Origin: Desulfomonilia bacterium
GTDB lineage: Bacteria > Desulfobacterota > Desulfomonilia > UBA1062
Assembly: GCA_050014195.1 (NCBI GenBank)
Contig: JBEKDT010000002.1
Span: forward strand, 358,174 to 422,173
Reading direction: 5' to 3'
Length of the DNA stretch: 64,000 nt
Each line of letters begins with the position of its first letter. Within the stretch, counting starts at the first letter, position 1. Of the stretch, positions 1-64,000 are shown piece by piece. The notes beneath the pieces were generated by a model. The model saw only the letters and a list, made by a program, of their open reading frames with translations. It was not told where the DNA came from and did not search any database. The position numbers were made by a program, and so were the translations under genes.

Positions 1-498
1 GCAGTCCAACTCGCCGAAACCTTTGAATATACAGGGGCAAACACGATCATCCTCCATCCCAGGACGCGTTTGGATATGTATCGGGGAAGGCCCAGGTGGG
101 AAATCCTCTATGAGATGAAGAAGCATATTATGATCCCTGTAGTGGCGAGCGGCGATATAAGGACGAATGAAGATCTCGGCATGCTCTCGGGCCTCGGGGC
201 CGATGCATTTATGGTAGGCAGGGGCGCCATCGGCAGACCGTGGATCTTCCGCGAGCTTATCGGCGGACCAGCAGCCTCCATCCATGAGCGCAAAGATATC
301 ATGCTCAGGCATTTGGACATGCTCTGTACCTGTCATGGGTCAAGGACCGGTGTGCGCCACATGAGGAAGTTTCTCTCTTCGTACGTGAAAGGGTTGCATG
401 GTGCATCGCACTTCCGCTTGAAGGCATGTATCATCGATGCCCCGGATCAACTTACCAAAACCATTTGCGATTTCTTTTCCAGCATCGATCCCCTTTGA
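1..498 (+). CDS. dusB: tRNA-dihydrouridine synthase (5'-truncated by window edge)
   Basis: Open frame from base 1: ILHPRTRLDMY...PVVASGDI...GADAFMVGRGAIGRPWIF...MRKFLSSY, the Dus FMN-barrel C-terminal motifs. Confidence 0.85.
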   Translation, partial: AVQLAETFEYTGANTIILHPRTRLDMYRGRPRWEILYEMKKHIMIPVVASGDIRTNEDLGMLSGLGADAFMVGRGAIGRPWIFRELIGGPAASIHERKDIMLRHLDMLCTCHGSRTGVRHMRKFLSSYVKGLHGASHFRLKACIIDAPDQLTKTICDFFSSIDPL

Positions 499-527
499 TT
501 TTTTTCAGAAAATCCGATATACATATC

Positions 528-1322
528 ATGATGTTTATGCACCCGAGATTCCGCCTCTTGGGAATATGTGTTTGTACTGCTCTTGTTCTGTGCATAGGCA
601 ACAAACCTTGCCCTAACTTCTGGGCATCCGCTGTGCTTGCCGGGCAGAAACCGATACCGTACCTTGTTGAGAAGGCAAATCAAGGGAAGCTCCTCTTGAT
701 CGGCACCAGGCATGATAACATAGATATGCATAACTTCATTACTGAATCCCTGCCGATGCTCGTTAAGGAAGCCGGGGTGAACACCCTTTTCCTGGAGATA
801 CCATCCAGCCAGCAAAAGAATATAAACCGGTTCCTTAATGGTGATGCCGGCCTTCAAGAGATAGGCATGTGGAAGATTATTTCATCCGATGCTTATTGCA
901 ATATCCTCTGCAAAGCACGTGAACTGGGCATGAATGTCGTTGCAATGGACAACGACGAAGATCCCTGCATCCCGAGAGACAAATGGATGGCAATGCACGT
1001 TGCAGAATACCTGAAGACCAACCCCTTAACCAGGGGGATGATAGTGGTGGGAAACTGCCATATACTAAAAAATATCAAATGGGCCTTGAGAGAAGGGCAA
1101 TCGCTCGCGGACTACCTGAATGAATATAAAACGTTCTCTGTGCTTATGTGGCAAGGTGATTTCGATTCTTCCTGCCCCCTTGCCTTGGATATCGACCCTG
1201 TAGTATTCCAGGGGGTGAAAGATCCGACCCTTAAGAGCCTGAACCTGCTCCCTCAGATATCGCTCTCCAACACGGCAGATGGGGTGATTTTCTTACCCAT
1301 TCCGGTCAAGGGCAATAGCTAA
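528..1322 (+). CDS. Exported protein, ChaN/EreA/TIKI-like fold (putative)
   Basis: Hydrophobic N-terminus and motifs IGTRH, LFLEIP, VVAMD, RDKWMA, VGNCH resemble ChaN-like proteins; in-frame ATG at 528/531. Confidence 0.5.
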   Translation: MMFMHPRFRLLGICVCTALVLCIGNKPCPNFWASAVLAGQKPIPYLVEKANQGKLLLIGTRHDNIDMHNFITESLPMLVKEAGVNTLFLEIPSSQQKNINRFLNGDAGLQEIGMWKIISSDAYCNILCKARELGMNVVAMDNDEDPCIPRDKWMAMHVAEYLKTNPLTRGMIVVGNCHILKNIKWALREGQSLADYLNEYKTFSVLMWQGDFDSSCPLALDIDPVVFQGVKDPTLKSLNLLPQISLSNTADGVIFLPIPVKGNS

Positions 1323-1407
1323 ACCCGCCTCATCCTTTATTTCTTACTGAACAGTGCATGCTCAGTAAGCATTGCAATTCTTTCATGGCACCGCTACAAT
1401 ACCTGTC

Positions 1408-1998
1408 ATGCCGACCATCTTTATCGGAGAAAACCCCAGGTTAGAGGCAGTTGTTGAGGATACGGGCTCGGATAAGTATGTGGTCATTACACATCCGCAC
1501 TCCCTTATGGGCGGAAACATGAGCAACAACGTAGTCATGACCGCCTGGAGGGCATCCCTGGAAAAGGGCCTATGCTCGGTGCGCTTCAACTTCAGGGGTG
1601 TTGGCAGAAGCGACGGTTCGTTCGACGAAGGCAACGGGGAGATGAACGACCTGGCCACGGTGATCGGCTTCGTTCAGAAGCCGGTGATCATCATCGGGTA
1701 TTCCTTTGGAGCATGGGTGGCTGCACGGCTCATGCAACGCCTGGAAGATCCCATTCCCTGTATCTTTATCTCACCGCCCACTGCCATGTTTGCCTTCCCA
1801 TCCATGAAGCGCCATAGTGTCTTGGCTATCACCGGCGAGGCCGACCAGTTCTGCAGCATACCTACCCTGGAAACCCTCCTGGACAAGGACCGCATCTTCA
1901 TTGTGAAGGATGTGGACCATTTCTGGTTCGGCGAAGAGGACCGGCTTGTGCCGTATTTAAAGGATAAGCTTGAGCTCATCAACCCGGTTACAAAATAA
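1408..1998 (+). CDS. Alpha/beta hydrolase
   Basis: HPHSLMGGNMSNNVV, RFNFRGVGRS, nucleophile GYSFG, GEADQF, DHF. Confidence 0.9.
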   Translation: MPTIFIGENPRLEAVVEDTGSDKYVVITHPHSLMGGNMSNNVVMTAWRASLEKGLCSVRFNFRGVGRSDGSFDEGNGEMNDLATVIGFVQKPVIIIGYSFGAWVAARLMQRLEDPIPCIFISPPTAMFAFPSMKRHSVLAITGEADQFCSIPTLETLLDKDRIFIVKDVDHFWFGEEDRLVPYLKDKLELINPVTK

Positions 1999-2049
1999 TT
2001 TTCCTTTCATGAAAATTGCTTCAAACCCACTGATAGTCCATGGTATTGA

Positions 2050-3948
2050 GTGAAACTTGAACTTGAAGTTCACAGAGATTTTCCTTTGGAGGCTTTAGGG
2101 ATGGATGTAGCAGACATCATCGTACAAAACGGGACAGAGCCTGCCGTTAGGGACCGTGTCTTCATCCTGTTCAGGGATGACACAGAGATGCTTAAGACCT
2201 TTACCTATGCCGAGTTCTACGAACAGTCCCTGGCGTACGGAAATATGATAAGCGGCATGAAGCAGTCCTTAAGGATCGGTGAGAACGACCGTTTCCATGT
2301 GGGTGTGTTCATGCAGAACATCCCGGAGTTCTTTTTCCTGCTCGGGGGCTGTGCCTTCACGAATGCCACCCTTGTGGGGGTAAACAATGCCCAGGTGGGA
2401 GAAAAGCTGGCTTTCGACATCAACAACATAGACATGCATGTGCTCTTTGTGGATCATGCAATGCAGCCGGGTACAAGGGGAACCTTTTTAGACACGGTTC
2501 TCTCCGCCAAGGAGACCTTCGGTTTTACCGGTTTGGCCGAGGACTTTATCTTTGCGACAGACGCCCTTCAGAAAATGGCACGACCGCCGATCAAGACCAT
2601 CTCCCAAAAACTGCACGGGTCATCAAAATCAATCTCCACCTTCCTCCCCTGCCCCCTGGATCCTTCAAGGGCGGCGGTGATCATCTTCACTTCCGGCACA
2701 ACAGGGGCGCCCAAGGGCATCGAGGTAACCTGGCAGAAGCTCTTTGACACCGGGGTGAACGGAACGAAGATATTGAACTATACAAAAGACGATGTGGGTT
2801 ATGTATGCATGCCCATCAACCACTCCAATTCACTCTACCTCAACATCATGCCCGCCATGCTGAACGGGGCCAAGATCCTGCTGCGCAGACGATTCAGCGT
2901 GCGGAACTTCGTCAAGGACATCGAGGACTCCGGGGCAACGGTGTGGAACTGTGTAGGCGACCCGGTGCAGTATGTCATCAACCATGTCAAGAACACCATC
3001 GGGTCCCTGGCCGATTTCTCGCATCTCCCGCTGCGGACGGTCATCAGTACCGGCACCAACGCCCCCAACCGGGCCACCTTCACCAAGATGTTCGGCCTGG
3101 ATATCTTCACCGAGGTCTACGGGTCCACCGAGGCCGGGGCCGTTACGGCAGTGGATGGCCTCACCCCGGATTACAGTGTCGGCAGGCTCCTGAAGGACAT
3201 CCGCATCATTCATGAAAACACCCTTACGGAATGCACCCCGGCCAAGGTGGATGAGACAGGCAAGATCCTGAACCTTGACACCTCTGCAGGCGAGATCGTG
3301 GTAAGCCAGAGTTCCTTGGGTGCCTCTGCCTTTACGGGCTATTACCGCCTTCCCGAGGAGAGCGCCAAAAAGATCATCTTTCTTGAGGGTGATGCATTCT
3401 ACCGCATGGGCGACCTCGGCGCCATTGTAGAGCATGACAAGGTCAAATACCTCGTGTTCCTGGGCCGCACCGGAGACTGGATACGTTTCAAGGGCGAAAA
3501 CTGGACGCCCGTTGATGCAGAGAAGATCATCGGCAAATATGAAGCAATCACCAATGCGGGCATCATCGGAGTGCCCCAGGCAAAGGGCAGGGAGGACGAC
3601 CCCATGTACATCATCGAGGTAAGAGATCCCGGCACCTTTGAGGTGGGGCCATTCCTGTCCTTCTGCAAGAAAAGCCTGCCCCACTACATGCAGCCGCGCT
3701 TTATCCGCATCGTGAAGGGCGTGCCCCTGACCGAGACCATGAAGCTCAAGAAGTCCGTGCTCAAGAACGAGTTCTACTACCGTGCATCCGACTCAGACGG
3801 CCTGGAAGACGACATCATCTACCTGATCGAGAGCGGCCATCCGCGCCGGTTTGGCGCAGCGGACTATCTTGCCGAGATTGCATTGTTCACACATGCAACA
3901 AACCGTGATACGCTTCAGGCCTTCACCAAGCGCTCGGACCTGTTCTAA
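2050..3948 (+). CDS. AMP-dependent acyl-CoA synthetase (CaiC/FATP-like)
   Basis: IIFTSGTTGAPKG, YGSTE, YRMGDLG, GRTGDWIRFKGEN, PLTETMKLKK; start GTG 2050 or ATG 2101. Confidence 0.9.
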   Translation: MKLELEVHRDFPLEALGMDVADIIVQNGTEPAVRDRVFILFRDDTEMLKTFTYAEFYEQSLAYGNMISGMKQSLRIGENDRFHVGVFMQNIPEFFFLLGGCAFTNATLVGVNNAQVGEKLAFDINNIDMHVLFVDHAMQPGTRGTFLDTVLSAKETFGFTGLAEDFIFATDALQKMARPPIKTISQKLHGSSKSISTFLPCPLDPSRAAVIIFTSGTTGAPKGIEVTWQKLFDTGVNGTKILNYTKDDVGYVCMPINHSNSLYLNIMPAMLNGAKILLRRRFSVRNFVKDIEDSGATVWNCVGDPVQYVINHVKNTIGSLADFSHLPLRTVISTGTNAPNRATFTKMFGLDIFTEVYGSTEAGAVTAVDGLTPDYSVGRLLKDIRIIHENTLTECTPAKVDETGKILNLDTSAGEIVVSQSSLGASAFTGYYRLPEESAKKIIFLEGDAFYRMGDLGAIVEHDKVKYLVFLGRTGDWIRFKGENWTPVDAEKIIGKYEAITNAGIIGVPQAKGREDDPMYIIEVRDPGTFEVGPFLSFCKKSLPHYMQPRFIRIVKGVPLTETMKLKKSVLKNEFYYRASDSDGLEDDIIYLIESGHPRRFGAADYLAEIALFTHATNRDTLQAFTKRSDLF

Positions 3949-3967
3949 GGCGTAAGGAGATACACCC

Positions 3968-5209
3968 ATGACGAAGAAAAGCCCTGTGAGCTCGCTGCAG
4001 AAACAGCTGATGACACGGCATTACAACAATGCCTTTCATGCAAAGCAGGAAGGCAGACCGGTAGTATATGTCACCGCCATGTTCCCGGTGGAGATCGTCA
4101 GGGCCTTCGAGCCCCATGTGGCCATAGTATACCCTGAGAACCATGCAGTGAACATCATTGTCAGCGGTATGGCCGAGGAATTGTCATCGCTCGCGATAAC
4201 CAGAGAGCACCTCGACACCATGGGCTGTTCTTATGAACTGGCGAACACAGGCTACCTGCTGGCAATGCATGGCTTACAGGAATCAGGGGCGTCCGAAGCG
4301 ATGAAGAAACTCCCTCCCCTGCCAGCCCCTGACATACTGCTCGCATGTAACAACCAGTGTGACGTGGTGGCCGAATGGTACCAGAACCTGAGCGCACTAT
4401 GCGGCAATATCCCTTACCGGGTGATCAATGTGGGCAACCGTTATGACGGTGTGGTGGATCCTTCACGTGTTCAATATGTAAGAGAGCAGCTCCTCGATGT
4501 CATTAGCCTGCTCGAAGAAAAGACTCTCACCCATCTGGACCGGGACCTATTGCTGGAGATCGCCGGCCGGGCCAACCAGGCCGCAGGGCTGTGGAAACGC
4601 TACCTCGATTTCGGGAAGCGCATACCCTCGCCCATAACCGCATTTGACGGCTTCTTCCACATGGCACTCATTGTTTCCGAGCGCGGGACCAAGAGTGCCA
4701 TTGATTATTATGAAAAGCTCCTGAAAGAGACTTTAGACCGCGTGGATTCGGGAGAAGCGGCTGTGAGCCCGGAGCGGCACCGGGTGCTGTGGGACAACCT
4801 GGCCACCTGGTTCAACTTCGGAGAGCTCAAGCGGACCCTGGCAGGCCGGGGCACGGCAGTGGTAGGCTCCACCTATCTTGATGTCTGGAAAAAGGAGTTC
4901 GACACATCGAGCTTTGATACCCTGCTTACCAGCATGGCCGAGGCGTATTGCGTCATGTATACCAATCTCACACTGCAAGAGCGTATTGCATTGTGGAAGC
5001 AGATGGTGCGCGATTACCGGGCCGAGGGCGTGCTCTTCCACAACAACAGGAGCTGCCATACCTTCTCGCGCCTGCAGGGCCAGATCGCCGAGGCCCTGAA
5101 GAAAGAATTCGGCGAAGGCTTCAAGGCAATCGTCTTTGACGGCGACATGGGGCTTGAAGAACGCTTTCAGAAGCACCGGTTCTTTACTGCCATCGAAACC
5201 TTCTTTTAA
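3968..5209 (+). CDS. 2-hydroxyacyl-CoA dehydratase / benzoyl-CoA reductase-type Fe-S subunit
   Basis: YPENH, GCSY, CNNQC..WY, NRSC motifs of the HgdA/FldB family; RBS AAGGAG. Confidence 0.85.
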   Translation: MTKKSPVSSLQKQLMTRHYNNAFHAKQEGRPVVYVTAMFPVEIVRAFEPHVAIVYPENHAVNIIVSGMAEELSSLAITREHLDTMGCSYELANTGYLLAMHGLQESGASEAMKKLPPLPAPDILLACNNQCDVVAEWYQNLSALCGNIPYRVINVGNRYDGVVDPSRVQYVREQLLDVISLLEEKTLTHLDRDLLLEIAGRANQAAGLWKRYLDFGKRIPSPITAFDGFFHMALIVSERGTKSAIDYYEKLLKETLDRVDSGEAAVSPERHRVLWDNLATWFNFGELKRTLAGRGTAVVGSTYLDVWKKEFDTSSFDTLLTSMAEAYCVMYTNLTLQERIALWKQMVRDYRAEGVLFHNNRSCHTFSRLQGQIAEALKKEFGEGFKAIVFDGDMGLEERFQKHRFFTAIETFF

Positions 5210-5351
5210 GATATGAGATAAAAGCTTCATGAGAATACCCGGCAAAAAGTGTTAGAAAAGAACGTGCACATCATTTTTTTCAGTAATCTTGCACCGTATC
5301 TCTTGACCATTACACGCTTGGCGGTATTCATAGAATGAAAAGAGAACCTTT

Positions 5352-6776
5352 ATGCACAACCCTCGGAGCTATGCCTTTTATAACATGGGGCTCTTTGACG
5401 GTGAGTCGGAGAGGCTGCACCACGGCAAATGTGTCGTGGTGGAAGGGAAAAACATCCTGTCCATAGATGAAGGCCCGGATGCGGCTAAGTCTGCAGGATT
5501 TATAACAATCGATCTCAACGGCTTCACCCTCATGCCCGGCCTCATCGATTGCCATGTGCACCTCACTATGCCGTTCATGACGCATGTTACTCGCAAGGCG
5601 ATCATGGATTTATCCACCCAAATCGAGCGGAACGCCAAGGTATGCATAGAAGCGGGCATCACCACAGTCCGTGATGCAGGAGGCTTCCCCCGCAGGCTTA
5701 TGAGCCTTATCACCGAGGTGAACAGCGGTGATCTGCCAGGCCCCAGGATTATCAGATGCAACTCTAGCATCACCACCCCTCGTGGATGCCCTGAGTGGGT
5801 TCCTTATTTCAACCCTCTTGTAAGATACTTCATGGGCGGGCAGTATGTCGAACGGGTGAAAACACCCTCAGAGGCAAAGAACCGGGTTGAGGAGATGGTA
5901 CGCATGGGCGCGGACTGGATCAAGATCTACTGCCAGCACAAATCAACACTGCTCGGCAGGGGGGATCTTCCCGTGTTCGACTCCTCGACCTTCAAGGCCA
6001 TCATGGATACTGCCCGCAGGTATAAGAAGAAGGTATGCTGCCGCATCAGCTCCATTAAAGATCTAAAATACGCCATGTCCATGGGTGTTAACACCTTCGA
6101 GCACGGCCCCATCGAGGAGATACCGGACGATACGGCCATGGAGTTTTCAGCCAAGGACATGGTGTTGAACCCCACACTCGCCTGCCTTGACCTCGGAGAC
6201 GAATCATTATGGGCAATGCTTGAGACAATAGTGAATAAACATGGCAAGACCTTCCTGGAGCCCGAGCCTTTGAGGCAGGTCAAGGAGTATATCGCCATCT
6301 ACCGGGAAAGGCCCTACCCTCCTCCTGAGGAGGAATATCTGAAGAGACCTTATATAGACAAACCGCTGCTTTCCAGGGGCTTCCATCTGGCACTTGCCAA
6401 TGTCGGAAAAATCCTGCATGCAGGCGGGCGCATAGGGGTAGCAAGCGACTCGGGGGGGCTCCCTGCCGCATTTTTTGGGGTGTTCTATCCTGAAGAGCTC
6501 AAGAGGCTTAACCGGGCAGGGCTTACGCCTGCACAAGTGCTTGCGGCCGCCACATCGGGAAACGCATCCATACTGGGCATTGATCACACCCTTGGCACCA
6601 TAAAACCCGGGATGACAGCCGACCTGATAGCAATCGACGGCAACCCCCTGGAAAACCTCGATGCCATGAAATATGTCAAGATTGTCATGAAGGGCGGCAA
6701 CTTCATGAAAGGCGAGCCGGAAGCGGCTTCATTCCAGAGTATGGTGATGTCGCGGCATCAAATATACATGCACTGA
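5352..6776 (+). CDS. Metal-dependent amidohydrolase (prolidase-like)
   Basis: MPGLIDCHVH, GITTVRDAG, WIK, EHG, SDSG, GTIKPGMTADL. Confidence 0.88.
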   Translation: MHNPRSYAFYNMGLFDGESERLHHGKCVVVEGKNILSIDEGPDAAKSAGFITIDLNGFTLMPGLIDCHVHLTMPFMTHVTRKAIMDLSTQIERNAKVCIEAGITTVRDAGGFPRRLMSLITEVNSGDLPGPRIIRCNSSITTPRGCPEWVPYFNPLVRYFMGGQYVERVKTPSEAKNRVEEMVRMGADWIKIYCQHKSTLLGRGDLPVFDSSTFKAIMDTARRYKKKVCCRISSIKDLKYAMSMGVNTFEHGPIEEIPDDTAMEFSAKDMVLNPTLACLDLGDESLWAMLETIVNKHGKTFLEPEPLRQVKEYIAIYRERPYPPPEEEYLKRPYIDKPLLSRGFHLALANVGKILHAGGRIGVASDSGGLPAAFFGVFYPEELKRLNRAGLTPAQVLAAATSGNASILGIDHTLGTIKPGMTADLIAIDGNPLENLDAMKYVKIVMKGGNFMKGEPEAASFQSMVMSRHQIYMH

Positions 6777-6913
6777 TACTACTCCTTAGTAAACCGCACC
6801 GGGTTGCAGATTAGTTTTCGAATTAGTAAGCACATCCTTTTCCTGAATGCAAAGATAGGTTATAGTCCCATGTTCAATAAGGCTTCACATCTATCCAGAA
6901 AGGGTAAGAATTC

Positions 6914-8275
6914 ATGGGCGGGATTATGGTAAGCAAATTCGGCGGCAGCTCGGTGGCCAATGCTGTCCAGATTGAAAAGGTCAGAAGAATCGTCATGGCG
7001 GATAAGAGACGGCACATCATCGTGGTATCGGCCCCGGGCAAGGATGCAAACGATACCGAGAAGGTCACCGACCACCTTTTCAATCTTGCCACGAACGGCG
7101 AGTACTTCCAGATACGGGGAAAAGACGTCAACCCCAGGGAAAGTCACGAAAGTGTGGTGGGTAAATTCAAAGGCCTTATTCGTGATTTTGCAATCGAGGG
7201 TGACGACATCATCGAAGACCTGGAGGCGGACCTGAACAGCGCAATCGAAGGCCGCAAACGGATTGACTTCTTTGCATCAAGGGGTGAACACTACAGCGCC
7301 AAGGTAATTGCCCGTTACTTCAGAAACAAGGGTATGCAGGCCGCCCTACGGCTGCCTGAGGATATCGGTTTTCTCGTAACGGAGCGTTTCGGCAATGCCA
7401 AGATCCTCCCCGGCACCTATGTCAACCTGAAGGAGAACCTCACGGATGAAGGGATAATCATTATCCCCGGTTATTACGGCATCACCCTGAAAGGCGATAT
7501 CGCAGTCCTGTCCCGTGGAGGCTCCGACCTCACGGGTGGAGATGTGGCCTATGCCATGGATGCAGCCATCTATGAGAACTGGACCGACACGGACGGCATC
7601 TTTCAGGTGGATCCGCGTATCATCCCGGAGGCAAAAGTCATACCTGAGCTGACCTACAAGGAGATACGGCTGCTGAGTTATCGGGGGTTCAATGTCTTCC
7701 ACTTCGATGCGATGCTCAACTGCAAACACAAGAACATCCCCATCAATATCCGGAATACAAACAACCCCGATGCACCGGGGACGATGATCGTGGGTTCGCG
7801 CATACCCGAGGAGACCGTGGTGGGCATCGCCCGCATGGATGGGCTCGCCTATGTCTACATCGAGAAAGACATGATCGGTGAGACCATCGGCTTTACCATG
7901 GAATTGCTAGATATCTTCAAGGACTTCAACATCAATACCCACCACTACCCGTCCGACATGGACGATATCGCTGTTATCGTAGATCAGGTGGACCTTGCCG
8001 GCAAGGTCGATGACATAAAGGCCCTGATCAAGCAGCAGCTCAATCCTGATTATATAGATATCCAGACGAATCTGAGCCTTCTTTCCCCGGTAGGCTCAGG
8101 CATGAAGGACACCCCCGGTGTATTGGCCAAGGCCGCCGATGCGCTCTACCGTGAAGGCATAAATATCGATGTGGTCGACCAGGGGCCGTCCCAGATGAGC
8201 TTTCATTTCGGGATCAATCAAAAGTATGGTGATGCCGGGCTCAAGGCCCTCTTTAAAGAGATGCTGAGGCATTAA
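6914..8275 (+). CDS. lysC: Aspartate kinase
   Basis: KFGGSSVA, VVSAPGK, SRGGSDLTG, YENWTDTDG, two C-terminal ACT domains; start 6914 or 6926. Confidence 0.92.
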   Translation: MGGIMVSKFGGSSVANAVQIEKVRRIVMADKRRHIIVVSAPGKDANDTEKVTDHLFNLATNGEYFQIRGKDVNPRESHESVVGKFKGLIRDFAIEGDDIIEDLEADLNSAIEGRKRIDFFASRGEHYSAKVIARYFRNKGMQAALRLPEDIGFLVTERFGNAKILPGTYVNLKENLTDEGIIIIPGYYGITLKGDIAVLSRGGSDLTGGDVAYAMDAAIYENWTDTDGIFQVDPRIIPEAKVIPELTYKEIRLLSYRGFNVFHFDAMLNCKHKNIPINIRNTNNPDAPGTMIVGSRIPEETVVGIARMDGLAYVYIEKDMIGETIGFTMELLDIFKDFNINTHHYPSDMDDIAVIVDQVDLAGKVDDIKALIKQQLNPDYIDIQTNLSLLSPVGSGMKDTPGVLAKAADALYREGINIDVVDQGPSQMSFHFGINQKYGDAGLKALFKEMLRH

Positions 8276-8378
8276 ACAAAGGATTCACCGGGATTACTTA
8301 CATCATATTCTTCAAGACAAACGTTCCTTATCAGTGGTAGATATTTTAGTTGATAAACACCAAGAAAGGAGGGTTTGT

Positions 8379-8696
8379 ATGATCGTCGTCGTTGCCGTAA
8401 TGAAGGCCAAGAAAGGGAAAGAACAGGAAATGGAGGATGCATTAAGATGGCTCATCCCCCAGGTGGATTCCGAATCGGGCACCTTGCAGTATGTCCTCCA
8501 TCGGGCCAGGAAAGACACAGGCAAATTTCTCTTCTACGAGAAGTACCGGGACAAGGATGCGCTCAATACCCACAGCTCAACACCTTACTTCGCAGAGCTC
8601 TTCGGGAAGATAGCACCTTTACTCGATGGTGATCCTTCCATCGAGATCTATGAGGATATTGCATCGATCCAGGAAAAGATCTACCAGGCCCCATGA
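8379..8696 (+). CDS. ABM-domain protein (putative quinol monooxygenase)
   Basis: ESGTLQY, FLFYEKYRDKDALNTHSSTPYF; RBS AAGGAGG before ATG 8379. Confidence 0.88.
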   Translation: MIVVVAVMKAKKGKEQEMEDALRWLIPQVDSESGTLQYVLHRARKDTGKFLFYEKYRDKDALNTHSSTPYFAELFGKIAPLLDGDPSIEIYEDIASIQEKIYQAP

Positions 8697-8781
8697 GGAT
8701 ATTAGGTACTATTCAATAATATTGGGTAAATCTTATCATTCCATTGCCCAAGGGTGCATGATCTCTTGAAAGGAGATGCGC

Positions 8782-9330
8782 ATGAAACCTATTGGACCAT
8801 TGATGTGGGAACACAGGCTCATCGAGCAGATCATCCCCCTCATTAAGAATGAAATTAAAAACATTGAAAACACCAAGAGAACGAACGTGATATTCATAGA
8901 GAAGGCAGTGGACTTTTTCAGGACCTATGCCGATCGAACCCATCACGGCAAGGAGGAGGATATTCTCTTTAAGGCCCTGGAAGAAAAGCCTCTCTCGGAT
9001 GACCTTGTGAAAATAATGAATGAGCTTATGGACGAGCATACCATTGCCAGAAAGAATGTGCATGCCATCCTGGATGCAAGGCATGAGTATGTGAACGGCA
9101 AGGATGAGGTCATAGGGATTATCCTTAAAGGTCTCACCGACCTTTCGAACCTCTACCCGGTGCACATTGAAAAGGAGGATAAGCGTTTCTTCTTCCCTGT
9201 CATGGAATATTTCACGAACAAGGAACAGGAAAAGATGCTCGATGCGTTCCGGGAGTTTGACCGCAAGATGATCCACGAGAAATATCAGAATATCATGGAG
9301 CAGCTTGGGGTAAGGGTAAAGAGATGGTGA
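8782..9330 (+). CDS. Hemerythrin/HHE cation-binding domain protein
   Basis: LMWEH, HHGKEEDILF, EH, HIEKED motifs; RBS AGGAG. Confidence 0.88.
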   Translation: MKPIGPLMWEHRLIEQIIPLIKNEIKNIENTKRTNVIFIEKAVDFFRTYADRTHHGKEEDILFKALEEKPLSDDLVKIMNELMDEHTIARKNVHAILDARHEYVNGKDEVIGIILKGLTDLSNLYPVHIEKEDKRFFFPVMEYFTNKEQEKMLDAFREFDRKMIHEKYQNIMEQLGVRVKRW

Positions 9331-9484
9331 AGCAGCCGTGATCCTTGCCTTTTCATGCAGCCTTCATCTGTCACATTTATATTGCATCAACACCCTGAAG
9401 ATCAAAATAATGTAGAAGTGTAATGGGTTGTGTTATAATCTTAAAGAGTATACATTCTTGTAAAATTAGGTTGAGAGGATACAC

Positions 9485-10156
9485 ATGAAAGACGAACACG
9501 GGATAAAAGACGGATACTGGTTAATGGGGTTTCAGTATGAGTTTACCGGCAGTCTTTATAGTTTGGGGCAGATTCCACGATGTAAAGTTGCAATGCTGGA
9601 TCATTTGAACAGGGATGATAAACTCCTCGTAGCAGGTGTGGGACATGGCATTGAAGCAATAGAAGCCGCCAAGAGAGGGGTTAATGTTACGGCGGTTGAT
9701 ATTTCAAAAACCATGTTAAAGTACATGCAGAAGAAAATTGACCGGGCAAACCTGGATAAGCCGATACAGATAATAAACAATAATATCCTTAATGTTAACT
9801 ATCCTGCCGAGTATGACATGGTTATAGCAAACTACTTCCTGAATGTGTTTCCAAAAGAAAAGATGCTGCAGATTCTGACCCATCTCACAACCTTTGTAAA
9901 ACCCGGCGGGTATATGGTGATAGGCGATTTTGCGCTGCCGCTAAGCGGCGGATGGTTCTATAAGGCATTTCAAAACATCTATTGGTACTTAGCTGCAACA
10001 CTCTACTGGCTTACCGCGGATAATGCCGTCCATCCCATATATGATTATCCCGGTCTTCTCAAATCATTGGGCTTTGAGATAGCTGAGATAAAGTATTGTA
10101 AGATGCTTACCATGAACTGCCATTGGTCTATACTGGGAAAGAAAAAGGCGGCATAA
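9485..10156 (+). CDS. Class I SAM-dependent methyltransferase (paralogue 1)
   Basis: AGVGHG, AVDIS, YDMVIANYFLNVF, VKPGG. Confidence 0.88.
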   Translation: MKDEHGIKDGYWLMGFQYEFTGSLYSLGQIPRCKVAMLDHLNRDDKLLVAGVGHGIEAIEAAKRGVNVTAVDISKTMLKYMQKKIDRANLDKPIQIINNNILNVNYPAEYDMVIANYFLNVFPKEKMLQILTHLTTFVKPGGYMVIGDFALPLSGGWFYKAFQNIYWYLAATLYWLTADNAVHPIYDYPGLLKSLGFEIAEIKYCKMLTMNCHWSILGKKKAA

Positions 10157-10217
10157 TATCTATGCCCCACTCCATGAACACATGATGGATATGCCCTCAT
10201 AATAAAAGGAGCGGTTC

Positions 10218-10868
10218 ATGAAAGACGGGTATTGGCTGGTTGGATATCAGTATGAGTTGTCTGGTTATTTATACAGCTTGGGACGGATTCCCAAATGTAA
10301 ATCAGCTATGCTCAAACACCTTAACCCGAACGACAAGGTGCTTGTCGCCGGCGTCGGGCACGGGACGGAAGCGATAGAAGCGAGTAGGCTGGGTGCGGAT
10401 GTAACGGCTGTCGACTTGTCGGAGACCATGCTCAATCAATTTCGTAAGCGCATAGCAAAGGAGAACCCTCCCAAAGAGATCCGGGTCATCCATGATGACA
10501 TCTTCAATGTCAAGGATACCGGGCAATATGACATGGTGATTGCCAATTTCTTCCTGAATGTTTTTTCCGAAACAAGGGTGGTGGAAGTAGCAAACCACCT
10601 TGGGACACTTGCCAAACCGGGCGGCTACTTTGTTGTGGGAGAATTTGTTCTGCCGGAAAAAAACGGATGGCGAGGGATTCTTCAGAGGGCCAACTGGTAT
10701 TTCGCCATAACGTTTTACAGCGCTACCACGGAAGCGGTTTTTCACCCGGTGTGGGATTATCCTGCCCTCGTGGAGGGATCCGGCTGTAAAATCCAGGAGA
10801 TTGAATATTTTAAAATTTTTAATACCAACTTGTACTGGTCGATCTTGGGAAAAAAATCTAGACAATAA
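10218..10868 (+). CDS. Class I SAM-dependent methyltransferase (paralogue 2)
   Basis: AGVGHG, AVDLS, YDMVIANFFLNVF, AKPGG; colinear with the upstream gene. Confidence 0.88.
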   Translation: MKDGYWLVGYQYELSGYLYSLGRIPKCKSAMLKHLNPNDKVLVAGVGHGTEAIEASRLGADVTAVDLSETMLNQFRKRIAKENPPKEIRVIHDDIFNVKDTGQYDMVIANFFLNVFSETRVVEVANHLGTLAKPGGYFVVGEFVLPEKNGWRGILQRANWYFAITFYSATTEAVFHPVWDYPALVEGSGCKIQEIEYFKIFNTNLYWSILGKKSRQ

Positions 10869-10885
10869 CCCCACTTCCTTTGCTC

Positions 10886-10914
10886 TTGAATAAAAGCCAA
10901 GCTCATTATATTAT
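10886..10914 (+). promoter_or_regulatory. Sigma70-type promoter for the cheB-cheR fusion
   Basis: TTGAAT-N17-TATTAT ending 8 nt before ATG 10923. Confidence 0.45.
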
Positions 10915-10922
10915 TGGTCTTC

Positions 10923-13643
10923 ATGAAAGAATCGATTAAAAAGAAGAAGATCAAACCACAAGGATCGCCGGGGATCTCACATCGAGACACACGACCACTC
11001 ATGACAAGGGGCGCTTTTTTCATTGTCGGTATCGGTGCGTCCGCCGGAGGACTGGAGGCGCTGGAACAGCTCCTGGGCAATGTATCAGAGGGCAGAGGCA
11101 TAGCCTATGTCATCGTCCAGCACCTGGACCCCACACACAAGGGTATCATGCCCGAGCTCCTGCAACGCATGACACACATGAAGGTCACCCAGGTAAAAGA
11201 CCGCACACCGGTCAAACCGGGCCAAGTCTATGTGATCCCGCCGAACAAGGACATGTCGGTCCTGCATGGGGTTCTTCATCTGCTCGAGCCCACAGCGGCG
11301 CGGGGGCTTCGTCTGCCGATTGATTTCTTTTTCCGCTCCCTGGCAGAGGACCAGCGGGAACACAGTGTGGGCATTATCCTTTCGGGCATGGGCACCGACG
11401 GCACGCTGGGTATCAAGGCCATCAAGGAACTTGGTGGGTTGGTCCTGGTGCAGGATCCGGCCACCGCCAAATTCGACAGCATGCCTCGCAGCGCCATAGG
11501 AACAGGGCTCGTCGATTATGTGGCTCCGGCAAAGGAACTGTACGGCAAGCTCATTGACCTTCTCCAACACCCCCTTCGCGACCAGCGGGCCGAGCCTCTC
11601 CTGGAAAGCAAGATGCAGTCGGCTCTGGAAAAGATCATAATCCTGCTCAGGACCCACACGGGCCAAGATTTCTCACTGTATAAAAAGGGCACCTTGTACC
11701 GCCGGATCGAGCGGCGCATGGGCATCCACCAGATTGACAAGATCGCCCATTATGTCCGTTTTTTACAAGAAAATTCCCAGGAGCTGGAGCTTCTCTTCAA
11801 AGAGCTCCTCATCGGCGTAACGAATTTTTTCCGGGATCAGGCAGCCTGGGAGTACCTGAAGGAGCATGCCATACCGGCCCTCCTGGCAAGCAGACCGGAT
11901 GGCGGCTTGATCCGGGCATGGACCCCGGGCTGCTCTACAGGCGAGGAGGCCTACTCGCTCGCCATCGTGTTCAAGGAGGCACTGGATCGTAGCAAACTTA
12001 AGGGGAATTATACGTTGCAGGTCTTTGCCACCGACCTGGACAAGGATGCCATTGATAAAGCCCGCCAGGGCGCTTACCCCTCCAACATTGCCGCGGATGT
12101 CTCCCCCGAGCGCCTGCACAGGTTTTTCGTCAGGGAAGAGAGCAGCGGCTACCGGGTCGTCAAGGATATCCGCGAGATGGTGATAATGGCGGTGCAAAAT
12201 GTCACCATGGATCCGCCCTTTACCAAGCTGGACATCCTGATATGCCGGAACCTCCTGATTTACCTTACCCCGGAATTGCAGAAAAAGATCTTACCGTTGT
12301 TCCATTACAGTTTGAACCCAGGCGGTATCCTGTTCCTGGGGAGCGCCGAGACCACCGGCGGCTTTTCCGACCTCTTCACCCCGCTTGAAAGAAAATGGAG
12401 GATCTATCGGCGCAAAGAGTCTCATGGAAAAGCGAGGCTGGTGGAATTACCGTCCTCATTCTTCATTGAGCCCCCGGCCCTTCTCAGAGAGGCAGAACTG
12501 CCCGCGCCGGTACCAAATCTCCAGTCACTGACGGATCAGCTGATACTGCAGCAATTCTCCCCACCCGCCGTACTGATCAACGACAAGGGCGACATCCTCT
12601 ACATCACCGGCAAAACGGGCAAGTATCTTGAACCGGCAGCCGGCAAGGCCAACTGGAACATTTTTGCCATGGCCCGTGAAGGGATGTACCATGAGTTGTC
12701 ACGCGCCTTCCAAAAGGTGCTACGGCAAAAAGGCAACGTCACCATACAAGGTCTGAAGGTAAGGACCAATGGCACAGAGCATGTCGTGGACTTCACCCTC
12801 CAGGCGATTGAAGAGCCGGAAGCCCTGCAAGGGATGTTCCTGGTCGTCTTTAAGGATGTGGCGACCTCCACCGGCAGGAAACCGGCTGTCCGCGTCACGG
12901 GCCATTCATCACCACACGCCGCTATCGCTGAACTGGAGGAGGAGAGCAGACACCTCCGCGAGGATCTGCTGAATACCCGTGAAGAGATGCAGACCTCACA
13001 GGAAGAGCTCAAAGCAACCAACGAAGAGCTTCAGTCCGCCAACGAGGAGCTGCAATCCACCAATGAGGAACTGACCACGTCCAAGGAAGAGATGCAGTCT
13101 CTGAATGAGGAACTGCAGACGGTCAATGCCGAGCTGCAATCCAGGGTGGATGAGCTTTCGCGATTGAATAACGACATGAAGAACCTGCTCAACAGCACGG
13201 AAATCGCCACAGTGTTTCTGGACAAAACACTCAATCTGCAGCGGTTCACCCCCCAGACGACCCGGATCATCAAGCTGATCCCAGGCGATGTAGGACGGCT
13301 CATCACCGACATCGCATCCGACCTGATCTACCCCGCAATGCCCGATGACATTCGGGACGTGCTGCAGACGCTGGTGTTTGTGGAAAAGCAGGTTACTACC
13401 CGGGACGGACGCTGGTTTCTCACGCGCATCATGCCATACCGCACCCTCGAGGACAAGATTGACGGCGTAGTGATTACCTTTACGGACATCACCGTAGCCA
13501 AGACTCTCGAGATGGAACTACGCCGGTCGCACGACGAGATAGAAGCGAAGGTTGCAGAACGCACTCTCGAGCTTGCAAAGGCAAACGAGGAGCTTCTCTC
13601 AGAGATTGCTAAACACAGACAGGGACGAATCGATAAAGGCTAG
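10923..13643 (+). CDS. CheB methylesterase-CheR methyltransferase-PAS fusion protein
   Basis: GASAGG/QH/GTDG CheB triad; IGVTNFFRD, GCSTGEEAYS, CRNLLIY CheR motifs; NEELQS coiled coil; C-terminal PAS. Confidence 0.93.
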   Translation: MKESIKKKKIKPQGSPGISHRDTRPLMTRGAFFIVGIGASAGGLEALEQLLGNVSEGRGIAYVIVQHLDPTHKGIMPELLQRMTHMKVTQVKDRTPVKPGQVYVIPPNKDMSVLHGVLHLLEPTAARGLRLPIDFFFRSLAEDQREHSVGIILSGMGTDGTLGIKAIKELGGLVLVQDPATAKFDSMPRSAIGTGLVDYVAPAKELYGKLIDLLQHPLRDQRAEPLLESKMQSALEKIIILLRTHTGQDFSLYKKGTLYRRIERRMGIHQIDKIAHYVRFLQENSQELELLFKELLIGVTNFFRDQAAWEYLKEHAIPALLASRPDGGLIRAWTPGCSTGEEAYSLAIVFKEALDRSKLKGNYTLQVFATDLDKDAIDKARQGAYPSNIAADVSPERLHRFFVREESSGYRVVKDIREMVIMAVQNVTMDPPFTKLDILICRNLLIYLTPELQKKILPLFHYSLNPGGILFLGSAETTGGFSDLFTPLERKWRIYRRKESHGKARLVELPSSFFIEPPALLREAELPAPVPNLQSLTDQLILQQFSPPAVLINDKGDILYITGKTGKYLEPAAGKANWNIFAMAREGMYHELSRAFQKVLRQKGNVTIQGLKVRTNGTEHVVDFTLQAIEEPEALQGMFLVVFKDVATSTGRKPAVRVTGHSSPHAAIAELEEESRHLREDLLNTREEMQTSQEELKATNEELQSANEELQSTNEELTTSKEEMQSLNEELQTVNAELQSRVDELSRLNNDMKNLLNSTEIATVFLDKTLNLQRFTPQTTRIIKLIPGDVGRLITDIASDLIYPAMPDDIRDVLQTLVFVEKQVTTRDGRWFLTRIMPYRTLEDKIDGVVITFTDITVAKTLEMELRRSHDEIEAKVAERTLELAKANEELLSEIAKHRQGRIDKG

Positions 13644-13679
13644 GCACAGGGGTGAAGTGATACCGGAAGAGGTCAAACC

Positions 13680-16394
13680 ATGAAAGAGGGCAATGGCAAA
13701 GAGGCAAATGCCCCTGATCTGCGTCTCCGCGCAGAAAAGCGGCTTGCAGAGGCACGGACCTCAAAAGGACCACACCCGAAGAAAGAAGACACCTCAAAAC
13801 TGATCCACGAACTGCAGGTCCACCAGATAGAGTTGGAGATGCAGAACGAAGAGATCATGCAGGCACGCACCGAGATCGAGGTGAGCCTGGAAAAGTACTC
13901 CGATCTCTACGATTTTGCTCCGGTGGGTTATTTTACCCTTACAGACGAAGGTATCATCCGGGAGGTCAACCTTACGGGCACGGCCCTTCTGGGGGAGGAT
14001 CGTTCACATCTGATCAACCGGAGCTTCGGTCTTTTCATTGCCGATGAGACGCGACCCGCCTTCTTTGTATTTCTTAAAAAGGTATGTGAGGGCAACACAA
14101 AGGAGAAATGCGAGGTCGTGCTCACACGAGGTAAAGATAACCCAAGGTATATCCACCTCGAAGGTAGAGCTTGGGAGACCGATAACAGCATGGACCGACT
14201 GTGCCTGATGGCTGTCCTTGACATCACGAATCAAAAGCTTTCTGAGAAATCGCTCCATCAGAAAACAGAAGAACTGGACCGCTTCTTCAGCGTTGCTCTG
14301 GACTTGCTCTGTATTACGGACACTGACGGTTATTTCCGTCTATTGAACCAGACCTGGGAGAGAACCCTGGGATTTACCCGTGAAGAGCTCATGTCCAAAC
14401 GTTTCTTTGATTTTATTCACCCTGATGATGTGGAGAGCACCATTGAGGCGGTTGCCGTTTTGGCCTCCCAACGGGAAGTTATTAATTTTACTAACCGCTA
14501 TCGCTGCAAGGATGGTTCATACCGCTGGCTCGAATGGCGTTCAGCCCCTGCCGGCAACTTGATCTATGCAGCAGCCCGGGATATTACCAAGCGCAAACTG
14601 GCGGAGGAGGCATTACTGAAGGCCAAGGAAGCGCTGGAAAGAAAAGTGGCGGAACGCACCGCCGAATTACAGAAAACCAATGAGCAGCTGCAACTTGAAC
14701 TCACTGAGCGGAAGCGGACGGAAAGGCGTTTGCGTAAGGATACGGAGCGCACAAGCCTTCTCCTTGAACTCTATCTGAACGCCCCGCAGATGTCGGACAA
14801 GGAGCTTTATGACTATGTCCTTGAGAAGGCGGTCAACCTCACGGATAGCTCCATCGGCTTTTTTCACAAGGTCGCTGAAGACCAGAAAACCATTATACTG
14901 ACCGCATGGAACAACAAGGCTCTCATGAACTGCACGGCCGTCTTTGACGATCACTATCCCATTGATCAGGCGGGGAACTGGGTGGACTGTGTTCGTCTCA
15001 AGAGGCCGGTAGTGTACAATGATTATCCGAACTCCCCAGACAGAAAAGGGTACCCGGAAGGTCATTCTCCCGTAGTGCGCTTCATGAGTATTCCCGTCCT
15101 CGATCGGAATAAAGTCAGGATAATAATCGGCGTGGGGAACAAAGCGGAAGAGTATGATGAACATGACGTTGTCCAATTACAGCTGGTAGCCAATGAAATG
15201 TTCAAGATCATCAAGCAGCGTCAATCTGATGAAGCATTGTGGAACAGTGAGGAGAGCTACCGCATGCTGTTTAATAGCATTACGGACGCTGTATTTGTCC
15301 ATGAGGTCAACTCAGATGGTACACCAGGTCTATTCCTGGAAGTAAACGGTGTTGCCTGTGAGCGTTTGGGTTACACACGAGAGGAACTGCTCGCAATGTC
15401 ACCTGTTGATATTAACGCTCCCGCCTCTGAGTCCGGGATCGACAATATGCTTACTATCGAGCAATCGGCAGCTGCCCATAATGTAGTCTTTGAGCAGGTC
15501 CATGTCACCAAGAACCAGCGGCGCATACCGGTGGAGATCAACAGCTGCAAAGTTTCTTTACACGGATGCTCATGTGTAATCTCATTAGTGCGTGACATCA
15601 CCGATCGCAAGCGGGCGGAAGAAGAAAAGAAGAGACTAGAGACTCAACTCATTCATGCCCAGAAAATGGAGGCTCTCGGGGCCTTGGCGGCTGGAATAGC
15701 TCATGATTTCAATAACATAATTCAACCCATTCTGATCAATTCAGAACTCATCTCAGATACACTTCCCCTTGGCACACAGGAACGTGAATACCTTGATGTG
15801 ATCATTGATGCTGCACAACTCGGGAAAAACTTTGTCAGACAGATCAAGGCGTTCGGCTCCGGCACAAAAACGACGTCCAAGCCCATTGTTTTGGGCCCTG
15901 TCGTTCGCGATGCCCTGATCTTCTTCAAGCGATCGCTTCCTCATGATATCAAATTCAGGCAGAGGATAACCACAAAAGAAAGCCTTGTACAAACAGATCC
16001 AACACAGGTCAATCAACTGATTCTCAATCTCTGTGTAAATGCGGTACAAGCCATGAACTCCGGTAAGGGTTCCCTCGAAGTATTTCTCAAGGAAACCGAG
16101 GTCACTTCGGCTACCCCTGCCCTCGTCAATAACCTCAAACCGGGAAAGTATATGAGACTCACGGTTTGTGATACCGGATGCGGGATCAATCCGGAAACGC
16201 GAGAGCGGATATTCGATCCGTTCTTTACCACCAGGAAGGCACGTATGGGCACCGGGCTTGGGCTCGCAATCGCACATGAGGTGGTAAAGAATGCTCAAGG
16301 GTCCATACTCTTATATAGTGAAGTAGGAAAGGGAACACGATTCGAGATTTTCTTCCCGCTGCACCTTGATTCTTTGGATCAGCCTCTTATTTAA
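13680..16394 (+). CDS. PAS/PAS/GAF/PAS sensor histidine kinase (probably N-part of a split hybrid kinase)
   Basis: [10 protein letters not shown]-box, NLCVNA, DTGCG, FDPFFTT, GTGLGL. Confidence 0.92.
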
Positions 16395-16403
16395 GCTCCA
16401 CAT

Positions 16404-16781
16404 ATGGACACAGGGATCGAGAAGTACATCCTCTTGGTTGATGACAACACAATAGACCTGCGCAGTATCCATCAATTGCTCGTCAATCTGGGGTACGAAG
16501 TGACCTCAACCACTAATTCTCAAGAGGCCCTCTCCATGTTCCGTAACGAGCCGGATAAATTCGATATGATTATAACCGATCAGTTCATGCCGAGGATGAA
16601 AGGTGATGAACTGGTAATTAGTGTGCGTGAGATCCGAAAAGATATTCCCGTCATTGTCTGTTCCGGGTCTGAAGGAGCTCTCCAGGAGCTGCAAAAACAA
16701 ATGAGAGACTTTCAGGAATTCTTGCTCAAGCCTTTTTCAAGATCTGAACTTGCAGATACCATCCACCGTATACTGGCATAA
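16404..16781 (+). CDS. Receiver domain, in frame with the upstream kinase after a single TAA
   Basis: ILLVDD, ITDQFMP, KPF; same frame as 13680-16394; no RBS. Confidence 0.8.
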   Translation: MDTGIEKYILLVDDNTIDLRSIHQLLVNLGYEVTSTTNSQEALSMFRNEPDKFDMIITDQFMPRMKGDELVISVREIRKDIPVIVCSGSEGALQELQKQMRDFQEFLLKPFSRSELADTIHRILA

Positions 16782-16893
16782 GATCACTTTATTTTTTTAA
16801 ACATGATACCCGCCAGAGCCTAGACTTGAAACCAATAACACCATACTTTAAGATCTAGGCATGGAAGCATACACTACTTTCTTTCGTAATCGC

Positions 16894-16921
16894 TAAATAT
16901 TTTCTCATAAAAGGTCGATGG
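16894..16921 (+). promoter_or_regulatory. Sigma28 (FliA)-like promoter upstream of motA
   Basis: TAAA-N16-GTCGATGG just before motA. Confidence 0.45.
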
Positions 16922-16931
16922 ATAAATAAGT

Positions 16932-17789
16932 ATGAACGCAATCATTGGTGCAGTCGTGGTATTGTCCTGTGTGGTCGGCGGATACCTGCTGGAGCACGGG
17001 AACCTCAGTGTCATCATGCAGCCGACGGAAGTCCTCATCATCTTCGGCGCCGCCACAGGGGCACTCCTCATCATGTCTCCTTTCAAGCTCCTTAAGGAGA
17101 TCCTGAAAAACATATCCAGTGTAGTGAAGCCGAAACATTACGACTCAAAGAAATACATAGAGGTACTCTCGCTGCTCTATGAGATCTTCAACAAGATGCG
17201 CAAGGAGGGTATCATCGCCATAGAGTCTCACGTGGAGGAACCGAACAAGAGCGAGATCTTTAAAAAATATCCTGCAATCCTGAAGAACAAGCGCACACTT
17301 GATTTCATCTGCGACAGCCTTAAGATCCTGCTTTCCATCGATATACCGCCTCATGAATTCGATAATCTATTGGAGGTGGACATAGATGCCAATACGGCGG
17401 AGGCAAGCCATCCCTACCACCGCATCGCCAAGATAGCCGATTCATTGCCCGGACTCGGAATCGTGGCCGCGGTGCTCGGCGTTGTGCTCACCATGCAAAA
17501 GATCAACGAGCCGCCTGCGGTGCTCGGTGAAAGCATCGGGGCGGCACTCGTAGGAACCTTTCTCGGCGTGCTCACGTGTTATGGCTTTGTCGGCCCTCTT
17601 GCAACACTGATGGAGCACCAGATCAAGGAGGAGGAGTCATATTACCAAGTGGTCCGCATAGCAATCGTCTCTTATGTGGCGCGCTCCATCCCTCAAATCG
17701 CTATTGAATTCGCACGCAGGGCCATCCCGGAGAGTGTGCGGCCCGGCTTCAATGAGCTCGAAAAGATCATGAAGGGCAAAGGCAAGTAA
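16932..17789 (+). CDS. motA: Flagellar motor stator protein MotA
   Basis: RKEGIIAIE torque motif, PGLGIVAAVLG, ALVGTFLG, YGFVGP, EFARR. Confidence 0.95.
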   Translation: MNAIIGAVVVLSCVVGGYLLEHGNLSVIMQPTEVLIIFGAATGALLIMSPFKLLKEILKNISSVVKPKHYDSKKYIEVLSLLYEIFNKMRKEGIIAIESHVEEPNKSEIFKKYPAILKNKRTLDFICDSLKILLSIDIPPHEFDNLLEVDIDANTAEASHPYHRIAKIADSLPGLGIVAAVLGVVLTMQKINEPPAVLGESIGAALVGTFLGVLTCYGFVGPLATLMEHQIKEEESYYQVVRIAIVSYVARSIPQIAIEFARRAIPESVRPGFNELEKIMKGKGK

Positions 17790-18622
17790 TGTCTGAAAAT
17801 AGAGAACAGCCTGTCATCATAAAAAAATATAAAAAGGGCGGCGAAGAAGGGCACGGCGGGTCATGGAAGGTGGCTTATGCCGACTTTGTCACCGCAATGA
17901 TGGCCTTCTTCCTTCTCCTGTGGCTGTTGACCATGACCTCCCAACAGAAAAAGATTGCGCTATCCCAATACTTTATGAATTATTCGATCTTTGAAAAGGG
18001 CGGTGGTGCTGCCGTTGCAACCCTCCAGGATGTCCCCGGCAAAGGTATGTTTGATGTAGGCAAGGGTGCAAAGCCCCCTCCCCCATCATCCATGGTTGCG
18101 AGCCAGCTTGCAGATAAAGTCAAGAAGCAGGTTCAAGATAACCTCAAAGAATTTCAGGACAGGGTGCTTGCCTTCGATGATAACGGCAACCTGCGTATCG
18201 AGATCATCGATACAGGGGGCACCTCATTTTTCAATGTGGGCGGCATCGATCTCTCAGAGAGCGGGAAGGCCCTTATCAAGAATATAGCCCCTGCGCTGAA
18301 AGGGTTGGACAAAAAAATCATCATCGAGGGCCACACGGATTCACTCGGATATAAAGGAATGACGTTCACCAACTGGGAATTATCCACACAGCGTGCATCG
18401 GCGGCACGTCTTGAACTCGAGAAAAACGGGATACCGCCAAACCAGATCGAGATGGTGGCGGGGTACGCCGACAGCAAACCCTTCATTAAAAACAATCCTG
18501 CCGATCCCAAGAACCGCCGTATCTCAATTGTGGTTGACAATAAGTCATCAACAAAGCAACCACCTCCAGCCCAGAGCATGCAAAAACCAAAGCTCCCGGA
18601 TTCGCCGCCTGGCCTGCAATAG
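17789..18622 (+). CDS. motB: Flagellar motor stator protein MotB
   Basis: WKVAYADFVTAMMAFF, EGHTD, NWELSTQRA, NRRI; 1-bp overlap with motA. Confidence 0.95.
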   Translation: MSENREQPVIIKKYKKGGEEGHGGSWKVAYADFVTAMMAFFLLLWLLTMTSQQKKIALSQYFMNYSIFEKGGGAAVATLQDVPGKGMFDVGKGAKPPPPSSMVASQLADKVKKQVQDNLKEFQDRVLAFDDNGNLRIEIIDTGGTSFFNVGGIDLSESGKALIKNIAPALKGLDKKIIIEGHTDSLGYKGMTFTNWELSTQRASAARLELEKNGIPPNQIEMVAGYADSKPFIKNNPADPKNRRISIVVDNKSSTKQPPPAQSMQKPKLPDSPPGLQ

Positions 18623-18797
18623 ATCACTACCGGATAACCTCACGCAAAGGTATTTGGCCGATTAAGGAAGACTGGCTCCGGCCCCTGCAGGCATGTATGA
18701 CCTCCAATAAAGGGTTGCCTCTTTACAAAGGCTGCCTCTTTAAGAGATCATTACTCGTGTTAAAGAAATTACCTATGAAGGAGATACATCAAGGCTC

Positions 18798-19307
18798 ATG
18801 ACGGATGTGATTCGCAGGTGCACTGATTCGGATCTTCATACCATTTTTGAGATAATCAATGACGCCGCTAAAGCCTACAAGGGTGTGATCCCTCAAGACC
18901 GCTGGCATGAACCGTACATGAGCCGGGCTCAGCTTCAATTTGAAATTGAGGATGGGGTTGTGTTCTGGGGGATCGAGATTGACGGAAAACTTGCAGGTGT
19001 CATGGGGATACAGGACAAGGGCGATATAACCCTGATCCGTCACGCCTATGTAAGGTCGTCCTTAAGGAATACCGGTATCGGCACAAGGCTCCTGAAGCAC
19101 CTTGAGCCCATGAGCGACAAGCCTATCCTTATGGGAACCTGGGCGGCTGCGGACTGGGCCGTTGCCTTTTACCGGAAAAACGGTTACCGCCAGGTGAGCC
19201 CGGAGGAAACAAACCGCCTGCTGCGGAAATACTGGTCCATCCCTGAAAGACAGGTCGAGACATCGGTAGTGCTTGCAAACGAAAGATGGAAAGGGTCGAC
19301 ACCATGA
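18798..19307 (+). CDS. GNAT family N-acetyltransferase
   Basis: HAYV..RNTGIGTRLL, AVAFYRKNGY. Confidence 0.88.
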   Translation: MTDVIRRCTDSDLHTIFEIINDAAKAYKGVIPQDRWHEPYMSRAQLQFEIEDGVVFWGIEIDGKLAGVMGIQDKGDITLIRHAYVRSSLRNTGIGTRLLKHLEPMSDKPILMGTWAAADWAVAFYRKNGYRQVSPEETNRLLRKYWSIPERQVETSVVLANERWKGSTP

Positions 19308-19400
19308 GGCCTTCACATTCCGGGCATTCGCATTATAAAAAGCCCTGAACCTGCTCCACTATGAGTAGACAAGAGGATCGATGAGAGAAGGAGGCTTAGA

Positions 19401-19790
19401 GTGTTTACCAGCATGTTGTTCATTCTCATAGCAATTGGTTTGATCGCCGGGATCCTTTCCGGCCTGTTCGGTATCGGCGGCGGAATCATCATCATCCCGG
19501 CCCTGATATATATTCTGGGATATTCCCAGCACAAGGCCACAGGCACCAGTCTGGCCGTGCTCCTGCCGCCGATAGGCATCGCTGCTTTCATCGAGTACTA
19601 TCGTCATAACAATGTCGATCTGAAGGCCGCATTCATCATAGCCGCGTTCGCCATCATGGGCGGCTGGGTCGGTTCACTGTATGCAAACCGGCTATCAGGA
19701 CCGGTGCTACGCCTCCTCTTCGGCATTCTCATTATCGTGCTCGGAGGATATATGGCAATCGGTGCCCTGAGGAAACTCGGATACCTGTGA
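19401..19790 (+). CDS. TauE/SafE (TSUP) family half-size transporter
   Basis: SGLFGIGGGIIIIPAL, ATGTSL; about 4 TM helices; RBS AAGGAGG. Confidence 0.85.
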   Translation: MFTSMLFILIAIGLIAGILSGLFGIGGGIIIIPALIYILGYSQHKATGTSLAVLLPPIGIAAFIEYYRHNNVDLKAAFIIAAFAIMGGWVGSLYANRLSGPVLRLLFGILIIVLGGYMAIGALRKLGYL

Positions 19791-19877
19791 TCATCAGGCT
19801 GATCCTTTTCTCTCTTATGGTAATGTTTAACTCTGCGTATTAAAATACACATGACTTTTCGCATAGGGGGTCTTCAG

Positions 19878-21002
19878 GTGAACAAGAAAGTCGATGACAC
19901 ACGGGTCCATCCCCATCAGCAAATGCTTGCAAAGATATTCACCTCTGTCCGCCTCATGGGGCCGCCCATGAGTGAGAAGCTTCTGGAACTCGTTTGCCAT
20001 CTCTTCAGCCCGGAAGAGGCCTGCATTGCGATACATCTGCCCTTCTACCTGCCCAAGTCCCTTGAAAAGATCGCCCGCCGGACCCGGCAAAGTCCCAATG
20101 TAATCAGGCAGAATCTGGAGGTTATGGCACAGAGAAGGGTAATTTACGGTTCTGAGGAGGGATACGCCCTCCTGCCGCTCATCCCCGGCATGTTCGAGTA
20201 TCTGCTCATGGATGGGAGGGATTCGCCCTGGCACAGGAGATATGCACAGCTCATCAACGCCCTCTATGCCACCGGCTATACAAGTGAATACAGCACAAGG
20301 CCCTCTCCGCTCATCCGCAACATACCCGTGGAGACTGTCATAGAGAGCACGAACCGTGTTGTGGATTCAGACCTCATGAGCGAGATGATTGAAGCCCATG
20401 ATAAACTGGCTGTATTGAACGTATGCCAATGCAGGCAGTCACACATATTCTCGGACCACGAATGCAAACGGTCCAGTGCGGCTGACGGATGCCTCGTCTT
20501 CGGAAGCTTTGCCGAGGCTGCCGTTGAGAAGAGAAGCGGAAGATTTGTGAGCAGGGAAGAAATGCGGGATATCGTCCAGGACCGCTGGGAGAAAAACCTT
20601 GTCTTCATGTCGGCCAACCTCGTGCCTTCAAGCACGAATGCTATCTGCACGTGCTGCGACTGCTGCTGCCACTATATCGAATCCGTCAACCAGTTCGGCG
20701 GCCGGGTCTCCCTGGCCCGACCCCACTTCATCGTGGCTGTAGACGAATCCGCCTGCAATTCATGCGGCAGGTGTGCGAAGGTCTGTAACACATACGCCCA
20801 CACAGTGAAAGACAAGCAGCATGTCTACGATTCGGACCACTGCCTCGGGTGCGGCCTGTGCGTCAAGGCATGCCCGAAAAAGGCCGTCTCCATGAGAGAG
20901 AACAGCGACTATTCGCCGCCGTCCAAGAGTTGGCTGCATTTCGGACTGCGAATAATGCCGGCAAGCATTTTGACTCAAATCAGGGTGGCGATGTCGAGGT
21001 AG
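19878..21002 (+). CDS. 4Fe-4S dicluster domain protein
   Basis: CQCR, ICTCCDCCC, CNSCGRCAKVC, CLGCGLCVKACP. Confidence 0.88.
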   Translation: MNKKVDDTRVHPHQQMLAKIFTSVRLMGPPMSEKLLELVCHLFSPEEACIAIHLPFYLPKSLEKIARRTRQSPNVIRQNLEVMAQRRVIYGSEEGYALLPLIPGMFEYLLMDGRDSPWHRRYAQLINALYATGYTSEYSTRPSPLIRNIPVETVIESTNRVVDSDLMSEMIEAHDKLAVLNVCQCRQSHIFSDHECKRSSAADGCLVFGSFAEAAVEKRSGRFVSREEMRDIVQDRWEKNLVFMSANLVPSSTNAICTCCDCCCHYIESVNQFGGRVSLARPHFIVAVDESACNSCGRCAKVCNTYAHTVKDKQHVYDSDHCLGCGLCVKACPKKAVSMRENSDYSPPSKSWLHFGLRIMPASILTQIRVAMSR

Positions 21003-21055
21003 ATCGATCGGTACCCATCAGAAATAAAATGAACATATTGCAAGCGAGGTGAGGG

Positions 21056-21535
21056 ATGGAGACCTGGAAACTCCCGCCTAAGGCTAAAATATATGAGGCC
21101 ATGAGTGCGGTCGCCGACAACAGAATAAAGATCACGGGCACAACAAACGCCGAAGTAACCTCATCGTCGCATGACAAGACTTATACCGTGGTATGGAGCG
21201 AGGACCTCACCCGGATCACGTCCAATGACAATGCCTCCTATTGGCAGGGTTACTTGGGCTACCCCATCGTTGCGGTGCTCATGATGAGGGGGGATGTCAC
21301 CTTCGACAGGGAGATCACAGAGCACCTCAAAGGCATTCCCTGGAAAGATATCAACAAACGGTTCAGGAACGACTATGAAAAGGCCGTGGACTCGGTGCTG
21401 AGCTCGCTTGAAGAAAAGGGGATCGATACGGGTATTCTCACAGCAGAAATAGAACGGATCATGGCCCAGCTCGGGCATCTCTCATTAAAGAAACTCTCCA
21501 AGGGTGCACGACCACCGAAAGAACGGTCCGGCTGA
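21056..21535 (+). CDS. Conserved hypothetical protein
   Basis: Clean ORF with RBS GAGG; motifs WKLPPKAKIYEA and SNDNASYWQGYLGYP look conserved. Confidence 0.75.
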   Translation: METWKLPPKAKIYEAMSAVADNRIKITGTTNAEVTSSSHDKTYTVVWSEDLTRITSNDNASYWQGYLGYPIVAVLMMRGDVTFDREITEHLKGIPWKDINKRFRNDYEKAVDSVLSSLEEKGIDTGILTAEIERIMAQLGHLSLKKLSKGARPPKERSG

Positions 21536-21599
21536 CGATATTCTCACTTGTATCTGTTCCGTGCAGAAATGCCTTTTTAATTGTCGGCATAAGTCTTTA

Positions 21600-22874
21600 T
21601 CAAGTCAGCCAATGGGGCCGGTCAGACATCCAAACCCTCACCGTCTCGTGCAGCCAATCATCGAGTCCTTTCACCATATAAAATCGCGGGAAAAGGAGAT
21701 TGTCATGAGGGGAGATCACACCCTCATCAACGGCGATTTTCGCCAGGGTCGTATAAGGATAAATGCGGATGCCGATGGTAATCTTCAAGGCATCCAATCG
21801 AAGCGAATCAGCAAAGACAAGGCTTTCTTCAACCGACTCTTTCGTCTCGCCGGGACCTCCCAAAAGCAGGAAGCCCATCCTTTTTATCCCGAAGTCCTTC
21901 AGCATTTCAGAAGTCTTGAAGATTGTATCAAGGTTATACTTTTTATTCATGGTGCGAAGAATTCGCTCACAACCGCTTTCGAATCCCAAACTTACCTCTG
22001 TGCAACCGGCCCTTGACAAGAGATCAATAAATTCTTCATCAACCTTCCCGGGGTAAATGATGCACCGAAAGGATATCTTCAATCCGCTCTTCATAAGCTT
22101 AGAACAAATCTCTTTGGCATAGGGCAAAGGGATATTAAAGGTATTATCGACAAAATAGAACCGTTTGAATCCTGCATCAACGTGGCCGGCTATTTCCTCA
22201 ATGACTAATGAGGGACTTCGTTTCCTGATGGAGCGGCCTTCGATTACACTGGTTGAACAATAACTGCAGTCCATGGGACAGCCGCGCCTCGTCTGAACCG
22301 GCATCCATATCTCCTGTTCGTTGGAGACACTGAGAGACGAGATGAAGCTATCGGCCAAAGGCAACGTATCCAGGTTTTTCACAAACTTCCTTTTCCCCTG
22401 AAGTCCAAGACCCCGCAGATAGAGGCCGGGCGTTCCGGAAAAGCCTGCACCACGTCTGATCCGATCCAGAAGGATGGGGAATATGCCTTCTCCCTCTCCT
22501 TGTATTCCCATATCTGCTTCCAGATAATCCAAGACACTTTCCGGGAAGATGCTGTACCCTGCCCCGCCCAAGACGATTATGGCGCGAGAAAGATCTCGAC
22601 AATCCGTTACGGTTTTCTTGACCTGATCCAATAAAAATCTCGGGCCTTCCATCTTCTGGTCGTCTATATTTCTTACGGAGATGCCTATAACCTCTGGATG
22701 AAAGGTTTCAACTGCCTCCATGATGGACAACCGGTTGTCCTGCCGGGTCATAAGGTCAAGCAATCTTACCTCATGCCCTGCGTTTCGTGTCGCTGCGGCA
22801 ACACAATTCAATCCCAAGGGCAACGGAAGGATATTGATCTGTTCAGTATTTGCGGAAATGAGGAGTATTCGCAT
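21600..22874 (-). CDS. B12-binding radical SAM protein (lipid-biosynthesis type)
   Basis: N-terminal B12 domain (PLGL, GISVRNID, LGGAGYS) and RGCPMDCSYC. Confidence 0.9.
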   Translation of the reverse strand: MRILLISANTEQINILPLPLGLNCVAAATRNAGHEVRLLDLMTRQDNRLSIMEAVETFHPEVIGISVRNIDDQKMEGPRFLLDQVKKTVTDCRDLSRAIIVLGGAGYSIFPESVLDYLEADMGIQGEGEGIFPILLDRIRRGAGFSGTPGLYLRGLGLQGKRKFVKNLDTLPLADSFISSLSVSNEQEIWMPVQTRRGCPMDCSYCSTSVIEGRSIRKRSPSLVIEEIAGHVDAGFKRFYFVDNTFNIPLPYAKEICSKLMKSGLKISFRCIIYPGKVDEEFIDLLSRAGCTEVSLGFESGCERILRTMNKKYNLDTIFKTSEMLKDFGIKRMGFLLLGGPGETKESVEESLVFADSLRLDALKITIGIRIYPYTTLAKIAVDEGVISPHDNLLFPRFYMVKGLDDWLHETVRVWMSDRPHWLT

Positions 22875-23086
22875 GTTTTATTCTGACTCAAGGATGTTAG
22901 ATCAATATCGATCTTTTTTCAATAATCAAGAAAATGTGGCCAAATTAATAGTAAAAATGATGGACTGTTGCAATAGACAGGGTTCATGATACATAAGAGA
23001 AATGAGCGTAAGGGTCTGATCTTGATGAAAACGCAAACCCTTGCAGATGATGTCCAGTTCAATGACAAAGGGGAGTATTACCCGTC

Positions 23087-24658
23087 ATGTCCTCTATAAG
23101 GATTGAGATCTGGGTCGTTATTTCAATCTTTGTCTTGCTCTTCTTCCTCATTCCCGGTATTAACCACGGGTTGTGGAGGCCTGATGAACCACGGGTTGCA
23201 GGCATATGTGCCGAGATGGCACGGACCCATGATTTTGTCATTCCCCATCTAAACGGCAAGCCCTTTCTCGAAAAGCCTCCCCTTTACTATGCTGCAGGGG
23301 CTCTCGCCGGTTCTCTCCTCGGAGTGGATAGCGACATCCCTTACCGCCTTGTATCGCTCTTCTTCGGCACTCTCACGATCATTATTACCTTTTTAGCGGC
23401 ATCAAGAAAGGGCGGGCCCATCATGGGCATCATTGCAGGGGGTATCCTGGCAAGCTCATGGGAGTTCTTCATGTTATGCAGGTGGATACAGGTGGATGTC
23501 ATCCTTGTTTTTGGTGTGACTATTGCCATGTATGCATATCAAAAATGGCTGGATTCCGCCAAGGCCTCCTATTCCATCCTTTTAGGCCTTGCTGTGGGGA
23601 TCGCCTTCATGGGGAAAGGCATGGTCGGACCGGCGATCGTTGCTGCTGCCGTATTAACTGATATCATACGCCGCAGAGATCTCGGTACATTCAGGCGGAT
23701 CAGGCCGTTTGTGGTTCTTGCATTCATACTTATTGCTGTACTGCCCTGGATTGTCGCCCTCTGGGCCCGCGGAGGCTGGCCTTTCATCAGAGAGGTAATC
23801 GTGGTGAACAACCTCATGCGTTTCACGGGCGCTCCCGAAGGTGCGGCACTCGGGCATCAGAACGGCCCCCTGTATTATCTTGAACACTTTCCGGGGAATT
23901 TTCTGCCATGGACCCTGATCTTTATCCCTGCTTTCATTGCATCCATCAGGAAGTTCAAGGATGACCCCTATATCTGCTGGTTCATCGCCCCGTTCATCCT
24001 TCTATCCATCGCTTCGACCAAGAGGGGCTTATACCTGGTGCCGTTGTACCCCGCTGCTGCATGCATGATAGCAGACTGGATCTCGAATGCGCACCTAATG
24101 AAATGGGAAGAGCTTCTCATAAAGATTACCTGGGCCGTCTCTATCGCCGGCTGTCTTGCCCCCTTCGCCGGCGCTTTTCTCGGGATGCCGGCACTCGGGA
24201 TAGCTTTTGGTATGCTCGCAGTCTTCTCTCTGGTTCTCATCACAAGGGCGAGGGTGAAACAGCAAGAGGCCGTATCCCTGGTCATGATGGTGTGCATAGC
24301 CATGTGCGCATGCACGATGATATATTTCCCCTACATGAAGCCGGACAAGGACTACCTTGGTTTTGCACAGCAGGCCCTTGCTGCGGCGGGCAACAGCGAG
24401 ATAACCCTTATCGACACTGATGAGTCATTGGAGGGGGTGTTCCCTCTTGTTGCCGGCAAGACCGCAAGAGAGGTGTCTTCTCGAACGGATATCAGGGATG
24501 AGGGTTTCTATCTCTTGGCCGGGAATAACGATACATTCATGAAGGCATTGCAACAGCGATCCAGGGTGGAGGTATTCATGGAGAGGAAGCTGGGTCAGAA
24601 AACGACACGGCTTTTGTATATCAGGCCCGACACGGCCGGTAAAAAACCAAACATCTAG
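23087..24658 (+). CDS. ArnT/PMT-like membrane glycosyltransferase
   Basis: PDEPR, EKPPLYY, KG, FLPW, KRGLY; multiple TM helices. Confidence 0.9.
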   Translation: MSSIRIEIWVVISIFVLLFFLIPGINHGLWRPDEPRVAGICAEMARTHDFVIPHLNGKPFLEKPPLYYAAGALAGSLLGVDSDIPYRLVSLFFGTLTIIITFLAASRKGGPIMGIIAGGILASSWEFFMLCRWIQVDVILVFGVTIAMYAYQKWLDSAKASYSILLGLAVGIAFMGKGMVGPAIVAAAVLTDIIRRRDLGTFRRIRPFVVLAFILIAVLPWIVALWARGGWPFIREVIVVNNLMRFTGAPEGAALGHQNGPLYYLEHFPGNFLPWTLIFIPAFIASIRKFKDDPYICWFIAPFILLSIASTKRGLYLVPLYPAAACMIADWISNAHLMKWEELLIKITWAVSIAGCLAPFAGAFLGMPALGIAFGMLAVFSLVLITRARVKQQEAVSLVMMVCIAMCACTMIYFPYMKPDKDYLGFAQQALAAAGNSEITLIDTDESLEGVFPLVAGKTAREVSSRTDIRDEGFYLLAGNNDTFMKALQQRSRVEVFMERKLGQKTTRLLYIRPDTAGKKPNI

Positions 24659-24692
24659 GCGATTCCATCCGTTCATCATACGTTCTCCGGCA

Positions 24693-25385
24693 CTAAGTGA
24701 TATCTCCTATTCCCCTTCCACCGGGACAATTGCCCCTGCAGGCATGGCAGGTTTCCAAGGTATAACCTTTTAACGTAGTGACGATAGACTTCTCCCTGCA
24801 GTTTTTCTGTATTACCCTTGATCCGTCCAGGGCCTTGCCGGGGCAATTATCAACGCACAGGCTGCACTTCCCGGAACAGAACATATACCGCGCAATCGGG
24901 TCTTCATCCAGTGCTTCGTCTAAAAGCATTGCCCCAATCGTAATCCTGTTTCCGAACACATCATTGGTGAGCAGGGTGTTCTTTCCCATAACACCCAATC
25001 CGGCCATATACCCGGCATGCTTCAGCGACAGTATCCCCTTGCCTTCTTTTGCATCTGCATCCCAGTACTCATACGGCTCACTCGGGATCGGCACTGCGAT
25101 AACACCTGCATCCTGCAGATCAAGTGAAAGCCGGCAGGTTAGACGGAATACCTCATGAAGGATAGTCTCTGATGCAAACGTGTATGGAACAGGGCTTGCC
25201 GAATAAAAGGCGCCCTCGGGGAAACGCTTTGCCAGTACAACAACCGACCTCGTGCCGGAGAAAATATCTCTTGGCCCGAAACCTTGCGGTGCATCTTTGA
25301 ACCTTTCAACCGGTGCGATCCCGCACAGGTCCGCACCAAGATTCTTAGCCATACTCTTCAGTCTTTTTGCAGTCATCTTTTTCAT
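24693..25385 (-). CDS. Epoxyqueuosine-reductase-like (QueG-like) Fe-S/cobalamin protein
   Basis: GADLCGIA, LSLKHAGYMAGLG..GKN, CSGKCSLCVDNCP, CHACRGNCP; RBS GGAGG before ATG 25385. Confidence 0.8.
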   Translation of the reverse strand: MKKMTAKRLKSMAKNLGADLCGIAPVERFKDAPQGFGPRDIFSGTRSVVVLAKRFPEGAFYSASPVPYTFASETILHEVFRLTCRLSLDLQDAGVIAVPIPSEPYEYWDADAKEGKGILSLKHAGYMAGLGVMGKNTLLTNDVFGNRITIGAMLLDEALDEDPIARYMFCSGKCSLCVDNCPGKALDGSRVIQKNCREKSIVTTLKGYTLETCHACRGNCPGGRGIGDIT

Positions 25386-25433
25386 GTGATCTTTCCTCCG
25401 TGACATCGGATGCACTTCATATTTTTTCATCAT

Positions 25434-25622
25434 CTAATGCAGGCAGGCAACGGATAGAGAAAACAATACGGATGCTATTATCCAGAACAAGGCCTTTATC
25501 ATCCCCAGGAAAGTCGCCGCTTCCCGATACCGGCAAAGAGACTCCTCTCTCGGGACATACCTGATCGAGTACTCAGGGGTGAACAGATACACGATATATG
25601 CAATCACCTTGCCCACTTTCAT
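25434..25622 (-). CDS. Small hypothetical membrane protein divergent from LysR
   Basis: 62-aa ORF with hydrophobic C-terminus, first gene of the divergent unit. Confidence 0.45.
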   Translation of the reverse strand: MKVGKVIAYIVYLFTPEYSIRYVPREESLCRYREAATFLGMIKALFWIIASVLFSLSVACLH

Positions 25623-25738
25623 ACTTCCATACATTGCAGCCTGCTGTCCATAATGATTCCCTACAGTATTTTACTTGGTCGAATCCAATCGTCATATCTG
25701 ATGGACACGTTCACAAATCCTGATTATATACCCTTTAT

Positions 25739-26620
25739 ATGGAACTCTATCAGCTGCGGACCTTTGTAACGGTGGCAGAGGAAGGGCACCTGACACGTGC
25801 CGCAGGAAAGCTTTTTACGAGTCAACCCGCCATCAGCGCCCATATCAAGGCCCTCGAAGAGGAATTGGGAGTGCCCTTGTTCGTACGGACACCCAAGGGT
25901 ATGCAGCTCACCAAAGAGGGTGAATTGCTCAAGGCCCAGGCGGAAAAGGCCTTGGACACGATTAAGGAGATGCACCATCAGGCAAAGGTGCTCCAGGGGG
26001 ACATCCTGGGCACGGTCCGCCTCGGTCTGAACATTGACCCCAGGTTCCTGAAGATCAGCGAATTCTTTTCCATGATGTCGTCTAAATATCCCCGGCTGGA
26101 ATTCCACCTGCTCCAGAACATGTCGTGGGAGGTACTTGACAAGATCAAGTCCGGCGGGCTCGATGCGGGCTATATATTCGGCAACAATGAGTATCCCGAG
26201 ATCGTCACCATACCCTTATCCGATTTCGATCTCAGGATCGTCGGACCCGCCCACTGGAAAGATGATCTCAAAGGCGCCGGCTGGCAGCGGATCGCCGAGA
26301 TGCCCTGGATCTGGGTTCCCCCCATGTGCCCATACTATAAGATCGTGGGTAGCGTGTTTGAAAAGAAAGGCCTCAAGCCATTTAAGGTCGCACTGGCTGA
26401 TGGAGACTACATCTGCAGGGCCCTTGTCTCATCAGGGGTCGGGTTGACCATCATGATCGAGGAGGAAGCCCTGGAAGCCCAAAAAGAAGGCAAGGTAGTC
26501 ATTTGGGAAAAGGAGCGCTTTCAGGTACGACTATCCTTTGCCTACCTCGGGAACCGCTCAGACGACCCCGATATCCGCACCGTCATTGATGGAATCCGCA
26601 CGGTGTGGGGAGTCGCATGA
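25739..26620 (+). CDS. LysR family transcriptional regulator
   Basis: LYQLRTF...SQPAISAHIKALEEELGVPLFVRT HTH. Confidence 0.95.
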   Translation: MELYQLRTFVTVAEEGHLTRAAGKLFTSQPAISAHIKALEEELGVPLFVRTPKGMQLTKEGELLKAQAEKALDTIKEMHHQAKVLQGDILGTVRLGLNIDPRFLKISEFFSMMSSKYPRLEFHLLQNMSWEVLDKIKSGGLDAGYIFGNNEYPEIVTIPLSDFDLRIVGPAHWKDDLKGAGWQRIAEMPWIWVPPMCPYYKIVGSVFEKKGLKPFKVALADGDYICRALVSSGVGLTIMIEEEALEAQKEGKVVIWEKERFQVRLSFAYLGNRSDDPDIRTVIDGIRTVWGVA

Positions 26621-26638
26621 TTTGTATTACAACGTTGC

Positions 26639-27691
26639 TTACTCTCCCTTATGATCGGATTCATGATCCAGGAGAAATTTCTTTCGCCACAACCCGCCGC
26701 CATACCCCACCAGGGACCCATCTTTGCCGATTACCCTGTGGCATGGAATGATGATGGAAATCCTGTTGTCGTGGTTCGCCTTCGCAACAGCCCTTAGGGC
26801 CTTGGGCTTCCCAATAATCTCCGCCTGCTCACTGTAAGAACGGGTCTCGCCGTAGGGTATGGTCTGTAAGGCCTGCCACACCTCTTGCTGGAAAGGTGTG
26901 CCCTGCAATACCAAGGGGAGACGGAATTCTTTGCGTGTCCCGGCAAAATATTCTTCCACCTGTTTATTCAGCGCCTCAAAATGTCTGTTGGAACCGGGGA
27001 CGAACTCTGCGCTCAGTATCCTTTTCAACCTCGATAGCTGCGTCTCCAGCATCCTTCTATCAATGAATTCCAGAAGGCAGATCCCTTCATCGGTCGCCCC
27101 AGCCAGCATAGGGCCTAACGGGGTCAAGATCCTTGTTACGGTAATAAGCCGATGATGCCGGCTCGTGTTCGGCGAGAACCCTGTCGTCTTTTTGAATGAC
27201 TCGGTGAATCCGCCCAACGACTCATAGCCGGATTCAAATGCCGCATCGATGACCTTCTCCCCGAACTGAATCCTTCCGAATGCCTGGCCGATCCGTAATG
27301 TCCGCAGATAGGACTGGAAGGTCATCCCGTGATGTGTTTGAAACCACCGCCGGAGACGGTTCGGGTCGATCCCCCGTTGTTTCAGGTCACGGTCTTTCAA
27401 TCTGATCCCCGGGGCGGAATCGATCTCATGAAGAAGGGGCCTCAGCCAGTCAGGGGTCTCCCCTTTGTAGCCCAGCGGGTTACAGATCTTGCAGGGCCGG
27501 TATCCATGCATAAGGGCTTCGCGGGCTGATTGGAAGAACTCGACATTCTCCTGTTTGGGTTTGCGTGCAGTGCAGGTGGGGCGGCAGAATATGCCCGTGG
27601 TCTTTACCCCTACGATGAAGATACCTTCAAAGGTGCTGTCTTTCTGCAGCATGGCGTTATACAGAGTCTTCGTATCGGGTAATGCCTGCAT
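26639..27691 (-). CDS. ada: Bifunctional Ada regulator / O6-methylguanine-DNA methyltransferase
   Basis: GIFCRPTC and RPCKIC Zn site, AraC HTH, IPCHRV active site; RBS GGGAG before ATG 27691. Confidence 0.92.
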   Translation of the reverse strand: MQALPDTKTLYNAMLQKDSTFEGIFIVGVKTTGIFCRPTCTARKPKQENVEFFQSAREALMHGYRPCKICNPLGYKGETPDWLRPLLHEIDSAPGIRLKDRDLKQRGIDPNRLRRWFQTHHGMTFQSYLRTLRIGQAFGRIQFGEKVIDAAFESGYESLGGFTESFKKTTGFSPNTSRHHRLITVTRILTPLGPMLAGATDEGICLLEFIDRRMLETQLSRLKRILSAEFVPGSNRHFEALNKQVEEYFAGTRKEFRLPLVLQGTPFQQEVWQALQTIPYGETRSYSEQAEIIGKPKALRAVAKANHDNRISIIIPCHRVIGKDGSLVGYGGGLWRKKFLLDHESDHKGE

Positions 27692-27858
27692 CGTATAATC
27701 TCCCTTTATCCCTGGGTCGTTTGTGGCACTCATCATCATTTCCTTCAATAAGGGCTGTCTGAAAAACGGGCAACCGGAAATTTAACAACCAATTTTCGAT
27801 CGTTTGTTGAAAAAGTCCCAATTATTTAATAGAATGTTTATCTTGGTTCCTTTTAGAT

Positions 27859-27876
27859 TAGCGCTTTGTTGAGCCA
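27859..27876 (-). mobile_element. attC R''-like half-site after the VIT1 gene (integron cassette relic)
   Basis: Minus strand GCTCAAC (RYYYAAC) followed by AAAGCGCT, 8 nt after the stop; no matching right arm seen. Confidence 0.3.
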
Positions 27877-27882
27877 CATCAC

Positions 27883-28602
27883 CTATATAGCCATGCTGAA
27901 GAGCCTTCCAACGCCTGCAGTGAGCCCCATTGCGAGTGCTCCCCAGAAGGAAACTCGCACTGCACCCCTGACAATAGACGCGCCACCAGCGTATGCGGCG
28001 GTTCCACCCAGAATAACCAAAGTGGCCAGTGCTGTCGCAGATGAGACTTCAGTAACCCAGGCTGAAGGTGCCAGTAACACTGTTGCAATTGGAACGATGG
28101 CACCAACAGCGAAAGAAATTGCAGAGGCAAGAGCGGCTTGGATTGGCCGCGCCCGTAGGGCCTCTGTAATGCCAAGTTCATCATGGGCGTGCGTCCCAAG
28201 AGCATCACTCGACATCAGCTTTTCTGCTACGAGTCGAGCCAGCGGTTGGTCAAGCCCTCGGCTCACATAAATTGAGGTCAGTTCTGCGAGTTCGCGCTCT
28301 GGTTGAATTTCCAATTCATGCTTTTCTCTCTCGATGTCCGCGCCTTCGGTATCTGCTTGCGACTGCATCGATACATATTCACCTGCCGCCATTGACATTG
28401 CGCCTGCCACCAGGCCTGCCACACCCGTAAGGAGAACACTACTTTGTGGAGCGCCGGAAGCGGCTATGCCAACAACAAGGCTTGCAACCGAAATAGTCCC
28501 GTCATTAGCACCAAGGACAGCGGCTCGAAGCCAGCCAATTCGACCCGATCTGTGGGACTCCTTATGAATCTGGGACATCAACAAAGTCTCCTTATAGCTC
28601 AT
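27883..28602 (-). CDS. VIT1/CCC1 family Fe/Mn transporter
   Basis: WLRAAVLGANDG, AGAMSMAAGEYVS, HAHDELG. Confidence 0.93.
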   Translation of the reverse strand: MSYKETLLMSQIHKESHRSGRIGWLRAAVLGANDGTISVASLVVGIAASGAPQSSVLLTGVAGLVAGAMSMAAGEYVSMQSQADTEGADIEREKHELEIQPERELAELTSIYVSRGLDQPLARLVAEKLMSSDALGTHAHDELGITEALRARPIQAALASAISFAVGAIVPIATVLLAPSAWVTEVSSATALATLVILGGTAAYAGGASIVRGAVRVSFWGALAMGLTAGVGRLFSMAI

Positions 28603-28626
28603 TCTCTATGAGGGGCTACCTCTATT

Positions 28627-30411
28627 TCACTCTTCTACATCCTGTTTATCAAGGAATGTCAGCACCCGCTCCAGTTCCTTCCTCAATTGCTGGTACCCAT
28701 AGGGCTTCTGGATGAAACCAGCCAAGCCCTTGCCTGTAAAACGCTGAGCGACCTCCTTCTCGCTGTAATCGCTGGATAGGATTACCTTCACATCAGGGCG
28801 AATCTGTTTCAGGGCTTTGAATGTTGCAATTCCATCCATCCGGGGCATCGTCAAGTCAAGGACCACGCAGGCAATCTCATCAGCATGCCCTTGGAAGACT
28901 TCAACGGCTTCCTGCCCATCTGCAGCAGTCCGCACTGAGTAACCCGAACGGGTCGCCATTTCCTTGCTGAAGTTTATCACCTCGTCCTGGTCATCGACAA
29001 TGAGTATTGTCCCTCTCAGGGATGAAGGCCACTTGCGGACCGGTAGAATCGCTTCAGTCGATTCTAATTGCACTGATTCGGGTAGTGTCGTTTCGGAAAC
29101 AGGAAAGATTATGCGAATCGTTGTTCCCTTGTTCACCCTGCTGTCAACAAAGATGGCCCCCTTATGGCCTCGGATAATACCCAAAACCGCCGACATGCCC
29201 AATCCCCGGCCGAAAAATCTTGTGGTGAAAAATGGCTCGAAGAGTCTATGCAGTGTTTCCGCGTCCATCCCGCAGCCCGTATCGGCGACCTCCAGATAAA
29301 CGAACCTGCCGGGAGAGAGCTTTTCATCGATGCGGCTTTTCAGGAGATCTTTCTCTTTATAGATCTCAGTACCCGTTGAAATAGTTATAAATCCCGCCGT
29401 TTCACCTATGGCCTCGGCAGCGTTGGTAATGAGGTTCATTACAACCTGCTGAAGCTGGTTTGCATCTGCCAGAACAGGTGGTGAGTCATGCGTAAGAAGA
29501 AGGTTCAGAGTTGTAGTTTCCGGAATGGCCGCACGGAAGAAGTTGATGTTCTCTTGTACAAGTATACTGAGATTCACATTTTCGGTGGCATACCTCCCCT
29601 TTCCGGTGTAGGCAAGCATCTGCTTGATCAAATCAGCCGCACGCTTGGATGCTCGGATCGCATTATCAATGCGCGGGCGGGCGGATGAGCCGGGAGAGAG
29701 GTCATCAAGTGCCAGTTCCAGGCTGCCCAGAATGACTGCTAATAGGTTATTGAAATCATGGGCAATGCCTCCTGCAAGCGTACTCAGACTTTCCAGTTTC
29801 TGCAGATGGAGAAACCGGCGTTCTAACTCCAGACGTTCCTGCTCCACCTTCTTGCCCTCAGTAATATCGCTCATCACAACCTTGTAAACGAGCGAGCCGC
29901 TCTCACCTGCCTGTACGGCGGTAGCCTCTATCCGCACGCAGAATGGGGGACCCCCACGACGCAACATCCTCAATTCGAACATCTGCGGCATGCCCGTTTC
30001 AAAAAGTCGCTTGCGGTGCAGGTAGTAACCGTCATGGTCCTCCCTGAGGATAAAGCGCATAAGGGGATGGTTGACCAGTGAGCTTCTTTCCACCCCAAGC
30101 AACCGTGAGGCAGTCAGGTTCGCCTCCATGATCAGCCCCTTCTCATTCAGGGTAAGATACCCCACCGGGGCGAGGTCGAAGAGGTCAAAATACTTGGTAC
30201 GGGAGATTTCCAGTTCCACCTGCGCCCGGAGCAGTTCTTCGTTCTGCATCTCCAACTCTATCTGGTGGACCTGCAGTTCGTGGAACAGACGCCGGTCTTG
30301 TTCTGGAGAAATGTCGCTCTGATCGGTAGATTGTTTCTGCAACCGTTTCTCTGCTTGTTTACGAAGGTTGGCTGAACGCTTCTTTATCGAATCTTTTTTA
30401 GCCATTACCAC
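28627..30411 (-). CDS. PAS hybrid sensor kinase / response regulator
   Basis: [23 protein letters not shown], receiver VDD...DLTMP...KPY. Confidence 0.93.
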   Translation of the reverse strand: MVMAKKDSIKKRSANLRKQAEKRLQKQSTDQSDISPEQDRRLFHELQVHQIELEMQNEELLRAQVELEISRTKYFDLFDLAPVGYLTLNEKGLIMEANLTASRLLGVERSSLVNHPLMRFILREDHDGYYLHRKRLFETGMPQMFELRMLRRGGPPFCVRIEATAVQAGESGSLVYKVVMSDITEGKKVEQERLELERRFLHLQKLESLSTLAGGIAHDFNNLLAVILGSLELALDDLSPGSSARPRIDNAIRASKRAADLIKQMLAYTGKGRYATENVNLSILVQENINFFRAAIPETTTLNLLLTHDSPPVLADANQLQQVVMNLITNAAEAIGETAGFITISTGTEIYKEKDLLKSRIDEKLSPGRFVYLEVADTGCGMDAETLHRLFEPFFTTRFFGRGLGMSAVLGIIRGHKGAIFVDSRVNKGTTIRIIFPVSETTLPESVQLESTEAILPVRKWPSSLRGTILIVDDQDEVINFSKEMATRSGYSVRTAADGQEAVEVFQGHADEIACVVLDLTMPRMDGIATFKALKQIRPDVKVILSSDYSEKEVAQRFTGKGLAGFIQKPYGYQQLRKELERVLTFLDKQDVEE

Positions 30412-30660
30412 TCTCTACGGGTTGTAGTGTTTACACATTTCTGGTCATAGTGTACCACCCAGGCTATATGCAATGGATCTTTCAGATACTATTAATAAGC
30501 ATACAATCTTAAAAAAATAGTGTTGGACCATAAAAACTGAAACATCAGACAAACTGAATATATCTGCGATATATCACCGGTCTCAACTATTTACTATCAA
30601 CTGTAGCTTCCCTTGTTTTTCTTTCTAAGTGTGAAACCTGGTTCACGTCCTATTCTTTTG

Positions 30661-30691
30661 AAAAAATTGGGGAGCCATTGCAGCTCCCCAA
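30661..30691 (-). terminator. Rho-independent terminator of the BON/lmo0937 unit
   Basis: TTGGGGAGC-7 nt loop-GCTCCCCAA followed by a T6 tract on the minus strand. Confidence 0.7.
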
Positions 30692-30894
30692 AAGGGGAGT
30701 ATCTAGGAAATATAGGTTACTTATGAAATTGGTCATTGTGAGTGGTTATTCACAGTTATTTTAGCTGGAGATCGGTCTTACTATTACCCATCACTCAAGG
30801 AACTTTGGCCCATATTACTATACCTCTTTTCCATCTTTTGTTATGCCAGTTATGGCATGCTTCCTTAGCTTTAATGGGATAAAGGACTGCTTTA

Positions 30895-31041
30895 CTACCC
30901 TCGTCGCCCTTGAATGAAGCCGATTATCACAACAATAATGGCAATCACCAGCAAGATGTGAATTAACCCTCCCATCGTGTAACTGGACACCAACCCCAGC
31001 AGCCACAGAACTATCAGTATTACAGCAATTGTCCACAACAT
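30895..31041 (-). CDS. lmo0937 family small membrane protein (48 aa; absent from ORF track)
   Basis: MLWTIAVILIVLWLLGLVSSYTMGGLIHILLVIAIIVVIIGFIQGRRG with RBS AAAGGAGG. Confidence 0.88.
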   Translation of the reverse strand: MLWTIAVILIVLWLLGLVSSYTMGGLIHILLVIAIIVVIIGFIQGRRG

Positions 31042-31093
31042 GTGATCCTCCTTTCAAATAGATTCCCCGGCAAGCCGGTAAAACCCCTTTGGA

Positions 31094-31852
31094 CTACTCG
31101 ATGGTCATCCGGTTATTTACACCCTTCACACCGTTTACGTCGTTGACGAGTTTGGTGGCCAGATCCTTTTCGGCTGCGTTGCCGGCTTTGCCACTTAATG
31201 TAACCACACCCTTCTTCGTGGTGACCTTGGTATTGAGGGCACTGGTCGAGCGGTGATAGAGCAACGTCATCTTGACCTGGGCGGTGATGGAGGCGTCATC
31301 CATCTTTTGGACTACCGTTTGCGTCTTTTTCGAGGTTTTTGTCACGGTCATCTCATTATTTACGTCTTTAACCCCTTCGACATCCTTGGTGTATTCAGTC
31401 GTCAGATCCTTTTGTGCCTGGCTGGCCGCTTCGCCTCGCAGGGTTACGATTCCGTCTTTAGTGTTAACCTCCGTCATAGCGCTCACGTTCCGATGATACA
31501 GGAGCATGGTTTTCACTTTCGTTGTGAGCCACGCATCCGATTTCTCAGCGGGGCGTTCCCCTTTGACTTCCAACCTGTTGTCCACACTCTTAACCCCTTG
31601 CAAGCTCGCCACGGTCTCCTGGGCTAATGATTTGTGGGATTCTTCAGAGACAGTTCCCGTTAAGCTCACAACGCCATCCACGGACTGGATCTTAATATCA
31701 TCGTCCTTGAGGTATGTCTTGAACACATACGACTGCTTGGCGGTTGATTCGATGCGGCTGTCCATTTTCGACGCTTGCACAGGTACGCTGATCACCAGCA
31801 TAGCCGCCGCTGTAACCATTAGCATTAGAGATAGAGAATATATTGCTTTCAT
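31094..31852 (-). CDS. Triple BON-domain (OsmY-like) exported protein
   Basis: Signal peptide plus three repeats G(V/I)V(S/T)LxG...GVKxVxN; RBS AAGGAGG. Confidence 0.92.
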   Translation of the reverse strand: MKAIYSLSLMLMVTAAAMLVISVPVQASKMDSRIESTAKQSYVFKTYLKDDDIKIQSVDGVVSLTGTVSEESHKSLAQETVASLQGVKSVDNRLEVKGERPAEKSDAWLTTKVKTMLLYHRNVSAMTEVNTKDGIVTLRGEAASQAQKDLTTEYTKDVEGVKDVNNEMTVTKTSKKTQTVVQKMDDASITAQVKMTLLYHRSTSALNTKVTTKKGVVTLSGKAGNAAEKDLATKLVNDVNGVKGVNNRMTIE

Positions 31853-32030
31853 GGTACTCCTCCTTTAGGATTTCGATTTGACTGCTGGGCTACTTTGTTT
31901 CAAATGATAATTTTCCGACAATAGAAGATTCGCAAGCCAGTCAACTCCCCGATTAGATCTCTCCATCCCGCCGGGTGGTAACAGGAAGGACCTACATTCG
32001 TATGATTACCAGGATCATAAAAATAGTAAG

Positions 32031-32046
32031 AGCAAATGGCCTGCCA
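32031..32046 (-). promoter_or_regulatory. Sigma54 -24/-12 promoter for the BON gene
   Basis: Minus strand TGGCAGGCCATTTGCT (GG-N10-GC). Confidence 0.7.
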
Positions 32047-32143
32047 ATAGCCGAAGGAAGATCAGATGTTTGGAATCACCCATTAATAACAGTTTGTTAG
32101 ATGAATAAGAGAGTAGCAGAAGAGTATGAAACGATTCGTTTTG

Positions 32144-32177
32144 CCTCAATATTTGGTGGAACCTCAACATATTGAGG
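32144..32177. promoter_or_regulatory. Tandem palindromic enhancer (bEBP UAS)
   Basis: CCTCAAtattTGGTGG and perfect-armed CCTCAAcataTTGAGG, about 100-130 bp upstream of the sigma54 site. Confidence 0.55.
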
Positions 32178-32209
32178 GATACTTTGAAGGAACGTGGGCA
32201 GTCTAATCT

Positions 32210-32310
32210 GGACTAACGGGGGTGAGTGTACATCAGTATTCAGAAGGAGAAGTGTGCTGTTTACCTGTCCAATCCGAACCGGATGTCGAAGTTCACAGCG
32301 CGTTAGATCC
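32210..32310. mobile_element. Degenerate attC-like imperfect palindrome
   Basis: GGACTAAC...GTTAGATCC ends with inner GTGA/TCAC and ACATC/GATGT pairing; about 100 bp. Confidence 0.35.
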
Positions 32311-32329
32311 GGGATATCGTGAAGAAATG

Positions 32330-32890
32330 CGCTAAAATGCTGGCATCAGTAAGGTTCTGCTGGTACTGGGATTATCGTTATAATCGGCTCAAATCCTGGA
32401 AGTTGCGGGTGCACTCCTGTTTTTTGTCTACCATCCTCCAAAGACACGGAAGGAGACAATGCCTTTTCAAAGGTGCCCGGCCGTCTCACTGAACTCGGCC
32501 CCTATGAAAAGAACATCAGTCTTACTGAGAACATCGGGGCCTACTCGATGAATATCAGCACCCAGGGGCTGTTCGTAAAGAAAGGAAAGTCCCTGGTTTT
32601 CAACACCGCGCTCCAGAAGAAGTTCGTAATGAACAATCTTCACCTCTCTGTACAAGAACGGCGCAAAGATGCTCGAGATATTCAAAGACAAGATCATCCT
32701 GTACTCGTTCATGCGAACCATCGAGGTCGACAACCCCTAAATCCTGTTCCCCCTCGATGTGAGCCAGCCGAAAAAGATCAGGTTGGAAAAGGAAAAGAAG
32801 GTTCTTGCCATCCATTATAAAAATAAGGTGGATGTCTGGAACCTGGAGAATCAGCTCATCCCTATGAGCTATTCACCTAGGGCTGAGGAC
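32330..32890 (+). pseudogene. Decayed hypothetical gene (frameshifts and stops)
   Basis: Protein-like segments in shifting frames: KVPGRLTELGPYEKNISL...NNLHLS / LYKNGAKMLEIFKDKIILYSFMRTIEVDNP* / SQPKKIRLEKEKKVLAIHYKNKVDVWNL. Confidence 0.45.
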
Positions 32891-32969
32891 CAGCAGTTAC
32901 ATTATAGGGTTGGAATCTGACAGCCTTCTCTTTATATATTCTCTTATCAAGCAATGGAGGTGAAATGTC

Positions 32970-34097
32970 ATGGTTGAGGTGAGACGTGTTGATACTAAGG
33001 GCATGATGAAAGACTTCATGATGTTCCCATGGACATCCAGGATCTATGAGAATGATCCTGCATGGATTCCCCCTCTCATCAGTGACCAGAAAAATCTTTT
33101 TGACAGAAGAAAAGGATACTTTTTCGAGATAGGCGAAGCAGAGTTTTTTCTGGCATATAAAAACAGCAGTCTTGTCGGCCGTATCACAGCCCACGTGAAC
33201 CATCTTTATGAAAGTAAATATGACAACGACACGGGGTTCTTCGGGTTCTTCGAGGCCGTCAATGACCCGGAGGTTGCCCGTGCCCTTTTCGATACCGCAT
33301 CTTCCTGGCTTAAGCACAAGGGCAAAAAGATCATGAACGGCCCCCAGAGCTTCTCCATCTATGACTCGGTGGGGTTCGAGGTGGAAGGTGCTGAGAACAT
33401 CCCCTCAGTGGGTAATTTCCACTTTGCCCCTTATTATAAGGATTTTGCCGAGGCATGCGGGTTTGTTAAATGCATCGACTGGCATTGTTTCCTGGTGAAA
33501 CGTGTCAATTATGAACAACATATACCCTATCTGGATGAAGTAAGAAAGGGCCTTCTCTCCACTACGGACGCGGTATTTAAAAATCTTGACAAGCGGGATT
33601 TGGCAAAAAGGGTGAAAGATGTGCATGATATCTTCAATGCCGCATGGGAGGGAAACTGGGGCCATCTTCCGCTGACAGACAAACAGACCGAGATGATCTT
33701 TTCCGAAATAAAGATGTTCCTCACCCCTGAATTTACCGTATTTGCGGAGAAGGATGGAAAGACCATAGGCTTCATTCTCACCCTACCAGACATCAATCCG
33801 GCATTAAGGGTTTTAAACGGAAGGCTCTACCCGTGGCGGCTCTTAAGGTTCATGAGAGAGGCAAAAAAAACCAAGAGGATGAGAACCTTCATCATGGGGG
33901 TGCTCCCGGAATATCACGGGCAGCACATCGATGAGATTTTTTACCTGAAGGCCATTGAACAGGGTCTTCTCGCAGATATCTGGGAGTCTGATTGCTCGCT
34001 GATCGTTGAGACCAATACAAATATGATCCATGCACTGAAACCGTTCACCCCTGAGCTCTACAAAACCTATCGAATCTATGAAAGACCTATTCCCTGA
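32970..34097 (+). CDS. YghO-like double-GNAT protein; candidate bacterial ceramide synthase (bCerS-like)
   Basis: IYENDPAWIPPL, VGRITA, GFFGFFEAVND, FNAAWEGNWG, TLPDIN, MGVLPEY, E(T)N, KTYRIY. Confidence 0.75.
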   Translation: MVEVRRVDTKGMMKDFMMFPWTSRIYENDPAWIPPLISDQKNLFDRRKGYFFEIGEAEFFLAYKNSSLVGRITAHVNHLYESKYDNDTGFFGFFEAVNDPEVARALFDTASSWLKHKGKKIMNGPQSFSIYDSVGFEVEGAENIPSVGNFHFAPYYKDFAEACGFVKCIDWHCFLVKRVNYEQHIPYLDEVRKGLLSTTDAVFKNLDKRDLAKRVKDVHDIFNAAWEGNWGHLPLTDKQTEMIFSEIKMFLTPEFTVFAEKDGKTIGFILTLPDINPALRVLNGRLYPWRLLRFMREAKKTKRMRTFIMGVLPEYHGQHIDEIFYLKAIEQGLLADIWESDCSLIVETNTNMIHALKPFTPELYKTYRIYERPIP

Positions 34098-34134
34098 CTT
34101 CAGGGTTATTCGTCCGTAGCCAGGGTTATGTCCG

Positions 34135-35016
34135 CTAGTTGCGGGTGATGATCGATCGGGCCATGGGCTCGCCCCAGCGGTACACTGCAAAACCAAGGCT
34201 TATCCCGACAACGAGGTCCGTCACATAGTGGTAGCGCAGGTAAACCGTCGAGAAGAGGAGGAGAACTGTCCAGACAAGGGCAACGGGAAAATATCTCTTC
34301 GCGTATCGCCAGGACAGAAGCACGGTGAGCAGGGAGACAAGGGCGTGTCCGCTCGGCATGCAGTCGTACATCCTGCCTTCAGCCTGTGCCAGCAGGTTTC
34401 TGAGGAAATCAAAGGTCCACAATCCGGTCAGGGGAACGCTTTGCAGGTGTTCCATGGTGAATCGCGGCCCGAGGACCGGGGTGAAATAATACCCGATGTA
34501 GGAGAGATAAAAGCCCATGAATATGGTCGATGCAGCGACATGAAAGTCATCCCTGGTCTCCCTGAGAAAATAGAGGATCACACACAGTGTGAGGGGAAGA
34601 AAATAGAAGCTCGCATAGGATATCTGCAGTATTTCCGAAAGTGCAGGGTACATGATTCTTTCCATGAGGATAGTGGGGTCGTGCCCAAGAAAAAAAAACC
34701 GGTCGGCGGCCATGACGAGGCTGTCAAATTCTCGGGGGTTGATGATCGGGATGAGTGTGCGATTCTCCAGATAGATGACTATCAGGAACGGGAGAACATA
34801 CCAGTCCCGGAAAAACCGCACCCATGCGTGGGGAAAACGCCTGTGGACATAAGCCGCCAGGAGGATGGCTGCAGTGATGAGCATGTTCAGCACAAAGATG
34901 TCATGGGCCTGCCTGATGTGCATGAAAAGGAGGATGAGGAGATTGGACAGCACTGCCATGCCGATGGTAAGGCCTTCTTCAAGGCTCAGAAACTTTTCAG
35001 GATTACATGCCTTCAT
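34135..35016 (-). CDS. PAP2-superfamily membrane protein, Aur1/IPC-synthase-like
   Basis: YYFTPVLGPRF, DCMPSGH, STVYLRYHYVTD. Confidence 0.8.
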   Translation of the reverse strand: MKACNPEKFLSLEEGLTIGMAVLSNLLILLFMHIRQAHDIFVLNMLITAAILLAAYVHRRFPHAWVRFFRDWYVLPFLIVIYLENRTLIPIINPREFDSLVMAADRFFFLGHDPTILMERIMYPALSEILQISYASFYFLPLTLCVILYFLRETRDDFHVAASTIFMGFYLSYIGYYFTPVLGPRFTMEHLQSVPLTGLWTFDFLRNLLAQAEGRMYDCMPSGHALVSLLTVLLSWRYAKRYFPVALVWTVLLLFSTVYLRYHYVTDLVVGISLGFAVYRWGEPMARSIITRN

Positions 35017-35054
35017 CGGTGCACTCCATTTGCCGGTTTTTTCATAGGCGATCT

Positions 35055-36410
35055 CTAAGGCTTTCCTATTGAGTTGGAGGCCCCTGCAAATGGTTGTGGA
35101 TTCCTCAGACCTTTGAAATAACGTTTACGGGTAGAAAGATTGACGCCGGTGTACAGCTGGCAACCGAGCAGAGTTCGTTTCCATGGGCTCATGCCAAAGA
35201 AGCGTTTTGTCATTGCGCCGAAAGAATAGGCTTGTCTGTTCAAGCGGTCGAAACCGTTAGTGAGCTCATCAGCAGTCATGCCCTTGGGTTGAAAAAGGAG
35301 TGTATCCGGAGGATATCCACAAAGCCACCAGTCACGCACGAACAACCTGCCTTCGTTTAAGAGGCGCTCATATAAGCGTGTTCCCGGATAAGGAGTGAGA
35401 ATCCTTAGCTGGACAACATCCAGACGACCTCTCATTATAAATTCAAGGGTCTGATCGAACACATCCTTGTTTTCGTAATCAAAGCCAAAAACAAAGGAGC
35501 CCAGTATACCGAAACCTTCACCATGGAATCGATGCATGGCCTCATAAAAATCGATCCTCAGATTCTTTATTTTTTTTACCTCATTCTGTGTGCCTTTCTG
35601 TACCGATTCGAATCCGATTAAAAGCCCCAGGCACCCCGCACGTTTCATCAATCCCAGCAGCTCCAAATCCTCAGCTAATGAAACCGTGCCTTGCGCCAGC
35701 CATCGCCGCCGAAGAGGTATCATTTCAGTAAAAAGCTTTTTGGCTGCATTCCGGTTCAGTCCAAGGGCATCATCGACGAAGAAGATGTAAGGGGAATCAA
35801 TAGCCTCTATCTCGGCAATCACCTCCTGAACCGGCCTCACTCGATATTGCTGCCCCAATGTCCGGCCAATGCAACAGAATTCGCAGTCGTACGGACACCC
35901 TCGGGATGTCTCGACGCCGATCGGGATCGGAATATAACCTTTACCTTTGGTTCCGGGAAAGAGATCTCGCCGTGGTTTCGGAAGACCTTGGAGATCGGTC
36001 AGTTTACCGGCCCGATATAGCCTTTGCATCTGCCCTGAGGCGGCATCCGATACAAGTCGCGACCAGATATTCTCAGCTTCTCCCACGACCACCGCGTCTG
36101 CATGCTCCAAAGCTTCGTCAGGCAATACCGTGGGGTGTATTCCTCCCATCACCACCAACACCTTCTTCCGGCGATAGGTGTCAGCAATATCATAGGCTCT
36201 TAGCACAAGGTCAGTCATGACGGTGATACCCACCAAATCCACATCTTGATTCGTGTCATCGGGAGCAAAGGCTTCATCGACAATCGTAACCGTGTGGCCA
36301 GGCGGGGTAAGAGCTGCCAGAAGAGGAAGATTTACCCTCTGGAGCTTGAAAGGGCTGGATAACGTGTCTTCACGTTGCTCGCGCGGTGCGATAAGTTTTA
36401 TTTTCATCAT
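35055..36410 (-). CDS. B12-binding radical SAM protein (class B methyltransferase-like)
   Basis: LAALTP, MGGIHPT, SRGCPYDCEFC, IGFES, TPYPGT. Confidence 0.92.
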   Translation of the reverse strand: MMKIKLIAPREQREDTLSSPFKLQRVNLPLLAALTPPGHTVTIVDEAFAPDDTNQDVDLVGITVMTDLVLRAYDIADTYRRKKVLVVMGGIHPTVLPDEALEHADAVVVGEAENIWSRLVSDAASGQMQRLYRAGKLTDLQGLPKPRRDLFPGTKGKGYIPIPIGVETSRGCPYDCEFCCIGRTLGQQYRVRPVQEVIAEIEAIDSPYIFFVDDALGLNRNAAKKLFTEMIPLRRRWLAQGTVSLAEDLELLGLMKRAGCLGLLIGFESVQKGTQNEVKKIKNLRIDFYEAMHRFHGEGFGILGSFVFGFDYENKDVFDQTLEFIMRGRLDVVQLRILTPYPGTRLYERLLNEGRLFVRDWWLCGYPPDTLLFQPKGMTADELTNGFDRLNRQAYSFGAMTKRFFGMSPWKRTLLGCQLYTGVNLSTRKRYFKGLRNPQPFAGASNSIGKP

Positions 36411-38170
36411 TGCGCCTTGGTACCATTGCCGACAGGTCTCGAAACGCCCCAGCCGGCATCCGGCGGTGTAGGTATCATCTTCACCACGTAATCGCCTAAT
36501 CCATGAAGAGAGCCGCTCATATAGGAACGCACTTTGTTGTCCTGGTCTGTCAAAGAGAAAATCGATTTGTCGTAAGGACGGACCCGCAAAGACATCGGTA
36601 CGCCCATCAGGTCGAGAAGGGTCGCAAAATTGTTGAGATGGGAAACCCTGATGCCGGGGGGAATGCCGGCTAAGAGCCCTTTCTTGCTATACTGCTTGCC
36701 TGACACGAGAAAATCGGGCACATCGACGATCACCTTGTCAGGCTTCATATGGGTATACACTTTCCCATGCTCCGCCAAAGTCTGGCCATGGTCCGATGTG
36801 TACAGTATGACATAGTTCTGATTCGTCGTTCCGGAAACAAACACCCGGAAGAATTCATCCACTTGAAAGCGGATCCCGTTGTCATAGGTATTGACGAGCT
36901 TCTCACGTCCCGCCATGCTTGGGTCAATGGATTCCGATGCCCCCATAACCGGCTTCCAAATCGCAGAGACCATATCGTCCGGATATCTATTGCGATAGCG
37001 GAAATGAAGACCCTTCTTGTTGATGAGAATGAAATAGCCGCCTCTTTCATTCAGAAGACCACTGAGAAAGCCGGCTACGCCCAAATCCTTCGTGGTTTCA
37101 AGATCGACGTGGCACTCCTCGAACGACTGAGAGTCCATCCACCTGTCCAGGGATCTCACGGGACCATCCCCGGCTGCTTTCAAGAGCTGAGAAAGATAGC
37201 CTCCATCAATGTCAATATAGACCGTCTCATAGCCCATTTTCTTTGCGTAATCAAAGATTGAAGGGTTCCTGTCGGTTCGAAAGTCGACATCGGGAAATGC
37301 GTTGTGACCGGTAATGAGATAGGCATTGCTGATATGGGAAGCGGTACCGGCCGCGACACAAATGCCGAGATTCTTGAGGCGCCCCTGGGTTTGAAGGTAT
37401 TGAAGGAACGGTGTGGTGGCACGAGGGTAGCCGTTCAGGCTGAGAGTGCTGCCGCGAACCGACTCATCGATGACATAGATGATGCTGTCGGAAGGCCGCT
37501 GGGAGATGTGAAACACAGGCAGGTCGTCTCGCGGTCCATGGTATTGGCTTAAGGTTTCAAACTCGTAATGAAGTGTTGAACGGAGGAAGGAGGTCAGGGG
37601 ATTCAGATTGAAGCTGTGTTCCGGCACGTGGAGGAAGAGGGCGTAATTGGAAGCCAGGAGGTAGAGCGCCGGCAGGAGGCTCAGCGCCAGGGTCTTTCGG
37701 GATGCGGATACAGGCGGGACGAGGATCAGTGCGGACAGAACGAGTACGTAGGGGAGAGAATACAAAAAGACGAGCGGTTTGAAGAAGCTTGAGATGGCTT
37801 CTCGGATAGTATCCCCTCCGACGGTCAAGACGAGAAACAGGTCGGTGGCGGTCATGAACTGGGATAGAGTCTGCCAATAGGAAACTTGGACGACTACAAC
37901 GAAAACAGAAAGAAGGATGGCCACCGTGCGGAGAATTCTGGGGAGGAGAAGAATGAGATAGAAGAGGGCGACCACCTGCAGGAAGACCAGCGTGAAGGCG
38001 GCCAGGGACTTCATGGTGCCGGCGACCGGGAGCAAATGCAGCATATCTCGGTAATCACTGAACCTCAAAATGGGATCGATGAGCACCGCGAGTGTTGCTG
38101 CCGACAATGCGGTAATGGCGCGGGGGTAAGGTGCCTGAGTAATGGCGCGAAGCGAGTACTTTGCTATCAT
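36407..38170 (-). CDS. EptA-like phosphoethanolamine transferase / sulfatase-fold membrane protein
   Basis: N-terminal TM helices; VIDESVR, GYPRATTP, GLHFRY, NTYDN, YTSDHG. Confidence 0.8.
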   Translation of the reverse strand: MIAKYSLRAITQAPYPRAITALSAATLAVLIDPILRFSDYRDMLHLLPVAGTMKSLAAFTLVFLQVVALFYLILLLPRILRTVAILLSVFVVVVQVSYWQTLSQFMTATDLFLVLTVGGDTIREAISSFFKPLVFLYSLPYVLVLSALILVPPVSASRKTLALSLLPALYLLASNYALFLHVPEHSFNLNPLTSFLRSTLHYEFETLSQYHGPRDDLPVFHISQRPSDSIIYVIDESVRGSTLSLNGYPRATTPFLQYLQTQGRLKNLGICVAAGTASHISNAYLITGHNAFPDVDFRTDRNPSIFDYAKKMGYETVYIDIDGGYLSQLLKAAGDGPVRSLDRWMDSQSFEECHVDLETTKDLGVAGFLSGLLNERGGYFILINKKGLHFRYRNRYPDDMVSAIWKPVMGASESIDPSMAGREKLVNTYDNGIRFQVDEFFRVFVSGTTNQNYVILYTSDHGQTLAEHGKVYTHMKPDKVIVDVPDFLVSGKQYSKKGLLAGIPPGIRVSHLNNFATLLDLMGVPMSLRVRPYDKSIFSLTDQDNKVRSYMSGSLHGLGDYVVKMIPTPPDAGWGVSRPVGNGTKAQ

Positions 38171-39282
38171 CAGCCCTCTTCCCATTTAGTGGCTATTATG
38201 CCCAGGATGAAGACCACGGCTGCAAAAACCCCTATGACCGCTGAGTATCTCAGCGCGGCCATGTTGTCTTCAAATACCATGGATGCCCGGAGCCCCTCGT
38301 TCACGTAATACAGCGGCAGTGTCTTGGCGAACTTCTGCAGGAACCCCGGCATCAGCTCGATGGGGAAGAAGCTCCCCGAGAGGAACATAATCGGGAAACT
38401 GATGGCGTTTGCCGCAGATGCGGCGCTCTGAGCCTCCTTGACGAAGCGGGTGAGTATCATCCCGATTCCCACGAACGCGAAGACGTCAAGTAAAATGAAC
38501 GCAGGGAGCCATGCATCTAAATGCAACTTGACATGAAACACGGCGTAGCTCACCAGCAGCATCGCCATTGTGGATATGACCGCGAGTATGAACTGGTATA
38601 GGATGTCGGAGAGTATCCATTCGGTACGGGTTATGGGCGTCGTGGACAGTTTCCTGATGATGCCCTTCTGTCGCAGCTCCGTGTTCAAGTTCACCGTGCC
38701 GAACAGGCTCAGAGTCATCACCGCCATCGCGATGATGCCGGGAATGAAGAACTCTATGAACCGGTATTTCTTGGTGAGTATCGATTTCTGGGCCGATCTG
38801 ATGACCGGGGGCTTCCCGGACATCTGCTGGTTTATCCCGGCGAACACTGCGTTCAGGATATCCATCTTCGTGGACACCGAAGAAGAACTGGGGTCGTATA
38901 TATAGGTGATGGTGACGGATGCGTCTGCGTCGCTGAGCATCATGCTGCGCATGAGGGACCGTTCAAAGCCTTTGGGAATGACGAGGACAAGGTTCACCCC
39001 GTTGTCCCTGACGTACCGGGCGGCGTTGACGGCCGGGTCGACCTTGGTTATCTTAAACTTCCCGGAGCTTTTGAGGGTCTTGATGGACCGTGCGGACGAA
39101 TCCGTCTGGTCGAGGTCCTGCACGCAAAGGTGGAAGGCCACGTTGTCCTGGCTCATGAAGATCGTGCCGAACACGAGTATCAGGATTATGGGGAACGCAA
39201 GCGTGAAGAACATGGCGGTTTTCTCGCGGTAGACGCTCATGAGTTTCACAATGAGATTTGCGCCGATGACGCGTGGTTTCAT
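38170..39282 (-). CDS. ABC-2 type exporter permease
   Basis: FFTLAFP, FFIPG, FLSGSFFP, LPLYY. Confidence 0.92.
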   Translation of the reverse strand: MKPRVIGANLIVKLMSVYREKTAMFFTLAFPIILILVFGTIFMSQDNVAFHLCVQDLDQTDSSARSIKTLKSSGKFKITKVDPAVNAARYVRDNGVNLVLVIPKGFERSLMRSMMLSDADASVTITYIYDPSSSSVSTKMDILNAVFAGINQQMSGKPPVIRSAQKSILTKKYRFIEFFIPGIIAMAVMTLSLFGTVNLNTELRQKGIIRKLSTTPITRTEWILSDILYQFILAVISTMAMLLVSYAVFHVKLHLDAWLPAFILLDVFAFVGIGMILTRFVKEAQSAASAANAISFPIMFLSGSFFPIELMPGFLQKFAKTLPLYYVNEGLRASMVFEDNMAALRYSAVIGVFAAVVFILGIIATKWEEG

Positions 39283-40232
39283 TCCGCCCCCTCTTCTCCG
39301 ACGGGACCGTCGCGGAGCGCCTCGCCGGTGAGCTTCAGGAAGACCTCTTCAAGGTTGGGTTTCCGAACGTCCAAGCCAAGGTACAACGCCCCGGCTTCCT
39401 TGATGGCGCTCAGTATCTTCTGTACATCGTCCGTGTGCTCCACCCTGGTCTTGATGTCTTTGTGATTGTCGAGAACCGGGTCGAAGCCCATCTTCCGGAC
39501 GATTTCAAAGGTCTTTTCATCCACGGACTGTAATGTGAGGACCAGGTAATTTGTATTGTTTTCGATCAGTTCCTCGGGAGAGCCCATGGCGATGATCTTC
39601 CCCTTCGAAATGATTGCGACCGTGTCTGCAAGAAGCTCAGCCTCCTCCATGTAGTGCGTGGTCAGAAACACCGTCTTCCCCTTCTTCTTCAGGCCCAGCA
39701 GGACTTCCCACACCTCGCGCCTTGCCCGGGGGTCGAGCCCTGTCGTAGGCTCGTCCAGGAACACGACCTCGGGGTCGTTCACGAGCGCAATCGCGATTCC
39801 AAGGCGCTGCTTCAAGCCCCCGGAGAGGTTCTTGTACTGCTCTTTGGTCTTGTCCTTGAGGTTCACGAGCTCTATCAGAGCGTCGATATCGATGTTCACG
39901 CAGCAGAAAAGCCGCGAGTAGTACTGCAGGGTCTCTCTGACCGTTATCCTGTCGAATGAACTGAACCCCTGCGGAAGGACGCCGATGCGGCGGACGATGT
40001 CGTGCTTTTTCTTCGTGACATCCATTCCAAGAAGGGTCACCTTTCCAGACGTGGGCGTGCGGATTGTATCGATGATCTCGACGGTAGTGGTCTTGCCGGC
40101 GCCGTTCGGGCCCAGCAAGGCGAACACCTCTCCTTTCCTGACGGTGAACGATATTTCATTGACCGCCAGTAAATCTCCATAGCGCTTCGTCAGTTTCTCC
40201 ACTTGGATTGCATATTCAGTTTCTTTGGTCAT
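39279..40232 (-). CDS. ABC exporter ATP-binding subunit
   Basis: GPNGAGKTT, LSGG, FLDEPTTGLD, TTH. Confidence 0.95.
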   Translation of the reverse strand: MTKETEYAIQVEKLTKRYGDLLAVNEISFTVRKGEVFALLGPNGAGKTTTVEIIDTIRTPTSGKVTLLGMDVTKKKHDIVRRIGVLPQGFSSFDRITVRETLQYYSRLFCCVNIDIDALIELVNLKDKTKEQYKNLSGGLKQRLGIAIALVNDPEVVFLDEPTTGLDPRARREVWEVLLGLKKKGKTVFLTTHYMEEAELLADTVAIISKGKIIAMGSPEELIENNTNYLVLTLQSVDEKTFEIVRKMGFDPVLDNHKDIKTRVEHTDDVQKILSAIKEAGALYLGLDVRKPNLEEVFLKLTGEALRDGPVGEEGAE

Positions 40233-41352
40233 GAATCTCCATCCTTGGCCAGAACCCGAGGTGGCTGAGGATCTTCTCGATCACCGCCGACTGCCAGATA
40301 AGAAAACGGTCAATCATCGGCTGGCGGTGCTTAAAAAAAAGAAGGCTTGGGATAAACGTCGCACCCAGATGCGCTTTGGTGTTCTCCGCGCCCTGGCCCG
40401 TGTGATAGAGAGGGATTTTTCGCTCCACGCAGGTGCGGATATTTTCAAGCCAGGACAAAATATAAAGGTTGTATTTGCGGCCGAGCTCGTAATCCATGCA
40501 GAAATATTTATCCACCATCCCTTGTTGTTTTACGATGAGAAGATTGAAAGCGGCGAGTTCTTCCTGCACAAAATAGAGCGTGTACTCGGCGTCTGGTATT
40601 TTCTCACATATTTTTTCAAAAAACAAACGGTTGTGCGCGCCAAACGCAATGGGGCCCCTCTCCACTGTTTCCAGATAAAGCTTGTAGATCCTGTCTAGAA
40701 AAGGAGAAATATTGCGGCTTCGAATCACCCGGACGTCGGGGGCAACCCGCATTTTGCGGCGCAGGTCTTTTCTCGCTGCCCTTGATAAGCGGGCTAAGAA
40801 TTCCTCCATGCTGTTAAAATTGATCGGCAGTTGGGCGCTAGACTGGCATTGTACCCTGTTGAATTGTTTGGATACCTGCTCGGGTAGTTTGCTGTAATGA
40901 TTAAAGTTGTAAAGCGCCACGATGTTACTATTAAGTTCGGCCGCAAGCGTTTGCAAGGCGCCAAAGGCCATTTTGCATGCCGCATCGAGGGTACCCTTAT
41001 CGATTTGAGGATCAATCCCGATTTCACTCCATTCCCCTACCAGCAACCCAACGCCTAAAATACGGGGTTGAAAAAGCGAGGGGATGAGACGGCCTGCAAC
41101 TTTCAGCGATTTCTTGATCCATCCCTTCACAAAAGTGGACAAATCAAAACGGGTTTCAAACAACGGCAATAAGAGGATAGGAACATCATCTTTTAACACC
41201 ACGATGCTGCGCAGGTTAAAACCGTCAATACCCGATTCTTGCAACAGGGAAAGAAGTGGGGCGGTGATAGAAGGCTCAGGGAAAAGCCGTCCAAGTTCTG
41301 CCGCCGGTATTCCGTCTAACCGCGGCACACAATTGCAGGTAAGGTTATTCAT
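40216..41352 (-). CDS. FemAB-like / Acetyltransf_6 GNAT-fold acyltransferase
   Basis: FNSMEEFLARLSRAARKDLRRK, DYELGRKYNLY, GQGAENTKAHLG. Confidence 0.8.
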   Translation of the reverse strand: MNNLTCNCVPRLDGIPAAELGRLFPEPSITAPLLSLLQESGIDGFNLRSIVVLKDDVPILLLPLFETRFDLSTFVKGWIKKSLKVAGRLIPSLFQPRILGVGLLVGEWSEIGIDPQIDKGTLDAACKMAFGALQTLAAELNSNIVALYNFNHYSKLPEQVSKQFNRVQCQSSAQLPINFNSMEEFLARLSRAARKDLRRKMRVAPDVRVIRSRNISPFLDRIYKLYLETVERGPIAFGAHNRLFFEKICEKIPDAEYTLYFVQEELAAFNLLIVKQQGMVDKYFCMDYELGRKYNLYILSWLENIRTCVERKIPLYHTGQGAENTKAHLGATFIPSLLFFKHRQPMIDRFLIWQSAVIEKILSHLGFWPRMEIHDQRN

Positions 41353-41431
41353 AGCCTGTCGGCCTCCGATTCAAAAGGGTGATGGAAAGCCACCTCTTTC
41401 CCTTAAGGAAGCGAGCGTATCATCACGATCG

Positions 41432-42277
41432 TCACCGCTTCAAATCCAGGTACCACCGTGTGGCATCACTCCCGATTCCTAAACGGGCAAGATGGCGCAG
41501 ATCCGCTTCCAGAACTTCGGGCGTGCTGTACTCCAGTATGCGGTATTGAGGATCCGTCCAAACACGCCGCATCTGACCCCAAACCTTCGTTTCCTGCGGC
41601 AAGGTGAGGCGAATGCGGTGGATCAGGTTGATGCCCGCCAGCGCCGCTGTTTCTATCACCATATCGGTGCAGTTGTTGGTCCTCACGCCGAATTGGTCGT
41701 ACTTCCGATGCATCACGTAATCATGGATCAATTGATATCGCCGCCGGGTAATCGGCATTTGCCAGACGAACGAGGGGGGGTGTTTGGGCTTGCCGATCTG
41801 TAATTGGCCATCGGACATCGTCTTCCACAAGTAAGCGATAGGATTGGGATCCCCATCCCGGATTTTCTGATACACGCCTTCATGGTAACGCAGTTTCGTT
41901 TGCCCGAAGTCGCCGGTGTGGCCGAATTCCAGACGATCTTGGGGACTTTCCAGGATGAGCCAACTATGCGCCCACGGATGCAGCCAAATTGAGGAGACAA
42001 GCGAAGCCGCATCGCTGTAATCCCAATCGGCAGCGTCGTTGAGGATATAGAGGTAATATCCCTCGTCCCCCACGGGCGTTCCGGTGGCGGGATCCAGGTC
42101 GGCATCGGGGGCAAAACGGCACATGATCGCGATGGGCTGGGCGCTCCAGCCATCGGGTTGCATCGGAGCGTATAGTCTGAGCGTATGGTGTGCGCACCCG
42201 GCTGCAACCCCTGCCAGTAATATCATCACCACGAGGAGACGCGCTTGATATACTCGTTCGGTTGCTTTGCTATTCAT
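41432..42277 (-). CDS. Lipoprotein with His...NNC motif (permuted papain-like fold, putative)
   Basis: Lipobox AAGC; WAHSWLILE and TNNCTD. Confidence 0.6.
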   Translation of the reverse strand: MNSKATERVYQARLLVVMILLAGVAAGCAHHTLRLYAPMQPDGWSAQPIAIMCRFAPDADLDPATGTPVGDEGYYLYILNDAADWDYSDAASLVSSIWLHPWAHSWLILESPQDRLEFGHTGDFGQTKLRYHEGVYQKIRDGDPNPIAYLWKTMSDGQLQIGKPKHPPSFVWQMPITRRRYQLIHDYVMHRKYDQFGVRTNNCTDMVIETAALAGINLIHRIRLTLPQETKVWGQMRRVWTDPQYRILEYSTPEVLEADLRHLARLGIGSDATRWYLDLKR

Positions 42278-42492
42278 TCGGTATTTCCCATTTTACCCTT
42301 GGCCCACGGCCATCGTCAACCAATTACTACCGCCTGAACCATCCGACTTCCAGCAGGTTCGTTTGTTCTTAACCCTTTGACTGTCATCGCCAGAACGTCT
42401 CAGCTATCAAATTGAATATTCCTATGAGACAGAGTTATACGAAAAAGATGCACAAATACTATCTCCTCTCTTGCAGAAGAAAAATGAGCCGA

Positions 42493-42663
42493 TCAATAGG
42501 CGATCTTTTTTGTTGGACTCCTCTGAAGTGGCTTCTTGCGCATCTCATGGGCCATGTGATCAAGAATCTCTTTGGAAAAATTTAAAATATCTTTATTCGT
42601 GAACCCTTTGCGGATGAGTTCACGGTAAAGGCTCTTGGCTAGTATTTTGGTGGCTTTATCCAT
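42493..42663 (-). CDS. Small hypothetical protein (56 aa; absent from ORF track)
   Basis: MDKATKILAKSLYRELIRKGFTNKDILNFSKEILDHMAHEMRKKPLQRSPTKKIAY, starting 9 nt after the PPTase stop. Confidence 0.55.
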   Translation of the reverse strand: MDKATKILAKSLYRELIRKGFTNKDILNFSKEILDHMAHEMRKKPLQRSPTKKIAY

Positions 42664-42672
42664 AAATTATCG

Positions 42673-43458
42673 CTAAGGATTACAAGTTGTTGATTGAGAC
42701 AAACATAGCCGCTTTAACGTTGCGGCAATAGAAAACCATCCTTCCATTTGTGGAAGCGAATATACCCATATGCACCGGCCGGCACCCACGGGCAAATGTT
42801 CCAAAGCTTTCCCTGATAAGTGCACCGGAAAGGTATACACCCCTTCTCTGCTTACTGATGGATAAACATAGACTTGCCTCGGTTCTACCATATGAAATGC
42901 GCACCCAATGGCTTTGACAACCGCTTCTTTGACAGACCAGAGCAGGGCTGATGCCTGCTCCACATCTCCAAGAGTCAAACTCAGTGCATGTCGGAGCTCT
43001 TGTTCATGGAAGACCCGGTGAAAGGGGTATTCTCCTTTGAATTCATAAGTCCCTGCCATATCGATACCGATTTCAGCTCCGTCTCCACAGAGGGCGGCCC
43101 AGACCTTTCCCCCACCCTCACTGAAGGAGATGGCCGGCCCCTGATATTCTCCTAATAAAAGATATGGCTTGCCCAACTGGTTACAGACCACCCGGATTGG
43201 GAAGGCTTCTTTGTCTGGTGTGTAATAGAATTTCCAAAAAGGATTCCCCATCGCCATGAGGTGGTCCCACAGGATAGTGACCAAGCGGTGCCTGTCGTCC
43301 TCACCGTTCGTTCTGCATTCTTTTAAAGTTTCGCCTGCACAGGGCAGGGACGCATAGAAGACGGAGCCCTTTTTATTAAGGAAACTAACGGTATGAATGG
43401 TTATTTTCCGGCAATCCGTTGCCATACCCACGCCCATCTTTCCCATGCTGAAGTTCAA
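42673..43458 (-). CDS. 4'-phosphopantetheinyl transferase (Sfp-type)
   Basis: LGKP, ISFS, IGID, WSVKEAVVKAIG; overlaps the PKS stop. Confidence 0.88.
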   Translation of the reverse strand: MNFSMGKMGVGMATDCRKITIHTVSFLNKKGSVFYASLPCAGETLKECRTNGEDDRHRLVTILWDHLMAMGNPFWKFYYTPDKEAFPIRVVCNQLGKPYLLLGEYQGPAISFSEGGGKVWAALCGDGAEIGIDMAGTYEFKGEYPFHRVFHEQELRHALSLTLGDVEQASALLWSVKEAVVKAIGCAFHMVEPRQVYVYPSVSREGVYTFPVHLSGKALEHLPVGAGRCIWVYSLPQMEGWFSIAATLKRLCLSQSTTCNP

Positions 43459-46400
43459 TCCGAAACCAAGTGCATCCGCATGCCATGAACCTGCATGATA
43501 GTGCTGCCCTGGCCATCAATCCCTCTGGCATCCCAGGTGAGGCTTTTCTCGTCCTGTTTACGCATGCGGGCCTCCAGTATTATCTGTTCCCCATCCCGGC
43601 ATTTTCGGAAAAACCTCATCTCACCGATCTCCATGGGAATCATGGAACGTCGCTCGGAGGGTACCATTGCAATATTAGAGAAATTGGCAAGTTGCAATAG
43701 TGCCTCGAAAAGATAGGGAGAATATTGGTATCGAGTATTCTGCAGATGCTTGAAGTCACTTGTCTCCCGGTAAACTGTCCGGCCCTTCACTACGCCTGGG
43801 CAGGCGCCGTCAAGGGACTCCATCACGCGATACCTGCCTTCGAGGCCGCTGAAGTCTTTGTACCATTTAAGAATTCTATTATGACCCATTGGCTTTGTAC
43901 GCAGTTCATCCATCCGGACTGGAAAATCAGGGAATCCATTCCCCAGATATTCTTTCCCTCCATCGAGGATCACTTGGCCTACACAATATGGGATAAGTCG
44001 ACCAGGCAATCCCCCTGATACGGAGTGTTCCTGTATCGCAAGAGAGACCTCACATGATATCTCTCCAAGGGATGCATCGGCTCGTCGGCAGGAGATCCTG
44101 GTAAGCCTTGGAAGCCAAGGGGTGCATCGGATCGTGTCTATGAATCGAATCCCTCGAACCCCTCGCACCTGCAGGTGTGGATATAAGATCCGGGCTGCTT
44201 CCATGAATGTCTCCACAAGCATGGCTGCTGAAACCAGCGGATCCTTCATGAATTTAAAAGGCATGTGATCAGCGATCCAGAGATCTTTCTCCAGGGAGAA
44301 GGATCGAAAAGCCTCCAGGTGTTCACCACGGATATCCAGGCAAGAGACACCGTCTATCATGGGGAAGTCCTCGGGGCTGAAGGTTACGGCGCCTTCATTC
44401 GGTTCTCCCTTGACCGAAGGAGGGATTGTATCATTGAGCAGTGCAGTATTTAGGGAAGGCAGTCTCCGCATAAACATCACCCAATCATCGTCTGCCGGGG
44501 TCATGGAGATCTCCCGGCAGAAAAGCCCTGCAAGCTCATTTACATGAATATAATCCACACCCTTCCATTTCAAAAATTCGCGGACCTCCGGGTCTTCCGC
44601 CATACCCGCCCCCTCGACAGGGGGAAGCATCAACGCCTTGAACCGGATAGCGGGGTTTTTTCTGTGGAGGTATCTGAGTAATCCGGACATCATCCGGTTG
44701 GCTGAAGCGTAGTTCGCCTGGCCGGGATTGCCCTGTATGGCAGCCACTGATGAGAGGCCGATAAAAAATCTCAAGCCGGCCCCCTGTGCAGCAGAAAACA
44801 GATTCCAGGCCCCGAGAAATTTGACATCGGTGACTATTGAGAAATCATCCTCGGTCATTTCGCTTAAAAGACCATCCCTGAGGATTCCTGCTCCGTGAAC
44901 AATCCCGTCTATCTTGCCATAACGGCTTACCACCTTATCAATGGTCGCACGAACCGCCTCGGAATCGGTTACATCGCAGGTATAGTATGTTGCCTCGATC
45001 CCTGAAGAATGTAAATCCATCAGGGTTTGAGCGATCTCGGATGCCCTCTTGACGGAAGTGGATGGTTCAGAACGTGAAGGCCCCGGGGAAGGCTTTTCCG
45101 GAACAGGATCAATGTCTTGAGGGACAGCGGTCCTCCCAAGCAGGACCAGGCGGGGCGCGAAGGGCACAAGGCTGCGGGCAAGGTGGGCGCTGATCCCGGT
45201 TGCACCACCGGATATAACTACAACATCTCCAGGCTTAAGATTCGGATTCGGCAGGTCCCTTAGGAGCACCGGGGCTATGTATCCCTGCGAGGTGAAGACC
45301 CTTCCATCACGATGAATGGTCTCAACCACGGTGAATCCTTTGTCCAGAACCGAGGATAAGACAGTGCGAAGATTACTGTCCGGGCCGATTTCCGCTGTGC
45401 GGAATTGGACCGATGGGTACTCCTGCGCTGCGCTTAAGAATAGTCCGAGCATTGCTTCCGCAAGCAGCCGACTGGGGGTTTCGGCATCCTGACTGTTATG
45501 TATCAGGAGAACAAACTTCTTAGCCGGGGACCTAAGGAATGCCTTTAGGAGGGAAAAGAGACCTCTGAGAAGCAGGGAGACATCCGCCACCGACCCGCAT
45601 TGACCGAGCGAGATGATCATCCCTGAAAAGGGAGGCATTCCTGATATTTTATCTGCAGCTTTTGCGGCTCCTCCATTTGTTCGAATATCGTGACCCTCTT
45701 CACCAGGACTCGGGTTCCCCTGCATGAACAGCATGGGATACGTCACGGCATCGTAATCCTGCCGGAAGATCTCTCCTGCACTCCTGACGATTTCATCATC
45801 CCTGTCGGGTGAGAGGAGGAGGATCGACTCGCCCGGACTCAATGCAATAGGCATAGAGACTGTCGGCTCAAGGGGTACCTGGTTGAACACGAGCCGTTTC
45901 AAGCTCACCTCTTCCTCTGAAGGCTTCAGGGTTTTATCCCTGGCCGATCCAGGCTCAGCGGACTTGGCGGCTGGTCGTGTGCTTAACCCATCATACCTGG
46001 AGACTATTTCGGTGACCTTCTGTGCGAAGTCCCTCACGGTGTGGATATCGAAAAAATCCTTCATCTCCAGAGTGATCCCGAAACGGCGTTCCACAGCATC
46101 CATAATTACTGGGAGGCGGCTGGAGCGGATGGACAGGTCTCTCCTGAGATCCATATCAGGTTCAATCTCATCCCTATTGAATCCCGTAGCATCCATGATG
46201 ATTTGAATAAGCGCCTCCAAATGATCCTGGTTTACTTCCGGGTTTGATCCTGCAAGCTTTTGTTTCGAGGGTTGTGATGCGGTTGCAGCTTCGATTCGGT
46301 GGGCATCGGCGGTTTTTTTGAATGCTCTGAGCGAAACAAACCTCGGTTCGCCCTGAGCCTTCAGGTGGCCTTGAACAAAGAGCTGTGCAAGGGCTGTCTT

Positions 46401-49400
46401 GTACGTGAGTCCCTCTGCAGAAGATAGGCAGGTCGGGATACAAACCGGCTCGGGGAGAGTATCTGCGATGAGGTTGCTCAAGGTGGTGCCAGGGCCCAGC
46501 TCCACGAAGATCCGGGCTCCATATTCATCCGAAAGAGTCCGGACATTATTCATCCAGTGCACTGTTGATTCCAGGTGGGCCATGAGGATCCGCCTTATTT
46601 CACTGGGATCTGACGGATACGGCGCCATGGTTGTGTTTGAAATAACGGGAATCTGCGGAGGATAAAACTCTATGGAGGCGACATACTCCTCGAGCTCATC
46701 TCGGATGACCCGCATTATAGGGGAATGGAAGGCCATGCTGACCCGAAGGAGAGTGGATCGGTATCCCTTCTCTTTCAGTTTTAGAACAAGATCCTTCACC
46801 TCTTGGGTGCCACCGCTCAGAACGACCTGATTCGGTGCATTGATATTACCGATGTGGACGGCATCCCGTTCTTGGATCATCTCTTGGAGCATGTCCAGGG
46901 GGGCGTCGGTGGCGGCCATGACGCCTGGGTCCACGTTCATGCCGGCGGCCTTGTCCATGCAGATGGCCCTTTTGTTCACGATGCGGAACCCGTCCTCAGG
47001 AGAATAGACACCGGCCAGGCATAAGGCAGTTAGTTCGCCCAGACTGTGGCCGGCCATGGCTACAGGTTTTATGCCAAGACTCATGAGGTATCGAGCCATG
47101 GCATGTTCTATGGTGAACATTGCAGGCTGCTGCCACCGGGTCTTCTGGAGATTCTCCTCAGAATCGTTAAACAGGAGCTGAAGAAGGTCAAAATCAGCTA
47201 CAGCCGCAGCACGATCCATCCAATCCCTGATGACGGGAAAAGAATCATAGAGATCCCGCCCCATCCTTTCGTACTGTGACCCCTGTCCGGGGAATACAAA
47301 GGCGAGCGGTAAGGCCGGCACATCCTCAGGACCCATAAAGATCCTCTTCTGTGCAAGGGATCTCGTGACCTTGGGTGAAACAACTCCGGCATCCAAAAGA
47401 GAGGCTGACCTTTCAATGAGGGTGAGCGCCTCCTCTTCGGATTGCGATACTACAGCGAGGCGCCAGTTACGGCCTCCCATTTCGGTCCGGAAGAAAGAGA
47501 CGCCCTGGAGCGCAGAAAGGCCTTCACGATTCTCTCCGGTGAGACCGGTTCTTCTTCCCGGGGAAACCAAGACCGTATCTGTTTTATCCATGGCCTGCTC
47601 TACATGTGCAACGTAGTTGGTGCCTCCAAACCCGAAGGCGTTGACCTGAAGTCTTCTTGGTCGGCCGTCCTTGCATTTCCAATCAAACGGCTCAGGGGCG
47701 ATGAGGAGGCCTGATCCTTCCAGGCCCATTTCCGGGTCCGGATGCTCATAATTGAGCGTGGGAGGGAAAACTCCTTTCTGAATGGCCATGACCCCTCGAA
47801 TGAGGTTGTTAATGCCCGAGGCCCCCAGCGTATGCCCGATCTGTGATTTGAATGACGTGAGGACCGTGCGCTTGGATGAATCGAAGAATGTCTTCAGAGC
47901 GCGGACCTCCTCCACGTCTCCTTGCCGGGTACTCGTGGCATGGCATTCCACCAGGTCCACTGCGTCCGGCCCATAAGGTAATTCCCGGAAAGAGGAGCGG
48001 ATGGCGATCTCCTGGGTAACATGGGAGGACTCAACCATCCCCAGGTGGTTGTTGCTCGCTCCCATGCCGGTAATAACGGCGTGGACGGGTGCACCTCGAT
48101 CTCGTGCCAGACTTTCCCGCTCGATGACGATCAATCCTCCGCCTTCGCCGAGTACCATCCCGTCTCTTCCGGCATCGAAGGGCCGCGAGGTCTCGTGAGC
48201 GGGCCTGTCCTGTCCCGACAGACCGAAAAGTGCGCCCAGGGCTGAGAACTCCAGAAAGTGCAGGTGGGTAAGGGTATCCTCGCCTCCTCCGACAATGGCT
48301 GCATCGATGATGCCGTTTCTGATCATCTGTATGGCGCTGTGAAGCGCGACCAGCGATGTCGAGCAGGCTGCAGATACGGAATAGCTGGGTCCCATGAACC
48401 CATACCGGTTGCAGACGAAGCCGGCTGCTGCGCAGTTGAGCCTGCCCAGAAGTGTTGTGTCGTCCGGGGCCATGCGTCCGGCCCTTATCTCCCGCTCGAT
48501 CGCGAGCTCCTGATCCGGTGTGAGGTTGATCGCCCTCTTTATGGAGGGGATGATGTCATGTACGTATGCACGGATGATGATATCGGTAAGGGTCCTTGCC
48601 GACTCACCCGAGTTCTGGGAGATGATTACCCCGATTCGCTCGCGTGGGATGTCCGACTCCAGGATGCCCGATGCCCTGATGGCCTTATCCGCCAACCACA
48701 AGGTGATCTTTGTAGCATCGGTCATGGTCCGGAAGTCCTGAGGTGAAATTCCGAGTTCATTGCGTGAGATGTTCAAGTCCAGGAAGGCGCCCACCTTGCA
48801 ATAGGTCTTGTCCGGCACAAGAGGCTTGGGATCATAAAAAAGATCGTGATTCCACCGCGACCGGGGAACCAAGGTAATCCCGCTTTTCATTGCCAGGCTT
48901 GCAGCCCAGACCTCCTCCGGACTCTTCCCCAGGGCATTGAGGATACTCATCCCGGTGATGGCGATCCTTTCGTGAATATCACCTCGAGTGCTGCACGGCT
49001 TGAATCCATGGCTAACGCCCCAAGACGGGGTTTCACTTTTGGATGACTTGTCAGGTAAAGGTTCGGATATATCCTCGATAGACCCCTCGAAGGGTTTATA
49101 CAGCATGAGAGGGCCTTCGGCCAGATCGCGGTGAAAAGAGTGCAGGTCCTGGATCTTATGAATGAGACCGGCACAGGACCCACTCATAAACTGCCCACGT
49201 TCCAGGCAGGCCCGCTCATCCAGCGGCGCTTTATCTGTCCTGTCCATACCTCTGGCCGCAACAAGGAGGCTCCCCGCAGTCATTTCCTCCATTCTTCTTC
49301 GGAAGGAGAACTCGTCTTGGCGGCTCGCTGCAAATTCCCTCTCCATGGACGTAATAGCTGCCAATAGAGGCGTTCTCAAGGATCGTACCCGTATTCCGGT

Positions 49401-51131
49401 GCTCCGGCCGGAAATTGCTGTTCCACACGGAAGCGATTCCAGGATCAGCCGCTGATAGAGGGGGCTCAAGGCACCTGTTTCAACGATTTCACGTGTGGCC
49501 AGATACGCGGTGCCCATCTGGATGGCATCTGCGCCGAGCATGGCGGCCATGAATGCGGTTTCTCGATTAAAGATACCCCCTGCAAGGATCACGCGGCGGT
49601 TTCTGAACAGGGATGGGTTGCGCTGCTTGAGGTTCAACACCATTTGAGCAAGGGTGAGTACGCTATGCTGTCCCACGTGGCCACCTGCCTCGTATCCTTC
49701 GCAGACCACGTACCGGACACCGGCTTCAAAGGCATGCCTCATCAGGGCCTCATCAGGGGCGATATATATGACCTCGATGCCGCATTCGATCAATTCTCTT
49801 ATGGGGGAAAGATCGCCACCTGCGATCCAGACAAAACGGGGTTTGTGTTTTTTTATCCAGGCCAGATGAGTATCCCTGAAAGGGTTTTCTGCCAGAGAGA
49901 CGACATTCACTGCATAAGGTCGTGCTCCCATAATCTCCGGCAACCTTCCCAGCTTTTTATGAAGGGTCTCCTCATCCATCAGGCCCAGGGCGATGGTGGG
50001 TAACCCCCCTGCATCGGCAACCCTTAAGGCAAACTCGGGGACATCAGTGATGGAAGACATGGCTCCCTGGATAAAGGGGTATCGAATTCCGAGTTCTCCG
50101 GCTACAGGGCTGTCTAAAAAACAATCCTTTTTTGCTTGTGCCAGATCCCATGAGTTTCGAATCTCGGCCATAAAGGCTTTTATGGCCTCCTCTGTTCCGG
50201 TGCCGAAACGCACCACAAAGGACTGGGCAAAGGCAGCCTCTACACCCAGAGGGATGACCTCATCTAGGTTGTAATTACTCTCCAGCGGGTGGATGGCTTT
50301 AGCATGCACATAATCAATAAAAGAAGTGCGGCTTTCTTCCGAGATCTCTTTGGCGCATAGAGAGTCCTCGAGATCCTTGATCTCCTTGAATGCACGAGAG
50401 TTTCCCTTGTTGAAAAGGCGGCAGGGGACCTGCAGATCCAAGCCGACCAGATCGGTAGAGTCCATACGGAGATTTGCAATCCGTTGTCGTTGGAGATCAT
50501 CAATAACTACCAGGTCTGTCAACCAATGGACACTCTCGAAGACGATACCCGTTGCTCCAGTGGACAAAAATGCCGCTGCTGCCTCAGGGGTTGAAATGCC
50601 TCCCCAAATAAGGATTTCAGGAGATATCGGCAATGAGCGCAACATCTCCCTGGCTGCTGAATAAAGGGATAGGGTCGATTCTCCACTCACAAACCCCGAG
50701 GCCTCACATCCTTTCAGAGCAATGTGACTGATTCCCGATCCATCCTTCAGAATGGCTGAGAGGAAATCCAGGTCCCCGATGATAGGAAAGAGGCGGTAGG
50801 TTTCAGATAATTCCTTTAATCTCTGGAGAACAATAAAAGGATCTCCTACCGAGAACCAATGAAGGCATTCTACCCAGATGTTTTGGATCCCTGTTCCCTT
50901 AAGGAACCGGCCCAATGATGAATCAAGCATGGTAGGGATAGATAGTTTGATATCTCTAAAGAGGGTGTCAGGGTTAGCCTTTTGTAAGAAAGAATGCAGT
51001 TCTGCAGCACCCATCATGGAACAATCTAAGATGGCTCTGCTTCCCGTTCGGTGTGCCATCTGGATCACAGATGGGATTGTATCCTTTTGCTGCCAGACGA
51101 AAGCGATGATGGGAGCCTTATTTTCAATCAA
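43455..51131 (-). CDS. Type I iterative PKS/FAS: FabK-like ER (x2)-KS-AT-ACP-KR-DH
   Basis: EGYEAGGHVG (FabK/NMO), KS SAACSTS/ECHAT/IGH, AT FPGQG/GHSLG/AFHS, ACP DLSIRSSRL, KR GGATGI/HGAGILRD/YASAN, DH WIADHMP. Confidence 0.92.
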   Translation of the reverse strand: MIENKAPIIAFVWQQKDTIPSVIQMAHRTGSRAILDCSMMGAAELHSFLQKANPDTLFRDIKLSIPTMLDSSLGRFLKGTGIQNIWVECLHWFSVGDPFIVLQRLKELSETYRLFPIIGDLDFLSAILKDGSGISHIALKGCEASGFVSGESTLSLYSAAREMLRSLPISPEILIWGGISTPEAAAAFLSTGATGIVFESVHWLTDLVVIDDLQRQRIANLRMDSTDLVGLDLQVPCRLFNKGNSRAFKEIKDLEDSLCAKEISEESRTSFIDYVHAKAIHPLESNYNLDEVIPLGVEAAFAQSFVVRFGTGTEEAIKAFMAEIRNSWDLAQAKKDCFLDSPVAGELGIRYPFIQGAMSSITDVPEFALRVADAGGLPTIALGLMDEETLHKKLGRLPEIMGARPYAVNVVSLAENPFRDTHLAWIKKHKPRFVWIAGGDLSPIRELIECGIEVIYIAPDEALMRHAFEAGVRYVVCEGYEAGGHVGQHSVLTLAQMVLNLKQRNPSLFRNRRVILAGGIFNRETAFMAAMLGADAIQMGTAYLATREIVETGALSPLYQRLILESLPCGTAISGRSTGIRVRSLRTPLLAAITSMEREFAASRQDEFSFRRRMEEMTAGSLLVAARGMDRTDKAPLDERACLERGQFMSGSCAGLIHKIQDLHSFHRDLAEGPLMLYKPFEGSIEDISEPLPDKSSKSETPSWGVSHGFKPCSTRGDIHERIAITGMSILNALGKSPEEVWAASLAMKSGITLVPRSRWNHDLFYDPKPLVPDKTYCKVGAFLDLNISRNELGISPQDFRTMTDATKITLWLADKAIRASGILESDIPRERIGVIISQNSGESARTLTDIIIRAYVHDIIPSIKRAINLTPDQELAIEREIRAGRMAPDDTTLLGRLNCAAAGFVCNRYGFMGPSYSVSAACSTSLVALHSAIQMIRNGIIDAAIVGGGEDTLTHLHFLEFSALGALFGLSGQDRPAHETSRPFDAGRDGMVLGEGGGLIVIERESLARDRGAPVHAVITGMGASNNHLGMVESSHVTQEIAIRSSFRELPYGPDAVDLVECHATSTRQGDVEEVRALKTFFDSSKRTVLTSFKSQIGHTLGASGINNLIRGVMAIQKGVFPPTLNYEHPDPEMGLEGSGLLIAPEPFDWKCKDGRPRRLQVNAFGFGGTNYVAHVEQAMDKTDTVLVSPGRRTGLTGENREGLSALQGVSFFRTEMGGRNWRLAVVSQSEEEALTLIERSASLLDAGVVSPKVTRSLAQKRIFMGPEDVPALPLAFVFPGQGSQYERMGRDLYDSFPVIRDWMDRAAAVADFDLLQLLFNDSEENLQKTRWQQPAMFTIEHAMARYLMSLGIKPVAMAGHSLGELTALCLAGVYSPEDGFRIVNKRAICMDKAAGMNVDPGVMAATDAPLDMLQEMIQERDAVHIGNINAPNQVVLSGGTQEVKDLVLKLKEKGYRSTLLRVSMAFHSPIMRVIRDELEEYVASIEFYPPQIPVISNTTMAPYPSDPSEIRRILMAHLESTVHWMNNVRTLSDEYGARIFVELGPGTTLSNLIADTLPEPVCIPTCLSSAEGLTYKTALAQLFVQGHLKAQGEPRFVSLRAFKKTADAHRIEAATASQPSKQKLAGSNPEVNQDHLEALIQIIMDATGFNRDEIEPDMDLRRDLSIRSSRLPVIMDAVERRFGITLEMKDFFDIHTVRDFAQKVTEIVSRYDGLSTRPAAKSAEPGSARDKTLKPSEEEVSLKRLVFNQVPLEPTVSMPIALSPGESILLLSPDRDDEIVRSAGEIFRQDYDAVTYPMLFMQGNPSPGEEGHDIRTNGGAAKAADKISGMPPFSGMIISLGQCGSVADVSLLLRGLFSLLKAFLRSPAKKFVLLIHNSQDAETPSRLLAEAMLGLFLSAAQEYPSVQFRTAEIGPDSNLRTVLSSVLDKGFTVVETIHRDGRVFTSQGYIAPVLLRDLPNPNLKPGDVVVISGGATGISAHLARSLVPFAPRLVLLGRTAVPQDIDPVPEKPSPGPSRSEPSTSVKRASEIAQTLMDLHSSGIEATYYTCDVTDSEAVRATIDKVVSRYGKIDGIVHGAGILRDGLLSEMTEDDFSIVTDVKFLGAWNLFSAAQGAGLRFFIGLSSVAAIQGNPGQANYASANRMMSGLLRYLHRKNPAIRFKALMLPPVEGAGMAEDPEVREFLKWKGVDYIHVNELAGLFCREISMTPADDDWVMFMRRLPSLNTALLNDTIPPSVKGEPNEGAVTFSPEDFPMIDGVSCLDIRGEHLEAFRSFSLEKDLWIADHMPFKFMKDPLVSAAMLVETFMEAARILYPHLQVRGVRGIRFIDTIRCTPWLPRLTRISCRRADASLGEISCEVSLAIQEHSVSGGLPGRLIPYCVGQVILDGGKEYLGNGFPDFPVRMDELRTKPMGHNRILKWYKDFSGLEGRYRVMESLDGACPGVVKGRTVYRETSDFKHLQNTRYQYSPYLFEALLQLANFSNIAMVPSERRSMIPMEIGEMRFFRKCRDGEQIILEARMRKQDEKSLTWDARGIDGQGSTIMQVHGMRMHLVSD

Positions 51132-51283
51132 TACGTCAACACCCTCTTTTCCACTCGGCTCTGTACGAGCGAAGCTAATACTACATGCGTATTATTATAT
51201 AATAAACTGCCCCCCCATTGTCCAGACAAGAACCGACGAGATTGTGGAATAGCTGTCTGAGTATATTCAACATCTATACCCCC

Positions 51284-51311
51284 TTGAATTTTCATATCCG
51301 CTTGCTATATT
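51284..51311 (+). promoter_or_regulatory. Sigma70-type promoter for the PlsA/Ger-like gene
   Basis: TTGAAT-N16-TATATT with TG extended -10. Confidence 0.4.
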
Positions 51312-51413
51312 CATAGCGATTGTTAAAATTATGTTAATAATTACAGCAAGTAAATGATGCACAAAGGGCCGCTTCCTGCTGGATCTTTAGCAAAAGGAAA
51401 AGGGTTTTATGCT

Positions 51414-54400
51414 ATGAAGGGAAACACACTTGGAATAGATGTCGGGTCAGTTGCAATCAGTATTGTAGAGATCACACCTGAGTATACTATCGTTAAAAGT
51501 GCATACCGTCTTCATCGGGGCAAGATTGCAGAAACCCTATGTGAAGCTCTTGATGGTTTGCCCTTATCACGTATCTCGCAAGTCAGCGCCACTTCTTCGA
51601 CACCTTATTTCGTGAAGGCAGGAAAGAGGTACGATAACCAGGTGTGCCTCATTGCCGCACTCCGCCATGTTCGGGGTAATGCAGGCGCCCTCTTGAATAT
51701 CGGCGCAGAACGATTCTCCCTGCTTTTATTCGATGAGAACGGCATGTACAGGAAATGCAAGACCAATTCCTCGTGCGCAGCCGGAACCGGGAGTTTTCTC
51801 GATCAACAGTCCTCCCGGCTCAATCTCGCAGGGATCGAGGAACTGGGAGTTATAGCCTCTACCAATACGGGTGTAATCCCCAAGATCGCCTCGCGCTGTG
51901 CGGTCTTTGCCAAGACAGACCTTATCCATGCACAGCAGGAAGGGTACAGCCTTACTGAGATCTGCGACGCCCTGTGCTACGGGCTGGCAAAAAATATTGT
52001 GGATACCCTTTTCACCGGTGAAGAGGTGAATGAACCCATTGTTGTATGCGGCGGCGTGTCGAAGAACCCTGCTGTGCTCCGGCATATACAAAAACTCATC
52101 GGGAAGGATCTCCTTGTGGATGAGATGTCTCATCTCTATGGGGCATTCGGTGCAGCTGTCCTGCTTACCCCTGAGGCAGCAGGAGAAGTGACGGATATCA
52201 AGTCGCCCAAGGACCTGATCCAGGACATAAAGCCACAGAGAAAATATGCCTGCGCCCCCCTGGAACTGAAGCTGTCCGATTACCCGGATTTTGAGGGTAT
52301 CAGACATTATCCATACGCGGTCAGGACGAGAAAGACCCCTGAGAAGGTCGAGGTGGATGTATATCAGGAGCTGCCAAGAGGCGGGATTGAGAGGGTTTAT
52401 CTCGGCATAGACATCGGCTCCACAAGCACCAAGGCCGTGATGGTCGATGAGCAAAAGAATGTCCTGGCCGGGTTTTACACCTGGACCGCCGGCAGGCCGG
52501 TCGATTCCCTCTGCGCGATTTTTGAGGCAATCGATGATTATATTACCCATGAGGGGATTGCAATCGAGGTGATTGGTGCAGGGACTACAGGCTCGGGCAG
52601 AAAGCTTATCGGCAAGATCATCAATGCGGATATGGTCATTGACGAGATAACGGCTCATGCACGTTCCGCCTGTGAGCTGATGCCCGATGTAGACACTATT
52701 ATCGAGATCGGCGGGCAGGATTCCAAGTTCACTACATTAAGGAACAAGGCAGTCACTTTCTGCGCCATGAACACCATCTGCGCCGCCGGCACAGGTAGCT
52801 TCATCGAAGAGCAGGGCAAAAAAATGGGCTGCCCGCTTGATGAGTATCAGGGAAGGGCAGAGGGCAGAGGAGCCCCCATGGCATCGGACAGATGCACGGT
52901 CTTCATGGAGCGGGACATAAATTATTACTTGAGCGAGGGATACAGCCCCGATGAAGTGCTGGCAACCGCCCTCCACTCCGTGAGGGAAAATTACCTCACA
53001 AAGGTGGCTATTGAGGCAAGCATTGGTGAGACCATATGCTTCCAAGGTGCTACGGCAAAGAACAGGGCCCTTGTGGCGGCCTTTGAGCAGAGGCTCGGCA
53101 AGCCTATCCATGTGTCTCGATACTGCCATCTCACGGGCGCCTTGGGTGTGGCGCTCCTGCTCTTGGATGAAGGTGTAACCTCAGAGCAATTTCGAGGGGT
53201 TAACCTCTATATGAAAGAGATCCCGGTGCATTCCGAGGTCTGTTCGCTGTGCACCAACCACTGCAAGCTGACGGTTGCCGAGCTTGATGGTGAGGAACTG
53301 GCCTACGGGTTCCTCTGCGGGAGGGACTATCATGTCAAAGCGCATATTGATAACAATACCTCCGGATTCGATCTCTTAAAGGCACGGGCAAAGGCGTTTT
53401 CATTCCCGAAGAGAAGTATCCAAGAAGAACGTCTCACCATCGGGATACCCGATGCCCTCCACCTCAGTGAAGACCTGGAGTTCTGGAGGTATTTCTTTGA
53501 TGCACTCTCGATAAAGACCGTAACGAGCAAGGGGTATGTGGATGCCGTCAAAGAGGGGAAGAAGATTTCCGGAGCGGAGTTCTGTGCACCGCTCACGGCA
53601 CTGCACGGCCATGTGGGTTACCTCCTCGGCAAGGCCGATTATGTTTTCCTGCCGTTCTACCTGGAGGACAAGCAGAAGACAAAGGACATAAGGAGGCAGT
53701 ACTGCTACTACACCCAGTATGCACCCTCACTGGCGGCCTCGGCTTTTCCAGGAGAAGAGGGAAGGATTTTAAGGCCTCTCATCAAGTACCTTTACAATGC
53801 ATTCCATGCAAAGGTGCAGCTCTATCGCATGATAAAAACCATCATCGGCAGAAGGGTCGGCTTCTTAGATGTTTCAACGGCCTATGAAAAGGCCCTCGAA
53901 TTCAAGGAGCACTCGCTTGAAGACCTATCCCAACAATTCCAGAGAGAAATTTCAGGTACCGACGGGGTATCGGTCGTACTCCTTGGGAGGCCGTATACCG
54001 TGCTGTCCCCTGTCATGAACAAAGGGATCATCGATCTTTTTGCATCAAAGGGGATCAAGGTCTTTTCTCATGACATGCTCCCGGTGAATGGTCACAAATC
54101 CGATAAGAATCTTATGGAGCTCCTCGATGAGCTTCCCTGGAAGCATGCTGCAAACATCTTGCATGCAGCAGATCTTTCAGCCAAGACCGATGGGCTCTAT
54201 CCTGTCCTGGTGACCTCCTTTCGATGCTCGCCGGATTCCTTTGTGGCAGAGTATTTCAAGAAACTCCTCGATTCATATGCGAAGCCGTATCTCATCCTGC
54301 AGCTCGATGAGCATGATTCGAATGTGGGGTACGAAACCAGGATCGAGGCTGCCATCAGGGCATTCAGGAACCACTTCGTGAGGGTTAGAACACATAAACC

Positions 54401-55652
54401 TCAGGCACCACAAAAGAGTATAATTCCGGTGAAGTCATTTGCAGACAGGACCCTGTATTTCCCGAACTGGGACCATTTGAGCTGCAGGCTTATCGTTGCA
54501 TCACTCAAGCGGGAAGGTATCGATGCGCGGCTTACCGAGGGGAGCGAGTCGAGTCTTCTGACAGGCCTTAAATATAACACCGGCCAGTGCATCCCCATAA
54601 ATATCATGGCCCAGGAATTCATCGATTCCATGCTGAAGCACGATATGGACCCCTCACGGTGCGTGCTGTGGATGTGCAGTGGTACAATCGCATGCAATCT
54701 GAAGATGATCCCGCACCATATCAAAAACATCCTCAACACCCATGGCAAGGGTATGGAACGTGCGGATGTGTACCTTGGAGAGATCTCCATGATGGATATA
54801 TCTTTGCGCGCCACCGTGAACGCATACCTTGCCTTCATGTTCGGGGGCCTGCTCAGAAGGGTCGGGTGCAAGATACGGCCTTATGAAACCGTGAAAGGGA
54901 TGACCGAGAAGGTCATGGAAGATGGTTTACATATCCTCGATGAGGCATTCCAGGGATTACAGTCCAAGGAGGATGCCCTCAAGGAGGTAGTATCTCTCTT
55001 TGAGAAGATTCCTAAGAGGGTAGAGAAAAGGCCCCAGGTGGCGATCTTCGGTGATGCCTATGTCAGGGACAATGATTTTGCCAACCAGGGTCTCATCCGT
55101 TTCATCGAGGAACAGGGCGGGGAGGTCATTACCACCCCGGACATTTCTTTCTTAAAGATGATCGCAAGCCCGTATTTTAAGAAGTGGATTATTGAAGGCG
55201 AGTATCTCTTTGCCATCTTATCGAAGGCATATTGGACCGCCTTAGAGCTCATCGAAAGAAAATACTACCGGTACTTCGAGACAATCCTGAACGAGCCCGT
55301 CCATGAGTATAGAGACTCTACGCAGAAGATCCTTGCAGGATACAACCTCCTGCCGGAACATACCGGAGAATCGATGGAAAACATTATAAAAAGCCACTAT
55401 ATCAAGAAGTATCACCCCGATGTCTCCCTTTTCGTCCATACAAGCCCGGCATTCTGCTGTCCGGCCTTGGTTACCGATGCCCTGGCAAAGAAGATCGAGG
55501 AGACGACCGGGGTCCCTATGGTGAATATCACCTATGACGGTACGTGCAGTGCAAAAAACAGCGCAGTGATCCCTTATCTCGCATTTTCAGACAAAGAGGC
55601 GAAGCGGCATGTACATGACATGGGCCGGATTGAACGATTTTTAGGAAAATAA
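51414..55652 (+). CDS. Fused CoA-activase x2 + DUF2229 + dehydratase-like protein (PlsA/Ger plasmalogen/ether-lipid synthase architecture)
   Basis: Two ASKHA domains (GIDVGS/GIDIGSTSTK, each with CAAGTG and RC[AT]VF), EFCAP, FRCSPDS, DEH...ETRIEA, QCIP, PAFCCP; about 1410 aa. Confidence 0.8.
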   Translation: MKGNTLGIDVGSVAISIVEITPEYTIVKSAYRLHRGKIAETLCEALDGLPLSRISQVSATSSTPYFVKAGKRYDNQVCLIAALRHVRGNAGALLNIGAERFSLLLFDENGMYRKCKTNSSCAAGTGSFLDQQSSRLNLAGIEELGVIASTNTGVIPKIASRCAVFAKTDLIHAQQEGYSLTEICDALCYGLAKNIVDTLFTGEEVNEPIVVCGGVSKNPAVLRHIQKLIGKDLLVDEMSHLYGAFGAAVLLTPEAAGEVTDIKSPKDLIQDIKPQRKYACAPLELKLSDYPDFEGIRHYPYAVRTRKTPEKVEVDVYQELPRGGIERVYLGIDIGSTSTKAVMVDEQKNVLAGFYTWTAGRPVDSLCAIFEAIDDYITHEGIAIEVIGAGTTGSGRKLIGKIINADMVIDEITAHARSACELMPDVDTIIEIGGQDSKFTTLRNKAVTFCAMNTICAAGTGSFIEEQGKKMGCPLDEYQGRAEGRGAPMASDRCTVFMERDINYYLSEGYSPDEVLATALHSVRENYLTKVAIEASIGETICFQGATAKNRALVAAFEQRLGKPIHVSRYCHLTGALGVALLLLDEGVTSEQFRGVNLYMKEIPVHSEVCSLCTNHCKLTVAELDGEELAYGFLCGRDYHVKAHIDNNTSGFDLLKARAKAFSFPKRSIQEERLTIGIPDALHLSEDLEFWRYFFDALSIKTVTSKGYVDAVKEGKKISGAEFCAPLTALHGHVGYLLGKADYVFLPFYLEDKQKTKDIRRQYCYYTQYAPSLAASAFPGEEGRILRPLIKYLYNAFHAKVQLYRMIKTIIGRRVGFLDVSTAYEKALEFKEHSLEDLSQQFQREISGTDGVSVVLLGRPYTVLSPVMNKGIIDLFASKGIKVFSHDMLPVNGHKSDKNLMELLDELPWKHAANILHAADLSAKTDGLYPVLVTSFRCSPDSFVAEYFKKLLDSYAKPYLILQLDEHDSNVGYETRIEAAIRAFRNHFVRVRTHKPQAPQKSIIPVKSFADRTLYFPNWDHLSCRLIVASLKREGIDARLTEGSESSLLTGLKYNTGQCIPINIMAQEFIDSMLKHDMDPSRCVLWMCSGTIACNLKMIPHHIKNILNTHGKGMERADVYLGEISMMDISLRATVNAYLAFMFGGLLRRVGCKIRPYETVKGMTEKVMEDGLHILDEAFQGLQSKEDALKEVVSLFEKIPKRVEKRPQVAIFGDAYVRDNDFANQGLIRFIEEQGGEVITTPDISFLKMIASPYFKKWIIEGEYLFAILSKAYWTALELIERKYYRYFETILNEPVHEYRDSTQKILAGYNLLPEHTGESMENIIKSHYIKKYHPDVSLFVHTSPAFCCPALVTDALAKKIEETTGVPMVNITYDGTCSAKNSAVIPYLAFSDKEAKRHVHDMGRIERFLGK

Positions 55653-55659
55653 TAAATGG

Positions 55660-55917
55660 TTATACTCTCCCCTTCTGTGCCTTGCAGATACCCCATCGCA
55701 TAATCAGCTCGACGATGAAAGGGAAGTGCCGCTTCATGAAATAGATGAATTTTCCATCTGCACCGGGGATAATGATGAAGGTACCGCGTTTGATGCCCTC
55801 GATAAGCGCCCTGGCGACTTCATCCGGGTGCAGGATCAACTTTTTCCTGATCAATTTTTAAACCGGCTGCGGCAGGACCCCGGCTTTCTCCGCCACGGGT
55901 TTTATCATGAGGCTCAT
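55660..55917 (-). pseudogene. Deletion remnant: N-terminal stub, in-frame TAA, then SDR C-terminus (3-ketodihydrosphingosine-reductase-like)
   Basis: RBS AGGAG-ATG MSLMIKPVAEK...PV* then LHPDEVARALIEGIKRGTFIIIPGADGKFIYFMKRHFP, an SDR-type tail. Confidence 0.55.
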
Positions 55918-57166
55918 CCTGCCTTCTCCTGAACGATGCAAGCGGACTGAGGGGAGGATTCATCGTGATCAGGTTCATTTTATTTCCTAAAGACCTGCAG
56001 CAATCCAGAAGGTAATCGATCTGCTCCCTGGTATGGGAGGCCATTACGGTGAATCTAATCCTGGACTGGTTTCTCCTTACAGCAGGCCATCTGACGCATG
56101 GCCCGTATATCCCGTAGTCAACCAGACGCCGGGAGAATTCCACCCCTTTATCGTCTTTGCCGATCAATATGGGGATGATCTGGGTCTCGCTGGAAAAGGT
56201 ATTGAACCCCAGATTCTTAAAGCCTTCCTTCAAATGGTTGGTATTCTCCCATAACTTCGTTCTTAAAGTCGGGTCGTTTTCCATGAGATCGATTGCGGCA
56301 ATAATGGTTGCAGCCGTGACCGGGGGCATGGCTGCCGAGAACATATACGACCGGGAAGCTACCCGGAGATAACGTATCAGATCCTCCGATCCTACTACAT
56401 ACCCACCCACAGCTCCAACGGATTTGCTGAAAGTTCCCATTATGATGTCAATGTCCTCCATGGGTTTCAGGTGAAAATGTTCAATAGTCCCGTGTCCATG
56501 GGCTCCGAGAACGCCTGTGGCATGGGCTTCATCCACCATGGTGACCGCATCATATTTCTTCGCCAGGTATGCTATCTGATCGAGAGGGGCGATATCACCA
56601 TCCATGCTGAAGACACCGTCGGTTATTATAAGCTTGCGCCTGCGGCGATGGCGTTTCAGCTTTGCTTCCAGAACATTCATATCCTTGTGAGGATACACCA
56701 CGGTCCTTGCCCCGCTCAATCTACACCCGTCAATAATGCTTGCATGATTCAAGTCGTCGGAAAAAACCATGCCTCTTCTCATGAAGAAATAACGGGGAGA
56801 AATCTTCAGCAGGTCGAGGAACCCTGATATGGCACCGATATTCGCTGAATAACCGGTGGGAAATATAATGGCTGCCTCTCCGCCCTTAAAAGCGGCTATT
56901 TTCCGTTCTGCCTCCTCATGGATCTTGAGGTTTCCGGATAAGAGGCGGGAACCTCCCGAACCTGTCCCGTATTTTTCAATAGCCTCATGGGCTGCTTCCT
57001 TGATTTCGGGATGGGATGTAAGCCCCAGGTAATTATTGGAAGAGAACATCAATAACTTTTTTCCATTCACAAAAACTTCAGGGTTTGCTCCGCCGTCAAT
57101 AACGGGGATATCCGGATAGATCTGTTTCTTCTCTGCCAATTTATTAAAAGCGCGGATATACTTCAT
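55820..57166 (-). CDS. PLP-dependent alpha-oxoamine synthase, serine palmitoyltransferase-like
   Basis: SNNYLGL, GSGGSRLLSG, NHASIIDG, DGVFSMDGD, DEAH, GTFSKSVG (PLP Lys), SRSYMFSA. Confidence 0.85.
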   Translation of the reverse strand: MKYIRAFNKLAEKKQIYPDIPVIDGGANPEVFVNGKKLLMFSSNNYLGLTSHPEIKEAAHEAIEKYGTGSGGSRLLSGNLKIHEEAERKIAAFKGGEAAIIFPTGYSANIGAISGFLDLLKISPRYFFMRRGMVFSDDLNHASIIDGCRLSGARTVVYPHKDMNVLEAKLKRHRRRRKLIITDGVFSMDGDIAPLDQIAYLAKKYDAVTMVDEAHATGVLGAHGHGTIEHFHLKPMEDIDIIMGTFSKSVGAVGGYVVGSEDLIRYLRVASRSYMFSAAMPPVTAATIIAAIDLMENDPTLRTKLWENTNHLKEGFKNLGFNTFSSETQIIPILIGKDDKGVEFSRRLVDYGIYGPCVRWPAVRRNQSRIRFTVMASHTREQIDYLLDCCRSLGNKMNLITMNPPLSPLASFRRRQDEPHDKTRGGESRGPAAAGLKIDQEKVDPAPG

Positions 57167-57329
57167 CTGATAAGACCTCCCATTTTTAGGGGTAACCGCA
57201 ACATTCGCTCTACCAGGTGCCTGAGATCTCGTCCAAGCCTATCCATCTTCAAGACAAACAGTGGGTCACCTTCTCGTAAAGACTTCAGATCAGCATCCAA
57301 GCCATAGACACCGATTCTCCGGGAAAACA

Positions 57330-57400
57330 GCGTGCAATGCAGGTGGGACGGCAGAATATGCCCGTGGTCTTCACCCCTACAATGAAGATACCTTTCAAAG
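57330..57400 (-). pseudogene. 70-bp relic of an ada N-terminal Zn-binding segment
   Basis: Matches 27563-27632 with 4 substitutions and a 1-nt indel; encodes GIFIVGVKTTGIFCRPTCIAR. Confidence 0.8.
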
Positions 57401-57431
57401 AAGAAACGCTATTGTTATTTTCATACCTCGC

Positions 57432-58358
57432 TCACTTCAAAGATCCACCCACGTTTGCTTTCTTCTCTGCCGGGATCACCGGATTATCCCTGAGAATACG
57501 GATATTGCCTTTCTCTTCGATAGATCCACTGTATCCCCTCATAAGGGCTTCAGGATTCTCCAGCAAATCTTTGACCTCTTTCTGCAGCAATGAAACGTAA
57601 TATCCATGAAAAATGCGGTGGTCCATAGTCATGCATAGCTTCAAAACCGGCCTGACTACAAGTTTACCATTTTGCACCCAGGGCTTTTCTTTTATCTGGG
57701 TAATAACCATCAGAAGACCACTCCTTGCAACAGGGACAAGTGGGCCATATGCTGATTCAATACCTTGCATGCCCACTGATGAGATGATAGCCGACCCGAA
57801 AGGGTCATCCGGAAAGCCAAAGCGGGAGAGATCCAAATCGAATCTGTTGACAAGTACGCTTGCAATTTTCAAGATCCACCGGGTTAAAGAGATTGAAAAA
57901 TGCCCGAGGAGATCTTCGGCAGCCTGATATGTCGGTCCATGGTTGTTTCTCACCGCCATGGCTCCCTCCCGGATCTCACGAGCAATCTCGGATACACTCT
58001 TTTGATCAACATCCTTCAATTTTATTCCTGAAATATCATCACCGAATTTCGTTGAAATGAGGAGTTGAAAATCGACTGTTTTACGCCTGTAGATCCTGTT
58101 TGATTCTATCTTTGCATTTATCTGAGGATATTTTCGATAGGCCATAGCAAGAGCCTTGGTGCAAAGATGGGTGATAGTTATTTTTTCTCCTGTCAGCTTC
58201 CGCTGAGACTTAATCCAGGCAAGAGCATTGCTCATATCAATGCTGAGACTGCTGAATATAAACGGCTCTTCAGGGGTTTTCCACATGGCATTGGCCATCT
58301 TGAAAAAAGTTGGGACCTTTTTTACTTTGCTAAATCTGGCTTTTCTCATTCTCAACAT
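57432..58358 (-). CDS. Stand-alone 2-oxoacid-dehydrogenase E2-type acyltransferase catalytic domain
   Basis: KITITH, FGSAIISSVG, TMDHRIFHG; no lipoyl or E3-binding domain. Confidence 0.8.
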   Translation of the reverse strand: MLRMRKARFSKVKKVPTFFKMANAMWKTPEEPFIFSSLSIDMSNALAWIKSQRKLTGEKITITHLCTKALAMAYRKYPQINAKIESNRIYRRKTVDFQLLISTKFGDDISGIKLKDVDQKSVSEIAREIREGAMAVRNNHGPTYQAAEDLLGHFSISLTRWILKIASVLVNRFDLDLSRFGFPDDPFGSAIISSVGMQGIESAYGPLVPVARSGLLMVITQIKEKPWVQNGKLVVRPVLKLCMTMDHRIFHGYYVSLLQKEVKDLLENPEALMRGYSGSIEEKGNIRILRDNPVIPAEKKANVGGSLK

Positions 58359-58525
58359 GATTCCAACCCTCCTCTCAAGGTGAAGTCGGATATTCTCTTG
58401 ATTAGGGTCCTTGCTGTTGAAAAGGAAGAAGCTGGTCTACTAAATTAATTCAAGCGTTTTACCAGGAACAATCTAGTACTCAGATAACATTTATTCTTGA
58501 TTGTCTATAATTATGAGAGGTAACC

Positions 58526-59761
58526 TCATGCCTCGAGAGATCTGATAATTGCCATGCAATCCTCTTTGCCCATGATCTTGGGAACGGGATAGGTGGGGTT
58601 GCATTCATACAATGCACGTTCCGCGATGGTCGGGATGTCTTCATCTTTAATGCAGTCAAACTTGTTCGGAATGTTCATTCTGCTGTTCAGCGCTTTAACG
58701 GCTTCGATAAAAGCCCTGGCCTTTTGAGACCGGCTCATGCCGAACTTGGAAACACCGGCAACCTCCGCAAGCTCAGCCAGAGGTTTGTGCACTGCTTCGC
58801 CGAACCATTCAAGGATATAAGGCATGATAACAGACATGGCGAGACCGTGAGGAACACCGTACATGCCGCCGAGGTTATGACCGATCCCGTGGACATAACC
58901 GACGCCGCCGCGTGTGAATGAATATCCTGCATAATAGGAAGCAAGCAGCATCTGCCCGCGTGCCTCGAGGTCTTTACCGTTCTTATAAGCCTTTTCAACA
59001 TTGTTGAAGATCATCTCTACTGCCAGAACAGCCTTTATACGGGTTTCTGCATTGTTATAGAATTTTCCGATGTAGGACTCAACCGCATGGGTCAGGGCAT
59101 CCATACCTGTCGTTGCGGTAATGTGAGGCGGAAGACCAACAGTAAGTACCGGGTCAAGAACCGCGTATCTCGGACGGATAACAGGGTCGTTGATCGGATA
59201 TTTTTCATGCGTTTGCGTGTTCGATACCACGGCTGCTATGGTGGTTTCGGAACCTGTACCTGCTGTTGTCGGAACTGCGAAAAGGACCGGGGGGAAAAGA
59301 GATCCCATTTTAACCGCGGGCATTATTACCTTGAACAAACCTCTCATCTTTGTAACCGGACGGTTCGGCCGGGCAACCCGTGCGCCGGTAACCTTTGCGC
59401 AATCCATGGGTGAACCGCCGCCGAAAGCTATGATGGCCTGACAGTTGTTTGCCTTGTAGATCTTAAATGCAGCTTCGATGTTGTCGATGGTAGGGTTGGG
59501 TTGTACCTGGTCATAGAGTGAATACTTGATGCCTGCGTGACCGAGGGCCTCAAAGAGAGAATCGAGCAGGCGAAGACCCATAAGGCCGGGGTCGGTAACC
59601 ACAAGAACGCTGGTGATCTCTTTGTTTCTGATGACCAGAGGAAGTTTTATTATGCTGTCCGTGCCTTCGATGATCTCGGGTTCAATCCAGGGGATAAAAT
59701 TCATTCCAAAACCCATGATGAACTGATACGTACGATAATACGCCTTCTTTAATGCCCACAC
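58526..59761 (-). CDS. Iron-containing alcohol dehydrogenase
   Basis: GGGSPMDCAK, PTTAGTGSETT, GMDALTHAVE, HGIGH, PHG; RBS GGAGG before GTG 59761. Confidence 0.93.
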   Translation of the reverse strand: MWALKKAYYRTYQFIMGFGMNFIPWIEPEIIEGTDSIIKLPLVIRNKEITSVLVVTDPGLMGLRLLDSLFEALGHAGIKYSLYDQVQPNPTIDNIEAAFKIYKANNCQAIIAFGGGSPMDCAKVTGARVARPNRPVTKMRGLFKVIMPAVKMGSLFPPVLFAVPTTAGTGSETTIAAVVSNTQTHEKYPINDPVIRPRYAVLDPVLTVGLPPHITATTGMDALTHAVESYIGKFYNNAETRIKAVLAVEMIFNNVEKAYKNGKDLEARGQMLLASYYAGYSFTRGGVGYVHGIGHNLGGMYGVPHGLAMSVIMPYILEWFGEAVHKPLAELAEVAGVSKFGMSRSQKARAFIEAVKALNSRMNIPNKFDCIKDEDIPTIAERALYECNPTYPVPKIMGKEDCMAIIRSLEA

Positions 59762-59840
59762 GATGATTACCTCCCCGATGTTTGATTTCTCAGTTGATTG
59801 TAACACACCATAAAAGTAATTTCTATTACCCAACGCCCGT

Positions 59841-60051
59841 ATCCGTTCGCGTACTTATGCAGAAGGACTCGTATTGGGAGGGGACATGTTTCAGGAAGAG
59901 ATAGAGGAGATGTTAAAGAGGAAGGTAAAGCATGGGAAAAAGGAGAGGCCGAAGAAGAAGAGAGATAATGGTCTATGGCCCCATTTTTATTTCTTGCCGT
60001 TCGCTTTCTAAAAATTAATAACATAAAATGTTAGAAGTCAAGACTAGACCC
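59841..60051 (+). mobile_element. Relic of a REP-associated (Y1/RAYT-type) transposase C-terminus with terminal motifs
   Basis: Frame IRSRTYAEGLVLGGDMFQEEIEEMLKRKVKHGKKERPKKK followed by AATGGTCTATGGCCCCATTTT and AAGTCAAGACTAGACCC. Confidence 0.5.
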
Positions 60052-60062
60052 AAATATTTTCC

Positions 60063-63000
60063 CTAAGGTCCTGAAATATCCACGACAGTGATTCGTAGCC
60101 GGTGTCGATCTGCTTCAGGGATAAGTGATTCTAGTGCGATTTTGAGATCGGCTGCATTAGTTGGACGATTGATGCCATCAGGAAGCTTCGGCATCATCCG
60201 ATCCCTTGCCTCCCCTGACCATAGAACGAGATAAATGCCAAGTCCGCCAGCTTTTGCATCGCGAGTATATAAGCGATCAAGTTGTGTACGCCAAGCCGTC
60301 CAAAGTTCAGCGTGGTAGTGGTGTTTGACCTCTATAGGCAGAAGCCGTTCGGTTCCCTGCAAAACCATCAAATCGCATTCCTTGTCTGCAATCATGTGGT
60401 GTTCGACTGTAACGATAAGACCATGCGCCTTAATCCTGTGCTGTAGATCTTCTGCCAATAATCCCGAGCAAACTTCTTCGCGCTTTGGCTTGACGAGATT
60501 GCGCCCACTTTCGTTCCAATAAGCCCTGTACCTTTCTCTTTGTGTCCTTGTTATTTCATAAGCGAGATCACCAAGGTGAGCGACTATGAAGGCCAAGAGG
60601 TCATTGGGGGTGGCAGGTTCGCAATTCCGAATCGCTTCTGCGACTTGCTCAGGAGACGCGAATGTAAAACTGGATTCACGCCGCTGCTTTTCGTATTGCG
60701 CCCTATGATGTCTGATCAGATTGCGGTAGCTTGCCAAACCATCTTCATTTTCCAATCGTTCAAGTTGGGTACCAGCGTCTGCTGAACCTTCAGCTGCTAA
60801 CAGTTTTATTTGATTGGTGACAAATTCTGAGGCATCCCATGGGTTTCGACTACCACTCCAACCATTGGACGGATATCCAACATTGGTAAACCGCTGTCCC
60901 ACAGCCATAATTACTTCCGCGCGTTGTGCTGGTGTAAGACGGACAGCTCTCCTATTTTCATAATGGTCACCTTTGATGTTTTCTATGGCTTCCCATAAAG
61001 GGGTATCCGCTTCCGACATAAGGGTTCTCCATGGAGCCAGATACCTATTTGGATCAATAACGAAAAAGGAAGTGCTCCATATAGTCCGCACTTCCGCTGA
61101 CAATTCGTTCCGGGCAAGTTCGACCTCACCGATTACAAGGGCCTCCCGTTGATCCTGGTGCAGAAGAACCGATACCAGTTTGCCGACTGTTTCATGATCG
61201 TCATTGATTCCAGCCTTTAAAACTTCTGCTGATAAGGATGCTAGAAATTGTTGAGAATTTGGGTCCTGCTTAAGTATATAAAATCCGGGCAAATCTCTAC
61301 GTTTATTCATAGCACTCAAGATCCACATTTCCTTTAGAACGGATTTAACAACGCTTGGATTTTGACCCACTTCTTGAAGAATCCATGCTGATAGCGTTTC
61401 ATCTTGGCCCGGGACCTTGTCCCCGGAATTTAATTCAGTGACCACTGCCGCGATGCAATGCGACAGTGCTCCCTCGGGCACTTTCAGGCCCGCTTTGAGT
61501 CGTAAGAAGACCGACAGGCTCAATAAGATGTGAGTGCGAGGAATGCTATTCGCAAGCCAACTCTCGATTACTTCATCCTTCTTAGGAATGTTTGGATTTT
61601 CCGCATACCGGATGAATCCCAGGACAAGAGCGTCTGATATTTCGTCATTCGTCATGCTGACAAGGCGTTCTTGTGCGCTAGTGACGTTTTCAATTTCGTA
61701 GAAAAATCCTTCATAGAAAATAGCTGCCCATGCAAGTGCGCCCTCCTCTTTTCCTTCTTGAATGGTCGTGAGGCGAGGTTTGAGGAAGGCAATGTTTTTG
61801 GCACGGTTCACTGAATATTTGTGTCTTTCTTTCTCATGACTCTTCCACTGATCCTTTCTCCATTTTTCGATCTTGCAACTTTTCCAGTTCCCTAGTGCCT
61901 TTGCTACATCCTGTCGTCGTTCCAACAAATCCAGACCTGCTTCAGCAAGCGCAACAGAGCCTCCTTCCGCCGGAAACCAGGAAAGATAAATACGGAAGAG
62001 ATCTGCTGCATGTTCCGGATCCTTTTCTTTCTCAGCACGTGATAGGAAAAATTGACATTGGGGAATGGGCCACACCATCACTGGCAGCAATTGCCAAAGG
62101 TTGTGGGCAATAAAAAGCCAGAATGAATGTTCCTCTTTAGGCACGGCATTGACGAATAGTTCGAAAACCTCTTCAAAAAGAAATGGCTCCTGTTCAAATC
62201 GTGTTCTTAGAGATGCGATAGTTTTCTCGTCTTTGTGATCCCTGCTACCCCATATATGTCGAAGCCAATTGGCCAGTTGCATGGGCTTGATCGGTTCAGA
62301 GCTCTCAAGCCGACGCTTCAACCATTCATCGAAAATTGATCGAAGCCCGTAACGATCCTTATTAGTAGGCATCAGCACTCGTGATGCGTTATCGAGAATC
62401 AAATCCAAGTCTGCATCAGACGCCAAAGCGATCAGTGAATAAAAGCGGCCGATAGCACGCTGTTCTTCCTTGACTGAAGCAATCTGTTCCATGATCGAAA
62501 GCAAACGCGAGGCCACGCTGCTGAATGCCAGTGTTAGGCGGAGAATATCTATTCGTACTACAGGGGCTGTTTTGTCATCTTTTGCTTCGGCAAGTACACA
62601 GTCGAGAGCATCCAGTTGCACACAATCGTTTTGGACAGATTTGGCAAAAGCCTTTAATGCATTTGATCTAAGCCAGATATTGTCGTGTTTTTCCAACACC
62701 ATATCGCGTACAATCCCATCCAGCCCTATATTCTCTGTGCTATTGGTAATCGCTTGGAGGGCAGCGATTTTCAGATGAACTTCGGTAGTAGGGTCTTGGA
62801 GGAGTTCTCTAATGATTTTAGCTGTGTTTAGATTAGCGAGGTCACGAAACGTGCCGCGATCGTCATCGTTTGTAAGAAACCACGGATCTCTAAGTCGTCG
62901 AAGTCCTGTCCAGATTGCGCATTGTGCGCTCGGTGGCAAAACACTGGCGTCGCCATATGTAGCAACACCATAAGGATCAAGCTCGACGTAGTCCTCGGCG

Positions 63001-63887
63001 AGAGGTCCAAGCTTGCACATCATCCAGGCAAAAAGTCCTCGGAGCGAGGAAACTGGCCTCCCATCGACCCCGCATATAAGTGCCATTACTCGGTCAATTG
63101 GAAGGCCGCTCTGAATGCGCCGAGATAAATCCTCTGCAGCCAAGAATTCTGCAATTGTACGGTGGACAAATTCGAAGCGATCTACTCCTTGGGAGGTAAA
63201 AAGTCGCCGTCTTAAGACAGCATCAATGGCATTGCTGTCCGGATACGGCACAACCGAAAGCCTAAAATAACCATTTCCAACCACTGGCTCGACGCGCGAA
63301 ATGCCAACCGAGTTGGAAAGGAGTAAAACAGAAGCGGCTGCCCCTGCAGCTTTCCTCAAATCTATAAGATCAGGTCTGGCCACTCCACGCACAACATGCT
63401 GAATATTAGTTTCCTTAATCTGCTCAGAAATACCTATCTCATATGCTTCAAACTTGTTCTGTGGCCTCTTATGGCTTGCCCAAGCCCGCGCCAAGAGTTC
63501 AAGAGTCTGGGGGTTGCCAAGCAGCTTTCCGAGCCCTGCTGATTCGACTTCACCCAGAAATACAACCGGGTTCGGTACTACCCCCTGCACAGCATTCAGA
63601 ATTTCATCACGTGAGAGAGGCAGGAGTTCAAGAACAACGACGCGTCCGGTTGCGCTGGCTACCCTGAGAACATCTTGATCAATTGAGCCGAACCAGTCCG
63701 CCGCTCTGCACGATAATCGAAATTTCGGCTTTTTTAGAGAACACAGCGTCTTGGCAACTTCGGCGCTCGCATCTTGTCCGCTGGCAACTGTTCTATATTC
63801 GTCAAGTGCATCAAGGAATAGTGCATCACCTACTGCAGAATGAGGGTCAACCAGAAAATTTCGGACGGTCATGTAATTAGTGCCCAT
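60063..63887 (-). CDS. NACHT/STAND-like NTPase with C-terminal PD-(D/E)xK nuclease; 5'-truncated (no Walker A); probable defence protein
   Basis: Walker B LFLDALDE, LSCR..DW, LGNPQTL, FVHRTIAEFLAA; C-terminal ECDL...PIEVK...QL..LY...GIYLVLW. Confidence 0.7.
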   Translation of the reverse strand: MGTNYMTVRNFLVDPHSAVGDALFLDALDEYRTVASGQDASAEVAKTLCSLKKPKFRLSCRAADWFGSIDQDVLRVASATGRVVVLELLPLSRDEILNAVQGVVPNPVVFLGEVESAGLGKLLGNPQTLELLARAWASHKRPQNKFEAYEIGISEQIKETNIQHVVRGVARPDLIDLRKAAGAAASVLLLSNSVGISRVEPVVGNGYFRLSVVPYPDSNAIDAVLRRRLFTSQGVDRFEFVHRTIAEFLAAEDLSRRIQSGLPIDRVMALICGVDGRPVSSLRGLFAWMMCKLGPLAEDYVELDPYGVATYGDASVLPPSAQCAIWTGLRRLRDPWFLTNDDDRGTFRDLANLNTAKIIRELLQDPTTEVHLKIAALQAITNSTENIGLDGIVRDMVLEKHDNIWLRSNALKAFAKSVQNDCVQLDALDCVLAEAKDDKTAPVVRIDILRLTLAFSSVASRLLSIMEQIASVKEEQRAIGRFYSLIALASDADLDLILDNASRVLMPTNKDRYGLRSIFDEWLKRRLESSEPIKPMQLANWLRHIWGSRDHKDEKTIASLRTRFEQEPFLFEEVFELFVNAVPKEEHSFWLFIAHNLWQLLPVMVWPIPQCQFFLSRAEKEKDPEHAADLFRIYLSWFPAEGGSVALAEAGLDLLERRQDVAKALGNWKSCKIEKWRKDQWKSHEKERHKYSVNRAKNIAFLKPRLTTIQEGKEEGALAWAAIFYEGFFYEIENVTSAQERLVSMTNDEISDALVLGFIRYAENPNIPKKDEVIESWLANSIPRTHILLSLSVFLRLKAGLKVPEGALSHCIAAVVTELNSGDKVPGQDETLSAWILQEVGQNPSVVKSVLKEMWILSAMNKRRDLPGFYILKQDPNSQQFLASLSAEVLKAGINDDHETVGKLVSVLLHQDQREALVIGEVELARNELSAEVRTIWSTSFFVIDPNRYLAPWRTLMSEADTPLWEAIENIKGDHYENRRAVRLTPAQRAEVIMAVGQRFTNVGYPSNGWSGSRNPWDASEFVTNQIKLLAAEGSADAGTQLERLENEDGLASYRNLIRHHRAQYEKQRRESSFTFASPEQVAEAIRNCEPATPNDLLAFIVAHLGDLAYEITRTQRERYRAYWNESGRNLVKPKREEVCSGLLAEDLQHRIKAHGLIVTVEHHMIADKECDLMVLQGTERLLPIEVKHHYHAELWTAWRTQLDRLYTRDAKAGGLGIYLVLWSGEARDRMMPKLPDGINRPTNAADLKIALESLIPEADRHRLRITVVDISGP

Positions 63888-64000
63888 CCGGAAACCCTTG
63901 TTTACAAAGAGCCAACGCTCTGAAAACGGGTCGAATTATCCCCTTCTTTGCCTTTAATATGTCCGATATACGCTCAGAAGGGAAGATATCTCCATTTTTG
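63877..64000 (-). mobile_element. Probable IS end (transposase 3' end and terminal inverted repeat)
   Basis: Open frame from the window edge ending ...CKQGFPDGH*, with the stop at the edge of GTGCCCATCCGGAAACCC; it abuts the truncated NTPase gene. Confidence 0.45.

Follow-up and report, generated by a model that had tools for sequence, protein, structure and literature searches.

The window analysed here, a whole stretch of 64,000 nucleotides, came from a peat-soil relative of the sulfate reducers. Every gene that an initial annotation had named over 27 kb of it (32970-59761) was confirmed in place using open reading frames, Pfam and NCBIfam. The features were as follows.

32970-34097, plus strand: GNAT of a bCerS-like family, 375 aa (weak Acetyltransf_1, 21.3 bits)
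34135-35016, minus strand: PAP2_3/PAP2_C membrane enzyme, last gene of the minus-strand operon (PAP2_3 79.3 bits; PAP2_C 32.5 bits)
35055-36410, minus strand: cobalamin-dependent radical SAM enzyme (B12-rSAM; B12-binding and Radical_SAM domains), part of the conserved PKS core
36407-38185, minus strand: EptA-like sulfatase-fold transferase (Sulfatase 63.6 bits; NF028537 82.6 bits, far under the cut-off of 500)
38170-40232, minus strand: ABC-2 exporter, with permease 38170-39282 (ABC2_membrane_3, 125 bits) and ATPase 39279-40232 (ABC_tran, 112 bits)
40216-41352, minus strand: FemAB_like (PF04339) GNAT-fold transferase (27.9 bits; cut-off 27)
41432-42277, minus strand: lipoprotein, 281 aa, with a lipobox seen in the sequence, of a very conserved unnamed family
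42458-42664, no strand: copy of a ~190-bp multi-copy repeat, between the lipoprotein and PPTase genes
42673-43458, minus strand: Sfp-type 4'-phosphopantetheinyl transferase (PPTase; ACPS 37.4 bits)
43455-51131, minus strand: iterative type I PKS/FAS, 2558 aa (Pfam and NCBIfam)
51354-55652, plus strand: PlsA/Ger-architecture reductase of the anaerobic ether-lipid type (PF01869, BcrAD_BadFG, twice, and PF09989, DUF2229)
55655-55857, minus strand: SDR remnant, the last ~66 codons (translation aligned with an intact SDR)
55820-57166, minus strand: SPT-like alpha-oxoamine synthase (AOS) with a 48-aa non-homologous tail (Aminotran_1_2, 214.6 bits)
57330-57400, no strand: 71-bp direct repeat of an internal ada piece (27563-27632)
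57432-58358, minus strand: stand-alone E2 catalytic-domain acyltransferase (2-oxoacid_dh 99.4 bits, without a lipoyl domain)
58526-59833, minus strand: Fe-dependent alcohol dehydrogenase (Fe-ADH and ADH_Fe_C)

The PKS cassette and its spread

Start and stop codons overlapped along the operon from the PKS to the B12-rSAM, beginning with the PPTase start, which overlapped the PKS stop. The PKS had an unassigned N-terminus, whose first ~340 aa were without a Pfam match, followed by ER(NMO)-KS-AT-ACP-KR-DH, with a DH of the PS-DH type. Neither a thioesterase (TE) nor a reductase release domain was found with Pfam and NCBIfam. It is a PfaD/PfaA-like type I PKS, iterative and release-less as had been described. 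The B12-rSAM is a probable C-methylase. The ABC-2 ATPase scored 273 bits with drrA, under the NCBIfam cut-off of 312, and the nearest Atlas clusters of the FemAB-like protein were 94-98% PF04339. For the lipoprotein, 595 homologues were obtained. The best 120 of the 595 were 74-100% identical, and a Pfam family was assigned to 0 of these best 120. In the alignment columns of the family, His104, His120, His132, His220 and Cys203 were invariant, and a weak Atlas lead pointed to papain-like TseH (0.89).

The PKS was present in 70/70 genomes of the sister family, in 4/51 of the own family and in 18/401 of the phylum sample. The PPTase followed it in 7/7 sister-family loci and in 3/4 of the other-family loci with an available downstream side. 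The B12-rSAM came next after PKS-PPTase in at least 4 of the 7 sister-family loci. Cassette orthologues at 58-84% identity, with the order kept, were identified in three genomes of other families (G489, G482 and G470). In all three, the ABC-2 exporter was 71-83% identical and the B12-rSAM, at the cassette end, 76-83% identical. G489 also carried a 63% identical FemAB-like orthologue, and in both G489 and G360 the lipoprotein gene was flanked by GNAT and PKS. The cassette, which comprises the PKS, PPTase, lipoprotein, FemAB-like, ABC-2, EptA-like and B12-rSAM genes, is laterally spread.

Co-occurrence of these genes across relatives had been proposed as a check, and it held for a subset. The PKS, PPTase, ABC-2, rSAM, lipoprotein, FemAB-like, GNAT-family, AOS and PAP2_3 genes recurred in other families, and their clustering is beyond chance. 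This does not hold for PlsA, the EptA-like gene, E2 and Fe-ADH. The EptA-like gene was missing in G007, was reduced to a 71-aa remnant in G001 and was found in 0/7 PKS loci of other families. It is an accessory gene limited to the source lineage and not the set member it had been taken for.

Layout of the block in relatives

The initial annotation had treated the 27 kb as a single candidate membrane-lipid island. The 27 kb is a mosaic and not a single pathway. Comparison with relatives separates it into four parts, namely the cassette, a sphingolipid-type set, the PlsA/Ger gene and backbone genes. The whole block of ~29.6 kb has backbone genes on either side, ada on one and E2/Fe-ADH on the other. 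Its right edge was marked by the direct repeat of ada (93% identity over 71 bp), a piece that was single-copy in G003. Fe-ADH came directly after ada in G003, and E2 directly adjoined ada in G004. The E2-like gene and Fe-ADH are backbone genes outside the lipid set, to which they had been assigned. Orthologues of E2 at 60-75% were present without linkage to PKS or AOS in 5 further genomes of the own family, and Fe-ADH at 86-91% DNA identity was located away from any PKS/AOS in G003, G002 and G007. The ~190-bp repeat had matches in G003, G002, G007 and G008, as well as within the own genome, on its contigs C16 and C11; it was absent between the lipoprotein and PPTase genes of G007.

The PlsA/Ger domain layout matches "Ger architecture 2" in the available part of a preprint (bioRxiv 10.64898/2026.06.23.733905). 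G003 and G002, which lack the PKS, kept the gene at 92% and 74% DNA identity, respectively, and it was present in 0/7 PKS loci of other families. It is a resident gene outside the cassette, and the proposed tie between ether-lipid synthesis and the pathway was not supported.

On contig C13 of G007, AOS, an SDR of 275 aa and PAP2 followed one another directly, their junctions either overlapping or 11 bp long, and a GNAT lay convergent to them; the 20.6-kb PKS/PlsA block was absent. AOS, SDR, PAP2_3 and the bCerS-like GNAT form a small sphingolipid-type set that is contiguous in G007 and split here by the cassette. This upheld the sphingolipid-type reading given earlier to these four genes.

The sphingolipid-type genes

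The AOS could be read as an ordinary BioF/Kbl of biotin or threonine-glycine metabolism, with the SDR remnant as a dead threonine dehydrogenase and no sphingoid chemistry. Its best NCBIfam match was TIGR01825 (BioF/Kbl family, 448.6), and TIGR00858 bioF scored 428.9, just over the cut-off of 426.45. The nearest relatives outside its own clade, 57-62% identical and found in Patescibacteria and Omnitrophota, are named BioF, and the best PDB match to SPT (3a2b, 312 bits) was close to that of the Thermus BioF/Kbl (7poa, 308 bits). However, in the trees the AOS and the SPT clade were sister groups (support 96 with FastTree and 97 with IQ-TREE), and the AOS fell outside both E. coli BioF and the 71-row clade (97) of E. 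coli Kbl. A separate and complete bioB-bioF-bioD-bioA operon was found on another contig of the same genome. In addition, the AOS of G007 is translationally coupled to SDR and PAP2_3 beside the bCerS-family GNAT, and the longest alignment span of the G007 SDR was with the KDS reductase TSC10 (8jat, residues 7-239), although generic SDRs scored higher. These results made the BioF/Kbl reading improbable, and the SPT-like nature first assigned to the AOS was retained.

The SDR had rightly been called decayed. Compared with the intact gene of G007 (adh_short, 173 bits), ~530 bp were missing, and the truncated form was the sole one in the contigs of 4/4 runs. The remnant probably derives from a classical SDR acting as a 3-keto reductase.

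A homologue of the window GNAT with 31% identity (E 1.7e-58) was located directly after the NCBIfam-validated SPT in Niastella (L057). GNAT and PAP2 formed a convergent pair in 8/9 own-family loci fetched. The pair was common in own-family genomes where no AOS was found, adjoining unrelated housekeeping genes. In the GNAT tree, the window GNAT fell in this PAP2-paired clade and not in the PKS-adjacent clade. The PKS-adjacent GNATs formed one clade that grouped with the SPT-adjacent GNAT of Niastella. The PAP2_3 protein, a membrane enzyme of the Aur1/SMS-like head-group transferase type, contains the motifs PSGH and HYVTD.

The PKS-sphingolipid link and the proposed product

A GNAT of the same family stood beside the PKS in 6/7 PKS loci of other families, and also in 4 sister-family genomes with a second PKS copy. 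PAP2_3 and an AOS of the SPT clade, which shared 58% identity with the SPT of Niastella, abutted the cassette in G470, with the AOS 3 kb away, and in G482 PAP2_3 and an epimerase-type reductase were located at the cassette. Because of the GNAT positions and the G470 genes, the link between PKS and sphingolipid-type genes looks real.

The cassette could instead supply a non-sphingoid envelope lipid, either branched long-chain (hydroxy) fatty acids for LPS/lipid A or an N-acyl amino-acid lipid, and its site inside the AOS-SDR-PAP2/GNAT set of this genus would be an insertion accident in a variable region. The region does contain repeats, with a defence gene adjoining. The PKS-PPTase-B12-rSAM core is kept throughout the sister family, and in 7/7 of its main-copy loci no GNAT, AOS, PAP2, FemAB or exporter orthologue was adjacent to the PKS. 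The operon includes an EptA-like lipid A-type transferase, and branched long-chain hydroxy fatty acids are reportedly LPS signatures of Desulfomonile tiedjei. The sphingolipid-type genes are also decaying, as seen for the SDR here and for G001 (98% complete), which carries the cassette but has lost PAP2 along with the EptA-like gene and yielded no AOS. G004 and G011, both incomplete, likewise yielded no AOS. However, the association has at least two origins, and the AOS lineages involved (the window clade and that of G470) are unrelated. The GNAT beside the PKS in the other-family loci and the PAP2_3 at the cassette in G482 and G470 also speak against this reading. We regard this explanation as a minority possibility.

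A single co-evolved island, in which the SPT-like AOS releases the PKS chain as Fum8/SgaB do, was judged unlikely, somewhat more so than a non-sphingoid lipid. The resulting sphingoid base would be reduced, N-acylated, methylated, decorated and exported, with ether-lipid synthesis, E2 and Fe-ADH functionally attached. The release-less PKS and the SPT-like AOS agree with it, as do the distance between AOS and PKS (within 5 kb here and in G007) and the close AOS of G470. A bacterial PKS-to-SPT hand-over is given for SgaAB in the available text of PMC12134224. However, AOS and PKS belong to different transcription units with PlsA between them, and the gene found constantly beside the PKS is the GNAT, not an AOS. 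The AOS of G489 carries its own fused FAAL and ACP and therefore need not draw on the PKS. The cassette of G001 without a detected AOS, the backbone status of E2 and Fe-ADH, and the independence of PlsA from the PKS also spoke against the island. From the PKS-fed sphingoid/aminolipid pathway proposed earlier, the PKS-sphingolipid link was upheld by its recurrence in other families, but AOS release of the PKS chain was not.

We therefore lean, with a modest preference, towards a PKS cassette inserted inside a small sphingolipid-type set beside a resident PlsA/Ger gene, with a ceramide-like product. The PPTase would prime the PKS, and a long saturated chain would be built on the PKS's own ACP and probably methylated by the B12-rSAM. 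Since the PKS has no thioesterase, the chain may pass to a partner enzyme able to make an amide or C-C bond. The favoured acceptor would be a GNAT-family N-acyltransferase, with the AOS as the alternative. AOS, GNAT and reductase could then give a ceramide-like N-acyl amino lipid, to which PAP2_3 would add a phospho head group, while the ABC-2 pump and the lipoprotein would handle the lipid in the envelope. The PKS/sphingolipid pairing probably makes ceramide-like membrane lipids by a chemistry that we infer.

In the present genome this set has eroded, with the SDR deleted, the usual PKS-partner type of GNAT missing from the genome and a repeat lying inside the operon. The product here may therefore have stayed at the 3-keto stage, or the repertoire may be reduced.

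The gene combination had been thought undescribed, a view that is now outdated, as a 2025 paper (PMC12134224) described bacterial sphingolipids derived from a PKS (SgaABC). According to the available part of that paper, an iterative PKS, an SPT and a KDSR-like SDR make sphinganines in the Pseudomonas Sga system. The locus described here would be a further variant of these PKS-derived sphingolipid systems.

Composite structure of the locus

All genes that the initial annotation had listed for this region were recovered at the positions stated, by ORF listing and by Pfam and NCBIfam scans. They were arranged as follows.

Table. Genes of the locus (window coordinates, strand, product).
32970-34097, +, 375-aa GNAT of the bCerS-like family, convergent with PAP2_3
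34135-35016, -, PAP2_3 protein, last in the operon
35055-36410, -, B12-radical SAM protein (B12-rSAM)
36407-38185, -, EptA-like sulfatase-fold protein
38170-40232, -, ABC ATPase and ABC-2 permease (exporter)
40216-41352, -, FemAB_like protein
41432-42277, -, 281-aa lipoprotein
42673-43458, -, PPTase
43455-51131, -, PKS, first in the operon
51354-55652, +, PlsA/Ger-architecture gene, divergent from the PKS
55820-57166, -, SPT-like alpha-oxoamine synthase (AOS), on the far side of PlsA/Ger
57432-58358, -, E2 catalytic-domain protein
58526-59833, -, Fe-ADH
60063-63887, -, 1274-aa NACHT protein, EruA-like defence gene, beyond Fe-ADH

The minus-strand operon from the PKS to PAP2_3 was tight, and most starts overlapped the preceding stops (ORF listing). 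A promoter and terminator scan of 41300-59900 stayed at the level of shuffled sequence (19 vs 18.1 and 23 vs 17.8). DNA nearly identical to the window was found in 24 metagenome runs (23 study codes), all of them DNA contigs from peat or wetland. The listed holders of this DNA included no RNA run.

Comparison with related genomes was used to define the borders. In G003, ada (window equivalent 26639-27748) was directly followed by Fe-ADH, and in G004 it was directly followed by the E2-like gene. These junctions meant that E2 and Fe-ADH were backbone genes and that ~29.6 kb (roughly 27.8-57.4 kb) was inserted between ada and E2/Fe-ADH in the window. A direct repeat of 71 bp with 93% identity was located at 27563-27632, inside ada, and at 57330-57400, between AOS and E2. 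The right copy was a stray piece of the 5' part of ada, and G003 had a single copy only. The repeat suggested recombination at ada as the way in which the block came in or was rearranged. No integrase was found at the block by ORF annotation. The window held no tRNA gene and no Rfam match at gathering thresholds, and so offered neither a tRNA-type integration site nor a riboswitch. The NACHT protein and the antiphage EruA model matched almost end to end (833.7 bits against a cut-off of 1000, E 3.9e-250), so the variable block bordered a defence gene. The conserved backbone upstream carried a second B12-binding radical SAM protein (21600-22874, -) and a PMT_2 (ArnT-like) glycosyltransferase (23087-24658, +), both syntenic in G003.

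Between the lipoprotein and PPTase genes, a multi-copy repeat of ~190 bp (42458-42664) was found in the window only. Short multi-copy repeats of 150-230 bp occurred there and at ~31980-32210 and 30412-31093. Copies with 75-93% identity were present on other contigs of the window genome and many in same-genus genomes, with at least nine on contig C1 of G007. These elements matched no Rfam family.

The E2 protein contained PF00198 alone, and the lipoyl and subunit-binding domains of a 2-oxoacid dehydrogenase E2 were absent (Pfam). Its orthologues (60-75% identity) were found in five other own-family genomes, unlinked to PKS or AOS. G003, G002 and G007 carried Fe-ADH elsewhere, with 86-91% identity. 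Both were backbone genes and neither was seen in the seven PKS loci fetched from other families, so their earlier inclusion in the pathway was dropped.

The PlsA/Ger protein carried PF01869 twice and PF09989 in one protein (Pfam), like the plasmalogen synthase PlsA/PlsR and the glycerol ester reductase Ger, with two BcrAD_BadFG ATPase domains and DUF2229. This corresponds to "Ger architecture 2" in the available text of bioRxiv 10.64898/2026.06.23.733905. By architecture only, it was classed as a candidate ether-lipid reductase. Its identity was 92% to the G003 gene and 74% to that of G002, and neither genome had the PKS. Because the gene was kept without the PKS and was missing from the seven other-family PKS loci, the proposed link to ether-lipid synthesis came down to mere neighbourhood. 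None of the comparisons made tied PlsA/Ger to the PKS cassette.

The same-genus genome G007 carried the sphingolipid-type genes as a contiguous set. On its contig C13, AOS-SDR-PAP2 with a convergent GNAT had nothing between them. The AOS on C13 had two frame changes, possibly from faulty assembly. The 20.6-kb stretch from the rSAM gene to PlsA was on a different contig, C8, which also carried a second, N-terminally truncated AOS with an intact SDR. This AOS was without residues 1-132 and abutted PAS-domain regulator genes. The two AOS-SDR copies (L053/L054) could be due to duplication, strain mixture or assembly error. G007 was without the EptA-like gene. G001 showed the order GNAT-rSAM-...-PKS-PlsA, with the EptA-like gene reduced to a 71-aa remnant. 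No PAP2 was present at this locus, and no AOS was found anywhere in the 98% complete assembly.

The decayed SDR described initially was confirmed. The segment 55655-55857 (-), downstream of AOS, encoded no more than the last ~66 residues of an SDR. The intact counterpart in G007 was 275 aa long (adh_short 173 bits); its start overlapped the AOS stop, and PAP2_3 began 11 bp after it. In the DNA alignment with G007, ~530 bp of the SDR were missing in the window, and the window AOS had gained a 48-residue tail unlike its 400-aa relatives. The truncated form was matched exactly in contigs of all four metagenome runs examined. The comparisons established the gene content, the gene order and the erosion of the locus. 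A single membrane-lipid island was not upheld, since E2 and Fe-ADH were backbone, PlsA/Ger was separable from the PKS, and the sphingolipid-type set was contiguous in G007. The locus, partly eroded in this genome, is best read as a sphingolipid-type gene set that has taken up a PKS lipid cassette, with PlsA/Ger, E2 and Fe-ADH as bystanders.

The PKS cassette in other genomes

The PKS had the order ER(NMO)-KS-AT-ACP-KR-DH in one protein (Pfam, NCBIfam and sequence). No thioesterase or reductase end was detected with Pfam and NCBIfam, and the first ~340 aa were without domain assignment. The score against the PfaA model TIGR02813 was 427.9 (cut-off 1010). Full-length orthologues, 52-61% identical, were present in 70/70 sister-family genomes. 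The PKS was present in 4/51 own-family genomes, all of the own genus, and in 75/122 genomes overall. A phylum sample contained the PKS in 18 of 401 genomes, 10 of them outside the class. Five of these ten proteins were closer to the window protein (69-76%) than the sister family was, which fits horizontal spread. The cassette was spread across the phylum and was also found beside homologues named from Nitrospirota.

Seven main-copy PKS loci of the sister family were fetched. The PPTase followed the PKS in 7/7, and a B12-rSAM gene followed in at least four (three by tblastn and G078 by Pfam; G080 by both). Homologues of GNAT, AOS, PAP2, FemAB, PlsA and EptA were adjacent to the PKS in none of the seven. 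In G078 (contig C1, L035 14470-15561), a "male sterility" NAD_binding_4 fatty-acyl-reductase-like gene was located on the strand opposite the PKS, ~1.1 kb away, and MatE and SAM synthetase genes came after PKS-PPTase-B12-rSAM.

PKS carriers from other families had the following gene orders.

Table. PKS loci of other families (genome, gene order).
G489: GNAT-lipoprotein-PKS-PPTase-FemAB-ABC-ABC-rSAM, with a FAAL-ACP-AOS fusion on the same strand
G482: epimerase-rSAM-GNAT-PKS-PPTase-x-ABC-ABC-rSAM, with a convergent PAP2_3
G470: GNAT-PKS-PPTase-ABC-ABC-rSAM, converging on AOS-PAP2_3
G360: GNAT-lipoprotein-PKS
G505: rSAM-GNAT-PKS
G464: PKS-GNAT
G358: PKS, no GNAT within the available 12.5 kb

A GNAT of the same family adjoined the PKS in 6/7 of these loci. 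Where the downstream side was available (four loci), PPTase, exporter and rSAM were downstream of the PKS in three, AOS was present in two and PAP2_3 in two. PlsA, EptA-like, E2 and Fe-ADH genes were found in none of the seven. Thus the conserved linkage expected from the initial annotation was borne out for PKS, PPTase, exporter, rSAM and GNAT, and failed for PlsA, EptA-like, E2 and Fe-ADH. In addition, an SPT-type AOS and PAP2_3 near the cassette were recurrent and independently assembled. The fusion in G489 (contig C6, L180 5175-8552) was a 1125-aa AMP-binding (FAAL-like)-ACP-AOS protein on the strand of the GNAT-lipoprotein-PKS cassette, and it was the sole AOS homologue found in that genome.

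Second PKS copies were found in the sister-family genomes G033, G087, G046 and G047, with the GNAT divergently adjacent. They formed one clade, distinct from the window PKS clade. The PKS-GNAT-AOS groups at these loci were rejected as support for a PKS-to-AOS connection. Their AOS passed the bioF cut-off (444.9 vs 426.45), was outside the SPT clade in 3/3 AOS trees and joined BioF-like sequences in two of them with support below 90. Because of this score and tree position, the loci were counted for the PKS-GNAT link only. In the sister-family genome G030 (contig C36, L161 7809-12251), a same-family GNAT was situated between two B12-rSAM genes that were 25-29% identical to that of the window, and an SPT-like AOS was 30 kb from that GNAT on the same contig.

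Sphingolipid-type enzymes and accessory proteins

The NCBIfam scores of the AOS were nearly tied, with 448.6 for the BioF/Kbl family, 428.9 for bioF (cut-off 426.45), 410 for SPT-CFB (cut-off 640) and 401.7 for Kbl. The best PDB matches were also level (SPT 3a2b, 312 bits; Thermus BioF/Kbl, 308). The AOS belonged to a small clade of its own (96, 83 and 74% identity). The nearest relatives beyond it were 57-62% identical, were named BioF and came from Patescibacteria, Omnitrophota and similar MAGs. Three trees were built: 141 sequences with FastTree, 63 picked sequences with IQ-TREE (LG+G4, quick), and a third including the AOS of G470. The AOS clade (support 100) was sister to an SPT-containing clade with support 96 in FastTree and 97 in IQ-TREE. 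That sister clade held Bacteroidota AOS preceding GNAT homologues and the best AOS of the sister family, and in the third tree the G470 AOS. E. coli Kbl was in a separate clade with 70 metagenome sequences (97). E. coli BioF grouped with the second AOS of the window genome, which was inside a bioB-bioF-bioD-bioA operon on another contig. A BioF identity was judged unlikely, as the bioF score passed narrowly but bioBFDA was elsewhere and the tree placed the protein apart from E. coli BioF. The SPT-like assignment was upheld in so far as the trees did not group the AOS with BioF/Kbl; they placed it beside the proven SPT clade, not inside it.

The Bacteroidota reference was Niastella (L057), whose AOS passed the NCBIfam SPT cut-off (691.7 vs 640). 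Its gene order was SPT-GNAT homologue (31% identity, E 1.7e-58)-epimerase-type reductase-inositol-1-phosphate synthase. A search of genome contigs with the window AOS gave only G007 and 12 distant relatives (39-46%). In metagenomes, only two loci of the close clade (56-60%) were among the 80 matches listed. Their neighbours, 7TM histidine kinases and an F420 ligase, were uninformative on function.

The GNAT family was present in 86/122 class genomes, with 22/51 in the own family and 63/70 in the sister family. The window protein had full-length homology to the SPT-following GNATs of Niastella and Cyclobacteriaceae. A PDB search with it gave chance matches only (E >= 0.5). A tree of 30 sequences resolved three groups. 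The first contained the SPT-adjacent GNATs of Cyclobacteriaceae. The second was an own-family clade including the window protein, which formed a convergent pair with PAP2_3 in 8/9 loci fetched. The third contained the SPT-adjacent GNAT of Niastella and Desulfobacterota GNATs, and all PKS-adjacent ones formed one subgroup (support 92). From its place in the second group, the window GNAT was of the bCerS-like family, yet not of the PKS-partner type. No second copy of this family was found in the window genome. The GNAT-PAP2 pair also occurred amid unrelated housekeeping genes in own-family genomes that gave no AOS hit, so there the GNAT substrate cannot be a self-made sphingoid base.

The PAP2_3 protein scored 79.3 for PAP2_3 and 32.5 for PAP2_C (cut-off 27 for both), in agreement with an Aur1/SMS-like domain. 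It carried SGH and HYxxD motifs, which we take to be of the Aur1/SMS type. The EptA-like protein scored 82.6 against NF028537 (cut-off 500), and the sulfatase fold and overall length alone agreed with EptA/MCR. The lipoprotein family was unusually conserved and had 595 homologues. The 120 listed were 74-100% identical and without a Pfam family, and some source names were Thermodesulfovibrionales and Dissulfurispiraceae. Structure prediction from a 13-sequence alignment gave no confident fold (mean pLDDT 53, pTM 0.50), and its quality was inadequate for fold searching. A papain-like assignment was not adopted, as its basis was just the invariance of Cys and His residues and an Atlas lead of 0.89.

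Proposed route and comparison with known systems

The PKS would build a fully reduced long chain, because all three reducing domains were present and the AT had a malonyl-type motif by eye. The B12-rSAM probably methylates this chain. As the PKS has no release domain, the chain would leave through a partner enzyme. In the ars system, ArsA passes its chain on to a partner enzyme without an intermediate step. The GNAT is the favoured partner and would give an N-acyl chain, because it was the most constant PKS neighbour and the AOS of G489 brings its own FAAL-ACP loader. By analogy with SgaAB, a PKS-SPT pair of Pseudomonas fluorescens, hand-over to the AOS is possible. In the two-gene sgaAB unit (PMC12134224), PKS and SPT go together, whereas the window AOS belonged to a separate transcription unit beyond PlsA, 4.7 kb away from the PKS. 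PAP2_3 would attach a phospho head group, and the ABC-2 pump would serve as exporter of the lipid. The most specific form of this proposal is doubtful as a whole. It holds that the PKS might pass very long B12-rSAM-modified chains straight to the bCerS-family GNAT, supplying ceramide-like lipids of strict anaerobes with their N-acyl chain rather than their sphingoid base, and that the Cys/His lipoprotein and FemAB-like enzyme might be new lipid-tailoring steps. The route offers concrete genes with which to test where the very-long-chain or branched amide lipids of anoxic peat and sediments come from, and how a thioesterase-less synthase releases its product.

Bacterial sphingolipids were long considered rare. 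In the accessible text of Ding et al. 2024 (PMC11334938), Spt-like genes are placed in some 40 phyla, including Desulfobacterota MAGs. The same text describes 1-deoxyceramides with C32-C34 N-acyl chains of unexplained origin in euxinic water, tentatively assigned to Desulfobacterota. If the PKS does supply the N-acyl chain through the GNAT, the route would be a candidate source of these C32-C34 N-acyl (1-deoxy)ceramides.

The window PKS had a PfaA-like order with an NMO-type ER. It resembled the pfa-like secondary lipid synthases, as far as outlined by Shulse & Allen 2011 (PMC3098273), in the PfaA order KS-AT-ACP-KR-DH, an NMO-type ER like PfaD, an Sfp-type PPTase of its own and a patchy distribution driven by horizontal transfer. 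These synthases include the single-ACP ars type I FAS (same outline). Unlike pfa, all domains were fused in one protein with only one ACP, and PfaB and PfaC (KS-CLF-DH) were missing. Tandem ACPs and a PfaC-type partner were absent: the PKS had one PP-binding domain, and the operon encoded no further KS protein. The partners also differed from pfa, being the GNAT, B12-rSAM and ABC-2 exporter.

The locus resembled Spt-bCerS-CerR of Caulobacter, in the portions of PMC11087976 and PMC11334938 available, in having an SPT-like AOS and a GNAT-type N-acyltransferase of an SPT-adjacent family. However, no epimerase-type CerR was found among the island ORFs by Pfam, and the window reductase was a dead classical SDR. 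In addition, the window AOS belonged to a sister clade of known SPTs with uncharacterised members, and the GNAT clade also occurred in genomes where no AOS was found.

The closest comparison was with SgaABC. Peters et al. (Nat Commun 2025, PMC12134224) showed that in P. fluorescens MYb115 SgaA (iterative PKS), SgaB (SPT) and SgaC (KDSR-like SDR) make C24-C28 sphinganines; the locus yields very-long-chain sphinganines as well as phosphoglycerol sphingolipids. The paper also reports 6101 homologous clusters. The general PKS-sphingolipid idea was therefore already published, and the initial remark that no description of such a combination was known is outdated. Literature searches on PKS, radical SAM and Desulfobacterota lipids gave no description of the cassette by titles and abstracts, which is weak evidence of absence, and those on Desulfomonile hydroxy fatty acids and Desulfomonilia lipids gave nothing relevant. 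Overall, the initial interpretation was partly supported. Judged by the published description, both systems combined in one locus a type I iterative PKS with an SPT-type AOS and a classical-SDR homologue of KDS-reductase. The window PKS agreed with SgaA in being monomodular, and itself had one KS-AT-ACP-KR-DH-ER set in one protein. SgaABC has a KDSR-like classical SDR, whereas the window kept only the ~66-codon remnant and G007 the intact gene. Beyond the SgaABC genes described, the window added the bCerS-family GNAT, PAP2_3, B12-rSAM, ABC-2 exporter, lipoprotein and FemAB-like protein. The system differs from the known ones in the cassette make-up, the GNAT as constant PKS partner, the B12-rSAM and the unnamed lipoprotein. 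Together with its relatives, the locus suggests that anaerobic Desulfobacterota have a second PKS-linked route of a different build.

What the first reader, a model, noticed from the sequence alone, without database searches (positions are those of the whole stretch)
43455..51131. Single-chain FAS/PKS with tandem N-terminal FabK-like barrels, atypical ACP and no release domain
The order is FabK-like (degenerate, KGCEASGFVS lacking His), FabK-like (EAGGH intact), KS, AT, ACP, KR, DH. This resembles a PfaD-type ER fused ahead of a PfaA/PKSE-like core, giving a full reductive cycle in one protein. The ACP reads LSIRSSR instead of LGxDS, which may explain the dedicated PPTase. The DH acid residue appears as Glu (LFEALLQ). 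The AT motif AFHS suggests malonyl. The product is unknown and off-loading must occur in trans.
Basis: partly seen in the sequence, partly recalled or inferred. Interest (0 to 1): 0.7.

Follow-up and report, generated by a model that had tools for sequence, protein, structure and literature searches.

The report
Single-chain fatty-acid synthase in ceramide-type cluster
This is a real 2558-residue all-in-one fatty-acid-type synthase of an uncultured peat bacterium, built in an undescribed domain order, and its conserved neighbours suggest that it makes the fatty chain of a sphingolipid-like envelope lipid.

Summary
It has no release domain.

All catalytic motifs are intact. The ACP carries an invariant D-L-S-I-R-S-S-R motif: the carrier Ser is kept and the preceding Asp is replaced by Arg.

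The ER is FabK-type, not PfaD-type (141 against 29 bits). The protein fails the membership tests for PfaA and PKSE. The two barrels are predicted to pair like a FabK dimer (0.93 against 0.00 for the best control).

Orthologues about 70% identical over the full length occur only in uncultured anaerobes of several phyla. The conserved core is tandem-GNAT acyltransferase, synthase, PPTase and ABC-2 exporter.

In genomes without the synthase, the same GNAT family sits in AOS–GNAT–SDR(–PAP2) groups, the gene pattern of bacterial ceramide synthesis (12 of 20 loci). Many synthase loci also carry the SDR or a FAAL-ACP-AOS fusion.

Best reading (about 0.5): a dedicated iterative synthase for a ceramide-type lipid, off-loaded in trans by the GNAT and/or AOS and then exported. 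No product is shown. Verdict: new variant of a known kind.

The parts
43455..51131 (-). Whole synthase ORF, 2558 aa, TTG start, stop included
50127..51131 (-). N1, residues 1-335: degenerate FabK-like TIM barrel (F147 in place of the catalytic His). Predicted pseudo-dimer partner of the ER.
   Evidence: hhalign; model; Foldseek; complex; 82% mean column identity in 36 sequences
49125..50096 (-). N2, residues 346-669: FabK-type FMN enoyl reductase, E-A-G-G-H485 intact
47745..48971 (-). KS, residues 721-1129; C923, H1064, H1100
46449..47300 (-). AT, residues 1278-1561; GHS1363LG, R1388, AFH1469S (malonyl type)
46020..46217 (-). Single ACP, residues 1639-1704. The carrier Ser1670 (codon 46122-46124) lies in the invariant motif DLSIRSSR.
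44658..45221 (-). KR catalytic part, residues 1971-2158 (K2104, Y2141, N2145; LRD 2084-2086). Residues about 1745-1970 are conserved and probably the KR structural half.
43458..44324 (-). DH, residues about 2270-2558; H2289...P2298 and E2476xxxQ2480
42673..43458 (-). Sfp-type PPTase, 261 aa. Its start overlaps the synthase stop.
   Evidence: Pfam ACPS; 52 of 54 loci
41432..42277 (-). 281-aa predicted lipoprotein (lipobox VAAGC), no family. Weak lead to TseH-like Cys hydrolases.
40216..41352 (-). FemAB-like / Acetyltransf_6 protein, 378 aa
   Evidence: 19 of 49 loci
38170..40232 (-). ABC ATPase (39279-40232) and ABC-2 permease (38170-39282)
   Evidence: 44 of 49 and 39 of 43 loci
36407..38185 (-). 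Membrane EptA-like phosphoethanolamine-transferase/sulfatase-family protein, 592 aa
   Evidence: 11 of 43 loci
35055..36410 (-). B12-binding radical SAM enzyme, 451 aa
   Evidence: 18 of 43 loci, median identity 84%
34135..35016 (-). PAP2 protein (PAP2_3, PAP2, PAP2_C), 293 aa
   Evidence: the same PAP2|GNAT pair is in a synthase-less relative (L075)
32970..34097 (+). Tandem-GNAT acyltransferase, 375 aa. It is the only member of the GNAT family in this genome.
55820..57166 (-). Second alpha-oxoamine synthase (AOS), 448 aa; not the biotin BioF

Best explanation
The ORF encodes an iterative, fully reducing, single-chain fatty-acid-type synthase.

Proposed working cycle:
- The AT loads malonyl units onto the one ACP.
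- The KS (Cys-His-His) extends the chain.
- KR, DH and the FabK-type FMN enoyl reductase reduce each new unit.
- A largely saturated acyl chain therefore grows on the enzyme's own carrier. This step is inferred from intact motifs.

Inferred roles of the unusual parts:
- The first barrel has lost the catalytic His. It most likely serves as the built-in dimer partner of the active reductase, as predicted by the complex model.
- The ACP, with Arg in place of the usual Asp before the carrier Ser, is primed by the PPTase encoded next to it. This is inferred from adjacency only.

Release and fate of the chain:
- The synthase has no release domain, so the chain leaves in trans.
- The most likely route is N-acyl transfer by the tandem-GNAT acyltransferase that accompanies the synthase in nearly all relatives.
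- That GNAT belongs to the family which, in synthase-less genomes, sits between an Spt-like AOS and an SDR reductase, where a bacterial ceramide synthase would sit.
- An AOS taking the chain to build the long-chain base is a second route. SgaA/SgaB of Pseudomonas fluorescens are a precedent.
- The product would be a ceramide-type envelope lipid.
- It would be moved across the inner membrane by the ABC-2 exporter.
- In this window it would be further decorated by the PAP2, EptA-like, FemAB-like and B12-radical-SAM enzymes of the same operon.

Shown: the domains, the motifs, the conservation and the gene company. Inferred: the product class, the route of off-loading and all decorations.
For: Domains and motifs are intact and invariant in 30 homologues.

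No release domain was found.

Barrel pairing:
- Score 0.93 against 0.00 for the best of 3 controls.
- This mark was reached by 116 of 157 solved complexes and by 2 of 215 mismatched pairs.
- The runs share at least 81% of contacts, and the partner's pLDDT is at least 87.
- The interface uses equivalent elements of both barrels.

Synteny in the related loci:
- GNAT within 2.5 kb upstream on the same strand in 38 of 42 loci. The fourth exception, L035, has it 2.6 kb away.
- PPTase in 52 of 54.
- ABC ATPase in 44 of 49.
- ABC-2 permease in 39 of 43.

GNAT family:
- It is present in 96 of 301 genomes of the phylum, against 11 of 301 for the synthase.
- In 20 GNAT loci from 19 synthase-less genomes, 12 have both an AOS and an extended SDR beside the GNAT. 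15 have the SDR and 8 have a PAP2.

Synthase loci:
- The same SDR family (Epimerase Pfam, 326 aa) lies directly upstream of the GNAT in many of the 22 of 61 loci that hold it.
- 11 loci carry a FAAL-ACP-AOS fusion.
- The stand-alone AOS copies of six synthase loci fall in one starred clade with the triad AOS.

Window AOS:
- It is not BioF. A bioF-bioD-bioA row lies on contig C17.
- Among 5 genomes of the family, only the synthase-bearing one has this AOS. The 4 others have none, or only a 39% match.

Literature (passages read):
- Spt, an acyltransferase bCerS and a reductase CerR make bacterial ceramide and are often clustered (PMC11334938, PMC11087976).
- Spt of some proteobacteria uses a special ACP loaded by a special acyl-ACP synthetase (PMC11324152).
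- An iterative PKS with an AOS makes C24-C28 sphinganines in P. fluorescens (PMC12134224, section 8 and passages).
Against: - No lipid, transcript or enzyme activity was seen.
- Direct homology of the GNAT to Caulobacter bCerS, and of the SDR to CerR, could not be tested because no reference sequence was on hand. That bCerS is a GNAT-type protein and CerR an epimerase-type SDR is recalled, not shown by any search.
- The window type of cluster (with FemAB, lipoprotein and radical SAM genes) has no SDR. Apart from this window and its closest relative L002, it has no AOS next to it either.
- By ORF clustering, only 8 of 31 loci with both flanks held GNAT, SDR and AOS together.
- In the window the GNAT is only 29-33% identical to the synthase-linked GNATs of other loci. 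It lies 9 kb from the synthase on the other strand.
- The window AOS is a long, unresolved branch in the AOS tree. It scores just over the BioF cut-off (428.9 against 426.45) and under all Spt cut-offs (410 against 640).
- The AOS is separated from the synthase by a divergent gene.
- The GNAT model is poor (pLDDT 53).
- The pairing of the barrels may pass only because it resembles solved FabK dimers, and the two chains are halves of one protein.
Confidence: 0.5

Rival explanations
1. The synthase makes the acyl part of some other exported N-acyl or O-acyl envelope lipid that is not a sphingolipid. Examples would be an N-acyl amino acid, an N-acyl amino sugar or polyamine lipid, or a special chain for lipid A. 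The GNAT would transfer the chain to that acceptor. The EptA-like, PAP2 and FemAB-like enzymes would then act on it in the envelope.
For: - The strictly conserved core is only GNAT, synthase, PPTase and ABC-2 exporter.
- About half of the loci show no AOS or SDR within 8-10 kb.
- The best structural matches of the GNAT model are tandem GNATs acting on amino sugars and a clavulanate intermediate (low-confidence model).
- EptA-like and PAP2 proteins are also classic lipid A modifiers (NCBIfam names).
Against: - The GNAT family sits in AOS-GNAT-SDR groups in 12 of 20 synthase-less loci.
- The SDR or a FAAL-ACP-AOS fusion lies in many synthase loci.
- The extra AOS appears only with the synthase in the window's family.
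Confidence: 0.25
2. It is the cell's main (housekeeping) fatty-acid synthase, replacing an incomplete type II system.
For: - The 100%-complete genome has fabD-fabG-acpP-fabF, but no FabZ/FabA match (TIGR01750; PF07977 at E up to 0.1) and no FabH over the cut-off.
- The domains score best on FabF, FabD, FabG and FabK models.
- Full-length identity of about 70% across phyla is housekeeping-like.
Against: - All 4 other genomes of the same family also lack FabA/FabZ matches and lack the synthase. This includes the 2 genomes of the same genus.
- 4 of the 11 synthase-bearing genomes have a strong FabZ match.
- The synthase is patchy, in 11 of 301 genomes.
- The gene tree mixes phyla.
- The synthase always travels with an exporter and an acyltransferase.
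Confidence: 0.07
3. It is a PUFA-, polyene- or enediyne-type (PfaA/PKSE-like) synthase. The ER would act only in some cycles, giving an unsaturated chain or a hydrocarbon.
For: - The order KS-AT-ACP-KR-DH is that of PfaA and PKSE (recalled for PKSE; for PfaA see PMC3098273, passages).
- PfaA is among the best NCBIfam matches.
- A PPTase gene follows the synthase.
Against: - There is a single ACP.
- No KS-CLF or FabA-type dehydratase/isomerase is in the window or anywhere in the genome.
- No hot-dog thioesterase is among the neighbours.
- The PfaA score is far under its cut-off.
- The ER is FabK-type and fused in cis.
Confidence: 0.08

Closest known systems
SgaA/SgaB(/SgaC) of Pseudomonas fluorescens MYb115: iterative type I PKS plus AOS making very-long-chain sphinganines (PMC12134224)
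   Same: An iterative single-module synthase without its own release domain works with an Spt-like AOS and a reductase to feed sphingolipid synthesis. The gene company is comparable (AOS, SDR).
   Different: - I had no SgaA sequence, and the passages I read do not state its domain order, so homology is untested.
- Here the constant partner is a GNAT acyltransferase, not the AOS. An ABC-2 exporter and a PPTase are also constant.
- Their genus table of 6,101 homologous clusters is dominated by Burkholderia (3452). It lists only single entries such as Syntrophaceae 1, Desulfobacteraceae 1 and Lentisphaeria 1 (supplement file 17). I cannot tell whether those entries belong to this family.
Canonical bacterial ceramide genes Spt - bCerS - CerR (Caulobacter; PMC11087976, PMC11324152, PMC11334938)
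   Same: - AOS, N-acyltransferase and reductase genes are clustered.
- In some bacteria a special ACP and an acyl-ACP synthetase feed Spt. The FAAL-ACP-AOS fusions found in 11 loci combine the same three activities.
- Head-group enzymes lie nearby.
   Different: - No megasynthase is part of the canonical system.
- The window lacks the SDR next to the cluster.
- Homology of this GNAT to bCerS rests on gene position, not on a sequence comparison.
PfaA plus PfaD of PUFA synthases, and the 'Type J' two-gene cluster pfaD-pfaA of Planctomyces limnophilus (PMC3098273)
   Same: An ER gene ahead of KS-AT-ACP-KR(-DH), with a PPTase gene nearby. The authors class these as secondary lipid synthases.
   Different: - One ACP instead of tandem ACPs.
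- The ER is fused, FabK-type and preceded by a degenerate twin barrel.
- There is no PfaB/PfaC partner.
- The scores lie far below the family cut-offs.
Mycocerosic acid synthase with PapA5 and DrrABC of mycobacteria (recalled from knowledge; MAS is also among the best solved-structure matches)
   Same: A fully reducing iterative synthase without a thioesterase. Its chain is taken directly by a separate acyltransferase, and the lipid is exported by an ABC-2-type transporter.
   Different: - The domain order differs (KS-AT-DH-ER-KR-ACP with an MDR-type ER).
- The acyltransferase is of another fold, and the acceptor is another lipid.
FabK, FMN-dependent enoyl-ACP reductase II
   Same: The second barrel matches FabK over 289 of 307 profile positions and keeps EAGGH. 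The first barrel's best structural matches are FabK chains.
   Different: - Both barrels are domains of a megasynthase.
- The first barrel has Phe in place of the catalytic His.
- The score of 141 bits lies under the FabK cut-off of 453.

Membership tests
PUFA synthase PfaA (TIGR02813) | Whole-protein score over the curated cut-off | tested here: not met
   427.9 bits in 3 stretches against a cut-off of 1010.1
PUFA synthase PfaA | Several tandem ACP domains | tested here: not met
   One PP-binding stretch, 1639-1704. PMC3098273 calls multiple ACPs the distinguishing trait but accepted some single-ACP clusters (passages).
PUFA synthase system | PfaD-family ER (TIGR02814) | tested here: not met
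   29 bits against a cut-off of 449.25; FabK model 141.3 bits
PUFA synthase system | Partner with KS-CLF and FabA-type dehydratase/isomerase domains | tested here: not met
   None among the window's ORFs. No PF07977 match in the whole genome at E up to 0.1.
Enediyne PKSE | KS-AT-ACP-KR-DH with a fused C-terminal PPTase, a neighbouring hot-dog thioesterase and no ER (definition recalled) | tested here: not met
   The order KS-AT-ACP-KR-DH is met. However, the PPTase is a separate gene, an ER is fused in front, and no thioesterase family was found in the neighbours.
FabK (TIGR03151), for the second barrel | Near full-length match and the catalytic His in E-A-G-G-H | tested here: inconclusive
   Profile positions 7-295 of 307 matched and H485 is present. 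The score is 141.3 bits, under the cut-off of 453.1, as expected for a diverged fused domain.
Bacterial ceramide pathway (Spt-bCerS-CerR) | Spt-type AOS encoded with the cluster | tested here: inconclusive
   - A second AOS lies at 55820-57166 and is not the BioF of the bio operon.
- It is 41-47% identical in tblastn alignments to the 10 AOS copies that lie right beside a GNAT (35-38% to two further triad copies), against 36% to the genome's own BioF.
- Its place in the tree is unresolved, and its Spt model score is 410 against a cut-off of 640.
Bacterial ceramide pathway | bCerS-type N-acyltransferase | tested here: inconclusive
   The GNAT family lies beside both an AOS and an SDR in 12 of 20 synthase-less loci. 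No comparison with a characterised bCerS was possible.
Bacterial ceramide pathway | CerR-type reductase encoded with the cluster | tested here: not met
   In the window, no homologue of the SDR lies within the window. The best match in the genome is 35% identical and about 300 kb away on the contig. Among relatives the SDR is present in 22 of 61 loci.
SgaAB-type PKS-derived sphingolipid cluster | Synthase homologous to SgaA and adjacent to its AOS | not testable with these tools
   No SgaA sequence was on hand. In the window the AOS lies 4.7 kb upstream, beyond one divergent gene.
Carrier protein (PP-binding) | Ser at the phosphopantetheine site in the (D/G)xDS context | tested here: met
   S1670 aligns with the Ser of the D-I-D-S motif of AcpM. 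That this Ser is AcpM's attachment site is recalled, not shown by the call. The preceding Asp is Arg1669, invariant in 30 of 30 sequences. Actual modification was not tested.

The most novel reading that the evidence does not exclude
This family would be a further architectural class of type I fatty-acid synthase: FabK pseudo-dimer, then KS-AT-ACP-KR-DH. It would have spread by gene transfer among uncultured anaerobes of peat, wetlands and lakes.

Its chain would be handed directly from a charge-reversed ACP to a ceramide-synthase-like GNAT. This would give unusual ceramides: very long-chain and, where the 84%-conserved B12 radical SAM enzyme is present, methyl-branched.

The co-conserved ABC-2 pair would be the inner-membrane sphingolipid flippase that the Caulobacter work says has not yet been identified (PMC11087976, passages).

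Such lipids could be abundant, so far unassigned biomarkers of anoxic soils.
Probability: 0.25. Interest if true: 0.8.

Novelty: new variant of a known kind. Interest (0 to 1): 0.62.

Why it matters
Bacterial sphingolipids were long thought rare. Genome surveys now predict them in dozens of phyla, including anaerobes (PMC11334938, passages). What supplies their acyl chains and what moves them across the membrane is largely unknown.

This family is common in metagenomes. At least 2705 proteins were found in one search, and near-identical DNA occurs in 24 peat or wetland runs. All 63 related loci come from uncultured genomes.

The family would tie a dedicated megasynthase, a ceramide-synthase-like acyltransferase and an exporter into one testable operon.

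It also offers two mechanistic questions that can be tested cleanly. One is a reductase that carries its own dead twin as dimer partner. The other is a carrier protein whose recognition motif is charge-reversed and which has its own PPTase.

Tried and rejected
- Earlier findings of this scan: nothing was shown for this place.
- Solved structures by sequence: only generic KS-AT, FAS and ACP matches, with no close relative. The GNAT profile found nothing below E 0.76.
- GNAT family annotation: Pfam gave only weak Acetyltransf_1 matches (6 of 24 members). NCBIfam gave none for the two members scanned, the window's and that of L013. The Atlas gave only 'GNAT family'.
- GNAT fold: low confidence (pLDDT 53), so its Foldseek matches to tandem GNATs are only a lead.
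- GNAT against the FemAB-like protein: no detectable relation (hhalign E 0.76).
- The 281-aa lipoprotein: no family. The Atlas gave a lead to TseH-like hydrolases at 0.89 only.
- Housekeeping-FAS idea: weakened (see rivals).
- Expression: no RNA holder was listed for the gene among 24 runs. I did not lay reads.
- brGDGT or ladderane links: one literature search gave nothing relevant. The radical SAM enzyme scores 70.7 bits against a cut-off of 360 on the 'lipid biosynthesis B12/radical SAM' model, and its best match is HpnJ at 98.6 of 577.6 bits. This was dropped as unsupported.
- Literature on this architecture: searches found no paper describing an ER-KS-AT-ACP-KR-DH single chain, or a synthase linked to bCerS. 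The nearest are PMC3098273 (Type J) and PMC12134224.
- The primary bCerS paper (PMC8891067) is not held.
- A KS phylogeny against named PfaA, HglE and PKSE sequences was not possible because no reference sequences were on hand. HMM scores were used instead.

Full report
**The object**

The window holds one uninterrupted ORF on the minus strand, 43455..51131. It is 2558 aa long and starts at a TTG. An AGAGGG motif lies 10 nt upstream of the start. Homologues begin at the same place.

Pfam gives NMO/FabK 347-607, KS 721-1129, AT 1278-1561, PP-binding 1639-1704, KR 1971-2158 and PS-DH 2422-2557. No thioesterase, reductase, condensation or other release domain appears in Pfam or NCBIfam scans of the whole protein or of its parts.

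The catalytic residues are all present:
- KS: C923, H1064, H1100
- AT: S1363, R1388, AFH1469S
- KR: K2104, Y2141, N2145
- DH: H2289, and E2476 with Q2480
- ER: H485 in EAGGH

They are invariant or nearly so in an alignment of 30 homologues whose mean column identity is 75%.

**The N-terminal twin barrel**

Residues 1-335 have no Pfam hit. Three lines of evidence say that they are a diverged copy of the following FabK-type barrel.

- A profile of residues 1-335 aligns collinearly with a profile of residues 336-700 over 202 columns. LKGCEASGFVSGE falls on CEGYEAGGHVGQH and IWGG falls on LAGG. The support is weak (E 5.3e-4, probability 31%).
- An AlphaFold model shows eight alternating strands and helices in residues 8-198. 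Mean pLDDT is 66.9 and pTM 0.69. Residues 202-263 and 278-300 are below 50.
- In Foldseek the three best matches are chains of one FabK entry (9pl0, best E 1.6e-7, TM 0.51) and rank 4 is T. maritima FabK (5gvj). FabK of S. pneumoniae and P. gingivalis, a trans-AT ER domain and nitronate monooxygenases follow further down, but generic TIM barrels are close behind.

The catalytic His is Phe147. Yet this domain is as conserved as the rest, at 82% mean column identity in 36 sequences.

A complex prediction of barrel 1 against barrel 2 scored 0.93, against 0.00 for the best of three controls. That mark was reached by 116 of 157 solved complexes and by 2 of 215 mismatched pairs. The runs share at least 81% of contacts, and the partner's pLDDT is at least 87. 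The interface uses the equivalent elements of both barrels.

ER domains are reported to act as homodimers, and the two ER domains of a thraustochytrid PUFA synthase form a heterodimer (PMC13311796, abstract). I therefore read barrel 1 as a built-in, catalytically dead dimer partner. The pass may simply reflect likeness to solved FabK dimers, and the two chains are halves of one protein.

**What the domains resemble**

- The active barrel is FabK-type, not PfaD-type: 141.3 bits on TIGR03151 against 29 bits on TIGR02814.
- The KS alone scores FabF 229.8, PKS_plus_SDR 226.5 and PfaA 195.7 bits.
- The AT scores 218.6 bits on FabD, whose cut-off is 260.9.
- The ACP matches type II ACP models weakly.
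- The whole protein stays far under every curated cut-off: PKS_plus_SDR 547.9 of 1740 and PfaA 427.9 of 1010.1.
- No close relative has a solved structure.

The order KS-AT-ACP-KR-DH is that of PfaA and, from recall, of PKSE. The defining features of both families are not met (see Membership tests). The nearest described arrangement that I found is the 'Type J' pair pfaD then pfaA [KS-MAT-ACP3-KR] of Planctomyces limnophilus (PMC3098273, passages).

**The ACP**

The ACP aligns with mycobacterial AcpM so that S1670 falls on the Ser of the D-I-D-S motif. That this Ser is AcpM's attachment site is recalled, not shown by the call. The Asp before it is Arg1669. D1665, L1666, R1669, S1670, S1671, R1672, L1673 and P1674 are invariant in 30 of 30 sequences.

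An Sfp-type PPTase gene overlaps the synthase stop codon. Relatives have one within 1.5 kb downstream in 52 of 54 loci. That the odd motif needs this PPTase is a reasonable inference, but it is untested.

**Distribution**

One database search returned 2705 proteins at E up to 1e-3. The best 120 all have the same Pfam set and are 67-93% identical.

Sixty-three related loci were fetched. All are from metagenome-assembled genomes. By their record titles they include Syntrophobacteraceae, Syntrophaceae, Desulfobaccales, Desulfarculales, Desulfomonilia, Nitrospirota/Thermodesulfovibrionales, Aminicenantes, Phycisphaerae/Planctomycetia, Limisphaerales and Binatia.

In a tree of the first 700 residues the window groups with a Desulfomonilia bin. 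Thermodesulfobacteriota and Nitrospirota each need at least 2-3 changes on the tree.

In 301 genomes of the window's phylum, full orthologues occur in 11. None was found in the 4 other genomes of its own family. Near-identical DNA is held by 24 runs labelled peat or wetland metagenome.

**Gene company**

In the window the minus-strand genes from 51131 down to 34135 abut or overlap one another. The one exception is a gap of about 400 nt at 42278-42672, between the PPTase and the lipoprotein gene, which holds only a 56-aa ORF. The genes run in this order:
1. synthase
2. PPTase
3. a lipoprotein of no family
4. a FemAB-like protein
5. ABC ATPase
6. ABC-2 permease
7. an EptA-like membrane protein
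8. a B12 radical SAM enzyme
9. a PAP2 protein

A tandem-GNAT gene converges on the end of this row.

Across relatives the constant set is as follows:
- tandem GNAT directly upstream: 38 of 42 loci. The exceptions are three loci of the window's own lineage and one locus where it lies 2.6 kb away.
- PPTase: 52 of 54
- ABC ATPase: 44 of 49
- ABC-2 permease: 39 of 43

The other genes vary: radical SAM 18 of 43, FemAB-like 14 of 43, EptA-like 11 of 43, AOS 10 of 43 and PAP2 9 of 43.

**The link to ceramide synthesis**

Clustering all ORFs of the loci showed two further families that the window lacks.
- A 326-aa extended SDR (Epimerase Pfam) occurs in 22 of 61 loci, in many of them directly upstream of the GNAT.
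- A fusion of about 1190 aa, fatty-acyl-AMP ligase + ACP + AOS, occurs in 11 loci.

The GNAT family is much more widespread than the synthase: 96 of 301 genomes against 11.

Twelve of them have an AOS and the SDR beside the GNAT, often as a contiguous AOS-GNAT or SDR-AOS-GNAT row. Fifteen have the SDR and 8 have a PAP2. Four have neither AOS nor SDR.

Published work describes bacterial ceramide synthesis as an AOS (Spt), an acyltransferase (bCerS) and a reductase (CerR) that are often clustered. It also describes a special ACP and acyl-ACP synthetase that feed Spt in some proteobacteria (PMC11334938, PMC11087976 and PMC11324152; passages).

The groups found here fit that pattern. The FAAL-ACP-AOS fusion combines the same three activities as synthetase, ACP and Spt.

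I could not compare the proteins directly with the characterised ones. That bCerS is GNAT-like and CerR epimerase-like is recalled.

**The window's own AOS**

The genome has two AOS genes that both score at the BioF cut-off (429.2 and 427.6 bits). The one on contig C17 lies in a bioF-bioD-bioA row. The window's copy at 55820-57166 is therefore the extra one.

- The 4 synthase-less genomes of the same family have no orthologue of it (best match 39%).
- The closest relative's locus, L002, has it in the same place.
- It is 41-47% identical in tblastn alignments to the 10 AOS copies that lie right beside a GNAT (35-38% to two further triad copies), and 36% to the genome's own BioF.
- Its position in the tree is an unresolved long branch.
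- The stand-alone AOS copies of six other synthase loci fall inside the triad clade (SH-aLRT 97).

**Mechanism proposed**

The synthase builds a largely saturated chain on its own ACP. A separate enzyme then removes the chain.

The GNAT is the best candidate because it is the constant neighbour. Where a FAAL-ACP-AOS fusion is present, the long-chain base already has its own acyl supply.

One synthase-bearing genome (G230) has both an ordinary AOS-GNAT pair and a second GNAT next to the synthase. This fits a synthase-specific N-acyl transferase.

Off-loading by an AOS, as in SgaA/SgaB of P. fluorescens, which make C24-C28 sphinganines, is the alternative (PMC12134224, section 8 and passages).

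The ABC-2 pair would flip or export the lipid. The Caulobacter work states that no sphingolipid flippase or transporter has been identified (PMC11087976, passage).

The PAP2, EptA-like, FemAB-like and radical SAM enzymes would decorate the head group or the chain. All of this is inference from gene company.

**Weak points**

About half of the loci, including the window's cluster type, show no SDR next to the synthase. Apart from the window and L002 they show no AOS either.

The window's GNAT is a distant paralogue, 29-33% identical to the synthase-linked ones. It forms a PAP2|GNAT pair that also exists in a synthase-less relative (L075), so it may not be dedicated to the synthase.

No product, transcript or activity has been seen.

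**Rival: main fatty-acid synthase**

The genome is 100% complete. It has fabD-fabG-acpP-fabF, but no FabZ/FabA match and no FabH over the cut-off.

The lack of FabA/FabZ matches is shared by all 4 synthase-less genomes of the family. Four of the 11 synthase-bearing genomes have a strong FabZ match. The synthase therefore does not track the gap.

**Verdict**

This is a real and well-conserved megasynthase with an undescribed architecture. It is not a member of the PfaA or PKSE families.

It most likely serves a ceramide-type or other N-acyl envelope lipid pathway in uncultured anaerobes.

It is a new variant of a known kind: iterative secondary-lipid synthases, with PKS-derived sphingolipids known since 2025.

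Noticed in passing
whole genome G000; fab genes at G000:C19:44279-47375 (L066): The 100%-complete genome has fabD-fabG-acpP-fabF, but no FabZ/FabA-family match (TIGR01750; PF07977 at E up to 0.1) and no FabH over the cut-off. All 4 other genomes of its family, and 4 of 6 genomes of a sister family, also lack PF07977 matches; the other 2 have only weak ones. Which dehydratase these lineages use is open.
   Followed up: partly
window 51354-55652 (+): A 1432-aa protein with two BcrAD_BadFG activase domains and DUF2229 is transcribed divergently from the synthase. Its size and build are like the single-gene plasmalogen synthases PlsA (4.2-4.9 kb genes; PMC12838417, passages). It lies next to the synthase only in the window's lineage (L002, L003). 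Orthology was not tested.
   Followed up: partly
window 57432-59833 (-): A stand-alone 308-aa protein with a 2-oxoacid-dehydrogenase (E2-type) acyltransferase catalytic domain and a 435-aa Fe-alcohol dehydrogenase lie just upstream of the extra AOS, on the same strand. No homologues were found in the other 63 loci. They may form a small lipid operon together with the AOS.
   Followed up: no
L067 (G103:C1:205000-218500), ORF 1424-12322 (-): A second family of megasynthases of 2500-3900 aa exists in the phylum, seen in about 16 ORFs. These match residues ~130-675 of the window protein at about 30% identity. The one that I scanned has NMO ER, three KS-type stretches, AT, two ACPs, KR and PS-DH. 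The 'ER first' build is therefore older than this family.
   Followed up: partly
window 60063-63887 (-): A 1274-aa NACHT protein matches the antiphage EruA model over its full length (833.7 bits, under the cut-off of 1000).
   Followed up: no
window 21600-24658: A second B12-binding radical SAM gene (21600-22874, -) lies next to a PMT_2-type glycosyltransferase (23087-24658, +). Distant radical SAM paralogues (27-38%) also lie upstream of the GNAT in several related loci (L029, L034, L036, L040, L062).
   Followed up: no
window 42493-42663 (-): A 56-aa basic ORF fills the gap between the PPTase and the lipoprotein gene. The closest relative, L002, has only about 90 nt there, so the ORF is probably not conserved.
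   Followed up: no
related loci such as L006, L049, L055, L058, L060, L062: In several long-read MAG loci the synthase and its neighbours are split into pieces by frameshifts or stop codons. These are most likely assembly errors. Because of them, ORF-based counts are lower than tblastn-based counts.
   Followed up: no
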